DNA of 63,980 bases, the filler included, from Reclinomonas americana ATCC 50394 (lineage: Eukaryota), in assembly GCA_048213135.1 (NCBI GenBank). It is 17 parts of 17 records of this genome, joined end to end, with 100 filler letters (N's around TTAATTAATTAA, not from the genome) between each part and the next. Parts side by side here need not be neighbours in the genome. Positions count along the whole stretch, not along the records: positions 1 to 7,854 come from AFZH01020317.1; positions 7,955 to 12,585 come from AFZH01020318.1; positions 12,686 to 15,314 come from AFZH01020319.1; positions 15,415 to 20,535 come from AFZH01020320.1; positions 20,636 to 22,909 come from AFZH01020321.1; positions 23,010 to 24,922 come from AFZH01020323.1; positions 25,023 to 27,022 come from AFZH01020324.1; positions 27,123 to 32,460 come from AFZH01020327.1; 9 more parts are not named here. One strand, written 5' to 3'. The position numbers were made by a program, and so were the translations under genes. Below, in pieces: positions 1-63,980 of the stretch. The notes under the pieces were generated by a model. That model saw nothing but the letters and a program-made list of their open reading frames with translations. It had not been told where the DNA came from and searched no databases. How positions within the stretch are numbered: the stretch's first letter is position 1; each line of letters begins with the position of its first letter.

Positions 1-401
1 ATCGATTTCGAATTCTAAACACTTCAAAATCGAACGCAGCTGCAGTTGAATGCCCTGACCGTCACTCTCCCGGCACCACCTTGCATTGTGAACCTCCTGC
101 TCGCCACCTACACAGCAGCAGCTCGCGAACAAGAGCTTGTTGCGTTCGAATCCGATATTGTTCGAATTCACGATTTTTAGATCTTTTCACCCCCAGAGTT
201 CAGCATGCGTCCCCGCCGCCGACGACGAGCGCATAGCAACGCGCGCGTCATACGTGCGCCACCACCACATCACCACAGCGGCAACTTCGCGGCCAGCGGT
301 GAAATTTCACCAACCTTCTCGCAATTAGACACACATAACACACGCGCGCACTTGCGCAACGAGTCGGGGAACACACCCCCCTCTTTCCCTCCCTCCACGA
401 C

Positions 402-2531
402 ATGACCTCCCCTCTACTGCAACTCCTCCGCACACCTCCTCTCACCACCGACGTGGGAGAAAGCCAGTGCGACCGCTTTGGCCAGATCTACGGCTCCGTG
501 TTCTGCACGCTGCATCTGGCGCTCTCCCTGGTGCTCCTGTTGCGCTGGGTCTATGACACACGTCGACTGGCACGCACTCGACAGGCGATCGGTTGGTCGG
601 CGTGGCCCGAGGCACCGTCACCAGCAGTCGCCTCGGCCGCGAGCGCGCAGATGCAACTGGGTTCACTAGCAGCAGCAGCAGCTGCGCGCACACCTACTGC
701 TGGCGGCACTGATGAGAGCGGCGAGGATGATCTCGCACCACTGCCGCGAGCATCACGAGACTGGGCGCGCGCGAGCGGGAAACAGCAGACAACGACAGAT
801 GATAAAATTCCGCTGCAGGATGAGGAGCAGGCTCATCGAGCGTCTCCGTCGTCTCTGGCGCGCAAGACGTCACGAACGTCGACGTACACGACGTCGACCA
901 CGCGCTCCGTGTCGAGCAGTGGACCAGTGGCGTGTGGCATGTTTTTCCGCTGTGGGTTCTATCAGGCGACGACGGCGGTGTGGCTGGTGTCGGCGTTGAG
1001 TGCGCTGGCCTATGGCATCTATCTGTTGCTGCTGGCGTACTGCAGCGGCTGTGGAAGGGCGCTGGAGGACCCGGCCATCTGTGGCTCGTGGACGTCGGCC
1101 GATGTGTACATGGGCACGTATTTCATGGTCGGCATTATCGGCTATGGGAGTCTGCTGACTGCGGCCACGTTGTCGCTGCATGTGAGGTGAGAGTTGATGC
1201 GCGACCATCTTCTGCTGCTGTTGCTGCTGTAGCTGACTCATGCGTGCAGCCTGGCCGTTTCGCGCGTTATTCTCCGCTGGACGTCCCCGGTGTGGCGCTG
1301 GATCCCGAGAATCGCGACCTGGTTGACTGTTCTCTACATCGTTTCGCTCTTTGGCATCTTCCTCATTGTGATTGTGAGAGGCCGAGCGGGCCAGCAACCG
1401 GATACCGTGTCGGCCTGGATTCCGTTGTTGTTTTTGGGCGCTGCGGTGAGTGCATCGACAACAAGAGTGTTTCTGTGGGTGGTGCTAATGCCTTCGCCAC
1501 AGGCTTTCTCGTCTGTCGGTGTGCTCGCCATGATTGTGGCCTCGGTACTGCTGCACCATGCCATCTTTTACAGCGGAGACCGCCTGCGGACGAGGGCACG
1601 TGTCGTTCTGCTAAGGGTGTGTGGTCTATTTTTCGAGGCCTGGTTTGTGTGTGTCTCTCCTCTTTGTTGACCGCGGCGTGTGTGTAGAATGGCGTGTTTG
1701 TCGCCGCACTGGCAGCGTGCGTGGTGATCATCGAGTGTGTCTTTATCAGCGAGTACACGATCGAGGACGCCGACGCCAGCATTGTCAGCATCCCCATTGG
1801 CGTGATGACTGCGTTCTACTGGCTCTTCCATTTTGTCATTCTCGGTATTCTCCGACCGCGAGACCACGCCGCCACTGCAGCGGTCATTGATCGTGGATTC
1901 GACGACATGCTCAAGCACCCCGTGGAGCTGGAGGTTTGTGTGTGCGAGAGAGAGAGAGAGAGCGTGTGTGCTTGTCGCTCGTTGCTCACTGCGCTCGTCT
2001 GCAATGGCGCAGCAATTCACCGCGTACCTCGAGCAGCAGAGTGCCGAAGAGAGCTTGATGTTCATGCTGGATGTGACGAGATTAGAGACCTTGGTGCGTT
2101 GGTGCGCGAGATGGGGGAGGCGGCTTTCCGTTGCCTGCTCACTTTCGCCGTTGCACAGTTGGGGAAGAAGCCTCGTCCGTCGGGAGTTGTCGTTGCCGAG
2201 CAGCTGCGAGGGATTCGCGAGCGCTTCCTGGTGCCGGGCGCGCCTTTGGAATTGAACCTCGCACGCGACGATCGCAGAGTGGCGCTTTCAGGCGCCGAGG
2301 TACGTGCATTGTGTGCGAGTGTGCAGTGGTCGTGGTGGTTTTTCCCTCATTGCCGCCCCACAGCCGCTGCCGGAGAATGCCGAAAACTTTGACGAAATGA
2401 GCCCGGCGGAGATCATGGCCCCGCTGCAGCCGGCTCTGCGCAGCGTCACCTACATGCTGCGAGTCGACACGTTTCCTCGATACCGCAAGGGTCGACAATT
2501 GGGATCGCTGCTGGTGAACTTGGCTCGGTAA
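402..2531 (+). CDS. Seven-transmembrane RGS protein (7TM-RGS, AtRGS1-like architecture), about 7 exons
   Basis: Phase-consistent GT-AG introns (1187-1249, 1446-1502, ~1616-1688, 1934-2012, ~2093-2158, ~2300-2362) give 7 hydrophobic helices. These are followed by RGS motifs: FDDMLKHP, QFTAYLEQQSAEESLMF, IRERFLVPGAPLELNL, MLRVDTFPRY. Confidence 0.88.
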
Positions 2532-2967
2532 TTAATGAACCACGTGTCATCTGTACTCACCGCTCACCTCACCCGGCTGCAAGGCGCTCACGATGCGCTC
2601 CTCCGCCACCTGAAACTCGCGCAATTATGCTACCAATGCCTTCCACCAAAGTCGACAGCCGTGCAAGCTCTTGCCTCATTTGAACGAAGCTGGGCTTTGA
2701 AGCATTTGGAGACGAGTTCCAACGAGCGTCCATCTGCAAAGCAAACTGCATGTTGGCCTGATGCACATGCAGCATGCCGATGAAGTGCATTCTGTTTTTC
2801 GCGATATTGACAACTTTGCAGCCGCTGCTCTCCCTGGTCGTATATGCGAGCGCAGGTACACTGCTTGTTGTCACAGCCGTACCAGCAGCACGATGAAAGA
2901 CAACGAAGTGGCTGTTCCCGTTGTCCTGCAGTGATTCGAAATCACTTTGACCACAACTCAGCACGTC

Positions 2968-5404
2968 ATGGCTTCCTCCTCCGCCCGCACAACAACCACC
3001 GACTCCTCTCCATCGCCACTGCCCAGCGTGCGTCTGCTCAGTCGCAGTGACGTGGAAGGCGACGAGGAACTGCGACGACAACTGATTGACGCGTCGAGTG
3101 GTTTCCCCGACGCATTCGACGACGATGATGATGACGATGATGATGATGTCAGCAGCACTGGGAGTAGCAGTAGTGCAGGTGTGGCTTCGGTGCGGCAGGT
3201 GTCGACTCCCGCTGCACAGGCACAGGCAGCAGCAGCTGCCGCCGATGCAGCGCTGCCAGAGTGGCGACGCAAATCGGTGTCGCCACCTCGCACGAGCACT
3301 GCTGCTGCTGGAGGAGGAGGAGGAGGGACGGCGACGCAGTGGGGACGACCTCGAGTTCAGGTTCGACCTCTCGTCGAGTTTGTGTCAATAGATCTCTTGT
3401 CATGTCGGGTTCCTCTACGACTCTCTCTGCCCGTTCACCTGTTGGGGACCAAGACTTGATCATCTTTTGTCGATCTCTTCGTGGTTTCATCGCTTGACAG
3501 CCCTTCTCCGTGACGTGTTCCTCTCTCCAACTCTCCACTGTTTCGCCCATCTTCTGCCCTGCCGTGTCTCGATCTTTTCTTGGTCACACCGCTCGTCGGG
3601 TCCTTCTCCGTGACGTGTTGCACTCCCGAGTCTTGATCTCCTGCTCAGATCACTTCATGGATTCACTGATCGACAGTCCTGCGTGACCTCTTCCCATGGC
3701 GTGTTCCTCTCCGACTCTCTGCCCATTCACCCATTGGGGTACAAGTCTGCTTTTACTGCCCTGCCGTGTCTCTAGCTCTTCGTGGTTCATCGCTTGACAG
3801 TCCTTCTCCTTCTCCGTGTTCCTCTCTCCCACTCTCCACCGTTTCGCCCTTTGAGGCACGCCAGGCGAGTCTTGATCTTCTGCCCTGCTGTGTCTCGATA
3901 TTTTCTTGTCCTCATGTTTTGCTCATCTGTAATCTTTGCACATCCCTTGCCATTCGTGTGCCACTCGCTCTTCTTCTTTTCGCCACCGTATGCAGCTCAC
4001 TCTGCCTTCCTCACCCACTCCTTCACTCCCTTCGCCCTGTCGCTCATCCCTTTGCCCTCATCTCTCCCTTCCTCCCTCCCCGCAGCGCGCCCATCAAGAC
4101 CCCTCAATCCCCGCATGGCTGTCGGCGTCGGTGCCACCGGAGATGCAGCAGGGCTCACGCTGCCGTGCACAAGAGGAGTTTGTGCAGCAGATCCAGAAGA
4201 CGCAGAAAACGTGGTCGCACCTGCAAAATTCGAGGTATGTGCTGCGGAGCGTGAGCAAGGATCCGAGCAAGACGAGCAAGAGCACTGGTACCAGACAGGA
4301 GGTGTTGGATGACGACGACTTTATGGAGCTGCGACGTGGTGGCCTCGTCAAGTTGCTGTGTTGGTGGGAGTCATTCGTGCACCGAGTGATCGAGGAGGCA
4401 TTCGACGAGCTCGTCCGCTTCGAGGATCCCGACGCCTCGCCCTTTGCCTTGTGCGAGCGCTGGCCCGGCGCCACCGATCGTCTGGCCTGCTACCTGTCCA
4501 CGCTGGGCGCCGGCGGCGACAAGGTGATTCCGCCGGAGCGGCAGATGCAGTTGGTGGCCGAGTTCATTTTGCGCAGTGGCGAGAGGCGAGGCGAGACGCC
4601 GCTGCACCGAGTGCAAGTGGCGTTGCAGGAGCAGATGCGCACCGATCGCTCTCGCACGCTGACATCGCCGCGCGCTCACACGGTCGACAAGGCGTGGATG
4701 AAGGTGTTTGGTAGTTGCGTGAAGAGGGGAGGTCGTCTTCTTTGATGATGGGCTTGCGTCTTACAACTCAATTATCGCGCAGCCAACACGGCACTGTCGT
4801 CGCTGTGGAGTATCAAATTCGTGCGTTGGTGCGCGTGGCGCTTTGGGCAGCGCGGCAACAAGCACCACAGCGAGCTGGCACATGTGGCCATGGGTGCCGC
4901 CACGGCCACGCGCATCCTCAGCTTGTACTACACGGCACGCTGCACGTTTGCACACGGCGTGAACGAGAAGACCGAGTCGGAGGGCTCACTCGGCGAGCAC
5001 TGGAAGGATTTCGAGGCGCACGAGTTCGAGCCGGTGGTTCTTGAGAACCAGCAGCAGCCGCAGGAACCGCCATCCGATTACTTCACCACCAACATTGCCG
5101 AGCAACTCAACGTCTTCCGCTCCAGCCTCATCACTTATGGAGTTGCGTCCTCCCCTTCCGTTTTCTCTCCCCTAGGCCTGTCGCTTCTCACAATTCTACA
5201 ACGCAGGCCAACGCACACGTGCCGCACGGAGTGTTGGTGTCCGCACAGAACTTTTTCATCTCGCTCGGTCATTCCGTGCGCTCCTCCGTGCAGCAGCGCA
5301 TCTACGAGATCACGCAGCGCCGTCTGTGCATCTGGGGCTACCGACCGCCGCCACCACCGCCGTCTGTCGAGGATGATCCGGGTACCGGGGCGCTGTTTGA
5401 CTGA
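2968..5404 (+). CDS. Spliced protein with a disordered acidic N-terminus and a HEPN-like domain (RiboL-PSP/MAE_28990-like pattern)
   Basis: Exons 2968-3360, 4086-4710, ~4783-5141 and 5207-5404 join in frame. Motifs: LVKLLCWWESFVHRVIEEAF, TSPRAHTVDKAWMKVF, ILSLYYTARCTFAHG (R-x4-H at 4938-4955). Confidence 0.65.
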
Positions 5405-5529
5405 GTGCACGGCGACGAGTCTCGGATTGTGTACGCGTTGTTGTATTGGTGAGGGATTGCCGAGGTTGGTGAGCGTCGATTCAGCGTGAGCGCAGCGGGA
5501 GATCGGCTTGGAGAACAAACCATTGCACG

Positions 5530-5720
5530 ATGAGAGACTGCGTCGCTTTGGTGGAAGGCAGAAGTCAGTCGCAGACGCCTAGTTGAAGGTACGGGGACTG
5601 CGCCATTCAGCGGTGGCAAGCAGTTGTCAATAGGCGACGCTTTGTTGAAGGGTTCGAAGACTGCGCCATGCAGTGGTGGCAGGCAGTCGTCCATTGCCGC
5701 GCCTTGCACATGTTGCAGCG
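5530..5720. repeat. Degenerate tandem repeat, ~60-65 bp unit, about 3 copies
   Basis: Recurring gactgcgcca..agtggtggcaggcagt..gacgc..gttgaagg. Confidence 0.6.
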
Positions 5721-6497
5721 CGGGTCATGCAGTGGTGCAAGGCTTCAAGTCAGATTGTCCAAGAAAGGGCAAGTCTAAAATCTTCGGAGGCAAGCCGCGT
5801 GTCGCCTCGCGCTCACCTCCGGCCTGCACATGCTACAGAGGCGCGTCTCCTCTCCTTAGCCGGGACCAATCGCTGCGCTCGGACAGGAGACCGCGCATTG
5901 CCAAAGATGACGCCACGTGGTCTCGACACTCCATTGAAATTTGTACACATTCCGAGATTCTAAAAGTGAGCATGCCACCGAAATCGTCATGACCTTTGCG
6001 CGCAGAAGCGAGCGATGCACCCCCACACACCACACAACGCACAACACGCAGCGCAGTGAGAAAAACAAAGAAACAAAAACAAAAAAATCCCGCGCGCTTG
6101 CCTTTCGCGGTGAGCCGTTTTTCGGACAAATCTGCACACGCGAGCACTGCTGCAAAACACGCTCTCACACTCACTCTCTTGCATCACACGCCACGCGCAC
6201 TCGTGTGTGTGTGTGCAGAAACGCACTCGCGTTCTTACTCTCTCTGCCTGTTATCAGTGCGCGCGCGCGCACTCTTTCTGTTATCCAAACCGCACACATT
6301 TGCATCAGTGACACAACGCGTGCGTGTGAGTGTTCGCGCTCTCTTGCACACACACAGTGCTCTTTCTCACTCACTTTGTTACTCCCTCTCTCTCTCTCTC
6401 TGTGTGTGTGCGCAGTGGGAGAATGTTTGCATACAGTTGCAAAATCCAACCCTCGACCTGGTACCCTCATCATCATCACCGCGCACGTCGCAATTCC

Positions 6498-7682
6498 ATG
6501 CCTCCACCTCCATCAACCGACGAGCAACCGCCTCCTCCCTCAATACAACACCAACAACAACAACACCAACAACAAACAGCGCAAACAACACAACAAACGC
6601 CGACTGTGAATGCGTCATCATCATTACCAATCAGCGACGACAGCGATGAGGTATTACTCCTCCACTCTTCTGGCCATGGTGGCAACAGCGAGCAGGCATT
6701 GTCCGCGACTGTCACGGCGTCGGCGTGCGGGAAAGAGGCGGGAGACGTGGAATCGGGAATGCTTCATCATCGAACGCACAGCAGCAACAGCAGCAATGGC
6801 ATTGGAAGCGTGCTTCCGTCAGGGATTGGCAAGCTGTTTGGTCTGTCGGGATCCACACCATCGTCGTATAAGGTGACGCCAGGCGCCACGCCGACGATTA
6901 CCTTTACGGATTTGAGTGTGGCGTTGGGCTTGTCGGTGAGCGTGCGATGGCTGCTTCGCATGGTGTTGGTTCTGGTGGTGGCGCACTTGGCGCTGCATGT
7001 GGTGCTGTTGTGGACGCCGCCGTCGGTGGAGAGCATGACGTGTGTGGAGCCGGCGGCGTTCTACGATGATGTGGCGAGGAAACGCGTGGCCGTCATTACA
7101 CCGTTGCGTCGATTTCCATCCACTAAGGTGCGGGAAATATAAGAAAAAAAGTCGCTCACCACCACCGTAGGTTCATTGAGCGGCAAGTGGACCGGCTGCT
7201 GTTCAATTGGGATCACTGGAGACATCACCCGCCGTGCACGCCCGGCGAGCCGCTGCATCCGTCGTACCCGAATGTGCCGGTCGACCTCATTCTCTTTTTC
7301 GACTTGACGGAGGAGGAGTTGTCGGCGCCCGGGGGTGCGCGGGAGCGCATCCTCAACGCCACGCAGAACTTCTCGTCGCCGCCAGAGCTGCAGCGGTGCT
7401 TTGCCAGCATCAAGTTCCTCTCGGCCAATTTGACGGCGGAGGAAACCAAGAATCACAATTACCCGCTCACCGACACCTTGCTCGGCCTGATGAATGTGTG
7501 GATTCGCGGCGCCGGTCCGCCCAACCAGTTCTACTCGCTGTTTAGGAATGAGGATCTGCCGGAGGTTTACTCGCACTTTTTCTACATGTGAGTGTGGGGT
7601 GAAAGGGAAAGGGGAAGGGAGGGGGAAAGGGAGGGGAAGGGAGGGGAAAAGGAGAAGGCGAAGGTAGAAAAAGATGGGGGCG

Positions 7683-7735
<53 letters not shown>

Positions 7736-7994
7736 GAGAGGAGGACGACGACGAACGTAGTAGTAAGTAGTGGTGGTGGAGGAGGAAGGAGGAGGAGGAA
7801 GGAAGGAAGTAGAGGAAGGAGGAGAGGAGGAGTACGAGAGGAGGAGTAGTAGGGNNNNNNNNNNNNNNNNNNNNNNNNNNNNNNNNNNNNNNNNNNNNTT
7901 AATTAATTAANNNNNNNNNNNNNNNNNNNNNNNNNNNNNNNNNNNNNNNNNNNNCTACCTTACCGTCCGTCGTCGGTCGGTCGTCGGACGAGTA

Positions 7995-8038
<44 letters not shown>

Positions 8039-9686
8039 AAGAGAGGGGGTCGAGAAGGTGGACACACGGAAACTGTAGAAATGGTGTGGTGAGGAAGAGA
8101 GGGCGAAGAGGGAAAGAATGGAAGGAAGAGGAGCGAGTGCTACAGAGGGAGATGTGGAGAGAGAGAGAGAGGGAGGGGGGGAGGGAGGGCGCAGACGGGA
8201 TGCGTGAGATTGGGGAGGCAAAAGATAGGGAGGAAGAGTGAGAGAACTGAGTAAGCTGGAAGAGGTGAAGAGCGGCCGCGGCTTGTGAGGCAAAAGATAT
8301 TGAAGAAAATTACGCAGCGGGTTAAGGAGGTTGGAGGTTGAGAGCGAGCGGGGCATGGAATGGATTATTAGGTGTAGGAAGGCAAAAGATAGTGGAGGAT
8401 TTACTTGTCGTAAGGGGCAGCATGATTTAGAAGCCGCTGGAAGAGCACTCTTCCGACTCGTTTCTTTTTTGATTACTCTCCTCTTCCTTTCTCTGCTGAC
8501 CGCCCTCTGCCTCGTTTCCTTGCTGACTGCCCTCCTCTTCCTTTCTCTGCTGCCCACTCTCTGCCTCCTTTGTTTGCCGACCGCCCTCCGCCTCCTTTCT
8601 TTGCTGACCGCCCTCCGCCTCCTTTCTTTGCGGACCGCCCTCCGCCACCTTTGTTTGCCGACCGCCCTCCTCTTCCTTTCTCTCTGACCGCTCTCTGCCT
8701 CGTTTCCGTTCCTTGCTGACTGCCCTCTGCCCCCTTTCCTTGCTGACCGCCCTCCTCTTCCTTTCTTTGCTGACCACCCTCCGCCGTCTTTCCACCTCCG
8801 CCTCCTTTCTTTGTTGACCACCCTCTGCCTCCTTTCCTTGCTGACCGCTCTCTGCCACCTTTCCTTGCTGACCGCTCTCTGCATCGTTTCCTTGCTGCCC
8901 ACTCTCTGCCTCGTTTCCTTGCTGCCCACTCTCTGCCTCCTTTCTTTGCTGACCGCTCTCCTCTTCCTTTCTCTCTGACCGCTCTCTGCCTCGTTTCCGT
9001 TCCTTGCTGACCACCCTCTGCCTGCTTTTCTTCTCACCACCCTCTGCCTTCTTTCCACCTCCGCTTCCTTTTTTCTGACCACCCTCCGCCTTCTTTCCTC
9101 TTCCTCCTCCTCCTCCTCCATTCGTTGCTGACCGCCCAACGCTCACACAGGGAGCCCGACACGATGCCGGTGCGACCGAACTGGCTGCACTCGATTGTCA
9201 GCTCGATGGCACTGGCGCCCGGCATGCACACGCAGCAGCACTTTTGGGTCAAGGGCACCAACATGCGGTACGATCCGCCCTTCTACAAGGCCCTCGGTTT
9301 ACCCATGGTGTCCAAGTCCGAGTACTACAATCATGTCAACGGCAATGCCATATATCGGTGCGTGCTCTCTCTCTGTCGCCCTCTCTCTGCGTCTCTCTTG
9401 TTTATTTGTTTGACTGACTCGCGATCATTGCGTGTGCAGGCTGGACTCGCAATGCTTCCGACTATTCCTGTCGGAAGTGCACGAGCACTACACCACGATG
9501 CCATTCGACATTGCGATGCACTATTATCGCGTAAGCAACTACAAGCGGCAGCAGAAGACCGTCTACCGCTTCACGTACACCAACGTGTTGGTGGACATGA
9601 GTGCGCAGAGGTTCGACATCGAGGATCTCGATCCCGAGACGGTGTTGGTGCACGGCAAGTATGCCGCGCTCGCCAAGGGCATTTAG
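6498..9686 (+). CDS. Type II membrane protein, putative GT-A-like glycosyltransferase; spans the 7855 gap
   Basis: N-terminal tail plus one TM helix, then VAVITPFIERQ, CFASIKFLSANL, GPPNQFY, YSHFFYM|EPDTMPVRPNWL, FWVKG, HVNGNAIY, PFDIAM. Exons join in phase across the long 7588-9151 intron. The function is an inference. Confidence 0.7.
7855..7954. other. Artificial assembly gap linker, first of 16; the others start at 12586, 15315, 20536, 22910, 24923, 27023, 32461, 36814, 40279, 48988, 55486, 56994, 59007, 60644 and 62683
   Basis: Identical 100-nt N44-TTAATTAATTAA-N44 blocks with stops in all six frames. True gap size is unknown; PF16 lacks its middle exons at the 36814 gap. Confidence 0.98.
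8490..9115. repeat. Intronic pyrimidine-rich minisatellite (~30-33 bp unit)
   Basis: About 18 variants of ctttc(c/t)ttgctgaccgc(c/t)ctc(t/c)gcctc. Confidence 0.9.
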
Positions 9687-9912
9687 TTTGTGTTTTCTTT
9701 TTCGTGTTAACCCCTGGTGGTCGTTTTTTTAAGTATTTCTGGGACGGGCAAGGTTGTGTGCGTGATGTTTGCGGTTTGTGCTGCGCCATGGCTTTTCTGG
9801 TGGGCGACAATGTCTCCCTCCGGCCCCTCCTTCTTTGTGCGTGTGCGTGTGCGTGTTTGTTTAACGAGTGAGAGTGAGAAAGAAGCAACGTGTGTTTGGT
9901 GTGGTGAGGATA

Positions 9913-10152
9913 ATTTCATAAAGTTCGAGCGTTGGTGATCGGAGGGGGAAGGAGGGAGAGAGGGAGAGAAAGGAGGACTGAGAGACAAGGGTAGGAGAGA
10001 ACAGGCGCGTGGATTCACCTGCTGTGAAGGCATGCAACGCTTTCATAAAGTTCGAGCGTTGGTGATCAGAGGGGGAAGGGTGGAGAAAGAGGGAGGGGGG
10101 GAGGACGAGACAAGGGTAGGAGAGAACAGGCGCATGGATTCGCCTGCTGTGC
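9913..10152. repeat. Direct duplication, ~128 bp x2
   Basis: tttcataaagttcgagcgttggtgatc...gagacaagggtaggagagaacaggcgc occurs twice. Confidence 0.85.
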
Positions 10153-10545
10153 GACGCGAGAGTTGCGTGCTGAAGGCATGCAACGCGTCGACACTGGCTT
10201 CGTGGTTGACGAGCATGCTACCGAGACACCACGGTGGTCCACGTCGTCAGCTCTGCAACAATAGAGGTCGAAATACTGGCGACGTGCCTGCTAACACGGT
10301 TTTGGGAAGGTGAAGGAGAGGCACTTGTTGACCATGAGAACGCACGATGCGAGGAAGGAGCGTTCGTTACATCACCACGTACTGCGTGACGGAAAACGGC
10401 GCTGAGGCTCGAGGTGCCAGAGCACGTGCTCTCGTATCCGCTGGTCTGCAAAAAGATGCGTCACATGCTCGAGACACCCCCCGCCTTCCCCCTTGCCCCC
10501 CCATTCCCTTTCCCCTTTCGTACACAAAAATCGTCTAAATTGTCT

Positions 10546-13189
<2,644 letters not shown>

Positions 13190-14095
13190 TCGTTGGAGGG
13201 AGGGAGGGAGACGCGCGCTCACAGCTGGAAAGCTGCGCGATGATTGGAGAGGAGGACGAACACTGCTTGCAAGTTCGTTTTGCTTCCTTCTCTCAAGCGC
13301 GTGCTGTGACTGCTTGTGGTGTGCATCACTGCAGTGTGGTGATGGTGGTGCAGGCAGTGCTGTTGGACTTGTCGACGTTTCATTGTACTCGCGTGTTCGC
13401 CATCGATATCGCGAGAGTGGCACCATGGCGGGAATGCGATGCAGTGCCCAGGAGCAGGCCACGGCGAAGATGAGGCAGAGGTTGGAGTTGAGAAGGTGCT
13501 CCATCTGTTGGTGGGAGACGCGCGCTCACAGCTGGAAAGCTGCGCGATGATTGGAGGACGAACACTGCTTGCAAGTTGTTTTGCTTCTTTCTCTCAAGCG
13601 CGTGCTGTGAATGCTTGTGGTGTGCATCACTGCAGTGTGGTGATGGTGGTGCAGGCAGTGCTGTTGGACTTGTCGACGTTTCATTGTACTCGCGTGTTCG
13701 CCATCAATATCGCGAGAGAGGCACCATGGCGGGAATGCGATGCAGTGCCCAGGAACAGGCCACGGCGAAGATGAGGCAGAGGTTGGAGTTGAGAAGGTGC
13801 TCCATCTGTTGGTGAGGGAGGGAGGGAGAGACGCGCGCTCACAGCTGGAAAGCTGCGCGATTGGTGGAGGACGAACACCAGAACTGCTTGCAAGTTCGTT
13901 TTGCTTCCTTCACTCAAGCGCGTGCTGTGACTGCTTGTGGTGTGCATCACTGCAGTGTGGTGGTGTCTGTTGATGGTGGTGCAGGCAGTGCTGTTGGTGT
14001 TGCCGACGCGCACGATCATCGTCGATCGCGACGTCGACGTCGTTTTCTCGCATGCATTTGATTGGCACAGCTTGCGATGGAGAAGCGCACACAGA

Positions 14096-15308
14096 ATGGA
14101 TCAACCTGCAGTGGCGACGACTTTGACAGTTGCACTCTGTGTCGCTGATGCATGTGTGGTGCTCACAAAAACAAGTGCAGAACCATCGACTCGGTCCTTC
14201 GTTGTCAGGACTCCGACTCGCGACTGCCACCATGGGCCGCAGACGCACACTCCCTCGCCGGGGCTTCCTGTCCATCTTCGCGTGCAAGTACTTTCGCGGC
14301 AGCGCTGGCGTGAACTCCCTCACCGTCACTCCCGATGGTCTGCACATCGTGGGTGGGAACCACGAGAAAACGGTTCGAGTGTGGTCGCTGGCCAGTGGAG
14401 ACGAAGTGCGCGTATTCGAGGGACACGCTTCTGTGGTGCTGTCTGCCGCCGTGACTCCCGACGGGCAGCACATTGTCAGTGGCAGTCCCGACACAACAGT
14501 GCGGGTGTGGTCACTGACGAGTGGCGAGGAAGTGCGACAAGTTATTGTCGGACACACTGCACTATGCGTGGCCATTACTCCCGATGGACATCACGCTGTC
14601 AGTGCGGGTTACGACAAGACAGTGCGCGTGTGGTCGCTCGCCACTGGAGAGGAAGTGCGTCGGTTGGAGGGGCACGCAGAGGCGGTGAACTCAGTTGCCG
14701 TCACTCCCGATGGACATCACGTGGTGAGCGGGAGTGACGACAACACAGTGCGAGTGTGGTCACTTGCGAGTGGCGAGGAAGTGCGAAGGATGAATGGCCA
14801 CGCGCGTGCGGTGAACTCAGTTGCCGTCACTCCTGATGGTAATCACGTGGTGAGCGGCAGTGACGACCACTCGGTGCGAGTGTGGTCGCTGGCGAGTGGC
14901 GAAGAGCTTAAACGGATGCAGAAGTACGCTGCGAAGGTGCGGTCGATCGCCGCCACTCCCGACGGTCGGCACGTTGTGAGTGCGAGCGACCTTGAAATGA
15001 CAGTGCTAGTGTGGTCACTGGCGAGCGGTGAAGTAGTCCACCGACTTGAGGTATTTCATCTTGCCTCGGTGCAAGCTGTTGCCGTCTCTCCCGATGGTCA
15101 GCATATCGTGCTTGGGTGGAGCGATGGCATCGTACACGGCCAAGTGCGTCCAAACTGTCCGACGTTGGGAAGAGTTTCACCAACCGTTGGCCGACTGACT
15201 CCCGATTCCTGGGCGCCTCATGTCCTGTATAAGGCAGAAATCTCGGTAAATCGTCGGCAAATCTCACATAGACGTCGATACGACAGCGTTTGGCCAACAT
15301 TAGTTTAG
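14096..15308 (+). CDS. Stand-alone WD40 protein (7 repeats, same repeat family as the NACHT gene); last repeat interrupted
   Basis: Repeats of EGH..AVNSVAVTPDG.HVVSGS.D.TVRVWSLASGEEVRR from ~14300 to 15135. Probable small first exon 14096-14128. Unrelated sequence follows WSDGIV. Confidence 0.85.
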
Positions 15309-15414
15309 AACGTTNNNNNNNNNNNNNNNNNNNNNNNNNNNNNNNNNNNNNNNNNNNNTTAATTAATTAANNNNNNNNNNNNNNNNNNNNNNNNNNNNNN
15401 NNNNNNNNNNNNNN

Positions 15415-16250
15415 CTGCGACGACGGTTGGTCATTGGTGTGGCAAAATGTCGTGCGTGGTTGTTCGAGATGCTTCGTCAATTGCATGAACACAAAGCTGC
15501 GTGGCAGCAGGCGTGGCATTTGTGCGAGGAGTGGGAGAGGGATGGCAGTGGCGAGATGACTGTGCTGGATAAGACTGACGCCTTAAGGTGCTTGATGTGG
15601 TTTGCTTACCACTCATGCAGCTTGCCGCTGCTGGTACAGTGTCATGAGCGGCAGTGTGTGACACTGGGTGAGAGTCATCCAGACTCGCTGTGGACGCTGC
15701 TTTTGCAGGCCAGGCATCACTATAACCGGAAGCGGTTTGCTGAAGCTGAGACACTCTATCGACGGTGCTGGGAGATGCGACGACTGGTTCTTGGAGCTGA
15801 GCATCCGGTCACGTTGATATCCATGAATAATGTTGCCGCATGCATCCAAGATGACAGTCGTCTTGAGGAAAGAGTTCAGCTGATCCGAGAATGCTTGGAA
15901 GTAAGGCGAGCAACATTGGGAGTTCGGCATCTGAACACTCTTGCTTCGATGAACAATCTTGCTGTTTCTCTCGAGCAGCAAAACACACCAGAATCGCTGG
16001 CAGAAGCTGCTGATTTGTACCGTCAGTGCTTGGAGGGTCGACGTGAGCTGCTGGGCGACAGACATGTCCTCACGTTGCAGTCGATGTATAACTACGGCAT
16101 TATGCTCACGAAGCAGCAACGATGGGCCGAGGCAGAGGCACTGCTGGTGGAATGTGTGGATGGTCGGCGAGTGGTGCTTGGCGAAGAGAATCCGGAAACG
16201 GTGAATGCCATCAAGTGGTTGACAGAGTGCAGACGTCGTCGTGACCAAGC

Positions 16251-16266
<16 letters not shown>
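15415..16266 (+). CDS. 3' part of a TPR protein (kinesin-light-chain-like TPRs), paralog of the STAND gene at 40379-44100; 5' end lost in gap
   Basis: LGESHPDSL, LGAEHPVTLISMNNVA, LGVRHLNTLASMNNLA, LGDRHVLTLQSMYNYG, LGEENPETV. The first ~75 aa match the end of the 40331-41650 ORF. Confidence 0.9.
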
Positions 16267-16400
<134 letters not shown>

Positions 16401-18270
16401 CGTCAAAATCACTCCAGTAGCAACTACCGCATGATACCGCTGCCGCCTCACACCCCGTTCCCGTATGAAGATCGCAAAACTGCAAACTTTCTGACGTAAC
16501 GATGTGCAATCTGATACCTTGGTGTCAATTGGTTGTTCTCGGTGGAAATCAGTCGTGTACTGGAAGCTCAAGATTGGTGTCTGTGTTGATGTTTTGGATA
16601 CGGTTGAACTTGGTAATCAAGACAGCTGTTGCTTGTTTGTTGGTTAGTGAATTTGTTGTTGTGCTTGATGGAAGTGTTGAGCTGCGGAACACGAAGTCGA
16701 GGACAATCCATAACTGTAGTGTCCTCCTTCAGTTCCTTGCTTCTGTAGGCTTCCTCTCTTACGAGAGCAAGCCACCTGGTTGACACTTCCGTGGTGGCCC
16801 ACCCACCCACCCGAATGTGTGTATGTTGACGGATAGTCACTGTGGAACCGATTACCGCGATGCACAGAGTGCTGTTTTGTGATGGCGGGATTATCGTAGG
16901 CTTCATTGAGGAGGTGGCCTCGGACTTGGAGAGCACTACAGCAGGCGCGGTGTGCCAACGCCAATATCGGCGGGTATCGTTTGCTGCTGTGTAGTGTGTT
17001 GGAGATGGTGATGGGCGTGTGCAGCGGGTTGTGCAAGCGACTGGTGGTGGTGCGAGAATGATAGCACAAGTGGAACGAGTACGCTGCTGTACCCGTATGT
17101 GGCGTCCGAGGGCCAGCGTGTGTGCGGTGGATGCGTTGGCGTTATTAGCCGAGTGCCGAGTGCGGTCTAGAGACGGTTTATTGCGCCGTACTTGCGGGTC
17201 TGGAGTAGCCGGTTGCCAGGCGCAGCTCATTGATCAACTCCGGCCAGGACGGCTTTACCGTGGATCGGCACTGGCGGAACGAGAATCGGCGCACGAGGGC
17301 TTGATATCGGTGCGGTTGCGAGTGTGCTCCAGCGGCGAGCACTCGGGCGGGAGCCAGGATCGTGACCAGCGGGCCGCACACACGCTCGAGGGAGGGTTTT
17401 CGCTGGTCACATTGCTTGACCGGCCCCTCTTGAGGCCCGATCTGAGCGAAGGCATGTAAAATAAAGTCAAACTAGTCGGTTGTGGTTGGGGTGCATCGCT
17501 GTTTTGAGTTGTCGGTGTGGAATCGAGTAGAGAGTGCCACGTTAGTGACGGTGCTCTGGTGGTGGCAGTAGAGGACACTACATCAATTGGTTGTCGAGAC
17601 TGATAAGTGTGGAGCAAGCTCAAATACGGAACTCTCTCCAAACGTAGTCAGGAGAGTGCTTTTTGCATTCGGGCAGCACGCGGAAGTAGTGGTGAGGCGG
17701 CTTGCCAGAGTGGTGAAAGGTTTCGGAGAGCGAAGAATGAACCAGCTTGAGGGAGGACAAGTGCACTCCGCGAATCAGTGTTTCCAATCGCCAAGCGCTC
17801 GACCCTCGATCGCACCGTCTGCAAACCCACGATCGCTCCCATCACACTCCACGCACCATCGTCGACGTCTCCATGGCCAAAGAGCGATCGAATCGCGATT
17901 GCAGCGATCGCTTTTCACACGCACAATCGATTCCGTTTCCCACGATCACCGATCGCCAACGAACCACCCTTACTCCTGCATGCTCCTTTCATGCGTCACA
18001 AGTCGCGACAACTTCGCGGACTGCAAATTCGTCGAAATCGGACACATCGATCATTGCCGATTTCGTCACTCAACAGCCCGCAAAGAGAGCACACAACCTC
18101 ACACACCCACACAACTCTGCCTGTGACACACACACTCGTCTCCCTCTTTGCCTGTCACTCAACTCGATCAGTGAGCACCACAACTTCCGCGCGACTCTCT
18201 CTCTCTGTTTCAACCGCCACTCGTCATCATCAAACAGACTCTCTTTCCCCCTCTCCCTCTGACACACACA

Positions 18271-18944
18271 ATGGATCGTGAACTGCGAAAGCAAGAGGAG
18301 GAGACCTTCGAGAAGCCCAAGAGCGCTCTCAGGTGCGCGCGCGCCCGAAAAAAGACCTCACACAGACACGAATGTTCGCTTTCACACTCTGTCACTCACT
18401 CGCTGTCTCTCTGACACACACAGTGACGAGGACGATGAGCTGCGTCTCAAAGGCCGCGACCTGGCGCCCTCAAACAGCAACGGGTAAGCTCACGCGCGCA
18501 CACACAAGTTGTCACACACGTGCGCATATATAAACTGACGCGTGCCACTCACAGTCACTCAACAAGCAGTGTGACTACGACACCAACGCCCACTGCATCA
18601 GTGGCGCCTTCTCCGCCTGCTCCGCCTGTGCAGGCGACTGCTGCAGCTTCGGCATCGCCCAAGACGCGCAAGTCGACCACGCGGTGTAATCATTGCAACA
18701 AGAAGCTCGGCCTGCTGAACTTCACGTGCAAGGGATGCGAGGCGCTGCTGTGTGCCGGGTGCCGCTTGCCCGAGGATCACACGTGTGCGGCCGATGAGTC
18801 GTTCCGAGAGAAGGTCTCTTCTGATACTTTGTAATCGATTGCCCTTGCCGATTTATTGACTCTTTGCGGGATGTGCAGGCGCGTGCGCGGTTGGCGGAGA
18901 CGCTGGAGAAGGTGGCGCCGTCGAAGAAGCTCGAGTTTTTGTGA
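18271..18944 (+). CDS. AN1-type zinc finger protein, 4 exons
   Basis: RCNHCNKKLGLLNFTCKGCEALLCAGCRLPEDHTC followed by the spliced tail ARARLAETLEKVAPSKKLEFL*. Confidence 0.9.
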
Positions 18945-19259
18945 ACTTGTTGTTGTTGTCAGTTGTCTCCTCGGGTCTCTGTTTGTCTCTGTGTGTGTTT
19001 GTTGGCTTCGGCCGTCGCGTATTGTAGAAGTATAGTGTACAGCCACCTTGCTGCTTTGTGTGGGAGGAGAGAGCGAGACGTGTCGGAGCTGTTTGTCCGC
19101 ACCGGGTCCGCGTGGTTTTTTTCGGAGCTGTCGGGGAGTGGCGGATCTGGCGTGTGTGGTGCGGGTGACAGGTGGATTTGGCCAGAAGGTGGGGAGGGGT
19201 GCTTGCCATTTTCGAGGGCGGCGTGGCGATGCTGGATGTGGTAACCATGGTGACAGGAG

Positions 19260-19750
19260 GCAGAAGGGGGAATTGACTTCACAGCGGGCGACAGGCGACT
19301 TAGCAGTGTGCTTTGGTGGGCGGAGGCAGAAGGGCAGGAGTTCGACTTCACAGCGGGCGGCTGGCGCCTCTGCGGCGTTCTCTGCGACCTCACATTGAAG
19401 CGCCGGGGGCAGAAGGAGGAACTGGCGTCACACCAAGCGACTGGCGACTCAGAATATCGAAGCGAGCATTGCCGGGCCGGAATCGACGTTCCTCCTGGCG
19501 ACTGGCGCCTCAGCAGCGTTCTCTGCGACCTCACATCGAAGCGAGCGCCACCGAGCACAGAACGGCAGGAATCGACATCAGTATTGAGCGACTGGCGCCT
19601 CAGTAGCGTGCTCTGCGAACTCAAGTCGCCGGGAGAGACTGGAATCGACGACTTCCCGAGCGACTGGCGGCTCTGCGGCATTCTCTGCGTCCTCAGAGTG
19701 GGCAGCAATCGACATCTGAGCGACTGGCGCCTCAGCAGCATCAAGTCCCG
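19260..19750. repeat. Degenerate internal repeat array, possibly coding (QRTLLRRQS repeats on the minus strand)
   Basis: gcgactggcgcctcagcagcgttctctgcgacctca recurs about 6-7 times with variation. Confidence 0.6.
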
Positions 19751-21806
19751 AGAGCGAACGGAGACGCCTGGCGGTGCCGTCAAGGTCTGGTGGAGAATGG
19801 CAGTCCTTGACTTGCTCGCAGTGAGGCTTTCGGCCGGGATAAGGCGAGATAGCGAGCACTCGCCCCCGGTCGTCGCGCGCGCAGGCGGAAATGCTGCTGG
19901 CCCGGTGGCACTTGACGCGTTGCAGGAATTGTCGGGGGTCAAGGTTGGTCGCTTTGTTTGTTGTTGGGGATGGTTGCATGCAGCGAGCGACGTTGACAGG
20001 ATCCGATGGCGGATCCTTGCTTGCACGCAATCAGCAAGGTCTGTCGAAAAGCGCGCGCGTCTTGCTTGTTGCGCTTGAGCGCAGGATCCGGAGCAAGCGC
20101 GACGCCCGACTTCCTTGCATGGAGTCAGGTGTTGGTATGCAAGAGTGGACGCAGTGAGCGACAGAGAACAGGGCGAAAGAAACAGGCACACGAAGAAGTA
20201 CAGACTGACTTTGCGATATCGATATCTCTCGCGGTTCAAGGTTCTTCTCTTACTCTTTCTCGCGGTCACGGACTTAGACGTAGTAAGCTTGCAATAGTTG
20301 ACGCAGTGAGTGAAAGAAAGAAAGAGAGAGAGAGAGAGAGGCAGAGAAGTCGACGTCACGATTTGGATATCTCTTGCATGCACAGTTCAAGGCCTTCCCT
20401 CAACGCTCCCTCACACGATCACGGAGCCAGACGCTCGTTTGCGACGATGGACGCAGTGAGTGCGACAGAGAAGGAGGCCGAGAAGCGACACAAACCAGTC
20501 TCGGTAGCTATAGTGCGATAACAATATATATTAAANNNNNNNNNNNNNNNNNNNNNNNNNNNNNNNNNNNNNNNNNNNNTTAATTAATTAANNNNNNNNN
20601 NNNNNNNNNNNNNNNNNNNNNNNNNNNNNNNNNNNAAAGGGACGCTTCCACGTGCACCAGATTTTCGGTGAATTCAAGAAAATTCCTAGGTCACTTCCAC
20701 GCATCGCCGCGCGCCGCCGCTCTCTGGGGTATGACTGTACACGTACAAGAGGTGGTGGGCACACTTTTCGCGGCGTGTGGTGCAGTGGAAGGGCCCATGG
20801 CGCGTTTTGGTGGCAATTTCCACTCCATGTCGCCCACCACACGCCCCCCCCCCACCTCGAGTGTTTACATGCACGGTGCATTTGCACACCACCCTGCCGG
20901 AAGTGGCAATCCAAGTCTCCGTGACTAATCGAGGAAGCACGGCATTAGCGCCTCCCCGTGCTACCTAGAGTGGGCTTATCACTCGCAGCCAGTGCATTAG
21001 CCTGAACAAGAGTCGGTGCTGGTGACTAATGCCAGTGCTGCGATGCGCTGGGATTGAGATGCACAACTCCAGTCAACTGCAGCCGCGTCATTAGCCACTA
21101 GTCGGCGCGCACCCTCCAGCACACAATGCCAGTCACGGCATCAGCGCGTAGTCTTTAGCTACACGTCAATAGCAATGGTGTTAGTCGTGACTTGTCATCT
21201 GACCACAGTGAAAGTCTCTCTGTGGTGTGTGTTGTATGTGAGGGAGAGAGGGGGAGAGTGAGAGAGGAATGCAGTGTGTGTGTGTGTGTGCGAGAGAGAG
21301 AGAGAGAGCAGTGTGATTGATCGAATTTGCAATTGCACGTGCGTGCGCCACATTCCTCCTCTAGATCTCCTTCATTTCATCACGTCTTCCACCATGACTT
21401 GCACACTGGCAGTCAACGGCGACAGCTCGTGCCAAGCGTGCAGCGCGCGCCGGCGAGACAACTCATTGGCGGGAAAATTCAATTGCTTACGTCACACTTT
21501 TGCACATTCTCACGCGCACAGGTTAGTTGCTCGTTGCGCTGCGTGTCTTGCTTGCTGTGCAGCAATGGCTGTGCTGGTACCTGACACGCTCATGTCGACA
21601 GAGAGAGAGAGAACGTCCCGCGTGCAAGTTGGCGAGTGTTTGTGCTTGCGCGCGCGCAAACCGCACATGTCGCGCAGTCTCGCACACGCACCACGCACGC
21701 GCGCGTGCATTGGCCGATCGCGGCGATGGGTGCATGTGTTGTCGATTGCACGGTCATGCCATTGGAGCTGGTGCGCTTGCGCATGTGGTCTTGTTCACTC
21801 TCTCTT

Positions 21807-21838
<32 letters not shown>

Positions 21839-22082
21839 CCTGCCTGTACATATGCATGTCCGTCTGGGTGTATATGTGTTTATGTGCGCGCGTGCTGTGT
21901 GGCGTGCATTCTGCTTCTTTGTGTCACGGTCGTTGGTATTGCTGCGCAAAAGAAAGAGCAAGTGACTGAGTGAGTCGACGGGGCGTGTATGAGAGAGGAC
22001 GAAGGGTATGTGTGTGCTTGTCTTTTTGTTTGCGAGAGTGATTGAGAGCGAGAGGGTGACTTTGCGGGTTATGTGTGTGTGT

Positions 22083-22118
<36 letters not shown>

Positions 22119-23009
22119 AGGCGAGTGTATGCTTGTGAGAGAGTGAGGGAGGGAGTGAATGCTTTATTCTGTGTTCCTTGCGCCGCTATTGTATGATGAC
22201 TTGGTGTGCCTGTACTTGTGTTCCTTCCTTCCGCCCATCCTCGTTGCCACTGTGTCTACAGTATGCCCCCCCTTTCTCTACTTTACTTCCGAGGGAAGGC
22301 AATAGCTAGAGAGAGGGAGAAAGAAGAGAATCCACGCGGGAGCAACAATGAGCGAGAAACATGGTGATTGACAGGAAGAGGCAGGAAGATGAGTGGCGGA
22401 ATCAGGGAGAGAGGGACTGAGAATAGCGGTGGATTTGCGAGAGAGTGTGTGTGTGAGAAACAGAGTAAGCGAGCATGACGGTATCCGATGGAGTGAGGCA
22501 ATGTGAGTGTGAGGCAGCGTGTTGAGAGGCGATGTGTGAGAGTGTGAGCAAGATGATGGATGGGATGAAAGAGTGGGGCAGTGCAGGTGAGCTGTGGAGC
22601 GACGAGCGAGTGAGGATGGGAGAAGGAGGAGCAAGAGAGAGTGTGGGAGCAGGGAGGGGTGAACGAGGAGCATGGTGTGTGTGAAGAGAAAAGGTGAGTT
22701 GTGGAGCGACGAGCGAGTGGGGATGGGAGAAGGAGGAGCAAGAGAGAGTGGGAGCAGGGAGGGGGGGCAGGGGGTGGTGGTCGAGCAGCACGGTGATTGA
22801 TGGGATGAGAGAGTGGGGCAGTGCAGGTGAGTGGTGGAGCTGCGAGTGAGGATGGGAGAAGGAGGAGCAAGAGAGAGTGGGGGTGGTCGAGCAGCATGAT
22901 GATGGATGGNNNNNNNNNNNNNNNNNNNNNNNNNNNNNNNNNNNNNNNNNNNNTTAATTAATTAANNNNNNNNNNNNNNNNNNNNNNNNNNNNNNNNNNN
23001 NNNNNNNNN

Positions 23010-23058
<49 letters not shown>

Positions 23059-23756
23059 GTCTGTGTCTCTCCCTGTCTTGCTCATGCCCTCTTCTCTTTT
23101 CTGTGAGAGTGCAAGTGAGATTGAGAGAGAGAGGGAGCGAAGGGAGAGCGAGAGAGACTCAGCTTGCTCTCGCTCGCAGTTGCAGTCTTCTTCTCCCTCT
23201 CTTATTCTCTCTGTATTTCGTGCATTCTTCTTTATTTGAGAGTGAAAGAAGATCGAGAGATGGAGAGAGACAGGGAGAGCGAAAGAGAGTGAGAAGAGAG
23301 ACTCAGCTTGCTCTCGCTCGCAGTCGCAGTTCTCTCTCTTGCTCCCTCTCTCACTGCTCCATCATTCAGATTGCCGTTGTCTTCTTCTTCACATTCTTGT
23401 CCGTGCATTCGTCTTCGTCTCCCTCCGCATCCTGACGACAACAACCACGACGTCCTCCTCCTCTTCTTCTTCCTCCTCCTCCTCCTCCTCTTTTCATCCT
23501 TCTCGTTCTTCGAATTCATGGTTGTTTTGCATAATCTTGTTGTTGTTGTTCTTCTTCTCCTCGTCCTCCTCCTTCTCCTCTTCGTCATATCCTCCTTCAT
23601 TTTCTCCTCCCCCTCTTCTTTCTCCTCCTCTCTCGCTCTGTCTCTTCCTCCTCCGTCTACTCTCTCTGCTCCCGTTCCTCCTCCTCTTCCCCCCTTCCCC
23701 TTTGCCCCCCCTTCCCCCCTCCCTCACCCTCGCCCTTCCGCTTCTCCACCCCACAG

Positions 23757-24334
23757 ACAGCGACGGCATCTGCATGCACAACTCCATCGCCATCACCCAA
23801 TTCCTCGAAAACCGCTACCCCAAGACCGGCACCCGCCTCGTGCCCGAAGGACGCCGAAAGCAAGTGGCAGTCATGGTACCCCCTCATCCTTTTCCCCCAT
23901 TCCCCCTTCCCCCTCACCTCACCTCCCCTTTCCTTCATCAGAACCTCGTCCGCGAATGCCACGCCCTCGACACGGCGGTCCTCCCTTCCCTCCGCGACGC
24001 CATGGCCGTGGCGGCCGGCACTTCCGCCGCACCCAGTGCCTCCGTGGCCACGCGCACCACCCGCGCCATCGAGCGGGAACTGGACGTGTGGGAGCAGCAC
24101 TGCAAGGACGCCAATCCACACACGTCGTCGTCGTCATCGACGCTGCACATGCTTGCCGGTCAGGAGGAGGTGTCGCTGGCCGACATGTGCGTGTTTCCGG
24201 TCATTGCCGCACTCGTCGAGAGCAACCTCGTGCCCGAGCTGGCCACCACCCACCCACAGTTGCGTGCATTGATTTCTAGCCGGAGGGGGTTTCATTTTAA
24301 CAACAACAACAACAAGAACGATACAAAATTCTAA
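23757..24334 (+). CDS. Glutathione S-transferase-like protein, 3' exons (5' end not identified)
   Basis: DGICMHNSIAITQFLENRYP (end of the GST N-domain) and MLAGQEEVSLADMCVFP (GST C-domain N-capping motif); intron 23876-23941. Confidence 0.8.
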
Positions 24335-24534
24335 CAACACACACAAACAGTCTCTGGCGGTGGTACCAGCACCTGGCGACACGCGAGTCGATTCAGCGGT
24401 CGTGGTGGGTGTCGCCATTCCACGCACACAGACTATAGGGGATTGCGCGGAGTTGAGACAGGGAGTGTGGATTAAAAAGGAGAGAAGAGAATGAGAGAGG
24501 GAGGGAGAGGGAGAGAGAAGAAAACACGTCCGCG

Positions 24535-24716
24535 CCGCCGATCTGTGCAAACAAATGTGTGAGTAAGAGAGTGCACGCGAGAGGGTAAGCTGTTATTCGA
24601 TGCATCTTGAAACAGAGAGAAGAGAGGAAGCACGCTATGCTGATAGAAAATGCGTGCAAATGTGTGAGCAAGAGAGTGCACGGTCCACACACAGATATGC
24701 ACATTCCCGACATCCA

Positions 24717-24774
<58 letters not shown>

Positions 24775-25116
24775 CTCCTACCTACCTACCTAACGAACCG
24801 TAACGTAACGTAACGTAACGTAACGTAACGTACGTACGTACGTACGTACGTACGTACGTAACGTACGTACGTACGTACGTAACGTACGTAACGGTAACGG
24901 TAACGGTACGGTACGGTACGGTNNNNNNNNNNNNNNNNNNNNNNNNNNNNNNNNNNNNNNNNNNNNTTAATTAATTAANNNNNNNNNNNNNNNNNNNNNN
25001 NNNNNNNNNNNNNNNNNNNNNNCGTAAAGTAAAGTAACGGTACGAACGTAACGTAGTAGTAGTAGAGACGAGAGAGCGACGACCGACCACCACACACATA
25101 TCGCACTCTCACCCCA

Positions 25117-25168
<52 letters not shown>

Positions 25169-26400
25169 ACCCCTCACATAACAACGCGAAAGAGAAAGCT
25201 GAAATTGTGTGCACTATGAAGTACATGACGGAGACTGAACGAGAGGCAGGTCTCGTCACAGAGTGCAGGACTCGGCAAGAGTGACGGGAGGTGGTGACAA
25301 AAAACACATGAGTGGAAGAGAGAGGTGTCTATCGTCGCAGGAGTGGCGTGAGTTGGCGAGAGTGAACGCGAAAGCTCTGCCACAGAGAGAGAGAGATAGA
25401 GAGAGAGAATACAGAGACGACGTGAGACAGATGGAGAAAGAGAGAAACAAGCACGCGCATCGTCGATCTCCAAGCTGTGCAGACAAGCAGCCACTCTTTC
25501 TCTCACAAACCAACACGAGAGAGAGTAAGCTTCTTCGTGTGCACCTGGAGAATGCTCTCCGAGTGAGAAACAGAGAGCGAAGACTGCAACACAAATCGAT
25601 AATCTGTGCAAGAGAGTGCGTGACAAACACACATGCACATTCCCGACATGCAACCATTCTCTCGCTCTCGTATCACCCTCCCTCAGACACGTAGACACAC
25701 ACACTCCTGGAAATACTCAGGAGAATGTCCTCTGATTGAGCGACAGAGAGAGAGGAGAGAGAAGAACAAACGCGCCTCATCGGTCACCAAGCAGCGCAAA
25801 CACACACATATACATGACGGACAAGCAGCCACTCTCTTTTCCTCTCACAAACGAAACACGCGAGAGAGAAAGCTGAATTTTCAAGCTTCTCTTTGATGCA
25901 CTCAGAAGAGAGACAGAAAGAGAAGAGAGACAGCGCGGCGCGCCGTTCGCCACGCTGTGCAAACCACATGTGACTAATACAGTGCACGATGCACCGACAC
26001 GCAGCCATTTTTTCTTTCTCTCGAAAGAGAGAGAAAGCTCCTTCGTGTGCACCTGGAGAATGGTCTCCGAGTGAGACACAGAGAGACTAGACCGCAACGC
26101 CGATCTGCACATTCCCGACATGCAGCCACTCTCTCGCTCTAGTATCACCCTCCCTCAGACACACAGTTACACGCGCGAGAGAGAAAGCTTTGTAAGCCTC
26201 TCATCGGAGATTGCTCTCTGACTGACATAGGGAAAAAAGAAGAAGAGACACATCGATCACCAAGCTTGCAAACACACACATGGCGGACAAGCAGCCACTC
26301 TGTTTCTCTCACAAACAAACACGCGAGAGAGTAAGCTGCGTGTACACCTGGAGAATGCTCTCCGAGTAAGAGACAGAGAAAATACCGCAACGCCAATCCA
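24535..26400. repeat. Locally dispersed non-coding repeat family
   Basis: gcacattcccgacat(g/c)ca.cca.tctctc at ~24699, ~25636 and ~26107; cacctggagaatg.tctccgagt at ~25542, ~26050 and ~26345. Confidence 0.75.
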
Positions 26401-26619
26401 AACCACGCTTGACCGACAGCGTACACGGTGAACCGACATGCAGCTCCCCCTCCCTCCATCTCTCCCTTCCTTTCCTCCCTTTCCCCTCCCTCTCCCTCCC
26501 TTTCTCTCACGCTCCCTCTCCCCCCTCCCTCCCCCTCCCCCTCCCTCCCCCTCCCTTTCCCCTTCCCACACCCACCTTCCGCCCTTCTACTTGCGCACTC
26601 CTGCCGACTCCCCACCCAC

Positions 26620-27022
26620 CGTGTACCCCGGCACAATCGTCTGCCGTCGCGGTGGCGAGTCCGAGGCCAGCATGGGACCGCGAATGGTCACACCCGGCAA
26701 CTCAAACGGCACCTGCAGATACTCGAGCAGCATAAACACCGACTGCTTGGTGTCGTCGGTCGGCAGCGTGCAGTCGAACACCTCGTCGGCCACCATGCGC
26801 TCGTAGATCCGCTCAATGTCGTCGACAAACGTGTTGTCGCGCTCGCCCAACTTGGCGCGAATCTGCGCGGCGTCGGCGCCTGCGTCCGACAGCTCCCGCT
26901 CGTACCGCTCCTGCAGGCGCATCTTTTGCACCCAGTCGGTGGCCTGGCACAGCACGTAGCTGCAGTGGAAGGCGCCGTCGACGGCGCGCGCAATGTCAGC
27001 CCAGTAGTCGAGGGCGCGCTCA
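26620..27022 (-). CDS. Internal exon resembling the C-terminal half of a P-loop nucleotide kinase (thymidylate kinase/CMPK2-like)
   Basis: CSYVLCQATDWVQKMRLQER...LGERDNTFVDDIERIYERM..EVFDCTLPTDDTKQSVF resembles the lid and terminal elements of NMP kinases. The P-loop is not visible because of the gap. Coding status is more certain than function. Confidence 0.45.
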
Positions 27023-27169
27023 NNNNNNNNNNNNNNNNNNNNNNNNNNNNNNNNNNNNNNNNNNNNTTAATTAATTAANNNNNNNNNNNNNNNNNNNNNN
27101 NNNNNNNNNNNNNNNNNNNNNNGAGGAACAAAAAGGAATCGGTCTCTCTCTCTCTCTCACACACACTCA

Positions 27170-27204
<35 letters not shown>

Positions 27205-27460
27205 TCACTCTCTCCCCTGCGTCTCTCCTTGTCTCCCTGAGTCTTGCCCTCTCTCCCTATCTTTCTGTCCCTTTCTCTTTCTCCCTCACTCTGTGTTATC
27301 TTTCTCTCTCCCTGCCCCCCCCCCCCCACCCCTTTCTCTCTCTCTCCCTCGTTGCTGGCTCACTCACTGGCATCGCAGCGCCTTGGAGCGGGAAGCGCGG
27401 TTTGTTTGTCGGCAGTCTTTGCCCTGTACTCCGCCTCTCTCACTGTCGCTCTGCGCATAG

Positions 27461-30400
27461 CTTGATCAACTTCAATCGCATCAACATGGCCTTCGAGGTG
27501 GCGGAGGAGGCCGTGCGTCTCCGCTGTCAACGCGCACTGGCACAGTTCAGCCGTGATCATCCGGACTTTGATGTGCGGGCGTGGGTGCAGAGTTTTACAC
27601 CTGCCGGCATGGATGTGGCGACAGTGAAGGCGTGGCGAGAGCGTCATGCCCCACTTCTACCCAATTGGGTTGCGCTGTTCAAGGAGAAGCAGTCGGTGGT
27701 GTTGGCCTGGCGTGCTGCCTTTGACGCCGACCCCTCATCTGACCCCCCGTGTGACGGTTTCGACACGACGGCACTCTCCTCCATCATGTCATATGGTGGC
27801 TTTGTTCTGGAAGACGGTCGCAAGCTGCTGTTGATTGACGATGCAGATGAACGGAAAGCTGTGCAAGAGCTGCACAGTTTCAGAAACAAGCTAAGACATG
27901 ATGAGATGCCGTTCATAGACGCTACTGTGGAGCAGTTTCTGGGTGACGATGGCGTCTTCCTAACTACCCTCTCCCGACTGCAGTTGACTGCTGACGAGCG
28001 TGACCGATTCTGTGCTCGTATCTGCGAGGCACGTCACGCTCGACTCACCATGGACACATTCGAGGAGCGACTGCATCGACTGGCCGTGCGTGAGACGGCC
28101 TATTATCACGAAGATGACAGTGTGCGCAAGGACATGCAGATGTATGTGCCACTGCTGTGCTCTCGTGATCGTGACGTCTCGACGAGTGACAAGATGACAG
28201 ATCTGTTGACGGAGGTGGATGCTTTCCTCTCCGACACCAACACCACTCAACGTGTGCTGGTGCTGTTTGGTAACAGTGGCGCAGGCAAGACCACCACCAT
28301 GTCGGTACTGGCTGAGCGAGCATGGCGGCAATGGCAAACGAGGGAGAGTCGACAAGTGCCTGTGCGTGTGCCTCTTGGTGCTTTGCGCAATGCCGATGAG
28401 CGACTGTTGGAGGAGGCACTGGAGCGACTGTCGCCCGAGTTGGGATTCAGTGAGTCGGATGTGCGGCGATTAAAGGAGGAGCCACTGCTGTTGCTGCTTG
28501 ACGGGTACGACGAGTTGTACCGTGGTGTGAATCTGTTTGTCAAGAACCAGCTGGATGTGTGTCGCGAGGTGAAGGTAGTTATCACCTGTCGGAGCGATTA
28601 CGCACTGCCGGCACTGGGTGGTGTGACGCAGTATCGACGGTACTTTGCACCGGTGGATGCACGAGGACAGTTGTGCATGCAACAGCTGATGGAGCGACAC
28701 ATTGCTCCGTTCAACAAGGAGCAGATTGAGGAGTACTTTGAGCGGCTGGTGCGAGTGGGTGGTGATGATTGTGATGACGGTGAAGCGCGATGGTCGACTG
28801 CCGAGGAGTATATTCGTGCACTGGAGGGTGTATATGGACTGGATGCGCTGGTGTCGAATCCATTCATGCTGACCGTGGTGGCTCACGTGCTGCCGCAATT
28901 GGTGGCAAGTGCAGTGCAGCGACCGACTCAGCGCGATGTGTTTGACCGATTTATTCGACAGTGGATTGAGAGGGAGCAGGAGAGGCAGACTCGTCTCGGT
29001 GCAGAGCGTGTGCCGAGTGAGGAGACATGTTTGGCATTCTGTGAGGGACTGGCACGGTTGATGCATGAGAGGAATGTGGTGCGTGTGTCTGTGACGGAGA
29101 GTTGGTCAGGTGATGGTGGTGGGGAGGAGGATGACTTTGGTGGTGCGCCTACTGCGGCAGTGCAAGCGCGACCGTTTGAAAAGTTTCTCGGTCACAAGAA
29201 CCAGCATGTGCGAGTGTGCTGTCCGATTGTGCGACGGTATGGAACGACGCAGTGGGGATTCGTGCATCTGTCGTTGCTGGAGCACTGTGTGGCGCGGCAT
29301 GTGTTTGCGTGGGAGACGTGGGATGAGGAGAGGAGATTGACGATAGAAGATGTGCAACAGCATGTGTTGGCAGTGCGACTGCTGAATGATCGACCATCGT
29401 TGGTGGAGCAGATGGCCGAGGTGGTGCGCCGATCACCCAAGGTACAAGACAGACTGTGGGAGGTGATTGAGTTGTCACGGGAGGTGGATGAGGAGCGATT
29501 GGTGACGGCAGCAGCGAATGCGGCAACGGTGTTGTGTGTGGCAGAAGTGTCGTTTAGTGGACGAGATCTGTCGGGTGTGCGAGTGAGGGGTGCGGATTTG
29601 AGGGATGCGGTGATGCACCAGACGGTGTGGAGGGGTGCGGATTTGAGAGGGATGAATGTGTGCATGGCGTATGCGAGGGAGGTGGATTTCAGGGGGGCAG
29701 ATGTGACGGGTGTGAAGTGGCCGAGGATGCCCATAGTGGGTCACACGGATGGGGTGTATGCAGTAGCAGTGACACCAGATGGTCAGCACGTTGTGAGCGG
29801 GAGTGCGGATGGGACTGTTCGGGTGTGGTCGGTGGTAAGCGGCGAGGAGGTGCGCCGACTGTCAGGCCACACGGCTCGGGTGTGGGCAGTAGCTGTGACA
29901 CCCGACGGCCAGCACATTTTGAGTGGCAGTGAGGACAAGACTGTACGGGTGTGGTCTGTGGCAAGTGGCGAGGAGGTGCGCCGACCGGAAGGCCACATGA
30001 GTTGGGTGTTCGCAGTGGCATCGACACCCGATGGGCAGCACATTGTGAGTGGCAGTTGGGACAAGACTGTACGAGTGTGGTCACTGGCAAGTGGCGAAGA
30101 GGTGCGACGACTGGAAGGCCACACGAATGGGGTGTATGCAGTGGCAGTGACACCCGATGGCCAGCACATCGTGAGTGGCAGTTATGACAAGACTGTACGG
30201 ATGTGGTCACTGGCAAGTGGCGAGGAGGTACGACGATTGGATGGCCACACGAGTTTGGTGTATGCAGTGGCAGTCACAACCGACGGCCAGTACATTGTGA
30301 GTGGCAGTTGGGACAAGACTGTACGGGTGTGGTCGCCGGCTAGTGGCGAGGAGGTGCGACGGTTCGAGGGACACACTGACGACGTGTTCTCTGTCGTTGT

Positions 30401-31532
30401 CGCTCCCGATGGCCAGCATATTGTGAGTGGGAGCAAGGACAGCACCGTGCGTGTGTGGTCATTAGCGAGTGGGGAAGAAGTACGTCGATTGGTGGGACAC
30501 GGCAAAGCAGTGCTGACCGTCGCTTGCACTCCCGATGGCCAATTCATTGTCAGTGGGAGTGCAGACAAGACTGTGCGTATATGGTCTGTGGTGAACGTTG
30601 AGGCCGTGCGACGGTCGGAGGGGCACACCCGTGCGGTGCAGTGTTGCACAGTAACTCCCGATGGTCGGTGCATTGTGAGTGGCAGTCGTGACAAGACAGT
30701 GCGATCATGGTCCGTGGCGACTGGTGAGGAAGAGCGACGATTGTCGGGGCGAAGTCATGCGCTCTCTGTTGCCGTCATACATCAGCTTGTTGTGTTTGGG
30801 ACTTTGGGAAAGACAATTCCAGTTTGTTCACTTGCGAGTGGAGATGTAGTGCGACGACTGGAAGGACACACTGGCTTGGTGCAAACTGTCGCTGTCACAT
30901 CCGACTATCAGTACATTGTGAGCGGCAGTGCAGACTCAACCGTGCGAATATGGTCTGTGGCGAATGGAGAAGAAACGCGGCGATGTGAAGGACATACTGA
31001 GGAAGTCCTTTCTGTCGCCATTTCTCCTGATGGTCAGCACGTCGTGAGCGGCGGGGCCGACAAGACAGTGCGAGTGTGGTCATTTGTGAGTGGTGAAGAA
31101 GTGCGCCGGTTGGAAGGGCATATCGATGCAGTGCATTCTGTTACCGTCACTCCAGATGGCCAGCACATTGTCAGTGGAAGTGCCGACAACACCGTGCGTT
31201 TGTGGTCATTGACAACTGGCGATTTGGTGCGGCGATTTAATGCCCATATTGGACAAGTGTTTTCAGTTGCCATCACGCCCGATGGAGAGCACATTCTGAG
31301 CGCAGGCTGGGACAAGGTCGTGCGAGTGTGGTCCGTGGCGAGTGGCTTGGAGATTCAACGCTTTGAGGGACACAACGATCCGCTGTTATGTGTCGCCGTA
31401 ACTGCCGATGGGCAGCACGTTATCAGTGGAGGTGCTGACAGGTCGCTGCGTGTGTGGTCACGGGCTGGAATGCTTCAGCGAATTATTGGCTCATTCCTCC
31501 CCGACTTCACTGACGTCAAAAAAGATTCGTGA
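27461..31532 (+). CDS. NLR-like STAND protein: HEPN-like domain + NACHT + pentapeptide repeats + 14 WD40 repeats (single ~4.07 kb exon; first ATG 27486, small upstream exons possible)
   Basis: FDTTALSSIM...RKAVQELHSFRNKLRH (27882-27899). Walker A GNSGAGKT (28269-28292), Walker B LLLLLDGYDEL, VVITCR, SNPFML, WGFVHLSLLE. Pentapeptides after AAANAATVL: SFSGRDLSGVRVRGADLRDA. WD40 array ~29730-31470. Confidence 0.93.
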
Positions 31533-31775
31533 ATGAAATCGTTGCTCTGAAAAGATCTCATCTGCACTGGCTGCTTTTGGAACACTTGACCCTTGTTCCA
31601 GTCTTCTCGAATCAACAACTCAGGCACCTTGACAATACGTCCAAGACCTAGTTCTAGATGAGCTCCCAAGACTGTTTGCGGCATCAACAAGCCCACAGCT
31701 ATCTAGTCATTCTACGATTTCTGTGCAACTTCTTTCGTCCGCAAAGAAACTTACAACAAACCATTCCACATTCAT

Positions 31776-34067
31776 TCACGGTAATCTCCGCTTGCTGTGC
31801 TGCTCCAGCAGCGCCGTGCACCTCGCTCTCCTGTCCTCCGCCGACCACAGCTCCGGATACTGCCATCACCAACAGAGTCAGCAGAGACTTCAACGAACTC
31901 GTCAACAATAAACACACTAACCATCATCGCCAACTTGGTGACCTTCTCGGCATGTGTGGGAATGAAATTCCAGTGAATAATATACGTGAGCTGCAAGTTC
32001 TCCGTGAGCTGCAGGAGGTCGTTCTGGTGCCTGAATGCAAAGTGGCCTGCGAGGGGCACAGCGACAGTGCGGTTAGTCGAGGGTCACGGAATTCTATCAA
32101 TCGATAGCTCGACCCACTCTCTCTCCCATCCATGCCTCAAAAAGAAAGATGCCCGCATTCCCAACCTCTATGATAGAACCGACAAGCAACCCTCAGCACA
32201 ACCTTGCCTCACTCAGTCACTCCAAGCTTCAAAAGAAAGTGGCATGGACAAACGTCCTACTCTCAATCAACGTATAGAAGAAAGAGACGCTCACTGTCCA
32301 CGTGAGAAGTTATATATGACTCGCATCCCTTATCATTCTCGTGTGTCACTCGTCGACGTACAAGTCGCTCAACATCACACCTCGTCATCAACACTGCACA
32401 GCCCCACAAACAACAGAGAGGAAAAGCAACCGCGTCAGCAGACATGGAAGGGTACAACCANNNNNNNNNNNNNNNNNNNNNNNNNNNNNNNNNNNNNNNN
32501 NNNNTTAATTAATTAANNNNNNNNNNNNNNNNNNNNNNNNNNNNNNNNNNNNNNNNNNNNTTCCCCCTGTCCATCCCTCCCCTTCCCCTCGCCCCTTCCC
32601 CTGTCCCTCCCCCTCCTTCCCCTCGCCCCTCCCTTCCCCCTCCCTCCCCTTCCCCTCCCCCCTTCCCCCTGTTACCCCCCCCCCCCTCCCTTCCTCACCA
32701 CTCGGAAACTGCAACGGATGCAACGTGCACACCCGCACCGACTTCTTGCCACCCGTTCCCACCGCCACCGGCGCCTCCATGTACCTCGCCCGCATGTGCG
32801 CCTCATTCCACCCCCCATCCAGCTCCGCAAACCGCGCCGACCCACTAAACACCCCCTTTTCCCGCAGCACCGCCTGCAGCGTCACCTGATCGTTGTCGCC
32901 GGAGGTAAGGTTGATCTGCAGCCACCGATCGTAGAGCGCCACCGTGCGCGGACTGGCCGTCACAAAGTAGATGCCGGCGTTGTACATGCCCGGCGCCTGC
33001 CGCACGTACTTGTCGAGGTCGGTGCGCTTGCCGGTGTTGTACTCGTCGTCAATGGCAAACGTCACGTCGCACTGAGCGAGGTCGGGGAAGGCGAGCAGCG
33101 GGCGCAGCAGCGACGTGTCGGCGTCCGCGTGGAAAATGGCGAATCCGCGATACAGAATGTGCCGCATGAGAATGTCGCGCTTCTTCAGCATCTCGCGATA
33201 CAGCGCCGAGTTGAAGCGCTGCGGCTGATTATCCAGCGCGAAGAACGACGGCGAGAAGAACACCGCCGCCTGCCCCCGCGACGCAAAGCTCTCCGTCAAG
33301 TGCGCCGTCAGCGCCTGCGTCCATGACAGGATCAGAATGCCGCCAAAGCCCGGCGCCGCCGGCACCGCCGGCAGCAACCCGAAATCGAGAGCATTGCAGA
33401 GCCAGTTGTCGAGAAAGTCGTTGAAGCCGCCCGACGCCTCCGTCACCACCAGCACCGAGTTGCGCGGGAACTGCAGCAGCACGCGATCCAGCGCCTCCGC
33501 CACCTCCCGCTTCATGTACTGCGAGTCCTCGGCCGGTGGATCAAACGGAGTCGGGTCAATGTCGCCTGTGGGCACCGGCAACGCGATGGGCTCCTCTGTG
33601 GGTGGCGGAGGATCGACAACAGGCGGCGATTCCTCCACAGTTGTCGCCTTGTCCTCCTCCTTGTCTTGTGGCGGTTGCTCCACCACTGGTTCCTCCTTTG
33701 CAGGTGGGGGCGGTGGAGGTGGAGGAGGTGTCTCCACAGGCACCTCCTCCTCCTCCGTCACAGTAGTCGCGTTCTTGTCTGACTCCTCCGCGACCTCCAG
33801 CAGCGATTGGGGGACTTCGGCATCGGCCGCTGCATCGACGCGATCGAGTGCGGCGACCCACTCTTCCCGCGCACGATCCCTCTGCTTGGTGAGTTGTGCG
33901 GCGAGATTCGCTGCCACATGTGCCACGTGCGACTCGGTGCTCTGCATCTGTCGCGTGATCAGAATGTGCACCGCCAGCATGAGGGTGGCGGTGAGCGCCA
34001 GTAGTAGAGGCATGGAGCAGCGGCGGAAGGGCCGTAGTGCCTCTGAGGTGGGAGTGGTGAGACTCAT
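31776..34067 (-). CDS. Nucleotide-diphospho-sugar transferase (GT77-like), type II membrane protein; spans the 32461 gap
   Basis: TM helix and Pro/Glu stem, then FHADADT (DxD), YNAGIYF, NDQVTLQ, LHPLQFPSG. A phase-1 join continues into HFAF...IIHWNFIPTHAEKV (31922-32046) and the last exon YPELW...* (31776-31859). Confidence 0.88.
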
Positions 34068-34244
34068 TTCGCGCGTGGAGGAACGAGAAAAAACGACGCA
34101 CAGGACGCGGTGACGTCGAGGCGTTTGTTCGCTTCGAAATGAGAGGGAGTAGGTGTGTGGTGGGTGGTGGGTGGTGGGGAGTGTGTGGTGTACCATGGGA
34201 GATGTTGTGAGTGGTCGCGGAAGGAGAAAGGTGAGAAAGAGTGA

Positions 34245-35800
34245 CGGGACAGACCAATGTGTCAAAGTGCAGAAAGCTGTTCGCCTCTTCCTCTGCTCTC
34301 CTGGCAGCGTAAAAGTGTGGCACGTGTTGAGGTAAATGCAACACACGTGCTATGCAAGCGGCAGCGACAGGAATCGCTTGCACCCCGAGCTAGCGGTGAA
34401 ACAGTCGCGGGACGTCGACAGACCCATGTGTCCGAGTGCAACAACCTTTTCGCCTCTTCCTGTGTTCATGTGGCGACGGAAACGTGTGGCACGTGTTGGC
34501 GGACATGCAATACACGTGCTCTGTGAACGGCAGCGATAGGAAGTGCTTTCCTCCCGAGCAAGTCGTACAACAGTCGCCGGACAGACCAATGTGTCGGGGT
34601 GTACAAGCAGTCTGCCCTCTTTCTCTGCCCATCTGGCAACAGAAACGTGTGGCAGGTGTCGCGGCACAAGCTACGCACTTGTACCTTTTGGCGGGAGCGA
34701 CAGGAAACGATTGCACCCGGAGCTAGTGGTGAAACAGTCGCGGGACAGACAAAAGTGTCCGAGTCACAGCCCGTCCTCTTCCCGTCTTGCAATGGCGACG
34801 AAAACGTGTGGCTCGTGTTCCTACATAGAGGGTGCACTTGTGCCCTTGGCGGAAGTGACAGGAAATGGTTGCATCTTGAGCAATTCATGAAACCGTCACG
34901 GTAAGCTGTATGCGCTCTCCCTCTGCTCACGCGGCTGCGGAAACGTGTGGCCCGCATTGGCGCACATGCAGCGCACTTGTACCCTTGACGGGGGCGAGAG
35001 AAGATACCTGCACTCCAAGCAAGCCGTGAAACCGTCACGAAATGCACTTCGTGGCTATGGAGTTGTCCGCGCTCTTCCTGCGTTCATGCGGCACCAAAAA
35101 TATGTGGCACATGTTTCGCGATACCCCCTGCACTTGGGCATTCGCTGCTGCCAATCGAGCACACTCCCTTCCCGAGTGATTCACAAAACACTTGCCGGAC
35201 AGACCGATATTTGACATGTACACTTCGGTGAGTTGTTCTCACTCTCCCCTTCTCTCCATCGCAAAAAAAGGTGTTTTGCGTTGCAGTGTGCCTTCGCAAT
35301 CTGGCCCTCTGCCAGAAGGGACTGCCCCCTCTTCCCGCAGGAGAGATGCAAGAAACCGTCAGCGGACCTGCGTTGTGTCCGAATTCGAGTTCGCAGCGTC
35401 ACCCACTCTCTCCCAGCTTCTCTATCGCTCCAAGAATATGCAGCACATGTTGCCAGATCCTAGATGAACGCTAGCCTCCGCTGCAGCCGATCGAGCACTC
35501 TCCCACCCCGAGTGAATCACAAAACTGTTCGGACAGATCTAGAACATTTCGGGAGTTGTTCTCGCTCTCCTTTTCTCTCCATCGCACAAAAAGCATGTGG
35601 CCTGCGTTGCAGCGTACCCCTCCCACTAGCACTTCCGCCAGAAGGGACTGCCCCCTCTTCCCGCAAGAGGGAAGCAAGAAACCAACAGCGGACCACAGTT
35701 GTGTCCGAAACGTCACCCCCACTCTTCCAGCCCCGCTATCGCTCCAAAAACTTGTGGCACTCGTTACCTAGCCATTGATGCACATGCTCCTCCGCTGCTG
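34245..35800. repeat. Degenerate tandem array (~165 bp unit, decaying into a ~335 bp duplicated block) between divergent genes
   Basis: gacagacc.atgtgtc...aaacgtgtggcacgtgt...gcgacaggaa at ~34248, 34417, 34580 and 34744. ccagaagggactgccccctcttcccgca at ~35312 and ~35638. Confidence 0.8.
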
Positions 35801-36147
35801 GCGGCACTGCACTATCCCCTTCACAGCAAGTCGCAAAACAGTCACCCGACGTCGCACAATCAATGTATTCCACTTTTTCCACGCCTTGCCAAACAGTCAC
35901 TTGCCGCACATAGTGCACCACTTCCTATCCCATCACCGCCCTTCCCCTCTTACCGACGTCGCCTTCCCCCGCTTGTCCCACCGCCCGATGACGTCATCGC
36001 GTGGGCGTTGAATCAACAATCGCGCACTCGCTTTGATCCGCAAAGACAACCCGCTGCTGCTGCTGCGCATTCAACCACAGTCTCTCTCATTGCAGTAACC
36101 TAAGAAGAGAACACACACACGCACGCGTGGAAGGAACAACATCAACA

Positions 36148-38039
36148 ATGGCCAATCGTGCAGTGCTTCAGGTCTTTGAGGCCTATCAGAAGGCACGCGT
36201 CAACTTTGTGCAAACAGTCGCCGAGTTGGCCAATCGGTGAGCACACACACACTCTCTCACTCACACACTCTTTCTCTCTCCCTTTCTCTATCTCTGTGAG
36301 TGCGACCAGTGACAGTTCATATATATCGTCCGTTTACATGACTCAGGGCGTTTACTCACCTCTCCTCTTCACACACACACAGACCGGAGAACATTGAGGC
36401 TCTCCAGCATGCAGGCGCCATGGCCTTGCTCCGCCCACTCCTCCTCGTTGCGTCTCCCCTCACACACAAAACACACACAGACGCACACGTGAGAGGGAAA
36501 TGGCCATGACTGACTCTCTCTCACTCTCTCTCACACACACACACTCTCTCTCTCTCGCACTCTCTCTCACACACTCACTCTCTCTCTCTCTCTCTCTCTC
36601 ACTTTCTCTTGCAGGACAACGTGCCCTCGATTCAACAAAGTGCGGCCATGGCACTCGGTCGACTGGCCTCCTTCTCTGAGGAACTCGCCGAGGCCGTCGT
36701 CAGTGGAGAGATCCTTCCGCAATTGGTCTACTCGTTGTCCGAGCAGAACGTTTCGTCAGTTTCCTCCCGCGCGCACATACGCATGGTGTCCGCTTACATA
36801 GTGCGCATTTTACNNNNNNNNNNNNNNNNNNNNNNNNNNNNNNNNNNNNNNNNNNNNTTAATTAATTAANNNNNNNNNNNNNNNNNNNNNNNNNNNNNNN
36901 NNNNNNNNNNNNNCTCTGCTTCCCCCCTCTGCTTCCCCCCTCTGCTTCCCCCCTCTGCCTCCCCCCTCTGCCTCCCCCCTCTGCCTCCCCCCTCCCCTTC
37001 CCCTTCTACCCTTTCCCCCTCTTCCTTTTCCTCTTCTTCCCTTCCCCCTCCACCCCCTTTCCCCCTCTACCCCTTTCCCCCTTCTCACCTCCCTTTCCCC
37101 CCTCGATAGGTGTGCTCTTGCCTCGCCCAAATCGCCAAACACTCGTTCGAGCTGGCCGAGTTGGTGGTGGAGGGCGAGATCTTCCCGAAGATCTTCAACC
37201 TGCTGAAGGACCTGGACGAGGTGGTGCGCAAGAACGCCGCCACCTGCATCCGCGAGATCAGCAAGCACACGCCCGAATTGGCGCAACTGGTGGTTTCTTC
37301 GGGTGCTCTCGGCGTCATTGTCGACTATGTGGGCGAGACCAAGGGCAACAACCGCCTGCCGGGCATCATGACTCTCGGCTACATTGCTGCCTTCTCCGAC
37401 GCCCTCGCACAACACGTGATTGCCAATGGCGGCGTGGTGCCGCTGGCGCAGGCGCTGGACTCGGAGAAGGAGGATCATTTGCGAGCGGCGGCCGCCTGGT
37501 CACTGGGTCAGATTGGTCGCCACTCGTCCGAGCACTCGAAGGCCGTGACCGACGCCGAGGTGTTGCCACTGCTGCTCGATGCGTTCCTTGACCCGCAATC
37601 GTCGGACGACTTGAAGACCAAGGCCAAGCGCGCACTGAAGTCGGTGGTGCAAAAATGCCTCCACTTGCCGGCGCTGCAACCACTGCTCTCGCGCGCCCCC
37701 GTCAACATCCTCACACACGTCACTGGTCAGTACGCCAAGGTGCTGCCGGGCGATCGGACAGCAAGACGAGCGTTTGTGTCGGACGGTGGACTGGAGATGC
37801 TGCAGCGCATTTCCGAGCACGCACCCGAGGGCTCTGAGTTGCAGTTTCGTTGCTCTTCCTCACTGCTCTCCCACTCTCTCTCTCTTTGCTCGTGTGCTCA
37901 TCATGATTGTCCGTGTTACAGAAAGAACATTGACACGATCAACGCATGCTACCCCGACGAGATTGTCAAGTACTACTCACCCGGCTTCTCCAAGAACTTT
38001 GACAAGCTCATTGACAACTACGCACCTCCACTCGAGTAA
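36148..38039 (+). CDS. SPAG6: Axonemal central-apparatus armadillo protein PF16/SPAG6; middle exons missing in the gap
   Basis: MANRAVLQVFEAYQKARVNFVQTVAELA, LLRPLLLDNVPSIQQSAAMALGRLA, RLPGIMTLGYIAAFS, SSDDLKTKAKRALK, INACYPDEIVKYYSPG. Confidence 0.96.
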
Positions 38040-38187
38040 TAATTACCACGGCGACAACAACAGAAGCTTGTTGCTTGTTGTTGTGAATGATTGTTCTTTT
38101 TTCCGAGTAGTGAAGGCAATGAAAAGTGTACATTGTTTCTGTCAGTGTCCTCTCTCTTGTTGTTTGTTTGTTGAAGAAGATGTGGCG

Positions 38188-40278
38188 ATGCGCGACCGTC
38201 GAGTGCCACTCTCTCGCGTGTTGCAAGTGGCGACTGTGATGCTCCTTGCGATGCTCATGGTGTATGTGCTTGTTGTCACTCAGAAGAGAGTTTCGTGTGA
38301 TCTCCCAGTGTGTCTCTCTACGTGTGCATGTGCTGACGCTGATTGCTCTCTCTCCCTCTCTCTTCTTCTTCTTCTCTTCTTCTTGTTAGCGTGATAACGA
38401 GAGTGTGGCCGTGAGTGATGCGACTCTGCAGCGCATTGATGCAAGCGAGAATGATTGCGATGATGATCAAGTGGGATTTCCGTGGTCGCTCTTTGGGATG
38501 GACGAGTCGGCGACGCCTGTGCTGTTGAAGGCGCCGTTTGTTGCGGTGAGCTTGGTGGGGAGTTTGCTCTCTCTCTCTCTCTCTCTCTCTCTGTGCCTCT
38601 GCTTGTCACTCAGTTTCTGTCTTCCTCTTGATCACTCTCCCTCTCTCTGTCCTGCTTCTCTGCATTGCCATCGCTCTCGCAGCGTCTCTTGACTTCTGAG
38701 CCTTCCTTGCTCATATGTTTCCTTCCTTATCTTTTTTTCATTCTCTGCCCCTCGCTCTGTCTCTGTGTTTCACTGCTTCTCTGCATTGCCATTGCTCTCG
38801 CAGCGTCTCTCGTGTGCCTCTGCTTGTTACTTGCTTCTCCTTTCCTCCTCGCATACTCATTACTCTCCTCCCTCTCACCTTGCCTCTTCTCTCCTCCGTC
38901 CCCGCAGTCCATCAACACCAGCGACTGGCTGCTGGTGAGCGAGGACAGCGTGAGTCTGCAATCACCACGAACGGGTGCCTCGCGAGTGCTGGTGGAGAAC
39001 GATGCAGTGTTGTTCAGCGACGGTGGCATGTGTGGCGTGACGTTGCAGCGGTTGCCGCATTTTGACTTGGTGCGTGTGTGTGAGGCGAGATGGTGCACTT
39101 GTCTCTCAGATCACTGACACTTGGAAGTGCAGCCTGCCGACTTTTGTGTCGCGGCACCGATCCGGGCGCCTCGCAATCGACCGCACGAGTTGGGCTCACC
39201 TGTCATCACCAAGGACGACGGTCGAGTCATGTGTCACGACAAGAGTGGTCCTGTGCTCTCCTTTGTGGCCACGGTGCACAATGCGGTGCGTGATATGACT
39301 GTCTGGAGGAAGAGAGAGGAGCCTCTCCTCATACCATGTTCCTCCCGCTCGCAGCTGGTGACACCAGATGGCAGGGTGTTCACTCGACAGCACATGTGGG
39401 CGTCGCATCGGCTGGATGGGGTCGATCGTGATGCGTCGTACTCGTGGAAGACCACCGAATCGGTGGTGCTCGCCGACACAGTGGTATCATTGGTGCAGCA
39501 TCACGGCGACGCCTTCTATCACCTGCTGGGAGAGGTGCTGCCGCGCTTCATGCAAGTGTGGGACGTGGTGCGCGAGCACGAGTCGCACGCCCTGCTCCTC
39601 GTGCGTGACAATGCGTATGGATCGCACGTGGTGTATGACTTTTTCGCACTGCTGGGCATTGGCAGGGACAGGGTGCGATGTGGTGTGCATGGCCTGTTCC
39701 TTTCACGTCGGAGAGCTCATTCCTGTTGTCGCAGATCCTTCTGAATCCACTCGCAGTGTTGGCGCGACGAGTGCTTGTTGCGCAGGGTGTGCGGGGAGGC
39801 GCCGCGCAGCCAGCCTTGTTGCACGAAATGTCTCGCGTGTTCCACTCGCTGCATGGCGCGGCTTTGCGTGCGCAGGTTCAGGAATTTCGAAGCAGTTGCG
39901 CATGTTGAGCTTCCCCTATTCACCAGCTGGCAAGGTCTCACCATCGCGACAGAGCATGATGAAGAGTGGCGCCAATCGGCTCTTCACAATGGTCGTCCTC
40001 GACTGTACGTACTGGTCATCCAACGACCGGGCACTCGAACCCTGACCACGATGGAGAGGGCATGTACTTCTTCTCGCACTTATGCCTTCGTTGTCTCTGA
40101 CGATTCTTTGTGTGTGGCACAGGTCCTGTCGCTCATTGGCGAGGAGTTCCCGCACTGGCATGTCTCCTCGTTCGACACCGCCCAGTCGGCACTGCACAGC
40201 GTGGCACAGTTTGCTCGCAGCGACATCGTGCTGGGGCCGCACGGAGCAGCCTTTGCGCATCGCGCCTTTCTCGCACGA
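38188..40278 (+). CDS. Glycosyltransferase family 61 (DUF563)-like type II membrane protein, 3' truncated by gap
   Basis: N-terminal TM helix; DAFYHLLGEVLPRF; VLVIQRPGTRTL; QFARSDIVLGPHGAAFAH. Confidence 0.85.
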
Positions 40279-40378
40279 NNNNNNNNNNNNNNNNNNNNNN
40301 NNNNNNNNNNNNNNNNNNNNNNTTAATTAATTAANNNNNNNNNNNNNNNNNNNNNNNNNNNNNNNNNNNNNNNNNNNN

Positions 40379-43300
40379 TCGCTCATGACACTGCATCAAC
40401 AACGGCAAGTAGCCTGAATCATAAGCAAACCACATCAGGCACCGCAACGCATCAATCCTATTCAGCACAGTCATCTCGTCACTACCATCCCTCTCCCACT
40501 CCTCGCACAAATGCCATGCCTGCTGCCACGAAGATTTGTGTTCATCCCATTGACGAAGCAACTCATACAACCGGGCTCGACATTTAGCCACCACAATGGC
40601 GAACCGTCGTCGCACAAAACTCATGCCCACATCACCATCTCCACGTTGTCTGCATTCCGTCACAAGCCGCACAAGCGAAGAGGCCACTGCTTCATCAAAT
40701 CCAGCACATGGAAGTTTTTGATCTTCACACTGCTCTCGAATCCATTCCACCGCCCCACACTGCACCAGCAACCCGTTCACGCCAACTGCATCCCTCGCCC
40801 ACATCCCATCATCCTCACCCAATCGTCGCCACACTGCGTGGAGCACTCTGAGCAAGTCACGTGACACCAAGAGCACACCGTCGCTGTCATTCTGAGAATC
40901 AATGCCATTCAGCACACAACACACAAGTCGCACAATCAGTTGCTGCGCCCGTGACACTGCATCGCCACACCGTCCCACAATCCACCCAGCAATCTCGTCG
41001 TGCACTCGATACTCCACCACCACATTACTCTCTCGCACTTGCTCACCGCACAACACACGAGCAACACTGTCCATGCTGCCACTGACACCCACCGTCACCA
41101 GATTCGACAAGCACAGACCTTCCAGCACATCCTCCACTCCTTCGCCTTCACCACCGCCACCCGCCAACTCATCACGCTGCGCATGCACTCGTTGCTCCTC
41201 CTCCTCACTCATCTCGTCAAATTGCAGTCGCTCACCAACCACTTCGGGCGCCCGTCGTCGCCTCTCCTGTGCCCGCTCATGCAGTCGCAGTCGACGCACA
41301 CACTGACTCAACTCCACCAGTCGACTTGCCGCTTCCTCATCTTCATCACTACCACCCACAGCCATCGTCATATCGGGAATCACTCGCAACACACCCAGCG
41401 CCACACGTGCGAGTGCCACTGTCACTGGCAAGCCGAGTTCCTTGCAGGCCGTGATCAACACCAACAGACGACGAGCGGCTGCTGTCTGCGACATCACATT
41501 GCGTTCCAGCAGCTGCGACAGCGCATCGCCACCAATGCCACTCAGCACCTCTTCCAGTCGCGCGCCCACCAGCTGTGCTGCCGACTGTGACAACAACCAG
41601 CTGCATGACGAAGAAGAAGATAAGAGAGAGAAGAATGAGTCTTCATCCACGACACCACATCACTCACTTACTCACCCAACACAAGCACTCACTCGCAGTG
41701 CACTCTTCTCCTGCTGTCCACTCTCCAGTGCCTCAACAATTCGTCGTCGCACTTCTCCCGACACCTTGTCGAGCAGTCGCTCTTCCACAAGCTGCACAAT
41801 GTCCTCGTTCTCCACATTCTCCACCCGCACGCACTCCACCTCCGCTTCATGCATCATCAAATCACGAAGCTCATCCACCACTTGTCCATATCGACTTGTC
41901 ACCACCACAATCGGTGCCACCAGTCCACCTGCACACAGACACACACATGATGCACATCAAGTCAGGTCCCAACATCCAAGCAAGAATGAGAATTCTCTCC
42001 CTCATGACACACGCACCCTCCTCATCACACTGAACAACACTCCTCACTTGCTCCGCAGATCCCACATTGTCCAGCACCATCACTCCACTCGATGCGTGCA
42101 TCAACTGTCGCAGCAGACGACGTGCTGGCTCCACCTCGCCACTCGCCAGCAACGCATCCACCTGACTGTCCATCCTCCGTCCCTCAACTTCATCCTCCCG
42201 CATCTGTGCCGTCACGAAGGCACGCAGACACTCGCCCAGAGCACTTTGCGCCTGCAGCATGGCGAGAAGATTCAGCAGAGTCAGAATGACAACCAAAGAG
42301 GTAGTGTTGCAAGAAAGACACTGGCATGCACCGTAATATGCTCCCTCGCATCGCCAACATGCCCGCGCATCTCCACCGACACGGCCGATCCCTTCCATCG
42401 ACGAGTGGCCAGCAATTCGGTCACCAGCAGCTCGGCCAGGAACGACTTGCCAGTGCCACCATCGCCCGTCAGCACCACCATGATTGGATGATGTGCTGCG
42501 CAAGAATCATCCACCACAGACAACATGATGAGAAAATGAATATGCAACGGGAAGGGAGAATGAGAATGACAAACCAACCTTCCACTGCATCCACAATGCG
42601 CGTGGCGAGTGAGGCTGCCAGGATACGCCGACTAGGGAAGCGGAATGTGGTTACTGGATTGACAGTGCGCGCGATGAGTGGTGTCGTAGCTGGGCGACTG
42701 CTGTCAGGCGCTGTGTGGCAGAGTGAGCACAGCAATTCACATTCAAATGCAGATCAACCATGGAACACACCTGCAGTTGATGGAGAAGAAGGCGAGATGA
42801 TGCTTGGTGAGTCAAGCCATTGGTGCTCGTGCTCCACCTCATCTCGAATCTGATTCATCACACGCAAGTGAGAAACAGAGAGCCATCTTCAAGTGACCGC
42901 CTCCTCATGCATTCCCACTCAACTTGCTCCATGTGTACTAGCAGCAACGACTGGTCAGCTTGACTCAGTGCACCTGCATTCACACACAACCAAGAGAGCA
43001 TCAGATTCCACATTGAATCAAATCATCTACTCACGCCAGCCATCTCTCCATCACTCACCATCACGAGCCTCATTCAGCTGCACCACCAAGTCCTCCTCCA
43101 CATGCCTGTCAATCTGCAGTCGCCGCACAAGCTGACGCAGCTCGCCTTCTTCTCCTCCTCCGTCACCAAGCAGAGATACAAAGAGTGCACGAGCTCGGAC
43201 AGGACTCGCCTGCTCAAACACCTCCGTCATTCGCTCAAGCGCATCACGCTGTGTAACAACAGGAGAGTAAGAGACACAATTACACAGAGGGAGATCACAC

Positions 43301-44100
43301 TCCTCTTCCTTCCATCTCATTCTCACACACTCACCACATCACCAGCTGGAATCAGACGATCTGGCTCGTCTCTCGGGTGCTCTCGATGACCCGCCAGCAG
43401 CAAGATCGAGCAGCACAGCATGGCATCAAACGAACTGCAGTCGTGCAGCTGGCCTCGCTGACGCCACTCACGCACCATCTGCCGCTCCTTCTCGTTCAAC
43501 TGGACACACATGTCCACTCCGTCCGGCATGGTTCTACATATGGGGGAAAGGCACAAGGATGCAGGTGAGTCGAGGGACGTGTGTGACAAGAAAGAGAGGG
43601 CATTGATCGGGGATAGAATGCGGAGTGTTGGTGAGACAATGGAGAGTGTGAGAATGGGGAGAAAGAGACGACCAGTGCGTCACCGTCTTCCACTTGCTTG
43701 TGGCAATCATATCTCTTCTCTCATTCCCATCTCCATTTGCATCTTGCCATCGTGTGCTCCCATATCCACCCCACACAAACACTCACCGCACATCACGCTC
43801 ACTCGGCGCCTTGCACCACTCGGCGACGTGATTCACACCGGGATATGAATCGAGAAATGCCGGCAGCACTTGCTCGAGTTTGGATTGCAGAGCGCGGGTG
43901 CATGAACGAGACAGGGCTTTGACAAGGCGCATCATGCACTCCTCATCACCCGCATCGTGAGGATGACTGCACGAGAGGAGAGGAGAAGAGAGTGACAGGG
44001 AACGAATACACACAATGAATGATGACGATGATTGCATCTGACAACAACACAATGAGATAAAGACACGCAACTCACGCGGCACTCCACTCCCACTCGCCAT
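40379..44100 (-). CDS. Multi-exon STAND (NB-ARC-like) NTPase with a degenerate HEPN-like N-terminal domain; C-terminal TPRs inferred from the paralog; 3' truncated
   Basis: Phase-consistent exons 44072-44100, 43787-43966, ~43335-43533, ~43059-43248 and further exons downstream. Walker A VLTGDGGTGKS (42443-42466), VEMRG, Walker B VMVLDNVGSAEQV, IVVVTSR. Confidence 0.82.
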
Positions 44101-44289
44101 GATAATGCGTCACAGCAAGAATAACAACAACAGCACACAGACAGATGCACAGGGGAATGACACGCTTTCTCTCTCTCTCTGGCACAATAAGAAGCGGAGA
44201 AATGCAACACACTCACTCTCCTTCTCTCCTTTCTCTCTCGCGCACACAGTGGGGAACAACACTGACACAAACAGAACAGAGAACACACA

Positions 44290-44600
44290 AGCTCACTTCT
44301 GCTCAACAGCAGCAACAAACAGAACTTGTTGTCAACCAAACGAATGAACCACTGAAGTCCAGCCTATCTTCCCTTCTCCGCTCTCATGCGCCGCGCCACT
44401 CACGACAGCGACGACGATGATGATGACGAAGAACCCGAGTCACTGCTGACACGCAACCGACGCATTCGCATGCCCACACCTCTTCCACCAATGCTTCCTC
44501 CGCCTCCACCCTCCGTGCTGCTTCCTCCACCGCCAGCGCTGCCACCAATGGGTTTGTCTGTGTGCACACAGAGAGAGAGAGAGAGTGAGAGAGAGTGAGA
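44290..44600 (+). pseudogene. Duplicated upstream region and first exon of the SNF2 helicase gene
   Basis: MRRATHDSDDDDDDEEPESLLTRNRRIRMPTP matches 47150 onward; the upstream ~100 bp also match ~47050-47150. Confidence 0.88.
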
Positions 44601-44794
44601 GAGAGAGAGAGAGAGAAAGGAAGAAGCGGATGTCGCTCTCTTCCTCTGTTTCTCTTCACCCTCTCTCACTCTCTCACTCTCCCCGTCCCTCACATACACT
44701 GTCTCGTCAGTGGCCTTGTCAGCACCGCCTGCCTCGGCATCTTCTCATTGACCATCCTCTCGATGAACCGCGCGATCTTTCAGCGTGCGATCGA

Positions 44795-45720
44795 CCATGG
44801 CCGAGTTGATGGTGAGCTTCCCCAAGATCATCAACCTGCTGATGGACCTGGACGAGATGCCTGCATCCGCGAGATCAGCAAGCACACGCCCGAACTCGCG
44901 GAACTTGTGGTGTCTTCGGGTGCTCTCGGGAGTCATTGTCGAGCGAGACCAAGAGCAACAACCGCCTGCCGGGCATCATACTCTCGGCTGCATTGCCGCC
45001 TTCTCTGACGCCCTCGCACAACACGTGATTGCCACTCGGAGAAGGAGGATCACCTGCGTGCCTGGCCACTGGGCCAGATTGGTCGCCACTCGTCGGAGCA
45101 CTCCAAGGCCGTGACCGACGCCGAGGTGTTGCCGCTGCTGCTCGATGCGTTCCTCGACCCGCAATCGTCGGACGACCTGAAGATCAAGGCCAAGCGCGCA
45201 CTCAAGTCGGTGGTGCAAATATGCCTCAACTTGCCTGCGCTGCAACCACTGCTCTCGCGCGCGCCGCCGTCAGCATCCTCACACACGTCACTGGCCAGTA
45301 CGCCAAGGTGCTGCCGGGCGATCGCGACAGCAAGACAAGCGTTTGTGTCGGATGGTGGTCTGGAGACGCTGCAGCGCATTTCCGAGCACGCACCCGAGGG
45401 CTCTGAGTTGCAGTTTCGTTCCTTCCCAGTCTCTTTGCCCTCCCTCTCTCACTTTGCTCGTGTGCTCATCATTATCAGTCGCCCGTGTTACAGAAAGAAC
45501 ATTGACACGATCAACGCATGCTACCCCGACGAGATTGTCAAGTACCACTCACCCGGCTTCTCCAAGAACTTTGACAAGCTCATTGACAACTACGCACCGC
45601 CACTCGAGTAATAATTACCTCGGCGACAACAACGATAACAACAGTAGCTTGTTGGTTGTTGTTGTGAATGATTGTTTCCTTTTTTCCGAGTAGTGAAGGC
45701 AACGAAGAGTGCACATTGTC
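44795..45720 (+). pseudogene. Degenerate partial copy of the PF16/SPAG6 3' half, including its last intron and 3' flank
   Basis: Colinear with ~37150-38140 but with multiple deletions and frameshifts. The intron is retained, so this is a DNA-level duplication. Confidence 0.92.
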
Positions 45721-45811
45721 TCTTGAGTATTTGCTTGCAAATGCTGGAGACTGCGATTGCCGGCCACCTCTTTCACTCGGTGATCAAACACAGAAATAGC
45801 GCGTTCTTCAC

Positions 45812-46747
45812 TCAGTGGCCCGAAGAAGCTGGCGCAGAGGCAAAGTAGCCACCACGCTCGATGTCGTCCAGCAGGTTGGCCTCCTTGGGGGCCCACCCAA
45901 GCAGCTCTCGCGTCTTTTGGGACGAGGTGGGGTTGTCGATTCCCGCAAAGCCGGCAAACCATCCAAAGTGCTCCTTGGCCTCCTCGCCGGCGGCCTTGCT
46001 CACCGCGGGCACATTCAGCTGGCGGCCAATCAGTTCGGCAATGTCGCGCAGCGGGACGCCTTCCTCCGCCACTGCATGATACACAGCTCCGGGAATGGCA
46101 CGCTCCAGCGCCAAAAGATACACTCGCGCCGCATCCAGCCGATGCACGGCCGGCCACCGATTCTGGCCATCACCAATGTAGGCCGACTGGCCCTTCTGCC
46201 GGGCCAGCTGAATCAGCATGGGTACAAAGGCCACGTCACCACCATCGCCCTGGTGCACCGTTGGCGGCAGCCGCACAATGGACACGTTGGCGCCGCCGAA
46301 TTCGGCCGCGCACCGCCGAGCCGTTTGCTCCGACACGCGAGGGCCCGTGGCCGGCTCCGGCGCCGCCACGTCCTCCGTCGAGGTCTCACCCGGTGCAAGT
46401 CGGCTGAGCACCGACGGTGTGGCCGAGGTGACAATCAACGGTTGCTGCGGCTTGAGTGCACCAGCCAGAGCCTCAATGGCGCGGCGGTCAACGTCGCAGC
46501 TTTCGGCGTACTTTTCAAAGTTGTGGATGAAACCCGTGTGGATGACGGCATCGGCGGCGGTCACTCCGCTGCGGAGCGATTCAAGGTCCTCCAGGGAGCC
46601 CAGGTGCACGCTGGCCCCGGCCGAACGCAAGGTGGCGGCGGCGGACTCAGAGCGCGCCAGGCCGAGGACGGAGTGCCCGGCAGACAGAAGCTCGCGGAGG
46701 ACTGCACTGCCAACAAAGCCAGTGGCGCCGGTGAGGAAGACCTTCAT
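45812..46747 (-). CDS. NAD(P)-dependent epimerase/dehydratase (atypical SDR), intronless
   Basis: MKVFLTGATGFVGSAVLRELLSAGHSVLGLARS, VIHTGFIHNF, IVRLPPTVH, YIGDGQNRWPAVHRLDAARVYLLALE, TRELLGWAP. Confidence 0.93.
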   Translation of the reverse strand: MKVFLTGATGFVGSAVLRELLSAGHSVLGLARSESAAATLRSAGASVHLGSLEDLESLRSGVTAADAVIHTGFIHNFEKYAESCDVDRRAIEALAGALKPQQPLIVTSATPSVLSRLAPGETSTEDVAAPEPATGPRVSEQTARRCAAEFGGANVSIVRLPPTVHQGDGGDVAFVPMLIQLARQKGQSAYIGDGQNRWPAVHRLDAARVYLLALERAIPGAVYHAVAEEGVPLRDIAELIGRQLNVPAVSKAAGEEAKEHFGWFAGFAGIDNPTSSQKTRELLGWAPKEANLLDDIERGGYFASAPASSGH

Positions 46748-47149
46748 CTTGATAAGCAAGCTCTCGCTCAAGACAACGAATCGAAGAACGAATGTGGTCG
46801 TCGTGTCATGCATGTCCGACATTTGTCCGCAGCGCTGGAGACGTCGGAGTGGAGTCCTGACCCCCCGGATCGGAGTGGTTGCTCCTGCAGCAAGCAAGGA
46901 TTTCGGGCTGCATTGCACAGACGACGGAGAAGGTCGACTCGGAGAGGGTCGGAAGTTTGCTTCTTTGTAAGAGGTCCAGCACTCTCCCTTCGTCGCTTTT
47001 TCTCTCTCTCTTGCACACAATCACGCAGTGGAGAATGACACTGATCCGAGAACACACAACCTCAATTCTGCTCACAGCAGCAGCAACAGATCTTGTTGCC
47101 AACCAAACGAATGAACCAATGAAGTCCTATCAAGCCTCTCTCCCTTCTC

Positions 47150-54517
<7,368 letters not shown>

Positions 54518-55129
54518 GTAAGTGAAGGAATAGGAGAAGGGGCGAAAAAGGGGAAGATAAGGGGAAGGGAGCATAGGGGGAAAAGGGAAAGGGAGGAAGC
54601 GGAAGGGCTAAGGAGGGATGAGGGGAAGGGATGAGGCGAAGGTAGAATGGAAATGAGAGTGGGAAAAGGAGAAGGGCGTGGAGGGACAAGGGGGTGGGAG
54701 GCGAAGATGGAAGGTAATTGTGAGAGGAGACTGGAAAGAAAAATGGAGAGATATAGGAGAAGGTCAATGGGTGATGGGAATGACAAGAGAGAAAGGGAAT
54801 TTGGCAGAGAGGAAAGGAGAAAGAGACAATCTCCGAGAACACACACACGCAAGAAACCTGTTGCTGCCTCAAAATCGGTGTCTGTGTTGATGATTTGGAT
54901 ATGGTTCAAGACAGCAGCAGTGTTTGAGAGAGCACTTGAGATTTGAGGGCGAAGTGGCAGGGAAGAAAGGGAGAGAAGGTTGAAAGGGGAAGGAAGTGGA
55001 AGGGGACTGGGCAGGAAGGGGTGAAATTGGGGAAAGGAGGTCGGGAGCGTGCAATTTAGGTGAGGGCAGGGAGAAGGGAAGGAGGAGGAACTGGGGATTT
55101 TTTGTCTCGGATGAGCGCAAGCCGCACGT

Positions 55130-55462
55130 GGGACAGACGATGCACCAGAGGCAGGAGATAGAGAATGCGGGGGAGGTGGAAGCGGACTGACAACGCAGAA
55201 GGTAAGGACGAAAGAGCACTGGGAGACCAAGAAGCTGGGGATCTGTTCGCACTTTTGGTCTCGGAAGAGCACATTCTGCACGTGGGACAGCTGAAGCACC
55301 AGAGACAGGAGATAGAGAATGCGGGGGAGGTGACAACGCAGAAGGTACGGACGAAAGAGCACTGGGAGACCAAGAACCTGGGGATCTGTTCGCACTTTTG
55401 GTCTCGGAAGAGCGCATTCTGCACGTGGGACAGCTGAAGCACCAGAGATAGGATATAGAGAA
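55130..55462. repeat. Tandem repeat, ~135 bp unit, about 2.3 copies
   Basis: gacaacgcagaaggta.ggacgaaagagcactgggagaccaagaa...caccagaga.agga.atagagaat is repeated. Confidence 0.9.
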
Positions 55463-55585
55463 TTCGACGAGTGGCTGGAAGTTAGNNNNNNNNNNNNNNN
55501 NNNNNNNNNNNNNNNNNNNNNNNNNNNNNTTAATTAATTAANNNNNNNNNNNNNNNNNNNNNNNNNNNNNNNNNNNNNNNNNNNN

Positions 55586-56760
55586 GAGCGCAGAAGCAAG
55601 ATGGAGGGGAAGAGACAAGAGGAGACAGAGGAGTGATGAAGAGCTCTTAGTTGCTTTCGTCTCCAACCTGTCGGAGCGGCGCAGCAGGCCAAGAGTGTCG
55701 AGCAGGATGCACTGGGGCGTGTAGAGAAGCAGTCGGCCACCACTACAACGCAGAAGCAGGCATAGAGAATGGGAGAGGCAAGGGAAGAGAGAAAGAAGAG
55801 CTTGCTGGGTTTCCTGTGCCTTCGTTTTTCTCTGCTTCTATCGGAGCGCCAACTCAAGGCGCTACAGGCCAAGAGTGTCGAGCAGGATGCACTGGCGCGT
55901 GCAGAGAAGCAGTCGGCCACCACGACAGCACAGAAGCAAGCATAGAGACAGGGTGACAAGAGGAGAAGAGAAGTGGAGTGAAAGAAGGCTCGCTGGGCTT
56001 TGTTCTTCTCCTTTCTATCGGAGCGTCAGCAGTAAGTCAAGAGTGAGATGTGAGGAGAAGAGACGTCAGACAAGAGCGCAGAAGCAACCATAGAGATCGA
56101 GAAAGGGAGAAGGGGAGAAAAAGAGCTTGCTCGGTTTCCTGTGCTTTCGTTCTTCTCTGCTTCTATCGGAACGCCAGCTCAAGGCGCAACGGCCAAGAGT
56201 GTCGAGCAGGATGCGCTGGCGCGTGCAGAGAAGCAGTCGGCCACACCGCAGAAGCAAGCATAGAGAATGGGAGAGGGAGAAGAGAAGAGAAGAGGAGTGA
56301 AAGAAGGGCTCGCTGGGCTTTGTTCTTCTCCTTTCTATCGGAGCGTCAGCAGTAAGTCAAGAGTGAGATGTGAGGAGAAGAGACGTCAGACAAGAGCGCA
56401 GAAGCAACCATAGAGATCGAGAAAGGGAGAAGGGGAGAAAAAGAGCTTGCTCGGTTTCCTGTGCTTTCGTTCTTCTCTGCTTCTATCGGAGCGCCAGCTC
56501 AAGGCGCTACAGGCCAAGAGTGTCGAGCAGGATGCACTGGCGCGTGCAGAGAAGCAGTCAGCCGCCACAACAACGCAGAAGCAGGCACAGAGAAGAGTAC
56601 AAGCAGAGCTCGCATTGTTCTTCTCTCCTATTATCGGAGAACAACGATGAGGAGAGGAGAAGAGAAAAAGGCTCCTTGCACTCCCTTCGCCATCTTCTCT
56701 CCTTCTATCAGAGCACCAACTCAAAGGCGCAACACGAAGAGAGCGTCGAGCAAAGAGAAC
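55586..56760. repeat. Tandem repeat array, ~320 bp unit with partial copies, directly upstream of a putative gene start
   Basis: ggccaagagtgtcgagcaggatgc at ~55687, 55867, 56191 and 56512; near-identical blocks ~56030-56350 and ~56350-56600. Confidence 0.9.
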
Positions 56761-56789
56761 TGCGAAGTCAGTTCGTCCTCTCACACAAA

Positions 56790-56831
56790 ATGTCGAAGAA
56801 GAGCGAAGGCAGCGGCCTCGCCGGCTTCATG
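56790..56831 (+). CDS. Putative short first exon (MSKKSEGSGLAGFM); remainder not seen
   Basis: ATG in an A/C-rich context followed by a gttcgt donor-like site. Confidence 0.35.
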
Positions 56832-56937
56832 GTTCGTACGAACTCGCCACTAACCACACCTAAAAGCACTCTCAAAGAGATCACGTCACAAGGCGCACGC
56901 AGATCGTCACTGTCTCATCGTCTCTCTCTTTCTTTCT

Positions 56938-56993
<56 letters not shown>

Positions 56994-57231
56994 NNNNNNN
57001 NNNNNNNNNNNNNNNNNNNNNNNNNNNNNNNNNNNNNTTAATTAATTAANNNNNNNNNNNNNNNNNNNNNNNNNNNNNNNNNNNNNNNNNNNNACCTCCT
57101 CCTCCACCTCCTCGTCGATGAGAATTACAAGGCTTTGCCTGCATGTACTTGCTACACTGTACACAGAGGATAATAGTATTCTTCGCCTTCTCCTTCTCCC
57201 TCTCCAACCCTTCTGCAGCCGCCCGCGTCGT

Positions 57232-63695
<6,464 letters not shown>

Positions 63696-63891
63696 ACTAA
63701 AGAGAGAGAGAGAGAGAGAAGAGACAAAGACACACACTCAATCACTCACTCTTTCACACACACACACACTCACTCACACACTCACACACACTCACTTGTG
63801 TGCGTGATTCGTGAGAGAGTGCGAGGACACGCGACCGGACCAATATTCGACCGTTACTTTTTCGCATTTTTGTTTTTTGTGATTGAAAAAA

Positions 63892-63980
63892 ATGAGTGTT
63901 TCGCCTGTGCGTCGCGGTCGCGGCTCTGTGCCGTCTGCGTCTGCGCCGCCTGCTGCATCAGTGGCGACGGCGGCTGCGGC
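63892..63980 (+). CDS. Putative gene start running off the window (MSVSPVRRGRGSVPSASAPP...)
   Basis: ATG after an AT-rich stretch, open GC-rich frame to the window end, divergent from the ATG at 63695. Confidence 0.4.
   Translation, partial: MSVSPVRRGRGSVPSASAPPAASVATAAA

What the first reader, a model, noticed from the sequence alone, without database searches (positions are those of the whole stretch)
2968..44100. Possible eukaryotic defence cluster: two HEPN families, three STAND-family loci and a free WD40 array in ~41 kb
Seen: stand-alone HEPN (2968-5404), free WD40 gene (14096-15308), TPR paralog (15415-16266), HEPN-NACHT-WD40 (27461-31532) and HEPN-like-STAND (40379-44100), mixed with local duplications. 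Linkage is supported because two glycosyltransferase genes splice in phase across linkers and PF16 and ERCC6L2 have exons on both sides of one. Inference: an immune gene hot spot analogous to NLR clusters or bacterial defence islands.
Basis: partly seen in the sequence, partly recalled or inferred. Interest (0 to 1): 0.7.

Follow-up and report, generated by a model that had tools for sequence, protein, structure and literature searches.

The report
Scattered NLR-like genes on gapped scaffold
This stretch of a draft protist genome holds one intact NLR-type sensor gene, one gap-truncated relative and two repeat-only pieces among ordinary genes, but most of the proposed RNase (HEPN) heads and the idea of a dedicated defence island are not supported.

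Summary
The 41-kb interval is 11 short contigs joined by 10 artificial linkers (N44-TTAATTAATTAA-N44). The real spacing between contigs is unknown.

**What is real**
- An intronless NACHT-pentapeptide-WD40 gene (27486-31532).
- A seven-blade WD40 ORF (14232-15308).
- A TPR_10/12 ORF cut at a contig start (15415-16266).
- A multi-exon P-loop STAND-like gene on the minus strand (40379-44100), cut at a contig start. Its tail is 76% identical in protein to the head of the TPR fragment, so those two are paralogues.

**What is not supported**
- HEPN is only a weak lead for the NACHT N-domain.
- HEPN has no support for the "stand-alone HEPN" (2968-5404) or the STAND gene's head. The Rx4-6H motif occurs 12 times per 1000 residues in all long ORFs here.

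**Linkage**
- Proven at one linker: the two PF16 halves flank 36814-36913.
- Statistically supported overall: adjacent contig ends share microsatellite words (p=0.004).
- Untested at the linkers that tie in the TPR fragment and the STAND gene.

**Context**
- Unchecked notes of this scan record NLR-like genes and clusters on many other pieces of the same genome (27 of 232 notes). This locus therefore looks like ordinary birth-and-death of a dispersed family, not a special hot spot.

**Verdict:** new member of a known kind, low to moderate interest.

The parts
2968..5404 (+). Exons read here are about 4161-4700, 4783-5142 and 5208-5404, with introns starting GTAGTTGCG and GTTGCG.
   Evidence: ATG at 2968 and TGA at 5402-5404. 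Splice sites were read from the sequence. GC3 is 0.80-0.81, like the housekeeping exons. It contains RCTFAH, but Pfam, PDB, Atlas and PADLOC gave no match.
13101..14008 (.). Tandem repeat of about 315 bp, about 90% identical, directly upstream of the WD40 ORF.
   Evidence: Self-blastn.
14232..15308 (+). Intronless seven-blade WD40 ORF with no STAND domain upstream on its 2.6-kb contig.
   Evidence: Pfam WD40 E 8e-58. Translation. 66-71% nucleotide identity to the WD40 part of the NACHT gene. ATG and stop.
15415..16266 (+). 3' fragment of a STAND-TPR gene: a pre-TPR segment plus TPR_10/12 repeats, followed by polyQ/N-coding repeats. Its 5' side is cut by the contig start.
   Evidence: Pfam TPR_10 E 1e-33. 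The first 79 residues are 76% identical to the last 79 residues of ORF 40379-41659(-). 84.7% nucleotide identity over 235 bp.
27486..31532 (+). Intact intronless NLR-like gene of 1348 aa. Order of parts: orphan helical N-domain (27486-28220, RNKLRH at residues 133-138), NACHT (about 28251-28748), pentapeptide repeats (about 29541-29723), 13 WD40 repeats (about 29733-31466).
   Evidence: The chassis aligns with P0002 over 1185 residues at 25% identity.
32562..34349 (-). GT77-type glycosyltransferase gene (Nucleotid_trans) with a signal-anchor. It may continue into 31939-32049 across linker 32461-32560.
   Evidence: Pfam PF03407 E 2e-14. Donor and acceptor are in phase across the linker. This is unconfirmed.
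36148..38036 (+). PF16/SPAG6 flagellar central-pair gene, split by linker 36814-36913.
   Evidence: ORF 36510-36812 aligns to PF16 residues 43-96. ORF 37110-38036 aligns to residues 229-470, and to SPAG6 residues 472-506.
39745..40278 (+). GT61-like exon running into the contig end.
   Evidence: Pfam PF04577 E 7e-4, below its cut-off. Translation.
40379..44100 (-). Multi-exon STAND-like gene, with its 3' end cut by the contig start. The P-loop GDGGTGKS lies in ORF 42284-42631. VMVLDN, VVVTSR and GLPV motifs lie further on.
   Evidence: Paralogy of its tail to the TPR fragment. No homologues were found.
44788..45723 (+). Decayed partial copy of the PF16 3' half, a pseudogene.
   Evidence: 84% nucleotide identity to 37144-38140. 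tblastn shows two frames, an in-frame stop and deletions.
7855..40378 (.). Span holding the ten synthetic linkers: 7855-7954, 12586-12685, 15315-15414, 20536-20635, 22910-23009, 24923-25022, 27023-27122, 32461-32560, 36814-36913 and 40279-40378.

Best explanation
**What it is.** The interval is a gap-ridden, scaffold-ordered run of short contigs from a draft assembly of an intron-rich protist. It carries members and remnants of two NLR-like STAND families that are inferred to be lineage-expanded.
- An intact gene: orphan N-domain, NACHT, pentapeptide repeats, WD40.
- A related WD40-only ORF.
- A P-loop/NB-ARC-like gene whose TPR tail is lost in an assembly gap.
- The TPR tail of a paralogue of that gene.

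They are interspersed with housekeeping genes and a decayed PF16 copy. This pattern is what local duplication and decay (birth-and-death) of a dispersed receptor-like family produces. It is not a dedicated defence island.

**How the intact gene would work (inferred, not shown).** The WD40 propellers bind a ligand. This releases the NACHT switch to bind nucleotide and oligomerise, which brings the N-terminal domains together. If the N-domain is a HEPN RNase, its dimerisation would activate RNA cleavage and arrest or kill the cell.
For: - Domain calls for the NACHT gene, the WD40 ORF and the TPR ORF are significant.
- The NACHT-pentapeptide-WD40 chassis aligns over 1185 residues with database protein P0002, which lacks the N-domain.
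- The TPR fragment and the STAND gene overlap by 79 residues at 76% identity, E 7e-39.
- A PF16 pseudogene copy sits beside the STAND gene.
- Contig order is not by size, and it joins the two halves of PF16 in the right order and strand.
- Adjacent contig ends share more 7-mers than non-adjacent ends: 4.3 against 2.05, permutation p=0.004.
- STAND-related ORFs have GC3 0.56-0.62, against 0.71-0.81 for PF16, GT77, the epimerase and locus A. This fits weakly expressed or fast-turnover genes.
- Unchecked scan notes list NLR-like genes on many other pieces of this genome: 27 of 232 notes, including clusters of five and three. They also list tandem stand-alone seven-blade WD40 genes.
Against: - Genome-wide density could not be measured because no genome is held. 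'Not a special hot spot' therefore rests on unchecked notes.
- Only one of the ten linkers in the interval is proven by a spanning gene.
- The linkers at 15315, 20536 and 40279 have no support, and two of them cut inside paralogous coding sequence, where scaffolding is error-prone.
- The STAND call for 40379-44100 rests on sub-threshold Pfam matches plus motifs that I recognise from memory of NB-ARC.
- No expression data were available.
- The N-domain has no detectable relatives. One irrelevant repeat hit came from 1.84 billion representatives. The effector step is therefore a guess.
Confidence: 0.6

Rival explanations
1. One reading: a true immune-gene hot spot. Two STAND families, free sensor arrays and HEPN effectors are kept together because they work together in defence, like plant NLR clusters or bacterial defence islands.
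For: - Two different STAND families, each with a second related piece, lie within one ordered run of contigs.
- One linker is proven and order is supported overall.
- The N-domain of the NACHT gene has a HEPN-type RNxxxH motif and weak Atlas leads to HEPN_Swt1 and HEPN_DZIP3.
Against: - Two of three HEPN calls have no support, and the motif occurs 12.15 times per 1000 residues by chance.
- Two of the five 'members' are truncated pieces.
- Unrelated housekeeping genes fill the gaps.
- None of the 11 pieces scanned matched a PADLOC defence family beyond P-loop level.
- Similar or denser clusters are noted elsewhere in the genome (unchecked).
- No functional or expression evidence exists.
Confidence: 0.2
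2. Assembly artefact. The pieces are not neighbours. Short leftover contigs are enriched in multi-copy families that assemblers cannot resolve, so lining them up mimics a cluster. The WD40-only and TPR-only 'genes' are assembly fragments.
For: - All contigs are 1.2-8.6 kb, and many end in microsatellites.
- Contigs 15415-20535 and 40379-48987 both break within 235 bp of the same homologous point of a STAND-TPR gene.
- Linkers have a fixed length, so they carry no distance information. At least 132 PF16 codons are missing at a 100-base linker.
- Earlier notes call this a mixed assembly (unchecked).
Against: - The PF16 halves are adjacent, co-linear and on the same strand.
- Contigs are not sorted by size.
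- Adjacent ends share repeats beyond chance, p=0.004.
- The PF16 pseudogene on the contig next to the PF16 contig suggests a local duplication.
- The WD40 ORF has its own ATG and stop inside its contig.
Confidence: 0.15
3. The STAND genes are real and linked, but they serve non-immune signalling or self/non-self cell-death control, as fungal NWD/HET-E proteins do. Alternatively, they are decaying copies with no function.
For: - Low GC3 relative to neighbours.
- Truncated copies and a pseudogene nearby.
- No match to known defence families.
Against: - The 1348-codon ORF is intact with all domains.
- A P-loop is present.
- The architecture is the one used by intracellular sensors in several kingdoms (PMC3710099 passages; PMC11291939 passages).
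Confidence: 0.05

Closest known systems
NACHT-pentapeptide-WD40 ('NACHT-PPR-WD40') NOD-like receptors, described in Mortierellomycota fungi and their Mycoavidus endosymbionts (PMC11291939, passages read); database protein P0002
   Same: Same order of NACHT, pentapeptide repeats and WD40 propellers. P0002 aligns from the pre-NACHT segment to the last propeller at 25% identity over 1185 residues.
   Different: The gene here carries an extra orphan N-domain of about 190-245 residues that P0002 lacks. It sits in a protist genome. No close relatives were found.
HEPN-NACHT and HEPN-STAND-TPR proteins: DZIP3-type and CXorf38-type HEPN fused to NACHT in animals and Capsaspora, and bacterial HEPN-STAND-TPR (Anantharaman et al. 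2013, PMC3710099, passages read)
   Same: An N-terminal helical domain with an R-N-x3-H motif ahead of a STAND NTPase and repeats. The Atlas feature search points to HEPN_Swt1 and HEPN_DZIP3 clusters.
   Different: No profile or fold evidence that the N-domain is HEPN. Atlas scores of 0.81 and 0.78 lie in the range that shuffled sequences often reach.
NB-ARC-TPR candidate pathogen receptors of the brown alga Ectocarpus (PMC3341825; search listing and start of abstract seen) and fungal/bacterial NB-ARC-TPR proteins
   Same: A P-loop STAND core followed by TPR_10/12-type repeats. This is reconstructed here from the gene at 40379-44100 and the paralogous TPR fragment at 15415-16266.
   Different: No significant NB-ARC Pfam match here. 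Neither copy is complete in the assembly. No sequence relatives were found.
Plant and animal NLR gene clusters formed by tandem duplication (general knowledge, recalled)
   Same: Paralogues and truncated copies lie near each other, with pseudogene debris.
   Different: Only two copies per family here. They are separated by housekeeping genes and by gaps of unknown size. Linkage is only partly shown.

Membership tests
NACHT-type STAND NTPase / NLR-like (gene 27486-31532) | NACHT domain above the Pfam gathering score, with a Walker A P-loop | tested here: met
   PF05729 scored 43.4 bits against a cut-off of 26.7, E 4.2e-11. GNSGAGKT was read in the translation.
NACHT-type STAND NTPase / NLR-like (gene 27486-31532) | C-terminal ligand-sensing repeat array | tested here: met
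   13 WD40 stretches, E 5e-146. Pentapeptide repeats by Pfam, E 8e-6, and by PDB matches.
NACHT-type STAND NTPase / NLR-like (gene 27486-31532) | Role in immunity or cell death | not testable with these tools
   No RNA run was listed. No genetics available.
HEPN superfamily (N-domain 27486-28220) | Rx4-6H motif with a polar residue after R, at the end of helix 3 (definition from PMC3710099) | tested here: inconclusive
   RNKLRH lies at residues 133-138, at the end of a predicted helix. The base rate of Rx4-6H is 12.15 per 1000 residues, and the model has pLDDT 37.5.
HEPN superfamily (N-domain 27486-28220) | Profile or fold match to a HEPN family (four-helix up-down bundle) | tested here: inconclusive
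   No HEPN family in Pfam at E<=1. PDB phmmer found nothing. The AlphaFold single-sequence model is unusable. Atlas feature leads were HEPN_Swt1 0.81 and HEPN_DZIP3 0.78.
HEPN superfamily (gene 2968-5404) | Rx4-6H motif with a polar residue after R, plus a profile or fold match | tested here: not met
   RCTFAH has Cys after R. Pfam, PDB, Atlas and PADLOC gave no match for the exon that carries it.
HEPN superfamily (head of gene 40379-44100) | Motif plus a profile match | tested here: not met
   Only RRLQIDRH and RQRGQLH are present, which is chance level. No Pfam or PADLOC hit on the three N-terminal ORFs.
NB-ARC/STAND-TPR (gene 40379-44100 with fragment 15415-16266) | STAND NTPase domain above a curated threshold | tested here: inconclusive
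   AAA_16 scored 20.4 bits against a cut-off of 32.6. nSTAND3 scored 19.6 bits against 27.2. The motifs GDGGTGKS, VMVLDN, VVVTSR and GLPV were read and matched to NB-ARC from memory.
NB-ARC/STAND-TPR (gene 40379-44100 with fragment 15415-16266) | TPR array C-terminal to the NTPase in the same protein | tested here: inconclusive
   The gene is cut at the contig start. TPR is seen only in the paralogous fragment, at 76% identity over the 79-residue overlap.
Immune gene cluster / defence island | Physical linkage of the members | tested here: inconclusive
   One of 10 linkers is proven. One is plausible. Order is supported overall at p=0.004. Linkers at 15315, 20536 and 40279 have no support.
Immune gene cluster / defence island | Local density above the genome average | not testable with these tools
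   No genome is held. Unchecked notes show 27 of 232 notes on STAND/NLR/HEPN elsewhere in the genome.

The most novel reading that the evidence does not exclude
A protist keeps two unrelated NLR-like families side by side together with free sensor-only proteins: a seven-blade WD40 and a TPR tail. These sensor-only proteins would act as decoys or regulators of the full-length receptors. The intact receptor would carry a previously unseen, sequence-orphan HEPN-type RNase head. That would make this a eukaryotic counterpart of bacterial HEPN-STAND abortive-infection sensors.
Probability: 0.1. Interest if true: 0.6.

Novelty: new member of a known kind. Interest (0 to 1): 0.3.

Why it matters
NLR-like STAND receptors outside animals, plants and fungi are poorly charted. 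An intact NACHT-pentapeptide-WD40 gene with an orphan head in a protist adds a data point on how such receptors swap effector domains.

For the scan, the main practical lesson concerns windows built from short contigs with artificial linkers.
- Each junction must be tested before any 'cluster' is claimed.
- An Rx4-6H motif alone is not evidence for HEPN in this arginine-rich translation space.

Tried and rejected
**Sequencing runs and own genome**
- Sequencing runs: none was listed and no RNA holder was listed.
- The window's own genome is not held.

**Homologue searches**
- NACHT head plus NACHT region: 1 hit, P0002.
- GT77 catalytic region: 4781 candidates, none significant. The test of linker 32461-32560 by homology therefore failed.
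- STAND exon 40379-41659, longer proteins: none.
- Exhaustive search of 1.84 billion representatives with the N-domain: 1 hit. It is a repeat protein matching only the pre-NACHT residues 193-231 and is irrelevant to HEPN.
- Metagenome scan with the N-domain plus NACHT: 177 pattern matches, none confirmed.
- Cluster look-up of P0002 and P0003 gave no names.

**Structure and profile tests**
- AlphaFold2 on the N-domain without an alignment gave pLDDT 37.5. It was not used for a fold search.
- PDB phmmer on the N-domain, the locus A exon and the STAND exon gave nothing meaningful.
- The Atlas search on the locus A exon gave no usable hit.
- PADLOC on 11 pieces gave only P-loop-level matches.
- Pfam on 117 short ORFs near linkers found no family that bridges a linker.
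- Pfam on 86 further ORFs found nothing at E<=0.01.
- Pfam on the putative GT77 exon across the linker found nothing at E<=10.
- BLASTP among all candidate head exons found no similarity between the three supposed HEPN regions.

**Earlier findings and ideas considered**
- Look-ups of earlier findings by sequence for the NACHT gene, the STAND exon and the WD40 ORF returned nothing.
- I considered that the TPR fragment and the STAND gene are two ends of one gene. I rejected this because they overlap by 235 bp at only 84.7% identity.
- I considered bacterial origin of the intronless NACHT gene. This was not pursued. Its GC3 of 0.59 differs from housekeeping genes but equals that of the other STAND pieces.
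Full report
**What the window is.** The 63,980-base window is not one continuous sequence. It holds 32 runs of exactly 44 N, in pairs around the 12-mer TTAATTAATTAA. That makes 16 synthetic six-frame-stop linkers joining 17 contigs of 1,198 to 8,609 bases. Ten linkers and eleven contigs fall inside the finding's interval 2968-44100. The linkers have a fixed length, so '41 kb' is a lower bound and carries no distance information. No whole genome is held for the window, and no sequencing run was listed.

**Are the contigs really neighbours?** I tested this junction by junction.
- *Linker 36814-36913 is a real ordered gap.* ORF 36510-36812(+) aligns to residues 43-96 of Chlamydomonas PF16 (7n6g). 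ORF 37110-38036(+) aligns to PF16 residues 229-470, and to residues 472-506 of SPAG6. The PF16 start codon lies at about 36148. At least 132 codons of PF16 are missing at this 100-base linker.
- *Contigs are not sorted by size*. Such a hit would be very unlikely in an arbitrary order.
- *Adjacent ends share repeats.* The right end of a contig and the left end of the next share more 7-mers than non-adjacent pairs: mean 4.3 against 2.05, 20,000 permutations, p=0.004. The clearest cases are 24923-25022 (ACGT/ACGGTA repeats on both sides) and 48988-49087 (C/CT-rich on both sides).
- *Linker 32461-32560 is plausible but unconfirmed.* The GT77 gene on the minus strand ends an exon with '...FPS g|gtgagg'. 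The previous contig offers '...ctcgcag|gc cac ttt...', which continues the frame. The homologue search found nothing, Pfam does not see the short exon, and the intron would be at least 544 bases, long for this genome.
- *The ERCC6L2/SNF2 claim is weak.* It rests on acidic low-complexity ORFs on either side of 48988-49087.
- *Three linkers have no support.* For 15315-15414, 20536-20635 and 40279-40378, the adjacent contig ends are non-repetitive. Two of the flanking contig starts, at 15415 and 40379, lie inside coding sequence of paralogous STAND-TPR genes. These are exactly the junctions that would tie the TPR fragment and the STAND gene to the rest. Earlier notes call this a mixed assembly (unchecked), so scaffold boundaries could also hide behind identical linkers.

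**The five claimed members.** I scanned all 252 stop-to-stop ORFs of 110 residues or more against Pfam. Fifteen had a family at E<=1e-3.

1. *27486-31532(+).* This is one uninterrupted ORF of 1348 codons.
   - It has NACHT above the gathering score, pentapeptide repeats and 13 WD40 stretches.
   - From residue 219 to the end it aligns with database protein P0002 (1917 aa, 25% identity over 1185 positions). P0002 starts directly with the pre-NACHT segment and lacks the head.
   - This is the NACHT-pentapeptide-WD40 layout described for Mortierellomycota and their endosymbionts (PMC11291939, passages).
2. *14232-15308(+).* This is an ORF with its own ATG and stop, and seven WD40 blades of the same repeat type.
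   - It is 66-71% identical in nucleotides to the NACHT gene's propellers.
   - Upstream on its 2.6-kb contig there are only microsatellites and a tandem repeat of about 315 bp, with no NTPase.
   - Earlier notes describe tandem families of stand-alone seven-blade WD40 genes elsewhere in this genome (unchecked). A free WD40 gene is therefore plausible.
3. *15415-16266(+).* This is a TPR_10/12 ORF that begins at the first base of its contig, so it is a 5'-cut fragment. PolyQ/N-coding repeats follow it.
4. *40379-44100(-).* This is a multi-exon gene.
   - It has a P-loop exon (GDGGTGKS) and further exons with VMVLDN, VVVTSR and GLPV motifs. From memory, these resemble the NB-ARC kinase-2, RNBS-B and GLPL motifs.
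   - Pfam gives only sub-threshold AAA_16 and nSTAND3 matches.
   - Its last ORF runs into the contig start. Its final 79 residues are 76% identical to the first 79 of the TPR fragment, E 7e-39, with 84.7% nucleotide identity over 235 bp. The two are therefore paralogues of one STAND-TPR family, each incomplete in the assembly.
5. *2968-5404(+).* This is a real spliced gene.
   - It has an ATG, a stop and introns beginning GTAGTTGCG and GTTGCG. Its GC3 is 0.80.
   - It matches nothing.

**The HEPN calls.** HEPN is defined by a four-helix up-down bundle with Rx4-6H at the end of helix 3, usually with a polar residue after R (PMC3710099, passages).
- *Motif base rate.* Rx4-6H occurs 587 times in 48,316 residues of long ORFs, or 12.15 per 1000. 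The motif alone says nothing.
- *NACHT head.* It has RNKLRH, with polar N after R, at the end of a predicted helix. Support is otherwise thin:
  - Pfam shows no HEPN family at E<=1.
  - PDB phmmer shows nothing.
  - The exhaustive search of 1.84 billion representatives gave one hit, a repeat protein matching only residues 193-231.
  - The metagenome scan found no relative.
  - The single-sequence AlphaFold model has pLDDT 37.5.
  - The Atlas feature search puts HEPN_Swt1 (0.81) and HEPN_DZIP3 (0.78) first, but by the tool's own statement such scores are reached by a third of shuffled sequences.
  - I rate HEPN here at roughly even odds.
- *Locus A.* It has RCTFAH, with Cys after R, and no support from Pfam, PDB, Atlas or PADLOC.
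- *Head of the STAND gene.* It has only chance-level motifs and no matches.
- *Comparison among the three.* The three supposed HEPN regions show no similarity to each other.

**Surroundings.** Between the STAND pieces lie ordinary genes:
- PF16.
- A GT77 glycosyltransferase.
- A GT61-like exon.
- A zf-AN1 exon.
- An NAD-dependent epimerase.
- An SNF2 helicase.
- A GST-like ORF by eye.

Next to the STAND gene sits a decayed copy of the PF16 3' half. It has 84% nucleotide identity, two frames, an in-frame stop and deletions. This shows local segmental duplication and decay.

The STAND-related ORFs have GC3 0.56-0.62. PF16, GT77, the epimerase and locus A have 0.71-0.81. That fits weakly expressed or fast-turnover genes.

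**Is the density special?** I could not count STAND genes genome-wide. The scan's own notes are unchecked. They list 27 of 232 notes in this genome that mention NACHT, STAND, HEPN or NLR. These include a five-member NACHT-pentapeptide-WD40 cluster with swapped heads, a three-copy NB-ARC-TPR-polyQ array and an NB-ARC-TPR pair. If those hold, the family is large and dispersed, and this locus is one of several, not the densest.

**Verdict.**
The NLR-like genes and repeat pieces are real. Two HEPN calls are unsupported and one is a weak lead. Two 'members' are truncated.
- Linkage is shown at one junction and supported statistically, but it is open exactly where it matters.
- The best reading is birth-and-death of a dispersed NLR-like repertoire on a poorly assembled scaffold.
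- HEPN-STAND and NACHT-WD40 architectures, and NLR clustering by duplication, are already known (PMC3710099; PMC11291939; PMC3341825, listing and abstract only).
- This is a new member of a known kind, of modest interest. The scan found the same kind of genes before on other DNA of this genome.

Noticed in passing
window 44788-45723 (copy) and 37144-38140 (original): There is a partial, decayed duplicate of the PF16/SPAG6 3' half. It has 84% nucleotide identity, frameshifts, an in-frame stop and deletions. It lies between the STAND gene and an epimerase gene and is flanked by direct repeats 44271-44626 and 47040-47393 (83.7%).
   Followed up: partly
window 27486-31532, 14232-15305, 15415-16263, 40379-41659 versus 37113-37835, 32694-34067, 45815-47020, 4161-5142: STAND-related ORFs have GC3 0.56-0.62. 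Housekeeping exons and locus A have GC3 0.71-0.81. This is a clear codon-usage split within one stretch.
   Followed up: partly
window 27486-31532: A 4-kb NLR-like gene has no intron, in a genome that earlier notes and the neighbouring genes show to be intron-rich. This may point to retroposition or foreign origin. The only chassis relative found, P0002, is 25% identical.
   Followed up: no
window 4701-4782 and 5143-5207: The introns of locus A begin GTAGTTGCG and GTTGCG. This matches the one-base-shifted donor class that earlier notes report for this genome.
   Followed up: partly
window 13101-14008: A tandem repeat of about 315 bp and about 90% identity lies directly upstream of the WD40 ORF, after long GT and TAG microsatellites.
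   Followed up: no
window 16223-16496: Long CAA/ACA/AAC repeats coding polyQ, polyN or polyT lie just after the stop of the TPR fragment.
   Followed up: no
window 24728-24791 and 60795-60857: A 64-bp element is 98% identical between two otherwise unrelated contigs.
   Followed up: no
window 8446-9137: An internal tandem repeat of about 135 bp encodes a highly basic ERR/KER-rich ORF on the minus strand and runs into linker 7855-7954.
   Followed up: no
window 26590-27021 (-): A clean coding exon starts at the right end of its contig, so its 5' part should lie in or beyond linker 27023-27122, just upstream of the NACHT gene. Its identity is unknown.
   Followed up: no

Follow-up and report, generated by a model that had tools for sequence, protein, structure and literature searches.

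The DNA analysed here, a stretch of 63,980 nucleotides from Reclinomonas americana (the window), contains a gene for a large protein with a NACHT domain and a C-terminal repeat array, and it raises the question of what this protein carries at its N-terminus. A preliminary description had proposed a HEPN ribonuclease domain, placed ahead of the NACHT domain, pentapeptide repeats and 14 WD40 repeats. The window consists of 17 short, unlinked contigs joined by spacers, and gene neighbourhood was therefore rejected as evidence. The gene lies on a contig of 5,338 nt and corresponds to the longest of the ATG-initiated ORFs in the window (21 ORFs of at least 250 aa were listed). Its frame of 4,047 nt is uninterrupted, and its first 600 nt have the same codon-position GC pattern as the remainder. 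Residues are numbered from the first in-frame ATG; the features are collected in Table 1. Translation of positions 27402-31532 contains every peptide quoted in the preliminary description, with AVRLR at aa 9-13, CDGFDTTALSSIM at aa 89-101 and RKAVQELHSFRNKLRH at aa 123-138. The start proposed there, 27461, is off the reading frame by one base and lies 5' of the first ATG (27486), so that the quoted segment INFNRIN is probably untranslated, and the region preceding NACHT, estimated at about 200 aa, measures about 255 aa. No in-frame stop occurs between the 5' end of the contig (27123) and the ATG, and the 5' end of the coding sequence is putative. The upstream 363 nt are 72% C+T, include a (TC)23 tract at 27143-27188 and contain 0, 2 and 1 stops in the three frames.

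Table 1. Features of the receptor gene and of its upstream region (positions along the window).
Feature	Residues	Position	Strand	Basis and remarks
Upstream region, 363 nt		27123..27485	+	Low-complexity and rich in pyrimidines; contains tracts of (TC)n, (CA)n and poly-C; probable 5' UTR or intergenic sequence, although open and in frame with the coding sequence
Coding sequence, 1,348 aa + stop	1-1348	27486..31532	+	Starts at first in-frame ATG; uniform codon-position GC
Candidate HEPN-like helical domain	1-170	27486..27995	+	Predicted helices; MAFFT alignment to 12 bacterial HEPN_Swt1 domains
Similarity core: FDTTALSSIM helix, insert, helix ending RNKLRH	89-138	27750..27899	+	Pfam HEPN_Swt1 13-14 bits; custom profile
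RNKLRH, Rx4H with Asn after Arg, putative RNase active site	133-138	27882..27899	+	Sequence motif
Helical linker, candidate effector to NACHT	171-255	27996..28250	+	Long helices; weak DUF1707 match only, E 0.08-2.3
NACHT NTPase domain	256-421	28251..28748	+	Pfam PF05729, 41.5 bits, E 1.6e-10, cut-off 26.7
Walker A GNSGAGKT	from 262	28269-28292	+	Intact
Walker B LLLLDGYDE	from 335	28488-28514	+	Intact
Helical region after NACHT	422-686	28749..29543	+	Common to homologues
Pentapeptide-repeat segment	687-740	29544..29705	+	PF00805 match at aa 687-722, 27.1 bits, cut-off 20.2
14 WD40 repeats of 42 aa	741-1325	29706..31460	+	PF00400, manual count

Judged from its domain content, the gene product is a STAND/NLR-type receptor, with an N-terminal variable domain, a central STAND NTPase and a C-terminal repeat sensor. 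The NACHT, pentapeptide and WD40 domains all score above their Pfam cut-offs and the Walker motifs are present, which fully supports the NLR-like tripartite architecture first described. The pentapeptide segment also matches pentapeptide and beta-solenoid chains of the PDB at E-values down to 3.7e-7 (3.7e-7 to 9e-3 for the pentapeptide chains). The WD40 array matches PF00400 with an E-value of 1.6e-146; Pfam delimits 13 stretches, while counting by hand confirms the 14 units claimed earlier, which would be enough for two seven-bladed propellers. At the DNA level the array shows a 126-nt period with 80-84% matches. Repeat 9 (aa 1077-1115) is degenerate. The 13 intact repeats are on average 61% identical. 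Within the unit of 42 residues, variation is highest at positions 15, 16 and 18; these positions look like a putative ligand-binding surface. The fungal HNWD/HET-E NACHT-WD40 NLRs likewise combine NACHT with highly similar 42-aa WD40 repeats in which a few positions are hypervariable. Unlike the fungal HNWD proteins, the protein studied here gave no match to the HET domain in Pfam scans of its N-terminus. In its main text, a survey of fungal NLR effectors (PMC9815663) mentions neither HEPN nor RNase or ribonuclease.

Searches with aa 200-700 retrieved 18 homologues with 23-30% identity and E-values down to 1.4e-42, which cover 90-98% of this segment in 17 cases and 52% in one. Among the matches listed in their precomputed Pfam annotation, NACHT is found in at least 17 of the 18, pentapeptide repeats in at least 14 and WD40-type families in all. 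The NACHT-pentapeptide-WD40 proteins of Mortierellaceae fungi and of their Mycoavidus/Glomeribacter endobacteria have the chassis of NTPase, helical region, pentapeptide segment and WD40 array in common with the present protein, which sits in the tree on a long branch outside their clade. Their N-termini differ: they are short or carry ARM_5, a family seen, among the matches listed, in at least 6 of 11 scanned proteins from the closest NACHT relatives, and they show no similarity to the N-terminus described here. The N-termini of NLRs are notoriously variable.

The N-terminus itself appears to be an orphan. No homologue of aa 1-250 was found among 1.84 billion representatives; an exhaustive phmmer search gave a single match (P0002), a simple-repeat protein that we discarded as spurious. 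A word-indexed search evaluated 2,256 candidates without retaining any, and none of the pattern matches in genome contigs (35) or metagenome contigs (106) was confirmed. Within the window, tblastn returned only the self match below E 2. The N-terminus matched no NCBIfam family and no PDB sequence below E 1.4, and its PADLOC matches were only at the P-loop level.

The approximately 255 residues that precede NACHT are predicted to be all-helical, and they contain the hexapeptide RNKLRH. This agrees with the HEPN motif as defined in PMC3710099, namely Rx4-6H with a polar residue (N, D or H) after the arginine. According to the same study (Anantharaman et al. 2013), Asn is typical at the polar position, and the motif spans the C-terminal tip of core helix 3 and the beginning of the next loop. 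DSSP assigned a helix with the motif at its end, aa 122-135 in an unseeded model (pLDDT 38) and aa 120-137 in a HEPN-seeded, hence circular, model. In order to estimate how often the motif arises by chance, we used as background the six-frame ORFs of the window together with fetched proteins (141,160 aa). The strict form RN...H occurs 6 times, that is 0.011 per 255 aa, and it is therefore uncommon, though not decisive alone; the loose form R[NDH]x3-5H is expected 0.24 times per 255 aa.

Comparisons with known families pointed weakly to HEPN. Pfam HEPN_Swt1 (PF18731) was recovered with 7 of 13 sub-fragments, at E-values of 0.06-0.13 and 12.9-14.0 bits, and always paired aa ~121-150 with profile positions 74-102; DUF1707 (6 of 13) and DUF6270 (1 of 13) were the other families. 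As these bit scores are below the gathering score of 27.5, the N-terminus is not filed as a member of PF18731. Pfam gave no HEPN match when queried with the whole 255- or 165-aa N-terminus. None of 15 Pfam queries covering the region returned HEPN_DZIP3 (PF18738, gathering score 27 bits) at E <= 10, HMMER filters being such that matches above about E 0.1 are hidden. In a language-model atlas, HEPN_DZIP3 and HEPN_Swt1 clusters came first both for aa 1-250 (0.80/0.80) and for aa 84-215 (0.78/0.77/0.76); these values are a lead only. By the atlas's own account, a third of shuffled proteins attain 0.8. The best named atlas matches fell within one family or clan in 10 of 10 and 9 of 10 cases.

A custom HMM built from 12 bacterial HEPN_Swt1 domains scored the N-terminus at 5.1 bits (E 9e-4 for one target), a value equalled by 3 of 2,000 shuffles. 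Within aa 1-170, the measurable Swt1-type similarity is confined to aa 89-138, where the custom profile gave p about 1e-3. No shuffle of this core scored as high among 2,000, and 1 of 5,000 did so when the motif was kept in place; once the motif columns were taken out, 48 of 5,000 did. Against natural 44-aa windows, the corresponding counts were 4 and 79 of 5,000. The flanking segments aa 1-88 and aa 139-200 gave no signal with this HMM (995 and 655 of 2,000 shuffles as high). Because the region was picked for its motif, the motif-driven scores are not independent of the HEPN hypothesis. Within a natural background of 849 sequences, the N-terminus took 3rd place of 671 domains when scored with the full HMM and 6th place with the core HMM. 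Its score is not database-significant; two spurious background ORFs scored equal to or above it.

Unguided MAFFT aligned the FD..L helix, ERxxVxELxxxRNxxxH and F..DD...L..L.RL with the bacterial domains of the DUF499-fused type. In the resulting alignment A2, H138 occupies an invariant column and R133 one with at least 90% conservation, and the residue before the histidine, almost always Ala among the bacterial domains, is Arg in this protein. By HMMER, hhalign and MAFFT alike, D93 is placed opposite the Asp of the bacterial hD..xL helix, and it would be a candidate for the conserved acidic residue that HEPN domains have in helix 2, upstream of the motif. The best Smith-Waterman score (z 4.4, 4 of 1,000 shuffles) was obtained with a bacterial domain of the DUF499-fused type, and 8 of the 12 domains were unremarkable (at least 43 of 1,000 shuffles as high). 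BLASTP against the best bacterial HEPN domain gave an E-value of 0.12, and hhalign a probability of 2.3% (P 0.021).

Structure prediction was also attempted, the HEPN core being an up-and-down fold of four helices. AlphaFold2 without seeding modelled the N-terminus with a pLDDT of 38.4. A VIA-align fold search with this model returned no HEPN among 50 entries and matched only a helical hairpin at aa 190-250, an outcome that is meaningless because of the low pLDDT. Seeding with HEPN sequences raised the pLDDT to 71.1, and for that reason the resulting model is circular. A Foldseek search, suggested along with the preliminary description, was run on the seeded model and did not retrieve HEPN: nothing was found at E <= 0.001, the best E-value being 0.48.

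Taken together, these data lead us to favour a HEPN-like N-terminal domain, with a probability of roughly 0.65. The N-terminal ~170 residues would adopt a very divergent HEPN fold similar in kind to Swt1/DZIP3, in which the Rx4H motif (R133, N134, H138) is intact. The assignment made in the preliminary description thus stands in part: the recurrence of HEPN_Swt1 in Pfam, the atlas and the custom profile converge on it, all sub-threshold, while hhalign, Foldseek, the flanking helices and the natural-background rank did not support it. That the receptor acts through such an RNase effector, as first proposed, is in our view about an even chance. In such a mechanism, proposed by analogy, binding of a ligand to the WD40 propellers would relieve autoinhibition, and NTP-dependent oligomerisation of NACHT would bring the N-terminal domains together. 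The juxtaposed HEPN domains could then form a composite, metal-independent RNase site, whose cleavage of RNA may arrest growth, kill the cell or destroy the RNA of an invader.

The most serious competitor, though an unlikely one, is that the 255 residues form a novel, lineage-restricted helical effector or adaptor unrelated to HEPN, in which RNKLRH and the FD..L helix resemble HEPN only by chance. The protein would still be an NLR-like receptor, with an output such as membrane disruption, adaptor recruitment or another enzymatic activity. The lack of a significant family match in Pfam, NCBIfam, PADLOC and PDB sequences, the lack of homologues, the low hhalign probability, the silent flanking segments, the equally high scores of two spurious ORFs and the atlas values reached by shuffled proteins would all be expected of such a domain, as would the varied N-termini of the relatives. 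What speaks against such a domain is that a Pfam HMM, language-model features and a custom HMM all pick the same family pair among thousands, that the 44 residues before the motif beat 98.4-99% of controls once the motif columns are removed, and that the strict motif is so rarely expected in a segment of this length. A HEPN fold that serves for RNA binding, sensing or regulation rather than for killing is improbable. It would fit the Arg found before the histidine, the view of Anantharaman et al. (PMC3710099) that the eukaryotic (yeast) Swt1 HEPN is possibly inactive and may sense RNA, and the suggestion that invertebrate HEPN-NLRs may act as cytoplasmic RNA sensors (PMC8662601). However, the motif retains its R, N and H, a state that is taken in PMC3710099 to predict activity, and the WD40 array already supplies a sensor.

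It is more improbable still that the gene model is incomplete or the gene non-functional, through an upstream exon, a 5' truncation at the contig edge or decay of the copy, so that the N-terminus considered here is not the true one. The open frame up to the 5' end of a contig this short, the degenerate WD40 repeat and the introns and fragments on other contigs of the window (a cut SNF2 domain, a WD40-only paralogue) are compatible with this idea; the uninterrupted frame with its uniform coding GC pattern, the microsatellite-like upstream sequence with its low-complexity translation and the intact Walker motifs argue against it.

A HEPN-NACHT design as such is not new, having already been described computationally in invertebrates and bacteria (PMC3710099 and the three reports that follow). 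Over 50 proteins of the pearl oyster are reported to have an N-terminal HEPN before NACHT, and some of them also contain WD40 (PMC9646362). The same order is reported from nine invertebrate taxa (PMC8662601) and for NACHT proteins of bacteria (bioRxiv 10.1101/2022.07.19.500537). According to these three reports, such receptors number dozens in oysters, cnidarians and bacteria, and their function is only predicted. The invertebrate HEPN-NLRs (DZIP3/hRUL138-like, as in pearl oyster; PMC9646362, PMC8662601, PMC3710099) resemble the present protein in their N-terminal HEPN-type domain, Rx4H with N after R, NACHT and C-terminal repeats, which are LRR, TPR or WD40; in both, the presumed immune role is computational only. 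In contrast to them, this protein has no Pfam HEPN_DZIP3 match, only the sub-threshold HEPN_Swt1, and it combines an orphan N-terminus with a pentapeptide segment before the WD40 array in an apparently non-animal eukaryote.

The bacterial Swt1-family fusions (Ava_2192/DUF499, SNF2; PMC3710099, Table 1) also begin with HEPN, followed by a large NTPase. Indeed, Swt1-HEPN was N-terminal to an NTPase in all 4 large bacterial ORFs scanned, out of 5 fetched (3 SNF2, 1 DUF499). The common core comprises the hD..xL helix, an insert and ...ELxxxRNxxxH, and the best pairwise match is of the DUF499-fused type; the likeness extends over ~50 residues with p of only about 1e-3. Their partner NTPase is a helicase or AAA+, whereas here it is NACHT. 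HEPN_DZIP3 was found in none of 401 bacterial genomes, a search in which the control genomes were also silent. RNase L/Ire1 (KEN) and the CRISPR HEPN RNases (Csm6, Cas13) differ in their activating modules (kinase/ankyrin, CARF, crRNA).

If the N-terminal domain is a HEPN RNase, the design would extend to a non-animal eukaryote and a very divergent HEPN branch, missed by current profiles, would be added. Tentatively, with the odds leaning somewhat against it, the N-terminus may found a hitherto unseen orphan branch of active Swt1/DZIP3-like HEPN RNases, placed in an intron-bearing microbial eukaryote at the head of a NACHT-pentapeptide-WD40 receptor. In that case, NLRs armed with an RNase would have arisen by a separate assembly outside animals and bacteria. 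Being compact and intronless, the gene would be well suited to test whether an NLR activates an RNase through proximity, and could give the first showing of NACHT oligomerisation switching on a HEPN RNase. If the domain is not HEPN, the locus would present a new orphan effector; its chassis occurs otherwise, among named homologues, in Mortierellaceae fungi and their endobacteria, and this would be a case of ordinary NLR domain shuffling.

An Rfam search of the window gave no match. Other contigs carry introns or gene fragments, such as the SNF2 domain, which is cut at the end of its ORF, and 66 further ORFs matched only TPR, HEAT/Arm, glycosyltransferase and the SNF2 fragment. An epimerase ORF on the minus strand (45812-46819) has bacterial best matches, named as Rhizobiales, with 57-63% identity.

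The receptor is encoded on the + strand by an open reading frame that begins at the first in-frame ATG (27486), ends with the stop codon at 31532 and gives 1,348 amino acids in the standard code. Its matches to NACHT, pentapeptide repeats and WD40 all exceed their cut-offs, and 14 WD40 units were counted, which bears out the domain order claimed in the preliminary description. The NACHT module contains the Walker A sequence GNSGAGKT and the Walker B sequence LLLLDGYDE, and the pentapeptide repeats also match solved pentapeptide and β-solenoid chains. The 13 intact WD40 units share a mean identity of 61% and vary most at positions 15, 16 and 18, while the DNA encoding them has a 126-nt period with 80-84% matches. 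The NLR-like gene is real and its chassis is solid.

Features of the receptor gene and of the DNA preceding it (aa, residues of the receptor; nt, positions in the window)
Feature	Position	Match or remark
NACHT	aa 256-421	41.5 bits, E 1.6e-10, cut-off 26.7
Pentapeptide repeats	aa 687-722	27.1 bits, cut-off 20.2
WD40 array	aa 741-1325	E 1.6e-146; 14 units of 42 aa, the ninth degenerate
(TC)23 microsatellite	nt 27143-27188, within 27143-27258	immediately 5′ of the start codon, as is the tract below; the two may be a splice-acceptor or UTR feature
Extended pyrimidine tract that includes a poly-C run	nt 27123-27485	immediately 5′ of the start codon

All the peptides quoted earlier for the N-terminus were found in the translated frame; counted from ATG 27486, AVRLR occupies aa 9-13, CDGFDTTALSSIM aa 89-101 and RKAVQELHSFRNKLRH aa 123-138. 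The start first proposed, 27461, has to be corrected: it precedes the ATG and is shifted by one base relative to the frame, so that the segment INFNRIN is probably untranslated. The receptor frame has no stop back to the 5′ edge of the contig at 27123. The 363 nt upstream of the ATG are 72% C+T and include (TC)n, (CA)n and poly-C runs; the numbers of stops per frame are 0, 2 and 1. Since this low-complexity stretch is nearly stop-free in every frame, the open upstream frame is no evidence of coding, and completeness of the 5′ end cannot be proved. Over the first 600 nt of the ORF, the GC pattern by codon position agrees with that of the remainder.

A search with the chassis (aa 200-700) returned 18 proteins, with E values from 1.4e-42 to 1.7e-11 and 23-30% identity, the named ones belonging to Mortierellaceae fungi and their Mycoavidus/Glomeribacter endobacteria. 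Among the families listed in precomputed Pfam annotations, NACHT occurs in at least 17 of these 18 relatives, pentapeptide repeats in at least 14 and WD40-type repeats in all. A maximum-likelihood tree built from 19 NACHT modules places the receptor outside the clade of fungi and endobacteria (support 95/94), on a long branch (1.6) within an unresolved comb of unnamed sequences. The N-termini of the relatives differ from that of the receptor, which resembles none of them: ARM_5 was listed, among the best 25 families per protein, in at least 6 of the 11 scanned, and six other relatives have about 65 residues ahead of Walker A.

The N-terminus is likewise an orphan in wider searches. Residues 1-250 gave no match among 2,256 word-sharing candidates, and phmmer against 1.84 billion cluster representatives retrieved a single simple-repeat protein. 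No match was found in prokaryotic genome contigs or metagenome contigs, nor a second copy in the window, and comparison of the whole region with Pfam, NCBIfam, PADLOC and PDB sequences gave empty or trivial results. AlphaFold2 without an alignment produced an all-helical, unusable model (pLDDT 38.4).

We then considered the proposal that this region is a HEPN ribonuclease domain. The sequence RNKLRH is an Rx4H motif with Asn following Arg, described as the commonest active form by Anantharaman et al. 2013 (PMC3710099) and also by Takeuchi et al. 2022 (PMC9646362). The strict RN...H pattern occurred six times in a background of 141,160 aa, or 0.011 per 255 aa. Pfam reported HEPN_Swt1 (PF18731) for 7 of 13 sub-fragments (E 0.064-0.13, 12.9-14.0 bits), every time pairing aa ~121-150 with profile positions 74-102. 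Apart from HEPN_Swt1, these sub-fragments gave DUF1707 (6/13) and DUF6270 (1/13) and no further family, and HEPN_DZIP3 never appeared in Pfam queries of the N-terminus. No N-terminal match reached a curated or database-level threshold. Because it clears the cut-off of neither Pfam family, we do not assign the region to HEPN_Swt1 or HEPN_DZIP3. In a protein-language-model atlas, whose scores below 0.9 are by its own guidance a lead only, HEPN_DZIP3 and HEPN_Swt1 clusters ranked top for aa 1-250 (0.80 and 0.80) and for aa 84-215 (0.78, 0.77 and 0.76), the best named hits falling within one family or clan in 10/10 and 9/10 cases, respectively.

For a more direct comparison we searched 401 bacterial genomes for HEPN_Swt1; 13 had a match, 12 of them above the cut-off, and 12 domains were aligned (A1) to build a profile. 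HEPN_DZIP3 was found in none of the 401, and the profile comparison thus covered HEPN_Swt1. The profile matched the N-terminus with 5.1 bits (E 9e-4, single target), aligning the FD..L helix with the bacterial hD..xL helix and RNKLRH with RNRWAH. This score was reached by 3 of 2,000 full shuffles and by 23 of 2,000 with the motif kept in place. The signal resides in the core, aa 89-138, where no shuffle of 2,000 reached the score, against 995 for aa 1-88 and 655 for aa 139-200. With the motif fixed, the core score was reached by 1 of 5,000 shuffles and 4 of 5,000 natural 44-aa windows; with the motif columns deleted, these counts rose to 48 and 79. The motif was the reason for choosing this region in the first place, so independent evidence comes only from the tests that exclude it (p ~0.01-0.016). 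With 849 natural sequences as background, the full HMM placed the N-terminus 3rd among 671 domains and the core HMM placed it 6th. Unguided MAFFT alignment laid the receptor across the entire bacterial domain, so that H138 fell in the invariant column and R133 in one with at least 90% conservation. Other comparisons were unfavourable or neutral. When the single sequence was compared with A1, hhalign returned a probability of 2.3% (P 0.021), and BLASTP against the best bacterial domain gave an E value of 0.12. Two of the 12 domains had Smith-Waterman z scores of 4.4 and 3.7, and eight were unremarkable, their scores being reached by at least 43 shuffles in 1,000.

Both in the unseeded model (pLDDT 38.4) and in the circular seeded one, RNKLRH lies at the end of a predicted helix, the placement given for HEPN motifs by Anantharaman et al. 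2013 (PMC3710099). The seeded model, obtained by supplying AlphaFold with the receptor and the 12 HEPN domains, reached pLDDT 71.1 and pTM 0.66, values that are circular. Foldseek found no PDB match for it at E <= 0.001 (best 0.48). Its fold list includes 2hsb, yeast Swt1 4pqz and 1wwp (4.1 each), together with MtlR 6kcr and 3brj, SO_3166 5yep, RnlA 6y2r and LsoA 5hy3 and 8xdj, several of which count as HEPN structures, in part according to the 2013 survey. With the unseeded model, 0 of 50 entries were HEPN, so the enrichment in the seeded list reflects the seed.

Taken together, the evidence is best explained by a divergent HEPN-like domain at the N-terminus, with a probability of about 0.65. 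This reading combines the strict motif, the convergence of three methods on the same family pair, the likeness, independent of the motif, of the 44 residues before it, and the location of the region in the effector position N-terminal to NACHT. The ribonuclease claim stands in part: motif, sub-threshold HEPN_Swt1 matches, atlas and custom profile speak for it, whereas no threshold was reached, hhalign gave 2.3% and Foldseek nothing. From its sequence the orphan region is a probable, though unproven, divergent HEPN RNase.

KEN and CRISPR HEPN enzymes provide the analogy for a possible mechanism. A ligand would be sensed by the WD40 propellers, NTP binding would lead to NACHT oligomerisation, and the N-terminal domains, drawn together, could form an RNase site; RNA cleavage might then cause arrest, death or loss of invader RNA.

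Such a receptor is a variation on the known HEPN-NACHT design and introduces no new principle. The 2013 survey (PMC3710099) describes fusions of DZIP3-type HEPN with NACHT and further modules in animal lineages, expanded in Nematostella, oyster and Capsaspora, and lists bacterial N-terminal HEPN-STAND fusions. According to PMC9646362, the pearl-oyster genome encodes more than 50 NACHT proteins with an N-terminal DZIP3-like HEPN, and NACHT proteins can bear C-terminal TPR or WD40 repeats. The TIAMMAt study (PMC8662601) reports HEPN-NLRs in nine invertebrate taxa, a bacterial NACHT preprint (bioRxiv 10.1101/2022.07.19.500537) lists HEPN as one effector, and Kaur et al. 2021 describe HEPN in additional metazoan and bacterial conflict proteins. 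The main text of a fungal NLR effector survey (PMC9815663) does not mention HEPN, RNase or ribonuclease, and our literature search joining NACHT, WD40, protists and HEPN found nothing, a weak negative. Five large bacterial ORFs were fetched and four scanned (L039, L040, L042 and L043, from genomes G082, G099, G175 and G078; 1,050-1,223 aa); all four carry a Swt1-type HEPN N-terminal to an SNF2 helicase (three) or DUF499 (one), in agreement with architectures in the tables of PMC3710099. If HEPN is confirmed, the receptor gene would be an interesting non-animal, single-exon test case.

The window consists of 17 contigs of 1.2-8.6 kb separated by 16 spacers of the form N44-TTAATTAATTAA-N44 (e.g. 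27023-27122 and 32461-32560), and contig ends are microsatellites (TC, GT, TAG, CCCT). As separate contigs are joined and the receptor gene is alone on its 5,338-nt contig (27123-32460), it has no proven genomic neighbour and the window holds no synteny information. Rfam gave no match in the window, and nothing beyond TPR, HEAT/Arm, a glycosyltransferase and one SNF2 fragment was recognised among 66 further ORFs. The low density of ORFs, the microsatellites and the split SNF2 domain indicate a eukaryotic source.

A paralogous WD40 array at 14244-15227 (+), 49-61% identical to the receptor repeats by tblastn, is preceded on its contig (12686-15314) by repetitive sequence, is without NACHT and probably represents part of a further receptor belonging to this family. 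Contig 15415-20535 opens with ORF 15415-16263 (+), which encodes TPR_10/TPR_12 repeats (E 1.4e-33), of a type common in NB-ARC/NACHT-TPR STAND proteins; any NTPase part is absent because the contig edge cuts the ORF. An SDR/NAD-dependent epimerase ORF at 45812-46819 (-) is 57-63% identical to all of its best 120 relatives listed, the few named among them being Rhizobiales bacteria, a pattern indicating either gene transfer or the presence of a bacterial-like contig among those assembled. Finally, the last residues of ORF 49240-49752 (+) cover positions 25-72 of the 290 of an SNF2-related profile; the domain is cut by the ORF end, which is suggestive of an exon boundary and thus of an intron-containing genome.

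What the first reader, a model, noticed from the sequence alone, without database searches (positions are those of the whole stretch)
43059..44100. The same HEPN-like domain, apparently catalytically dead, on a different STAND chassis
Seen: four spliced exons give RLVKALSRSCTRALQSKLEQVLPAFLDSYPGVNHVAEW...EKERQMVREWRQ..CSSFDAMLCCSILLLAG...LIPAGDVRDALERMTEVFEQ...LLGDGG..LVRRLQI...LNEARD. This aligns colinearly with the NACHT N-terminus RINMAF..ALAQFSRDHPDFDVRAW...KEKQSVVLAWRA..CDGFDTTALSSIMSYGG...LIDDADERKAVQELHSFRNKLRH...FLGDDG..LSRLQL...ICEARH. The RNxxxH motif is replaced. Inference: one effector domain has been shuffled between NACHT-WD40 and NB-ARC-TPR receptors, and the dead copy could be a decoy, inhibitor or heterotypic adaptor in a sensor/executor pair. 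The ORF track misses this because introns split it.
Basis: partly seen in the sequence, partly recalled or inferred. Interest (0 to 1): 0.85.

Follow-up and report, generated by a model that had tools for sequence, protein, structure and literature searches.

The report
Likely HEPN domain, plus motif-less relative
Two immune-receptor-like genes of an unidentified flagellated eukaryote start with weakly similar helical domains: one looks like an RNA-cutting HEPN domain with its catalytic motif, the other lacks the motif, an arrangement already familiar from animals and bacteria.

Summary
The quoted peptides are real. Three canonical GT-AG coding exons (43935-43059, minus strand) open a ten-exon, 891-codon STAND NTPase gene. 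A single-exon NACHT-pentapeptide-WD40 gene lies at 27486-31532. Their ~185-aa N-terminal domains align colinearly, but only marginally above chance: phmmer E 0.0026, with 1-3 of 1000 shuffles as good, while BLASTP (E 0.22) and hhalign (P 0.14) are not significant.

The NACHT copy is probably a divergent Swt1-type HEPN domain. HEPN_Swt1 is its only Pfam hit, below threshold (E 0.09-0.16). It matches a bacterial HEPN_Swt1 profile at P about 0.002, keeps every invariant residue of that family, and carries RNKLRH.

The second copy has FEQASPV at that position and no RNxxxH in any frame. It shows no direct HEPN signal. Neither fold could be predicted with confidence.

The second NTPase is only NB-ARC-like, and its TPRs are inferred from a paralogue on another contig. 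The two genes lie on separate contigs, so nothing supports a sensor/executor pair. HEPN-STAND fusions and inactive HEPN domains are already described, so interest is modest.

The parts
27486..31532 (+). Single-exon gene, 1348 aa: N-terminal helical domain, NACHT NTPase, pentapeptide repeats, and about 13 WD40 repeats of 42 aa
   Evidence: One open frame. NACHT PF05729 scores 41.5 bits against a 26.7 cut-off, and Pentapeptide PF00805 scores 27.1 bits against 20.2. WD40 PF00400 has E 1.6e-146.
27486..28055 (+). N-terminal domain of the NACHT gene (aa 1-190), the putative HEPN effector
   Evidence: No Pfam family at E<=1 for the whole domain. 0 hits in 1.84 billion representative proteins. The protein-atlas look-alikes include HEPN_Swt1 and HEPN_DZIP3 clusters.
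27639..28010 (+). Core (aa 52-175) that aligns to bacterial HEPN_Swt1 domains
   Evidence: hhalign P 0.0017-0.0021 over 85 columns, and 1 of 100 shuffles as good. It shares all 11 invariant columns of alignment A1. Pfam HEPN_Swt1 is the only hit, E 0.16.
27882..27899 (+). RNKLRH (aa 133-138), the R-N-x3-H motif
   Evidence: It aligns to the RNKWAH motif of the family.
27750..27788 (+). CDGFDTTALSSIM, which aligns with the LD..ALL.IMW block of HEPN_Swt1 and with CSSFDAMLCCSIL of the second gene
28269..28292 (+). Walker A motif GNSGAGKT of the NACHT module
43787..43935 (-). Second gene, coding exon 1 (MMRLVK...ERDV)
   Evidence: ATG at 43935 and a GTGAGT donor after 43787.
43335..43533 (-). Second gene, exon 2 (TMPDG...PAGDV). 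It holds EKERQMVREWRQ and CSSFDAMLCCSIL.
   Evidence: TAG acceptor and GTGAGT donor.
43059..43248 (-). Second gene, exon 3 (RDALERM...LNEARD). It holds the position where the motif is missing.
   Evidence: CAG acceptor and GTGAGT donor.
43198..43218 (-). FEQASPV (aa 127-133), the residues aligned to FRNKLRH of the NACHT copy. R, N and H are all replaced.
   Evidence: No RNxxxH in any frame.
43102..43125 (-). RRLQIDRH (aa 158-165), an Rx5-6H string about 30 residues downstream of the aligned motif position. Probably chance.
   Evidence: The domain holds 3 Rx4-6H starts against 1.58 expected, and 82% of 5000 shuffles have at least one. MAFFT placed this helix opposite the family's catalytic helix in an alternative, statistically unsupported register.
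40379..42973 (-). Second gene, exons 4-10: linker, P-loop NTPase and helical C-terminal part, cut by the contig end. Exons: 42973-42924, 42849-42771, 42710-42579, 42495-42332, 42251-42017, 41928-41676, 41600-40379.
   Evidence: All introns are GT-AG, and the full ten-exon model (exons 1-10) gives 891 open codons.
42443..42466 (-). Walker A motif GDGGTGKS. Walker B VMVLDNV lies at 42083-42063, VVVTSR at 41908-41891 and ELGLPV at 41440-41423.
   Evidence: A local NB-ARC profile aligns the P-loop and the Walker B to TSR stretch.
44076..44100 (-). Upstream ATG with a GTGAGT donor. It is in frame with exon 1 only if unspliced, so it is likely a 5' UTR feature or a short upstream ORF.
15415..16263 (+). 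3' part of a paralogue of the second gene on another contig. Its first 79 aa are 76% identical to the last 79 aa before 40379, and it continues into TPR_10/TPR_12 repeats.
   Evidence: tblastn. Pfam TPR_10 E 1.4e-33 and TPR_12 E 3.1e-31. 84.7% nt identity over 235 nt. dN/dS 0.24.

Best explanation
Two STAND-type receptor genes of one unidentified flagellated eukaryote each begin with a helical domain of about 185 aa.

The first gene is NACHT-pentapeptide-WD40. Its N-domain is most likely a fast-evolving HEPN RNase domain of the Swt1-like clade with an intact R-N-x3-H motif. By analogy with other STAND and HEPN proteins (inferred, not shown), ligand binding at the WD40 end would drive NTP-dependent oligomerisation. 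That would bring the N-terminal HEPN domains together into the dimeric, composite RNase site, and RNA cleavage would then shut down the infected or non-self cell.

The second gene is an intron-rich, NB-ARC-like NTPase whose paralogue ends in TPRs. It carries a distant, motif-less relative of the same domain. This copy cannot cleave RNA by the canonical mechanism, so it would act as an RNA-binding or protein-binding module.

Shown: the exon structure, the NACHT, pentapeptide and WD40 domains, the presence and absence of the motif, and a marginally significant colinear similarity. Inferred: the HEPN fold, homology of the second copy, and every functional step.
For: Gene models:
- Ten exons with nine GT-AG introns give 891 open codons.
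- The N-domain exons have coding-like codon-position composition.
- dN/dS is 0.24 against the paralogue over 79 codons.
- NACHT and Pentapeptide score above the Pfam cut-offs, and WD40 is clear.

HEPN reading of the NACHT copy:
- HEPN_Swt1 is the only Pfam family hit for 4 of 4 sub-fragments scanned at E<=10 (E 0.087-0.16, 12.7-13.6 bits).
- A profile built from 25 bacterial HEPN_Swt1 domains scores it 7.2 bits, E 2.5e-4 at Z=1, and 1 of 2000 shuffles is as good.
- hhalign gives P 0.0017-0.0021 over 85 colinear columns, and 1 of 100 shuffles is as good.
- In the MAFFT alignment A1 it shares all 11 columns that are invariant across the 25 family members, including D of [FL]D, ER, EL, the motif R and H, and F. 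It also has the near-invariant N.
- The protein-atlas look-alikes include clusters carrying HEPN_Swt1 (20% of members) and HEPN_DZIP3 (11% and 38%).

Homology of the two copies:
- phmmer gives E 0.0026, and 3 of 1000 global and 1 of 1000 local shuffles are as good.
- Both domains have the same position and length, with the P-loop at aa 262 and aa 277.
- The second domain scored 3.5 bits against the NACHT N-domain, but at most 0.1 bits against any of the 19 other STAND proteins fetched.

Motif loss: FEQASPV lies inside exon 3, and no RNxxxH occurs in any frame.

Precedent (passages read): HEPN fused to NACHT in animals, with expansions in Nematostella, oyster and Capsaspora; bacterial N-terminal HEPN + STAND + TPR proteins; and inactive HEPN domains proposed as RNA binders (PMC3710099, PMC8260672).
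Against: - Every HEPN signal is below accepted thresholds. The Pfam score of 13 bits compares with a cut-off of 27.5. The hhalign probability is only 13%. The atlas recognition value of 2217 is below the 2300 that most real families reach.
- The targeted profile tests were chosen after the Pfam and atlas hints, so they are not independent of them.
- BLASTP (E 0.22) and single-sequence hhalign (P 0.14) do not support the pairwise similarity. The best Smith-Waterman z-values came from scoring settings chosen after the fact.
- The second domain shows no direct similarity to the HEPN_Swt1 profile: 174 of 2000 shuffles score as well, and hhalign gives P 0.22-0.33. Adding it to the NACHT copy lowers the hhalign score, and P rises from 0.0021 to 0.095.
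- MAFFT put the second domain in a different register against the family than phmmer puts it against the NACHT copy.
- No homologue of either domain was found, so no deep alignment exists.
- Neither AlphaFold2 model was confident (pLDDT 42.5 and 55.9), and Foldseek found nothing.
- Splicing is inferred from sequence only.
Confidence: 0.5

Rival explanations
1. The NACHT N-domain is a HEPN domain, but the N-domain of the second gene is an unrelated helical effector or adaptor domain. The colinear similarity would then be chance plus the shared composition of Arg/Glu/Leu-rich helices.
For: BLASTP gives E 0.22, hhalign P 0.14, and Smith-Waterman z is only 2.6 with standard settings. The second domain has no direct HEPN signal. 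The register of its alignment is inconsistent between methods. The atlas gave no usable hit for exon 2.
Against: phmmer gives E 0.0026, and only 1 of 1000 shuffles that keep local composition reaches the score. Several short blocks line up in the same order: EK.Q.V..WR, C..FD....SI, LGD.G, RLQ and EAR. Both domains have the same length and sit in the same position ahead of a STAND NTPase.
Confidence: 0.22
2. The two N-domains are homologous but are not HEPN domains. They would be a lineage-specific helical domain of unknown role, and the RNKLRH string and the weak Swt1 match would be chance.
For: All HEPN evidence is sub-threshold. The match to the Pfam model covers only about 25 residues around the motif. 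There were 0 hits among 1.84 billion representatives. No confident fold was obtained.
Against: HEPN_Swt1 is the single Pfam hit out of 24,736 models in each of 4 fragment scans. hhalign extends the match to 85 columns, including the [FL]D..AL..IM block 30 residues upstream of the motif. All 11 invariant family columns are kept. The atlas features point to HEPN clusters independently of HMMER.
Confidence: 0.15
3. The second N-domain is a HEPN domain that is not dead. Its catalytic helix would be the RRLQIDRH / RHVEED helix (aa 158-167) in a different register, with an altered motif (H after R, D in place of H).
For: MAFFT aligned GDVRDALERMTEVFEQ to the family's LD..LL.MWEQW block, and ELRQLVRRL to ERSLVSEL, which places R162 near the family's motif R. 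According to Table 1 of PMC3710099 (passage read), some HEPN-T members have D in place of the conserved H.
Against: Neither hmmsearch nor hhalign gives this register any significant score. It contradicts the pairwise alignment to the NACHT copy, which is the only similarity with statistical support. Rx4-6H strings are expected by chance in this Arg-rich sequence, at 1.58 per shuffle.
Confidence: 0.07
4. The second gene is a decaying pseudogene or a mis-modelled locus, so the 'dead domain' has no function at all.
For: No transcript evidence could be obtained. No homologue was found for its C-terminal 411 aa. The gene is truncated by the contig end.
Against: All 891 codons stay open across nine canonical introns. 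Codon-position composition is coding-like. dN/dS is 0.24 against its paralogue over 79 codons.
Confidence: 0.04

Closest known systems
DZIP3/hRUL138-like and CXorf38 (Swt1-clade) HEPN domains fused to NACHT NTPases in animals, with lineage-specific expansions in Nematostella, oyster and Capsaspora (PMC3710099 Table 1 and text, passages read; PMC8260672 and PMC10236652, passages read)
   Same: A predicted HEPN RNase sits at the N-terminus of a NACHT NTPase with C-terminal repeats (LRR or WD40). These families expand and diversify within a lineage. In corals, NACHT pairs mostly with LRR/WD40 and NB-ARC with TPR.
   Different: The window domain matches neither Pfam HEPN_DZIP3 nor any other model at threshold. 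Its nearest detectable relatives are bacterial Swt1-type domains. The organism is not identified. The NACHT module is closest (28-31% identity) to NACHT-pentapeptide-WD40 proteins of Mortierellomycotina fungi, which lack this N-domain.
Bacterial N-terminal HEPN + STAND NTPase (+TPR) proteins, and HEPN effectors on bacterial NACHT proteins (PMC3710099, passages read; bioRxiv 10.1101/2022.07.19.500537, passages read)
   Same: The order of parts is the same: HEPN effector, STAND NTPase, then repeats. Both papers class these HEPN domains as predicted RNases; the preprint lists them as effectors that may mediate cell death or block phage replication.
   Different: The window genes are eukaryotic and one has nine introns. 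The repeats are WD40 or eukaryote-type TPR_10/12. No function was tested here.
Bacterial HEPN_Swt1 (PF18731) domains at the N-terminus of ~1100-aa proteins (80 of 401 genomes of one bacterial phylum sample). This is probably the Ava_2192 / DUF499 AAA+ group of PMC3710099; that link is my reading and was not tested.
   Same: They share the W, [FL]D..ALL.IM, ER..V.EL and RN...H blocks in the same order, with 22-34% identity over 124 aa.
   Different: They are fused to a different ATPase. The similarity is below family thresholds.
Catalytically inactive HEPN domains, such as eukaryotic Swt1, many MtlR proteins and nematode expansions (PMC3710099, passages read)
   Same: They have lost the Rx4-6H motif while the domain is kept. 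They are proposed to act as RNA-binding or sensing modules.
   Different: For the window's second domain, membership of the HEPN fold is itself unproven.
RNase L and Ire1 KEN domains
   Same: These are HEPN RNases that are switched on when a sensor part drives dimerisation or oligomerisation. This is the working model proposed here.
   Different: Their sensor and NTP-binding parts differ (ankyrin plus pseudokinase, or kinase). There is no STAND NTPase.
Fungal NLR repertoires in which the same N-terminal domains occur on NACHT and NB-ARC chassis with WD40, TPR or ANK repeats (Dyrka et al. 2014, recalled, not read)
   Same: Combinatorial re-use of an N-terminal domain on NACHT-WD40 and NB-ARC-TPR receptors. 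WD40 repeats of near-identical 42-aa units.
   Different: HEPN is not among the fungal N-terminal domains that I recall, and I did not check this.

Membership tests
HEPN superfamily (Swt1-like clade, Pfam PF18731), NACHT-gene N-domain | Rx4-6H motif, usually with a polar residue (N/H/D) after R, in the last core helix | tested here: met
   RNKLRH at aa 133-138 (27882-27899). It aligns to the family's RNKWAH.
HEPN superfamily (Swt1-like clade, Pfam PF18731), NACHT-gene N-domain | Score above the curated Pfam cut-off (27.5 bits) | tested here: not met
   No hit for the whole domain at E<=1. Four sub-fragments score 12.7-13.6 bits, E 0.087-0.16, and HEPN_Swt1 is the only family listed for each.
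HEPN superfamily (Swt1-like clade, Pfam PF18731), NACHT-gene N-domain | Profile-level similarity over the domain core, beyond the motif | tested here: inconclusive
   hhalign against 25 bacterial members gives P 0.0017-0.0021 over 85 columns, probability 13%, and 1 of 100 shuffles is as good. hmmsearch gives 7.2 bits, and 1 of 2000 shuffles is as good. All 11 invariant columns are shared. The family was chosen after the Pfam and atlas hints.
HEPN superfamily (Swt1-like clade, Pfam PF18731), NACHT-gene N-domain | All-alpha up-and-down helical bundle fold | tested here: inconclusive
   The AlphaFold2 single-sequence model has pLDDT 42.5. With the Swt1 alignment A1 the model is all-helical but has pLDDT 55.9 and pTM 0.30, and it is circular. 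Foldseek against the PDB gave 0 matches.
HEPN superfamily (Swt1-like clade, Pfam PF18731), NACHT-gene N-domain | Metal-independent RNase activity of a dimer | not testable with these tools
   Needs expression and an RNase assay.
HEPN superfamily, N-domain of the second gene | Rx4-6H motif at the catalytic helix | tested here: not met
   FEQASPV lies at the position aligned to FRNKLRH. No RNxxxH in any frame, and the other Rx4-6H strings occur at chance frequency.
HEPN superfamily, N-domain of the second gene | Detectable similarity to a HEPN family profile | tested here: not met
   Exons 2 and 3 give 0 families in Pfam at E<=10. The local HEPN_Swt1 HMM scores 0.4-0.5 bits, and 174 of 2000 shuffles are as good. 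hhalign gives P 0.22-0.33. The whole spliced domain could be tested only with local profiles, not with Pfam.
HEPN superfamily, N-domain of the second gene | Homology to a domain that is itself a HEPN (transitive link through the NACHT copy) | tested here: inconclusive
   phmmer E 0.0026, with 1-3 of 1000 shuffles as good. BLASTP E 0.22 and hhalign P 0.14.
NACHT NTPase (PF05729), first gene | Pfam score above the cut-off, with Walker A and Walker B | tested here: met
   41.5 bits against 26.7, covering 1-163 of 167 profile positions. hhalign against 14 fetched NACHT proteins gives E 4.2e-41.
NB-ARC (PF00931), second gene | Match to the NB-ARC profile (P-loop, Walker B hhhhDD, TTR/TSR, GLPL) | tested here: inconclusive
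   The Pfam scans of the exon pieces listed no NB-ARC; the P-loop piece listed 19-24 families including AAA_16, AAA_25, nSTAND3 and NACHT, all below cut-off. The whole spliced protein could not be given to the Pfam tool. A local HMM from 30 bacterial NB-ARC domains scores it 12.8 bits, against 8.3 for the NACHT control. hhalign gives 88% probability over 128 columns against NB-ARC, and 84% over 42 columns against NACHT, but the NACHT control also reaches 89.5% against NB-ARC. The motifs VMVLDNV, VVVTSR and ELGLPV were read by eye.
TPR-ended STAND receptor, second gene | C-terminal TPR repeats on the same polypeptide | tested here: inconclusive
   The 411 C-terminal aa on this contig contain no TPR, and the contig ends at 40379. 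A paralogue on contig 15415-20535 (76% aa identity over the 79-aa overlap) runs straight into TPR_10/TPR_12.
Paired sensor/helper NLR genes | Genomic pairing (adjacent, often head-to-head), or shown interaction | tested here: inconclusive
   The two genes lie on different contigs joined artificially. The head-to-head neighbour of the second gene is a SPAG6/PF16-like gene. No interaction test was run.

The most novel reading that the evidence does not exclude
The motif-less domain on the TPR-type STAND protein is a true HEPN paralogue that heterodimerises with the active HEPN of the NACHT-WD40 receptor. HEPN RNase sites are built across a dimer, so such a partner would gate or poison the nuclease. 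This would be a paired-receptor logic (sensor or inhibitor plus executor) built on HEPN-HEPN contacts, in a eukaryote outside the animals.
Probability: 0.05. Interest if true: 0.7.

Novelty: new member of a known kind. Interest (0 to 1): 0.3.

Why it matters
If the reading holds, this flagellated eukaryote uses a HEPN RNase as the killing end of a NACHT-WD40 receptor. Its NACHT module is nearest to those of early-diverging fungi. HEPN RNases in that role have so far been described mainly in animals, in Capsaspora and in bacteria. It would add a data point for how widely RNA-cleaving effectors are wired to STAND switches, and an example of an effector losing its catalytic motif after moving to another receptor chassis.

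The practical value is limited. The organism is unknown, the domain family has no detectable relatives, and all functional steps are inferred.

Tried and rejected
- Whole genome: none is held for this window.
- Sequencing runs: none was listed for 42200-44150, and no RNA holder was listed. Splicing therefore could not be checked with reads, and read laying was not used.
- Earlier findings of the scan: three look-ups returned nothing.
- Homologue searches that found nothing:
  - NACHT N-domain by word index, 0 of 848 candidates.
  - NACHT N-domain by exhaustive phmmer over 1.84 billion representatives, 0 hits.
  - The second gene's C-terminal 411 aa against longer proteins, 0 of 8000 scored candidates.
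- Relatives of the NACHT module: 19 proteins were found, but none shares either N-domain. The best phmmer E is 0.37 for the NACHT N-domain and 0.57 for the second one.
- PDB sequence search with the NACHT N-domain: only two chance-level rows, E 1 and 1.3.
- PADLOC and NCBIfam scans of the N-domain pieces: 0 families.
- Protein atlas with exon 2 of the second gene: no usable hit.
- AlphaFold2: the single-sequence model had pLDDT 42.5. The model built with the Swt1 alignment had pLDDT 55.9, and its Foldseek search of the PDB gave 0 matches. None of this is usable as evidence for or against the fold.
- A combined HEPN_Swt1 + NACHT-copy profile did not pull in the second domain: 84 of 2000 shuffles scored as well.
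- Of the 30 HEPN_Swt1 loci fetched, 5 were dropped before the profile was built, because my extraction picked a wrong-frame ORF lacking R[NH].WAH.
- The first exon model had two wrong junctions. These were corrected.
- Complex prediction was not run. The spliced second domain cannot be handed to it whole, and neither domain has relatives for an alignment.
- The organism was not identified. SPAG6/PF16 similarity only shows that it is flagellated.
- Literature: two keyword searches listed no paper on HEPN-bearing NLRs outside animals and bacteria. They were narrow, so this does not show that none is in print.

Full report
WHAT THE WINDOW IS. The 63,980 bases are not one molecule. They are 17 short contigs (1.2-8.6 kb) joined by spacers of 44 N, TTAATTAATTAA and 44 N. 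The NACHT gene lies on contig 27123-32460, and the second gene lies on contig 40379-48987. Their order and distance in the genome are therefore unknown. The sequence is eukaryotic: it has short GT-AG introns, and it encodes a SPAG6/PF16 central-pair protein (386 bits to SPAG6 and 363 bits to Chlamydomonas PF16), so the organism is flagellated. No whole genome is held for the window.

THE EXONS. They are 43935-43787, 43533-43335 and 43248-43059. The donors are GTGAGT and the acceptors are TAG, CAG and CAG. The count is three exons, not four. The ATG at 44100 is in frame only if the GTGAGT(44075)...CAG(43967) interval of 109 nt is not removed. If that interval is spliced, the ATG opens a short upstream ORF.

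Extending the model downstream gives ten exons, nine GT-AG introns of 60-253 nt and 891 open codons. The model runs into the contig end at 40379. My first two models had wrong junctions, which were corrected.

Three observations argue against a chance ORF or a pseudogene. GC at codon positions 1, 2 and 3 in the N-domain exons (0.74/0.41/0.60) matches the rest of the gene and the NACHT gene, whereas the introns are 48% GC and T-rich. A second copy of the gene's 3' part on contig 15415-20535 is 84.7% identical in DNA over 235 nt. Over those 79 codons dN/dS is 0.24. No transcript data could be obtained.

THE NACHT GENE. Coordinates 27486-31532 form one open frame of 1348 aa. Pfam places NACHT (41.5 bits, cut-off 26.7) and pentapeptide repeats (27.1 bits, cut-off 20.2) in aa 200-750, followed by WD40 repeats (E 1.6e-146). 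The WD40 repeats have an exact 42-aa period, and one unit is degenerate. The NACHT module's nearest relatives in 5.8 billion clusters are NACHT-pentapeptide-WD40 proteins, mostly of Mortierellomycotina fungi, at 27-31% identity. In total 19 proteins scored E<=0.001. None of them has the window's N-domain.

IS THE ALIGNMENT MORE THAN CHANCE? The two N-domains align colinearly, with 26% identity over 131 columns. The shared blocks are EK.Q.V..WR, C..FD....SI, LI..D, LGD.G, RLQ and EAR. Both domains end about 80-90 residues before the P-loop, which starts at aa 262 in one gene and aa 277 in the other.

The statistics are marginal:
- phmmer with all filters off gives E 0.0026 for a one-sequence search.
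- 3 of 1000 global shuffles and 1 of 1000 shuffles within 20-aa blocks reach the observed score.
- Smith-Waterman with BLOSUM62 11/1 gives z 2.6, with 44 of 2000 shuffles as good. Three softer settings, chosen afterwards, give z 5.0-5.9.
- BLASTP gives E 0.22.
- Single-sequence hhalign gives P 0.14.
- As real-protein decoys, the second domain scored at most 0.1 bits against the 19 fetched STAND proteins, against 3.5 bits for the NACHT N-domain.

I read this as suggestive of homology, at about three in four once the shared position and length are counted. It is not proof.

IS THE NACHT COPY A HEPN DOMAIN? Standard searches leave it an orphan. There is no Pfam family at E<=1, nothing in PADLOC or NCBIfam, 0 hits by exhaustive phmmer in 1.84 billion representatives, and nothing in the PDB sequences.

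Several weak signals nevertheless agree:
(i) In 4 of 4 sub-fragments scanned at E<=10, the only Pfam family listed is HEPN_Swt1 (PF18731). It scores 12.7-13.6 bits, E 0.087-0.16, over the roughly 25 residues around the motif.
(ii) The language-model atlas lists look-alike clusters of which 20% carry HEPN_Swt1 and 11% or 38% carry HEPN_DZIP3, at scores of 0.90-0.92. Its recognition value of 2217 is below the 2300 that most real families reach.
(iii) I fetched HEPN_Swt1 domains from a sample of one bacterial phylum. There, 80 of 401 genomes had a match; one of them, G347, is unpublished and was not used. 30 loci were taken, and 25 were kept after I dropped 5 that my script had extracted in a wrong frame. 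A profile built from these 25 scores the NACHT N-domain 7.2 bits, E 2.5e-4 at Z=1, and 1 of 2000 shuffles is as good. hhalign extends the match to 85 colinear columns (aa 71-164), with P 0.0017-0.0021 and 1 of 100 shuffles as good, although its probability is only 13%.
(iv) In the MAFFT alignment A1, the window sequence is 22-34% identical to the 25 members. It shares all 11 columns that are invariant among them, including the D of [FL]D, ER, EL, the motif R and H, and the following F, as well as the near-invariant N.

The targeted tests in (iii) and (iv) were chosen because of (i) and (ii), so they are not independent of them.

Structure prediction did not help. The single-sequence AlphaFold2 model has pLDDT 42.5. 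The model built on alignment A1 is all-helical, with the motif at the end of helix 68-87, but it has pLDDT 55.9 and pTM 0.30, and it is circular because the alignment is the Swt1 family itself. Foldseek found no PDB match.

My estimate is about 75% that this is a divergent HEPN domain with a canonical R-N-x3-H motif.

THE SECOND COPY. At the aligned position it reads FEQASPV (43218-43198), well inside exon 3, so no alternative splice can restore the motif there. No RNxxxH exists in any of the three frames of 44110-42900 on that strand. The domain does contain three Rx4-6H strings (RQRGQLH, and RRLQIDRH counted from both of its leading R's). In this Arg-rich sequence, shuffles give 1.58 on average, and 82% of shuffles have at least one.

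Direct tests against HEPN fail:
- Pfam lists nothing for exons 2 and 3.
- The local Swt1 profile scores 0.4-0.5 bits, and 174 of 2000 shuffles are as good.
- hhalign gives P 0.22-0.33.
- Adding this sequence to the NACHT copy weakens the hhalign match, and P rises from 0.0021 to 0.095.
- A combined Swt1 + NACHT-copy profile does no better, with 84 of 2000 shuffles as good.
- The atlas gives no usable hit for exon 2.

When the second domain was added to A1, MAFFT chose a different register. That register puts the ELRQLVRRLQIDRH helix opposite the family's catalytic helix. It has no statistical support, but it shows that the word 'dead' depends on an alignment that is itself only marginal. The spliced domain could not be given to the Pfam, atlas or structure tools, which accept only unaltered window translations. 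That leaves the fold of this copy entirely open.

THE CHASSIS. The second NTPase has GDGGTGKS, VMVLDNV, VVVTSR and ELGLPV in the order expected of AP-ATPase/NB-ARC proteins.

Pfam scans of the separate exons list no NB-ARC; the P-loop piece gives only sub-threshold hits, such as AAA_16, AAA_25 and nSTAND3. A local profile of 30 bacterial NB-ARC domains was built from a sample in which 74 of 251 genomes had a match. It scores the spliced protein 12.8 bits through the P-loop and the Walker B to TSR stretch, against 8.3 bits (P-loop only) for the NACHT control. hhalign gives 88% probability over 128 columns against NB-ARC, and 84% over only 42 columns against a NACHT alignment. However, the NACHT control also reaches 89.5% against NB-ARC. 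'STAND NTPase, NB-ARC-like' is therefore as far as the evidence goes.

The 411 C-terminal residues on this contig have no TPR and no detectable homologue. The paralogue on contig 15415-20535 is 76% identical over the 79-aa overlap, and it continues directly into TPR_10 (E 1.4e-33) and TPR_12 (E 3.1e-31) repeats. A TPR end is therefore likely, but it is not seen on this gene.

HOW IT PROBABLY WORKS (inferred). In STAND receptors, repeat-mediated recognition triggers NTP-dependent oligomerisation, which brings the N-terminal effector domains together. HEPN RNases need dimerisation to form their site, as in RNase L and Ire1 (recalled, not read). The NACHT-WD40 protein would then be a self-contained sensor-executor that cleaves RNA on activation. 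The second protein, if its domain is a HEPN relative, has lost the canonical site. By analogy with the inactive HEPN domains discussed in PMC3710099 (passages read), it would bind RNA or a partner rather than cut. Nothing here tests an interaction between the two proteins, and nothing shows that the genes are paired in the genome.

COMPARISON WITH WHAT IS KNOWN. The following were read as passages:
- HEPN domains fused to NACHT (DZIP3/hRUL138 and CXorf38 families), with expansions in Nematostella, oyster and Capsaspora (PMC3710099).
- 17-83 DZIP3-HEPN-NACHT proteins per anthozoan genome (PMC8260672).
- Coral NLRs with NACHT-LRR/WD40 and NB-ARC-TPR chassis and many N-terminal DZIP3-like HEPN domains (PMC10236652).
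- Bacterial N-terminal HEPN + STAND (+TPR) proteins (PMC3710099).
- HEPN among the effectors of bacterial NACHT proteins (bioRxiv 10.1101/2022.07.19.500537).
- HEPN effectors attached to inactive STAND modules (PMC8195603).

Re-use of one N-terminal domain on NACHT and NB-ARC chassis is also the rule in fungal NLR repertoires (recalled, not read). The window's genes are thus a new, sequence-orphan member of a known kind, not a new kind. Two narrow keyword searches listed no paper on HEPN-bearing NLRs outside animals and bacteria, but this does not establish that none exists.

VERDICT. The HEPN reading of the NACHT copy is probable. The claim that the second domain is the same domain is plausible but rests on p of about 0.001-0.003 from one method. 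The decoy or pair idea is untested speculation. Interest is modest (0.3).

Noticed in passing
whole window; spacers at e.g. 40279-40378 and 27023-27122: The window is 17 contigs (1.2-8.6 kb) joined by N44-TTAATTAATTAA-N44 spacers. Apparent gene neighbourhoods across spacers are therefore artificial.
   Followed up: yes
36914-40278 vs 44788-45723; 15415-15650 vs 40379-40614: Two other contigs are diverged copies of the flanks of the second gene's contig. One is 83.9% identical in DNA over 1020 nt (a SPAG6/PF16-like gene). The other is 84.7% identical over 235 nt (the 3' part of the STAND gene), with dN/dS 0.24. This points to a duplicated region, a homeologue or a very divergent haplotype.
   Followed up: partly
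14127-15305 (+): Another WD40-repeat gene fragment lies on its own contig. Its repeats are 66-71% identical in DNA to those of the NACHT gene. No NACHT part was detected on that contig by tblastn at E<=1e-3.
   Followed up: partly
30744-30830 (+): One WD40 unit of the NACHT gene is degenerate (SGRSHALSVAVIHQLVVFGTLGKTIPVCS) within an otherwise exact 42-aa repeat array. The frame stays open.
   Followed up: no
44076-44100 (-) and 43967-44075: An upstream ATG is followed by a consensus GTGAGT...CAG interval of 109 nt, which would shift the frame if spliced. This may be a 5' UTR intron with a short upstream ORF ahead of the STAND gene.
   Followed up: partly
37110-38036 (+) and 44767-45611 (+): SPAG6/PF16 (flagellar central-pair armadillo protein) genes score 386 bits to SPAG6 and 363 bits to Chlamydomonas PF16. 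They show that the organism builds a motile flagellum.
   Followed up: partly
32562-34349 (-), 45815-47020 (-), 10758-12161 (-): Other ORFs with Pfam hits are a nucleotide-diphospho-sugar transferase (PF03407), an NAD-dependent epimerase/dehydratase, and a weak Piezo_TM1-24 match (E 1e-4, below cut-off).
   Followed up: no
e.g. 47400-49000, 57650-58900, 61300-62350: Long CT/GA-type microsatellite and low-complexity tracts lie at many contig ends. They give long spurious open frames rich in S/L or E/R/K.
   Followed up: no
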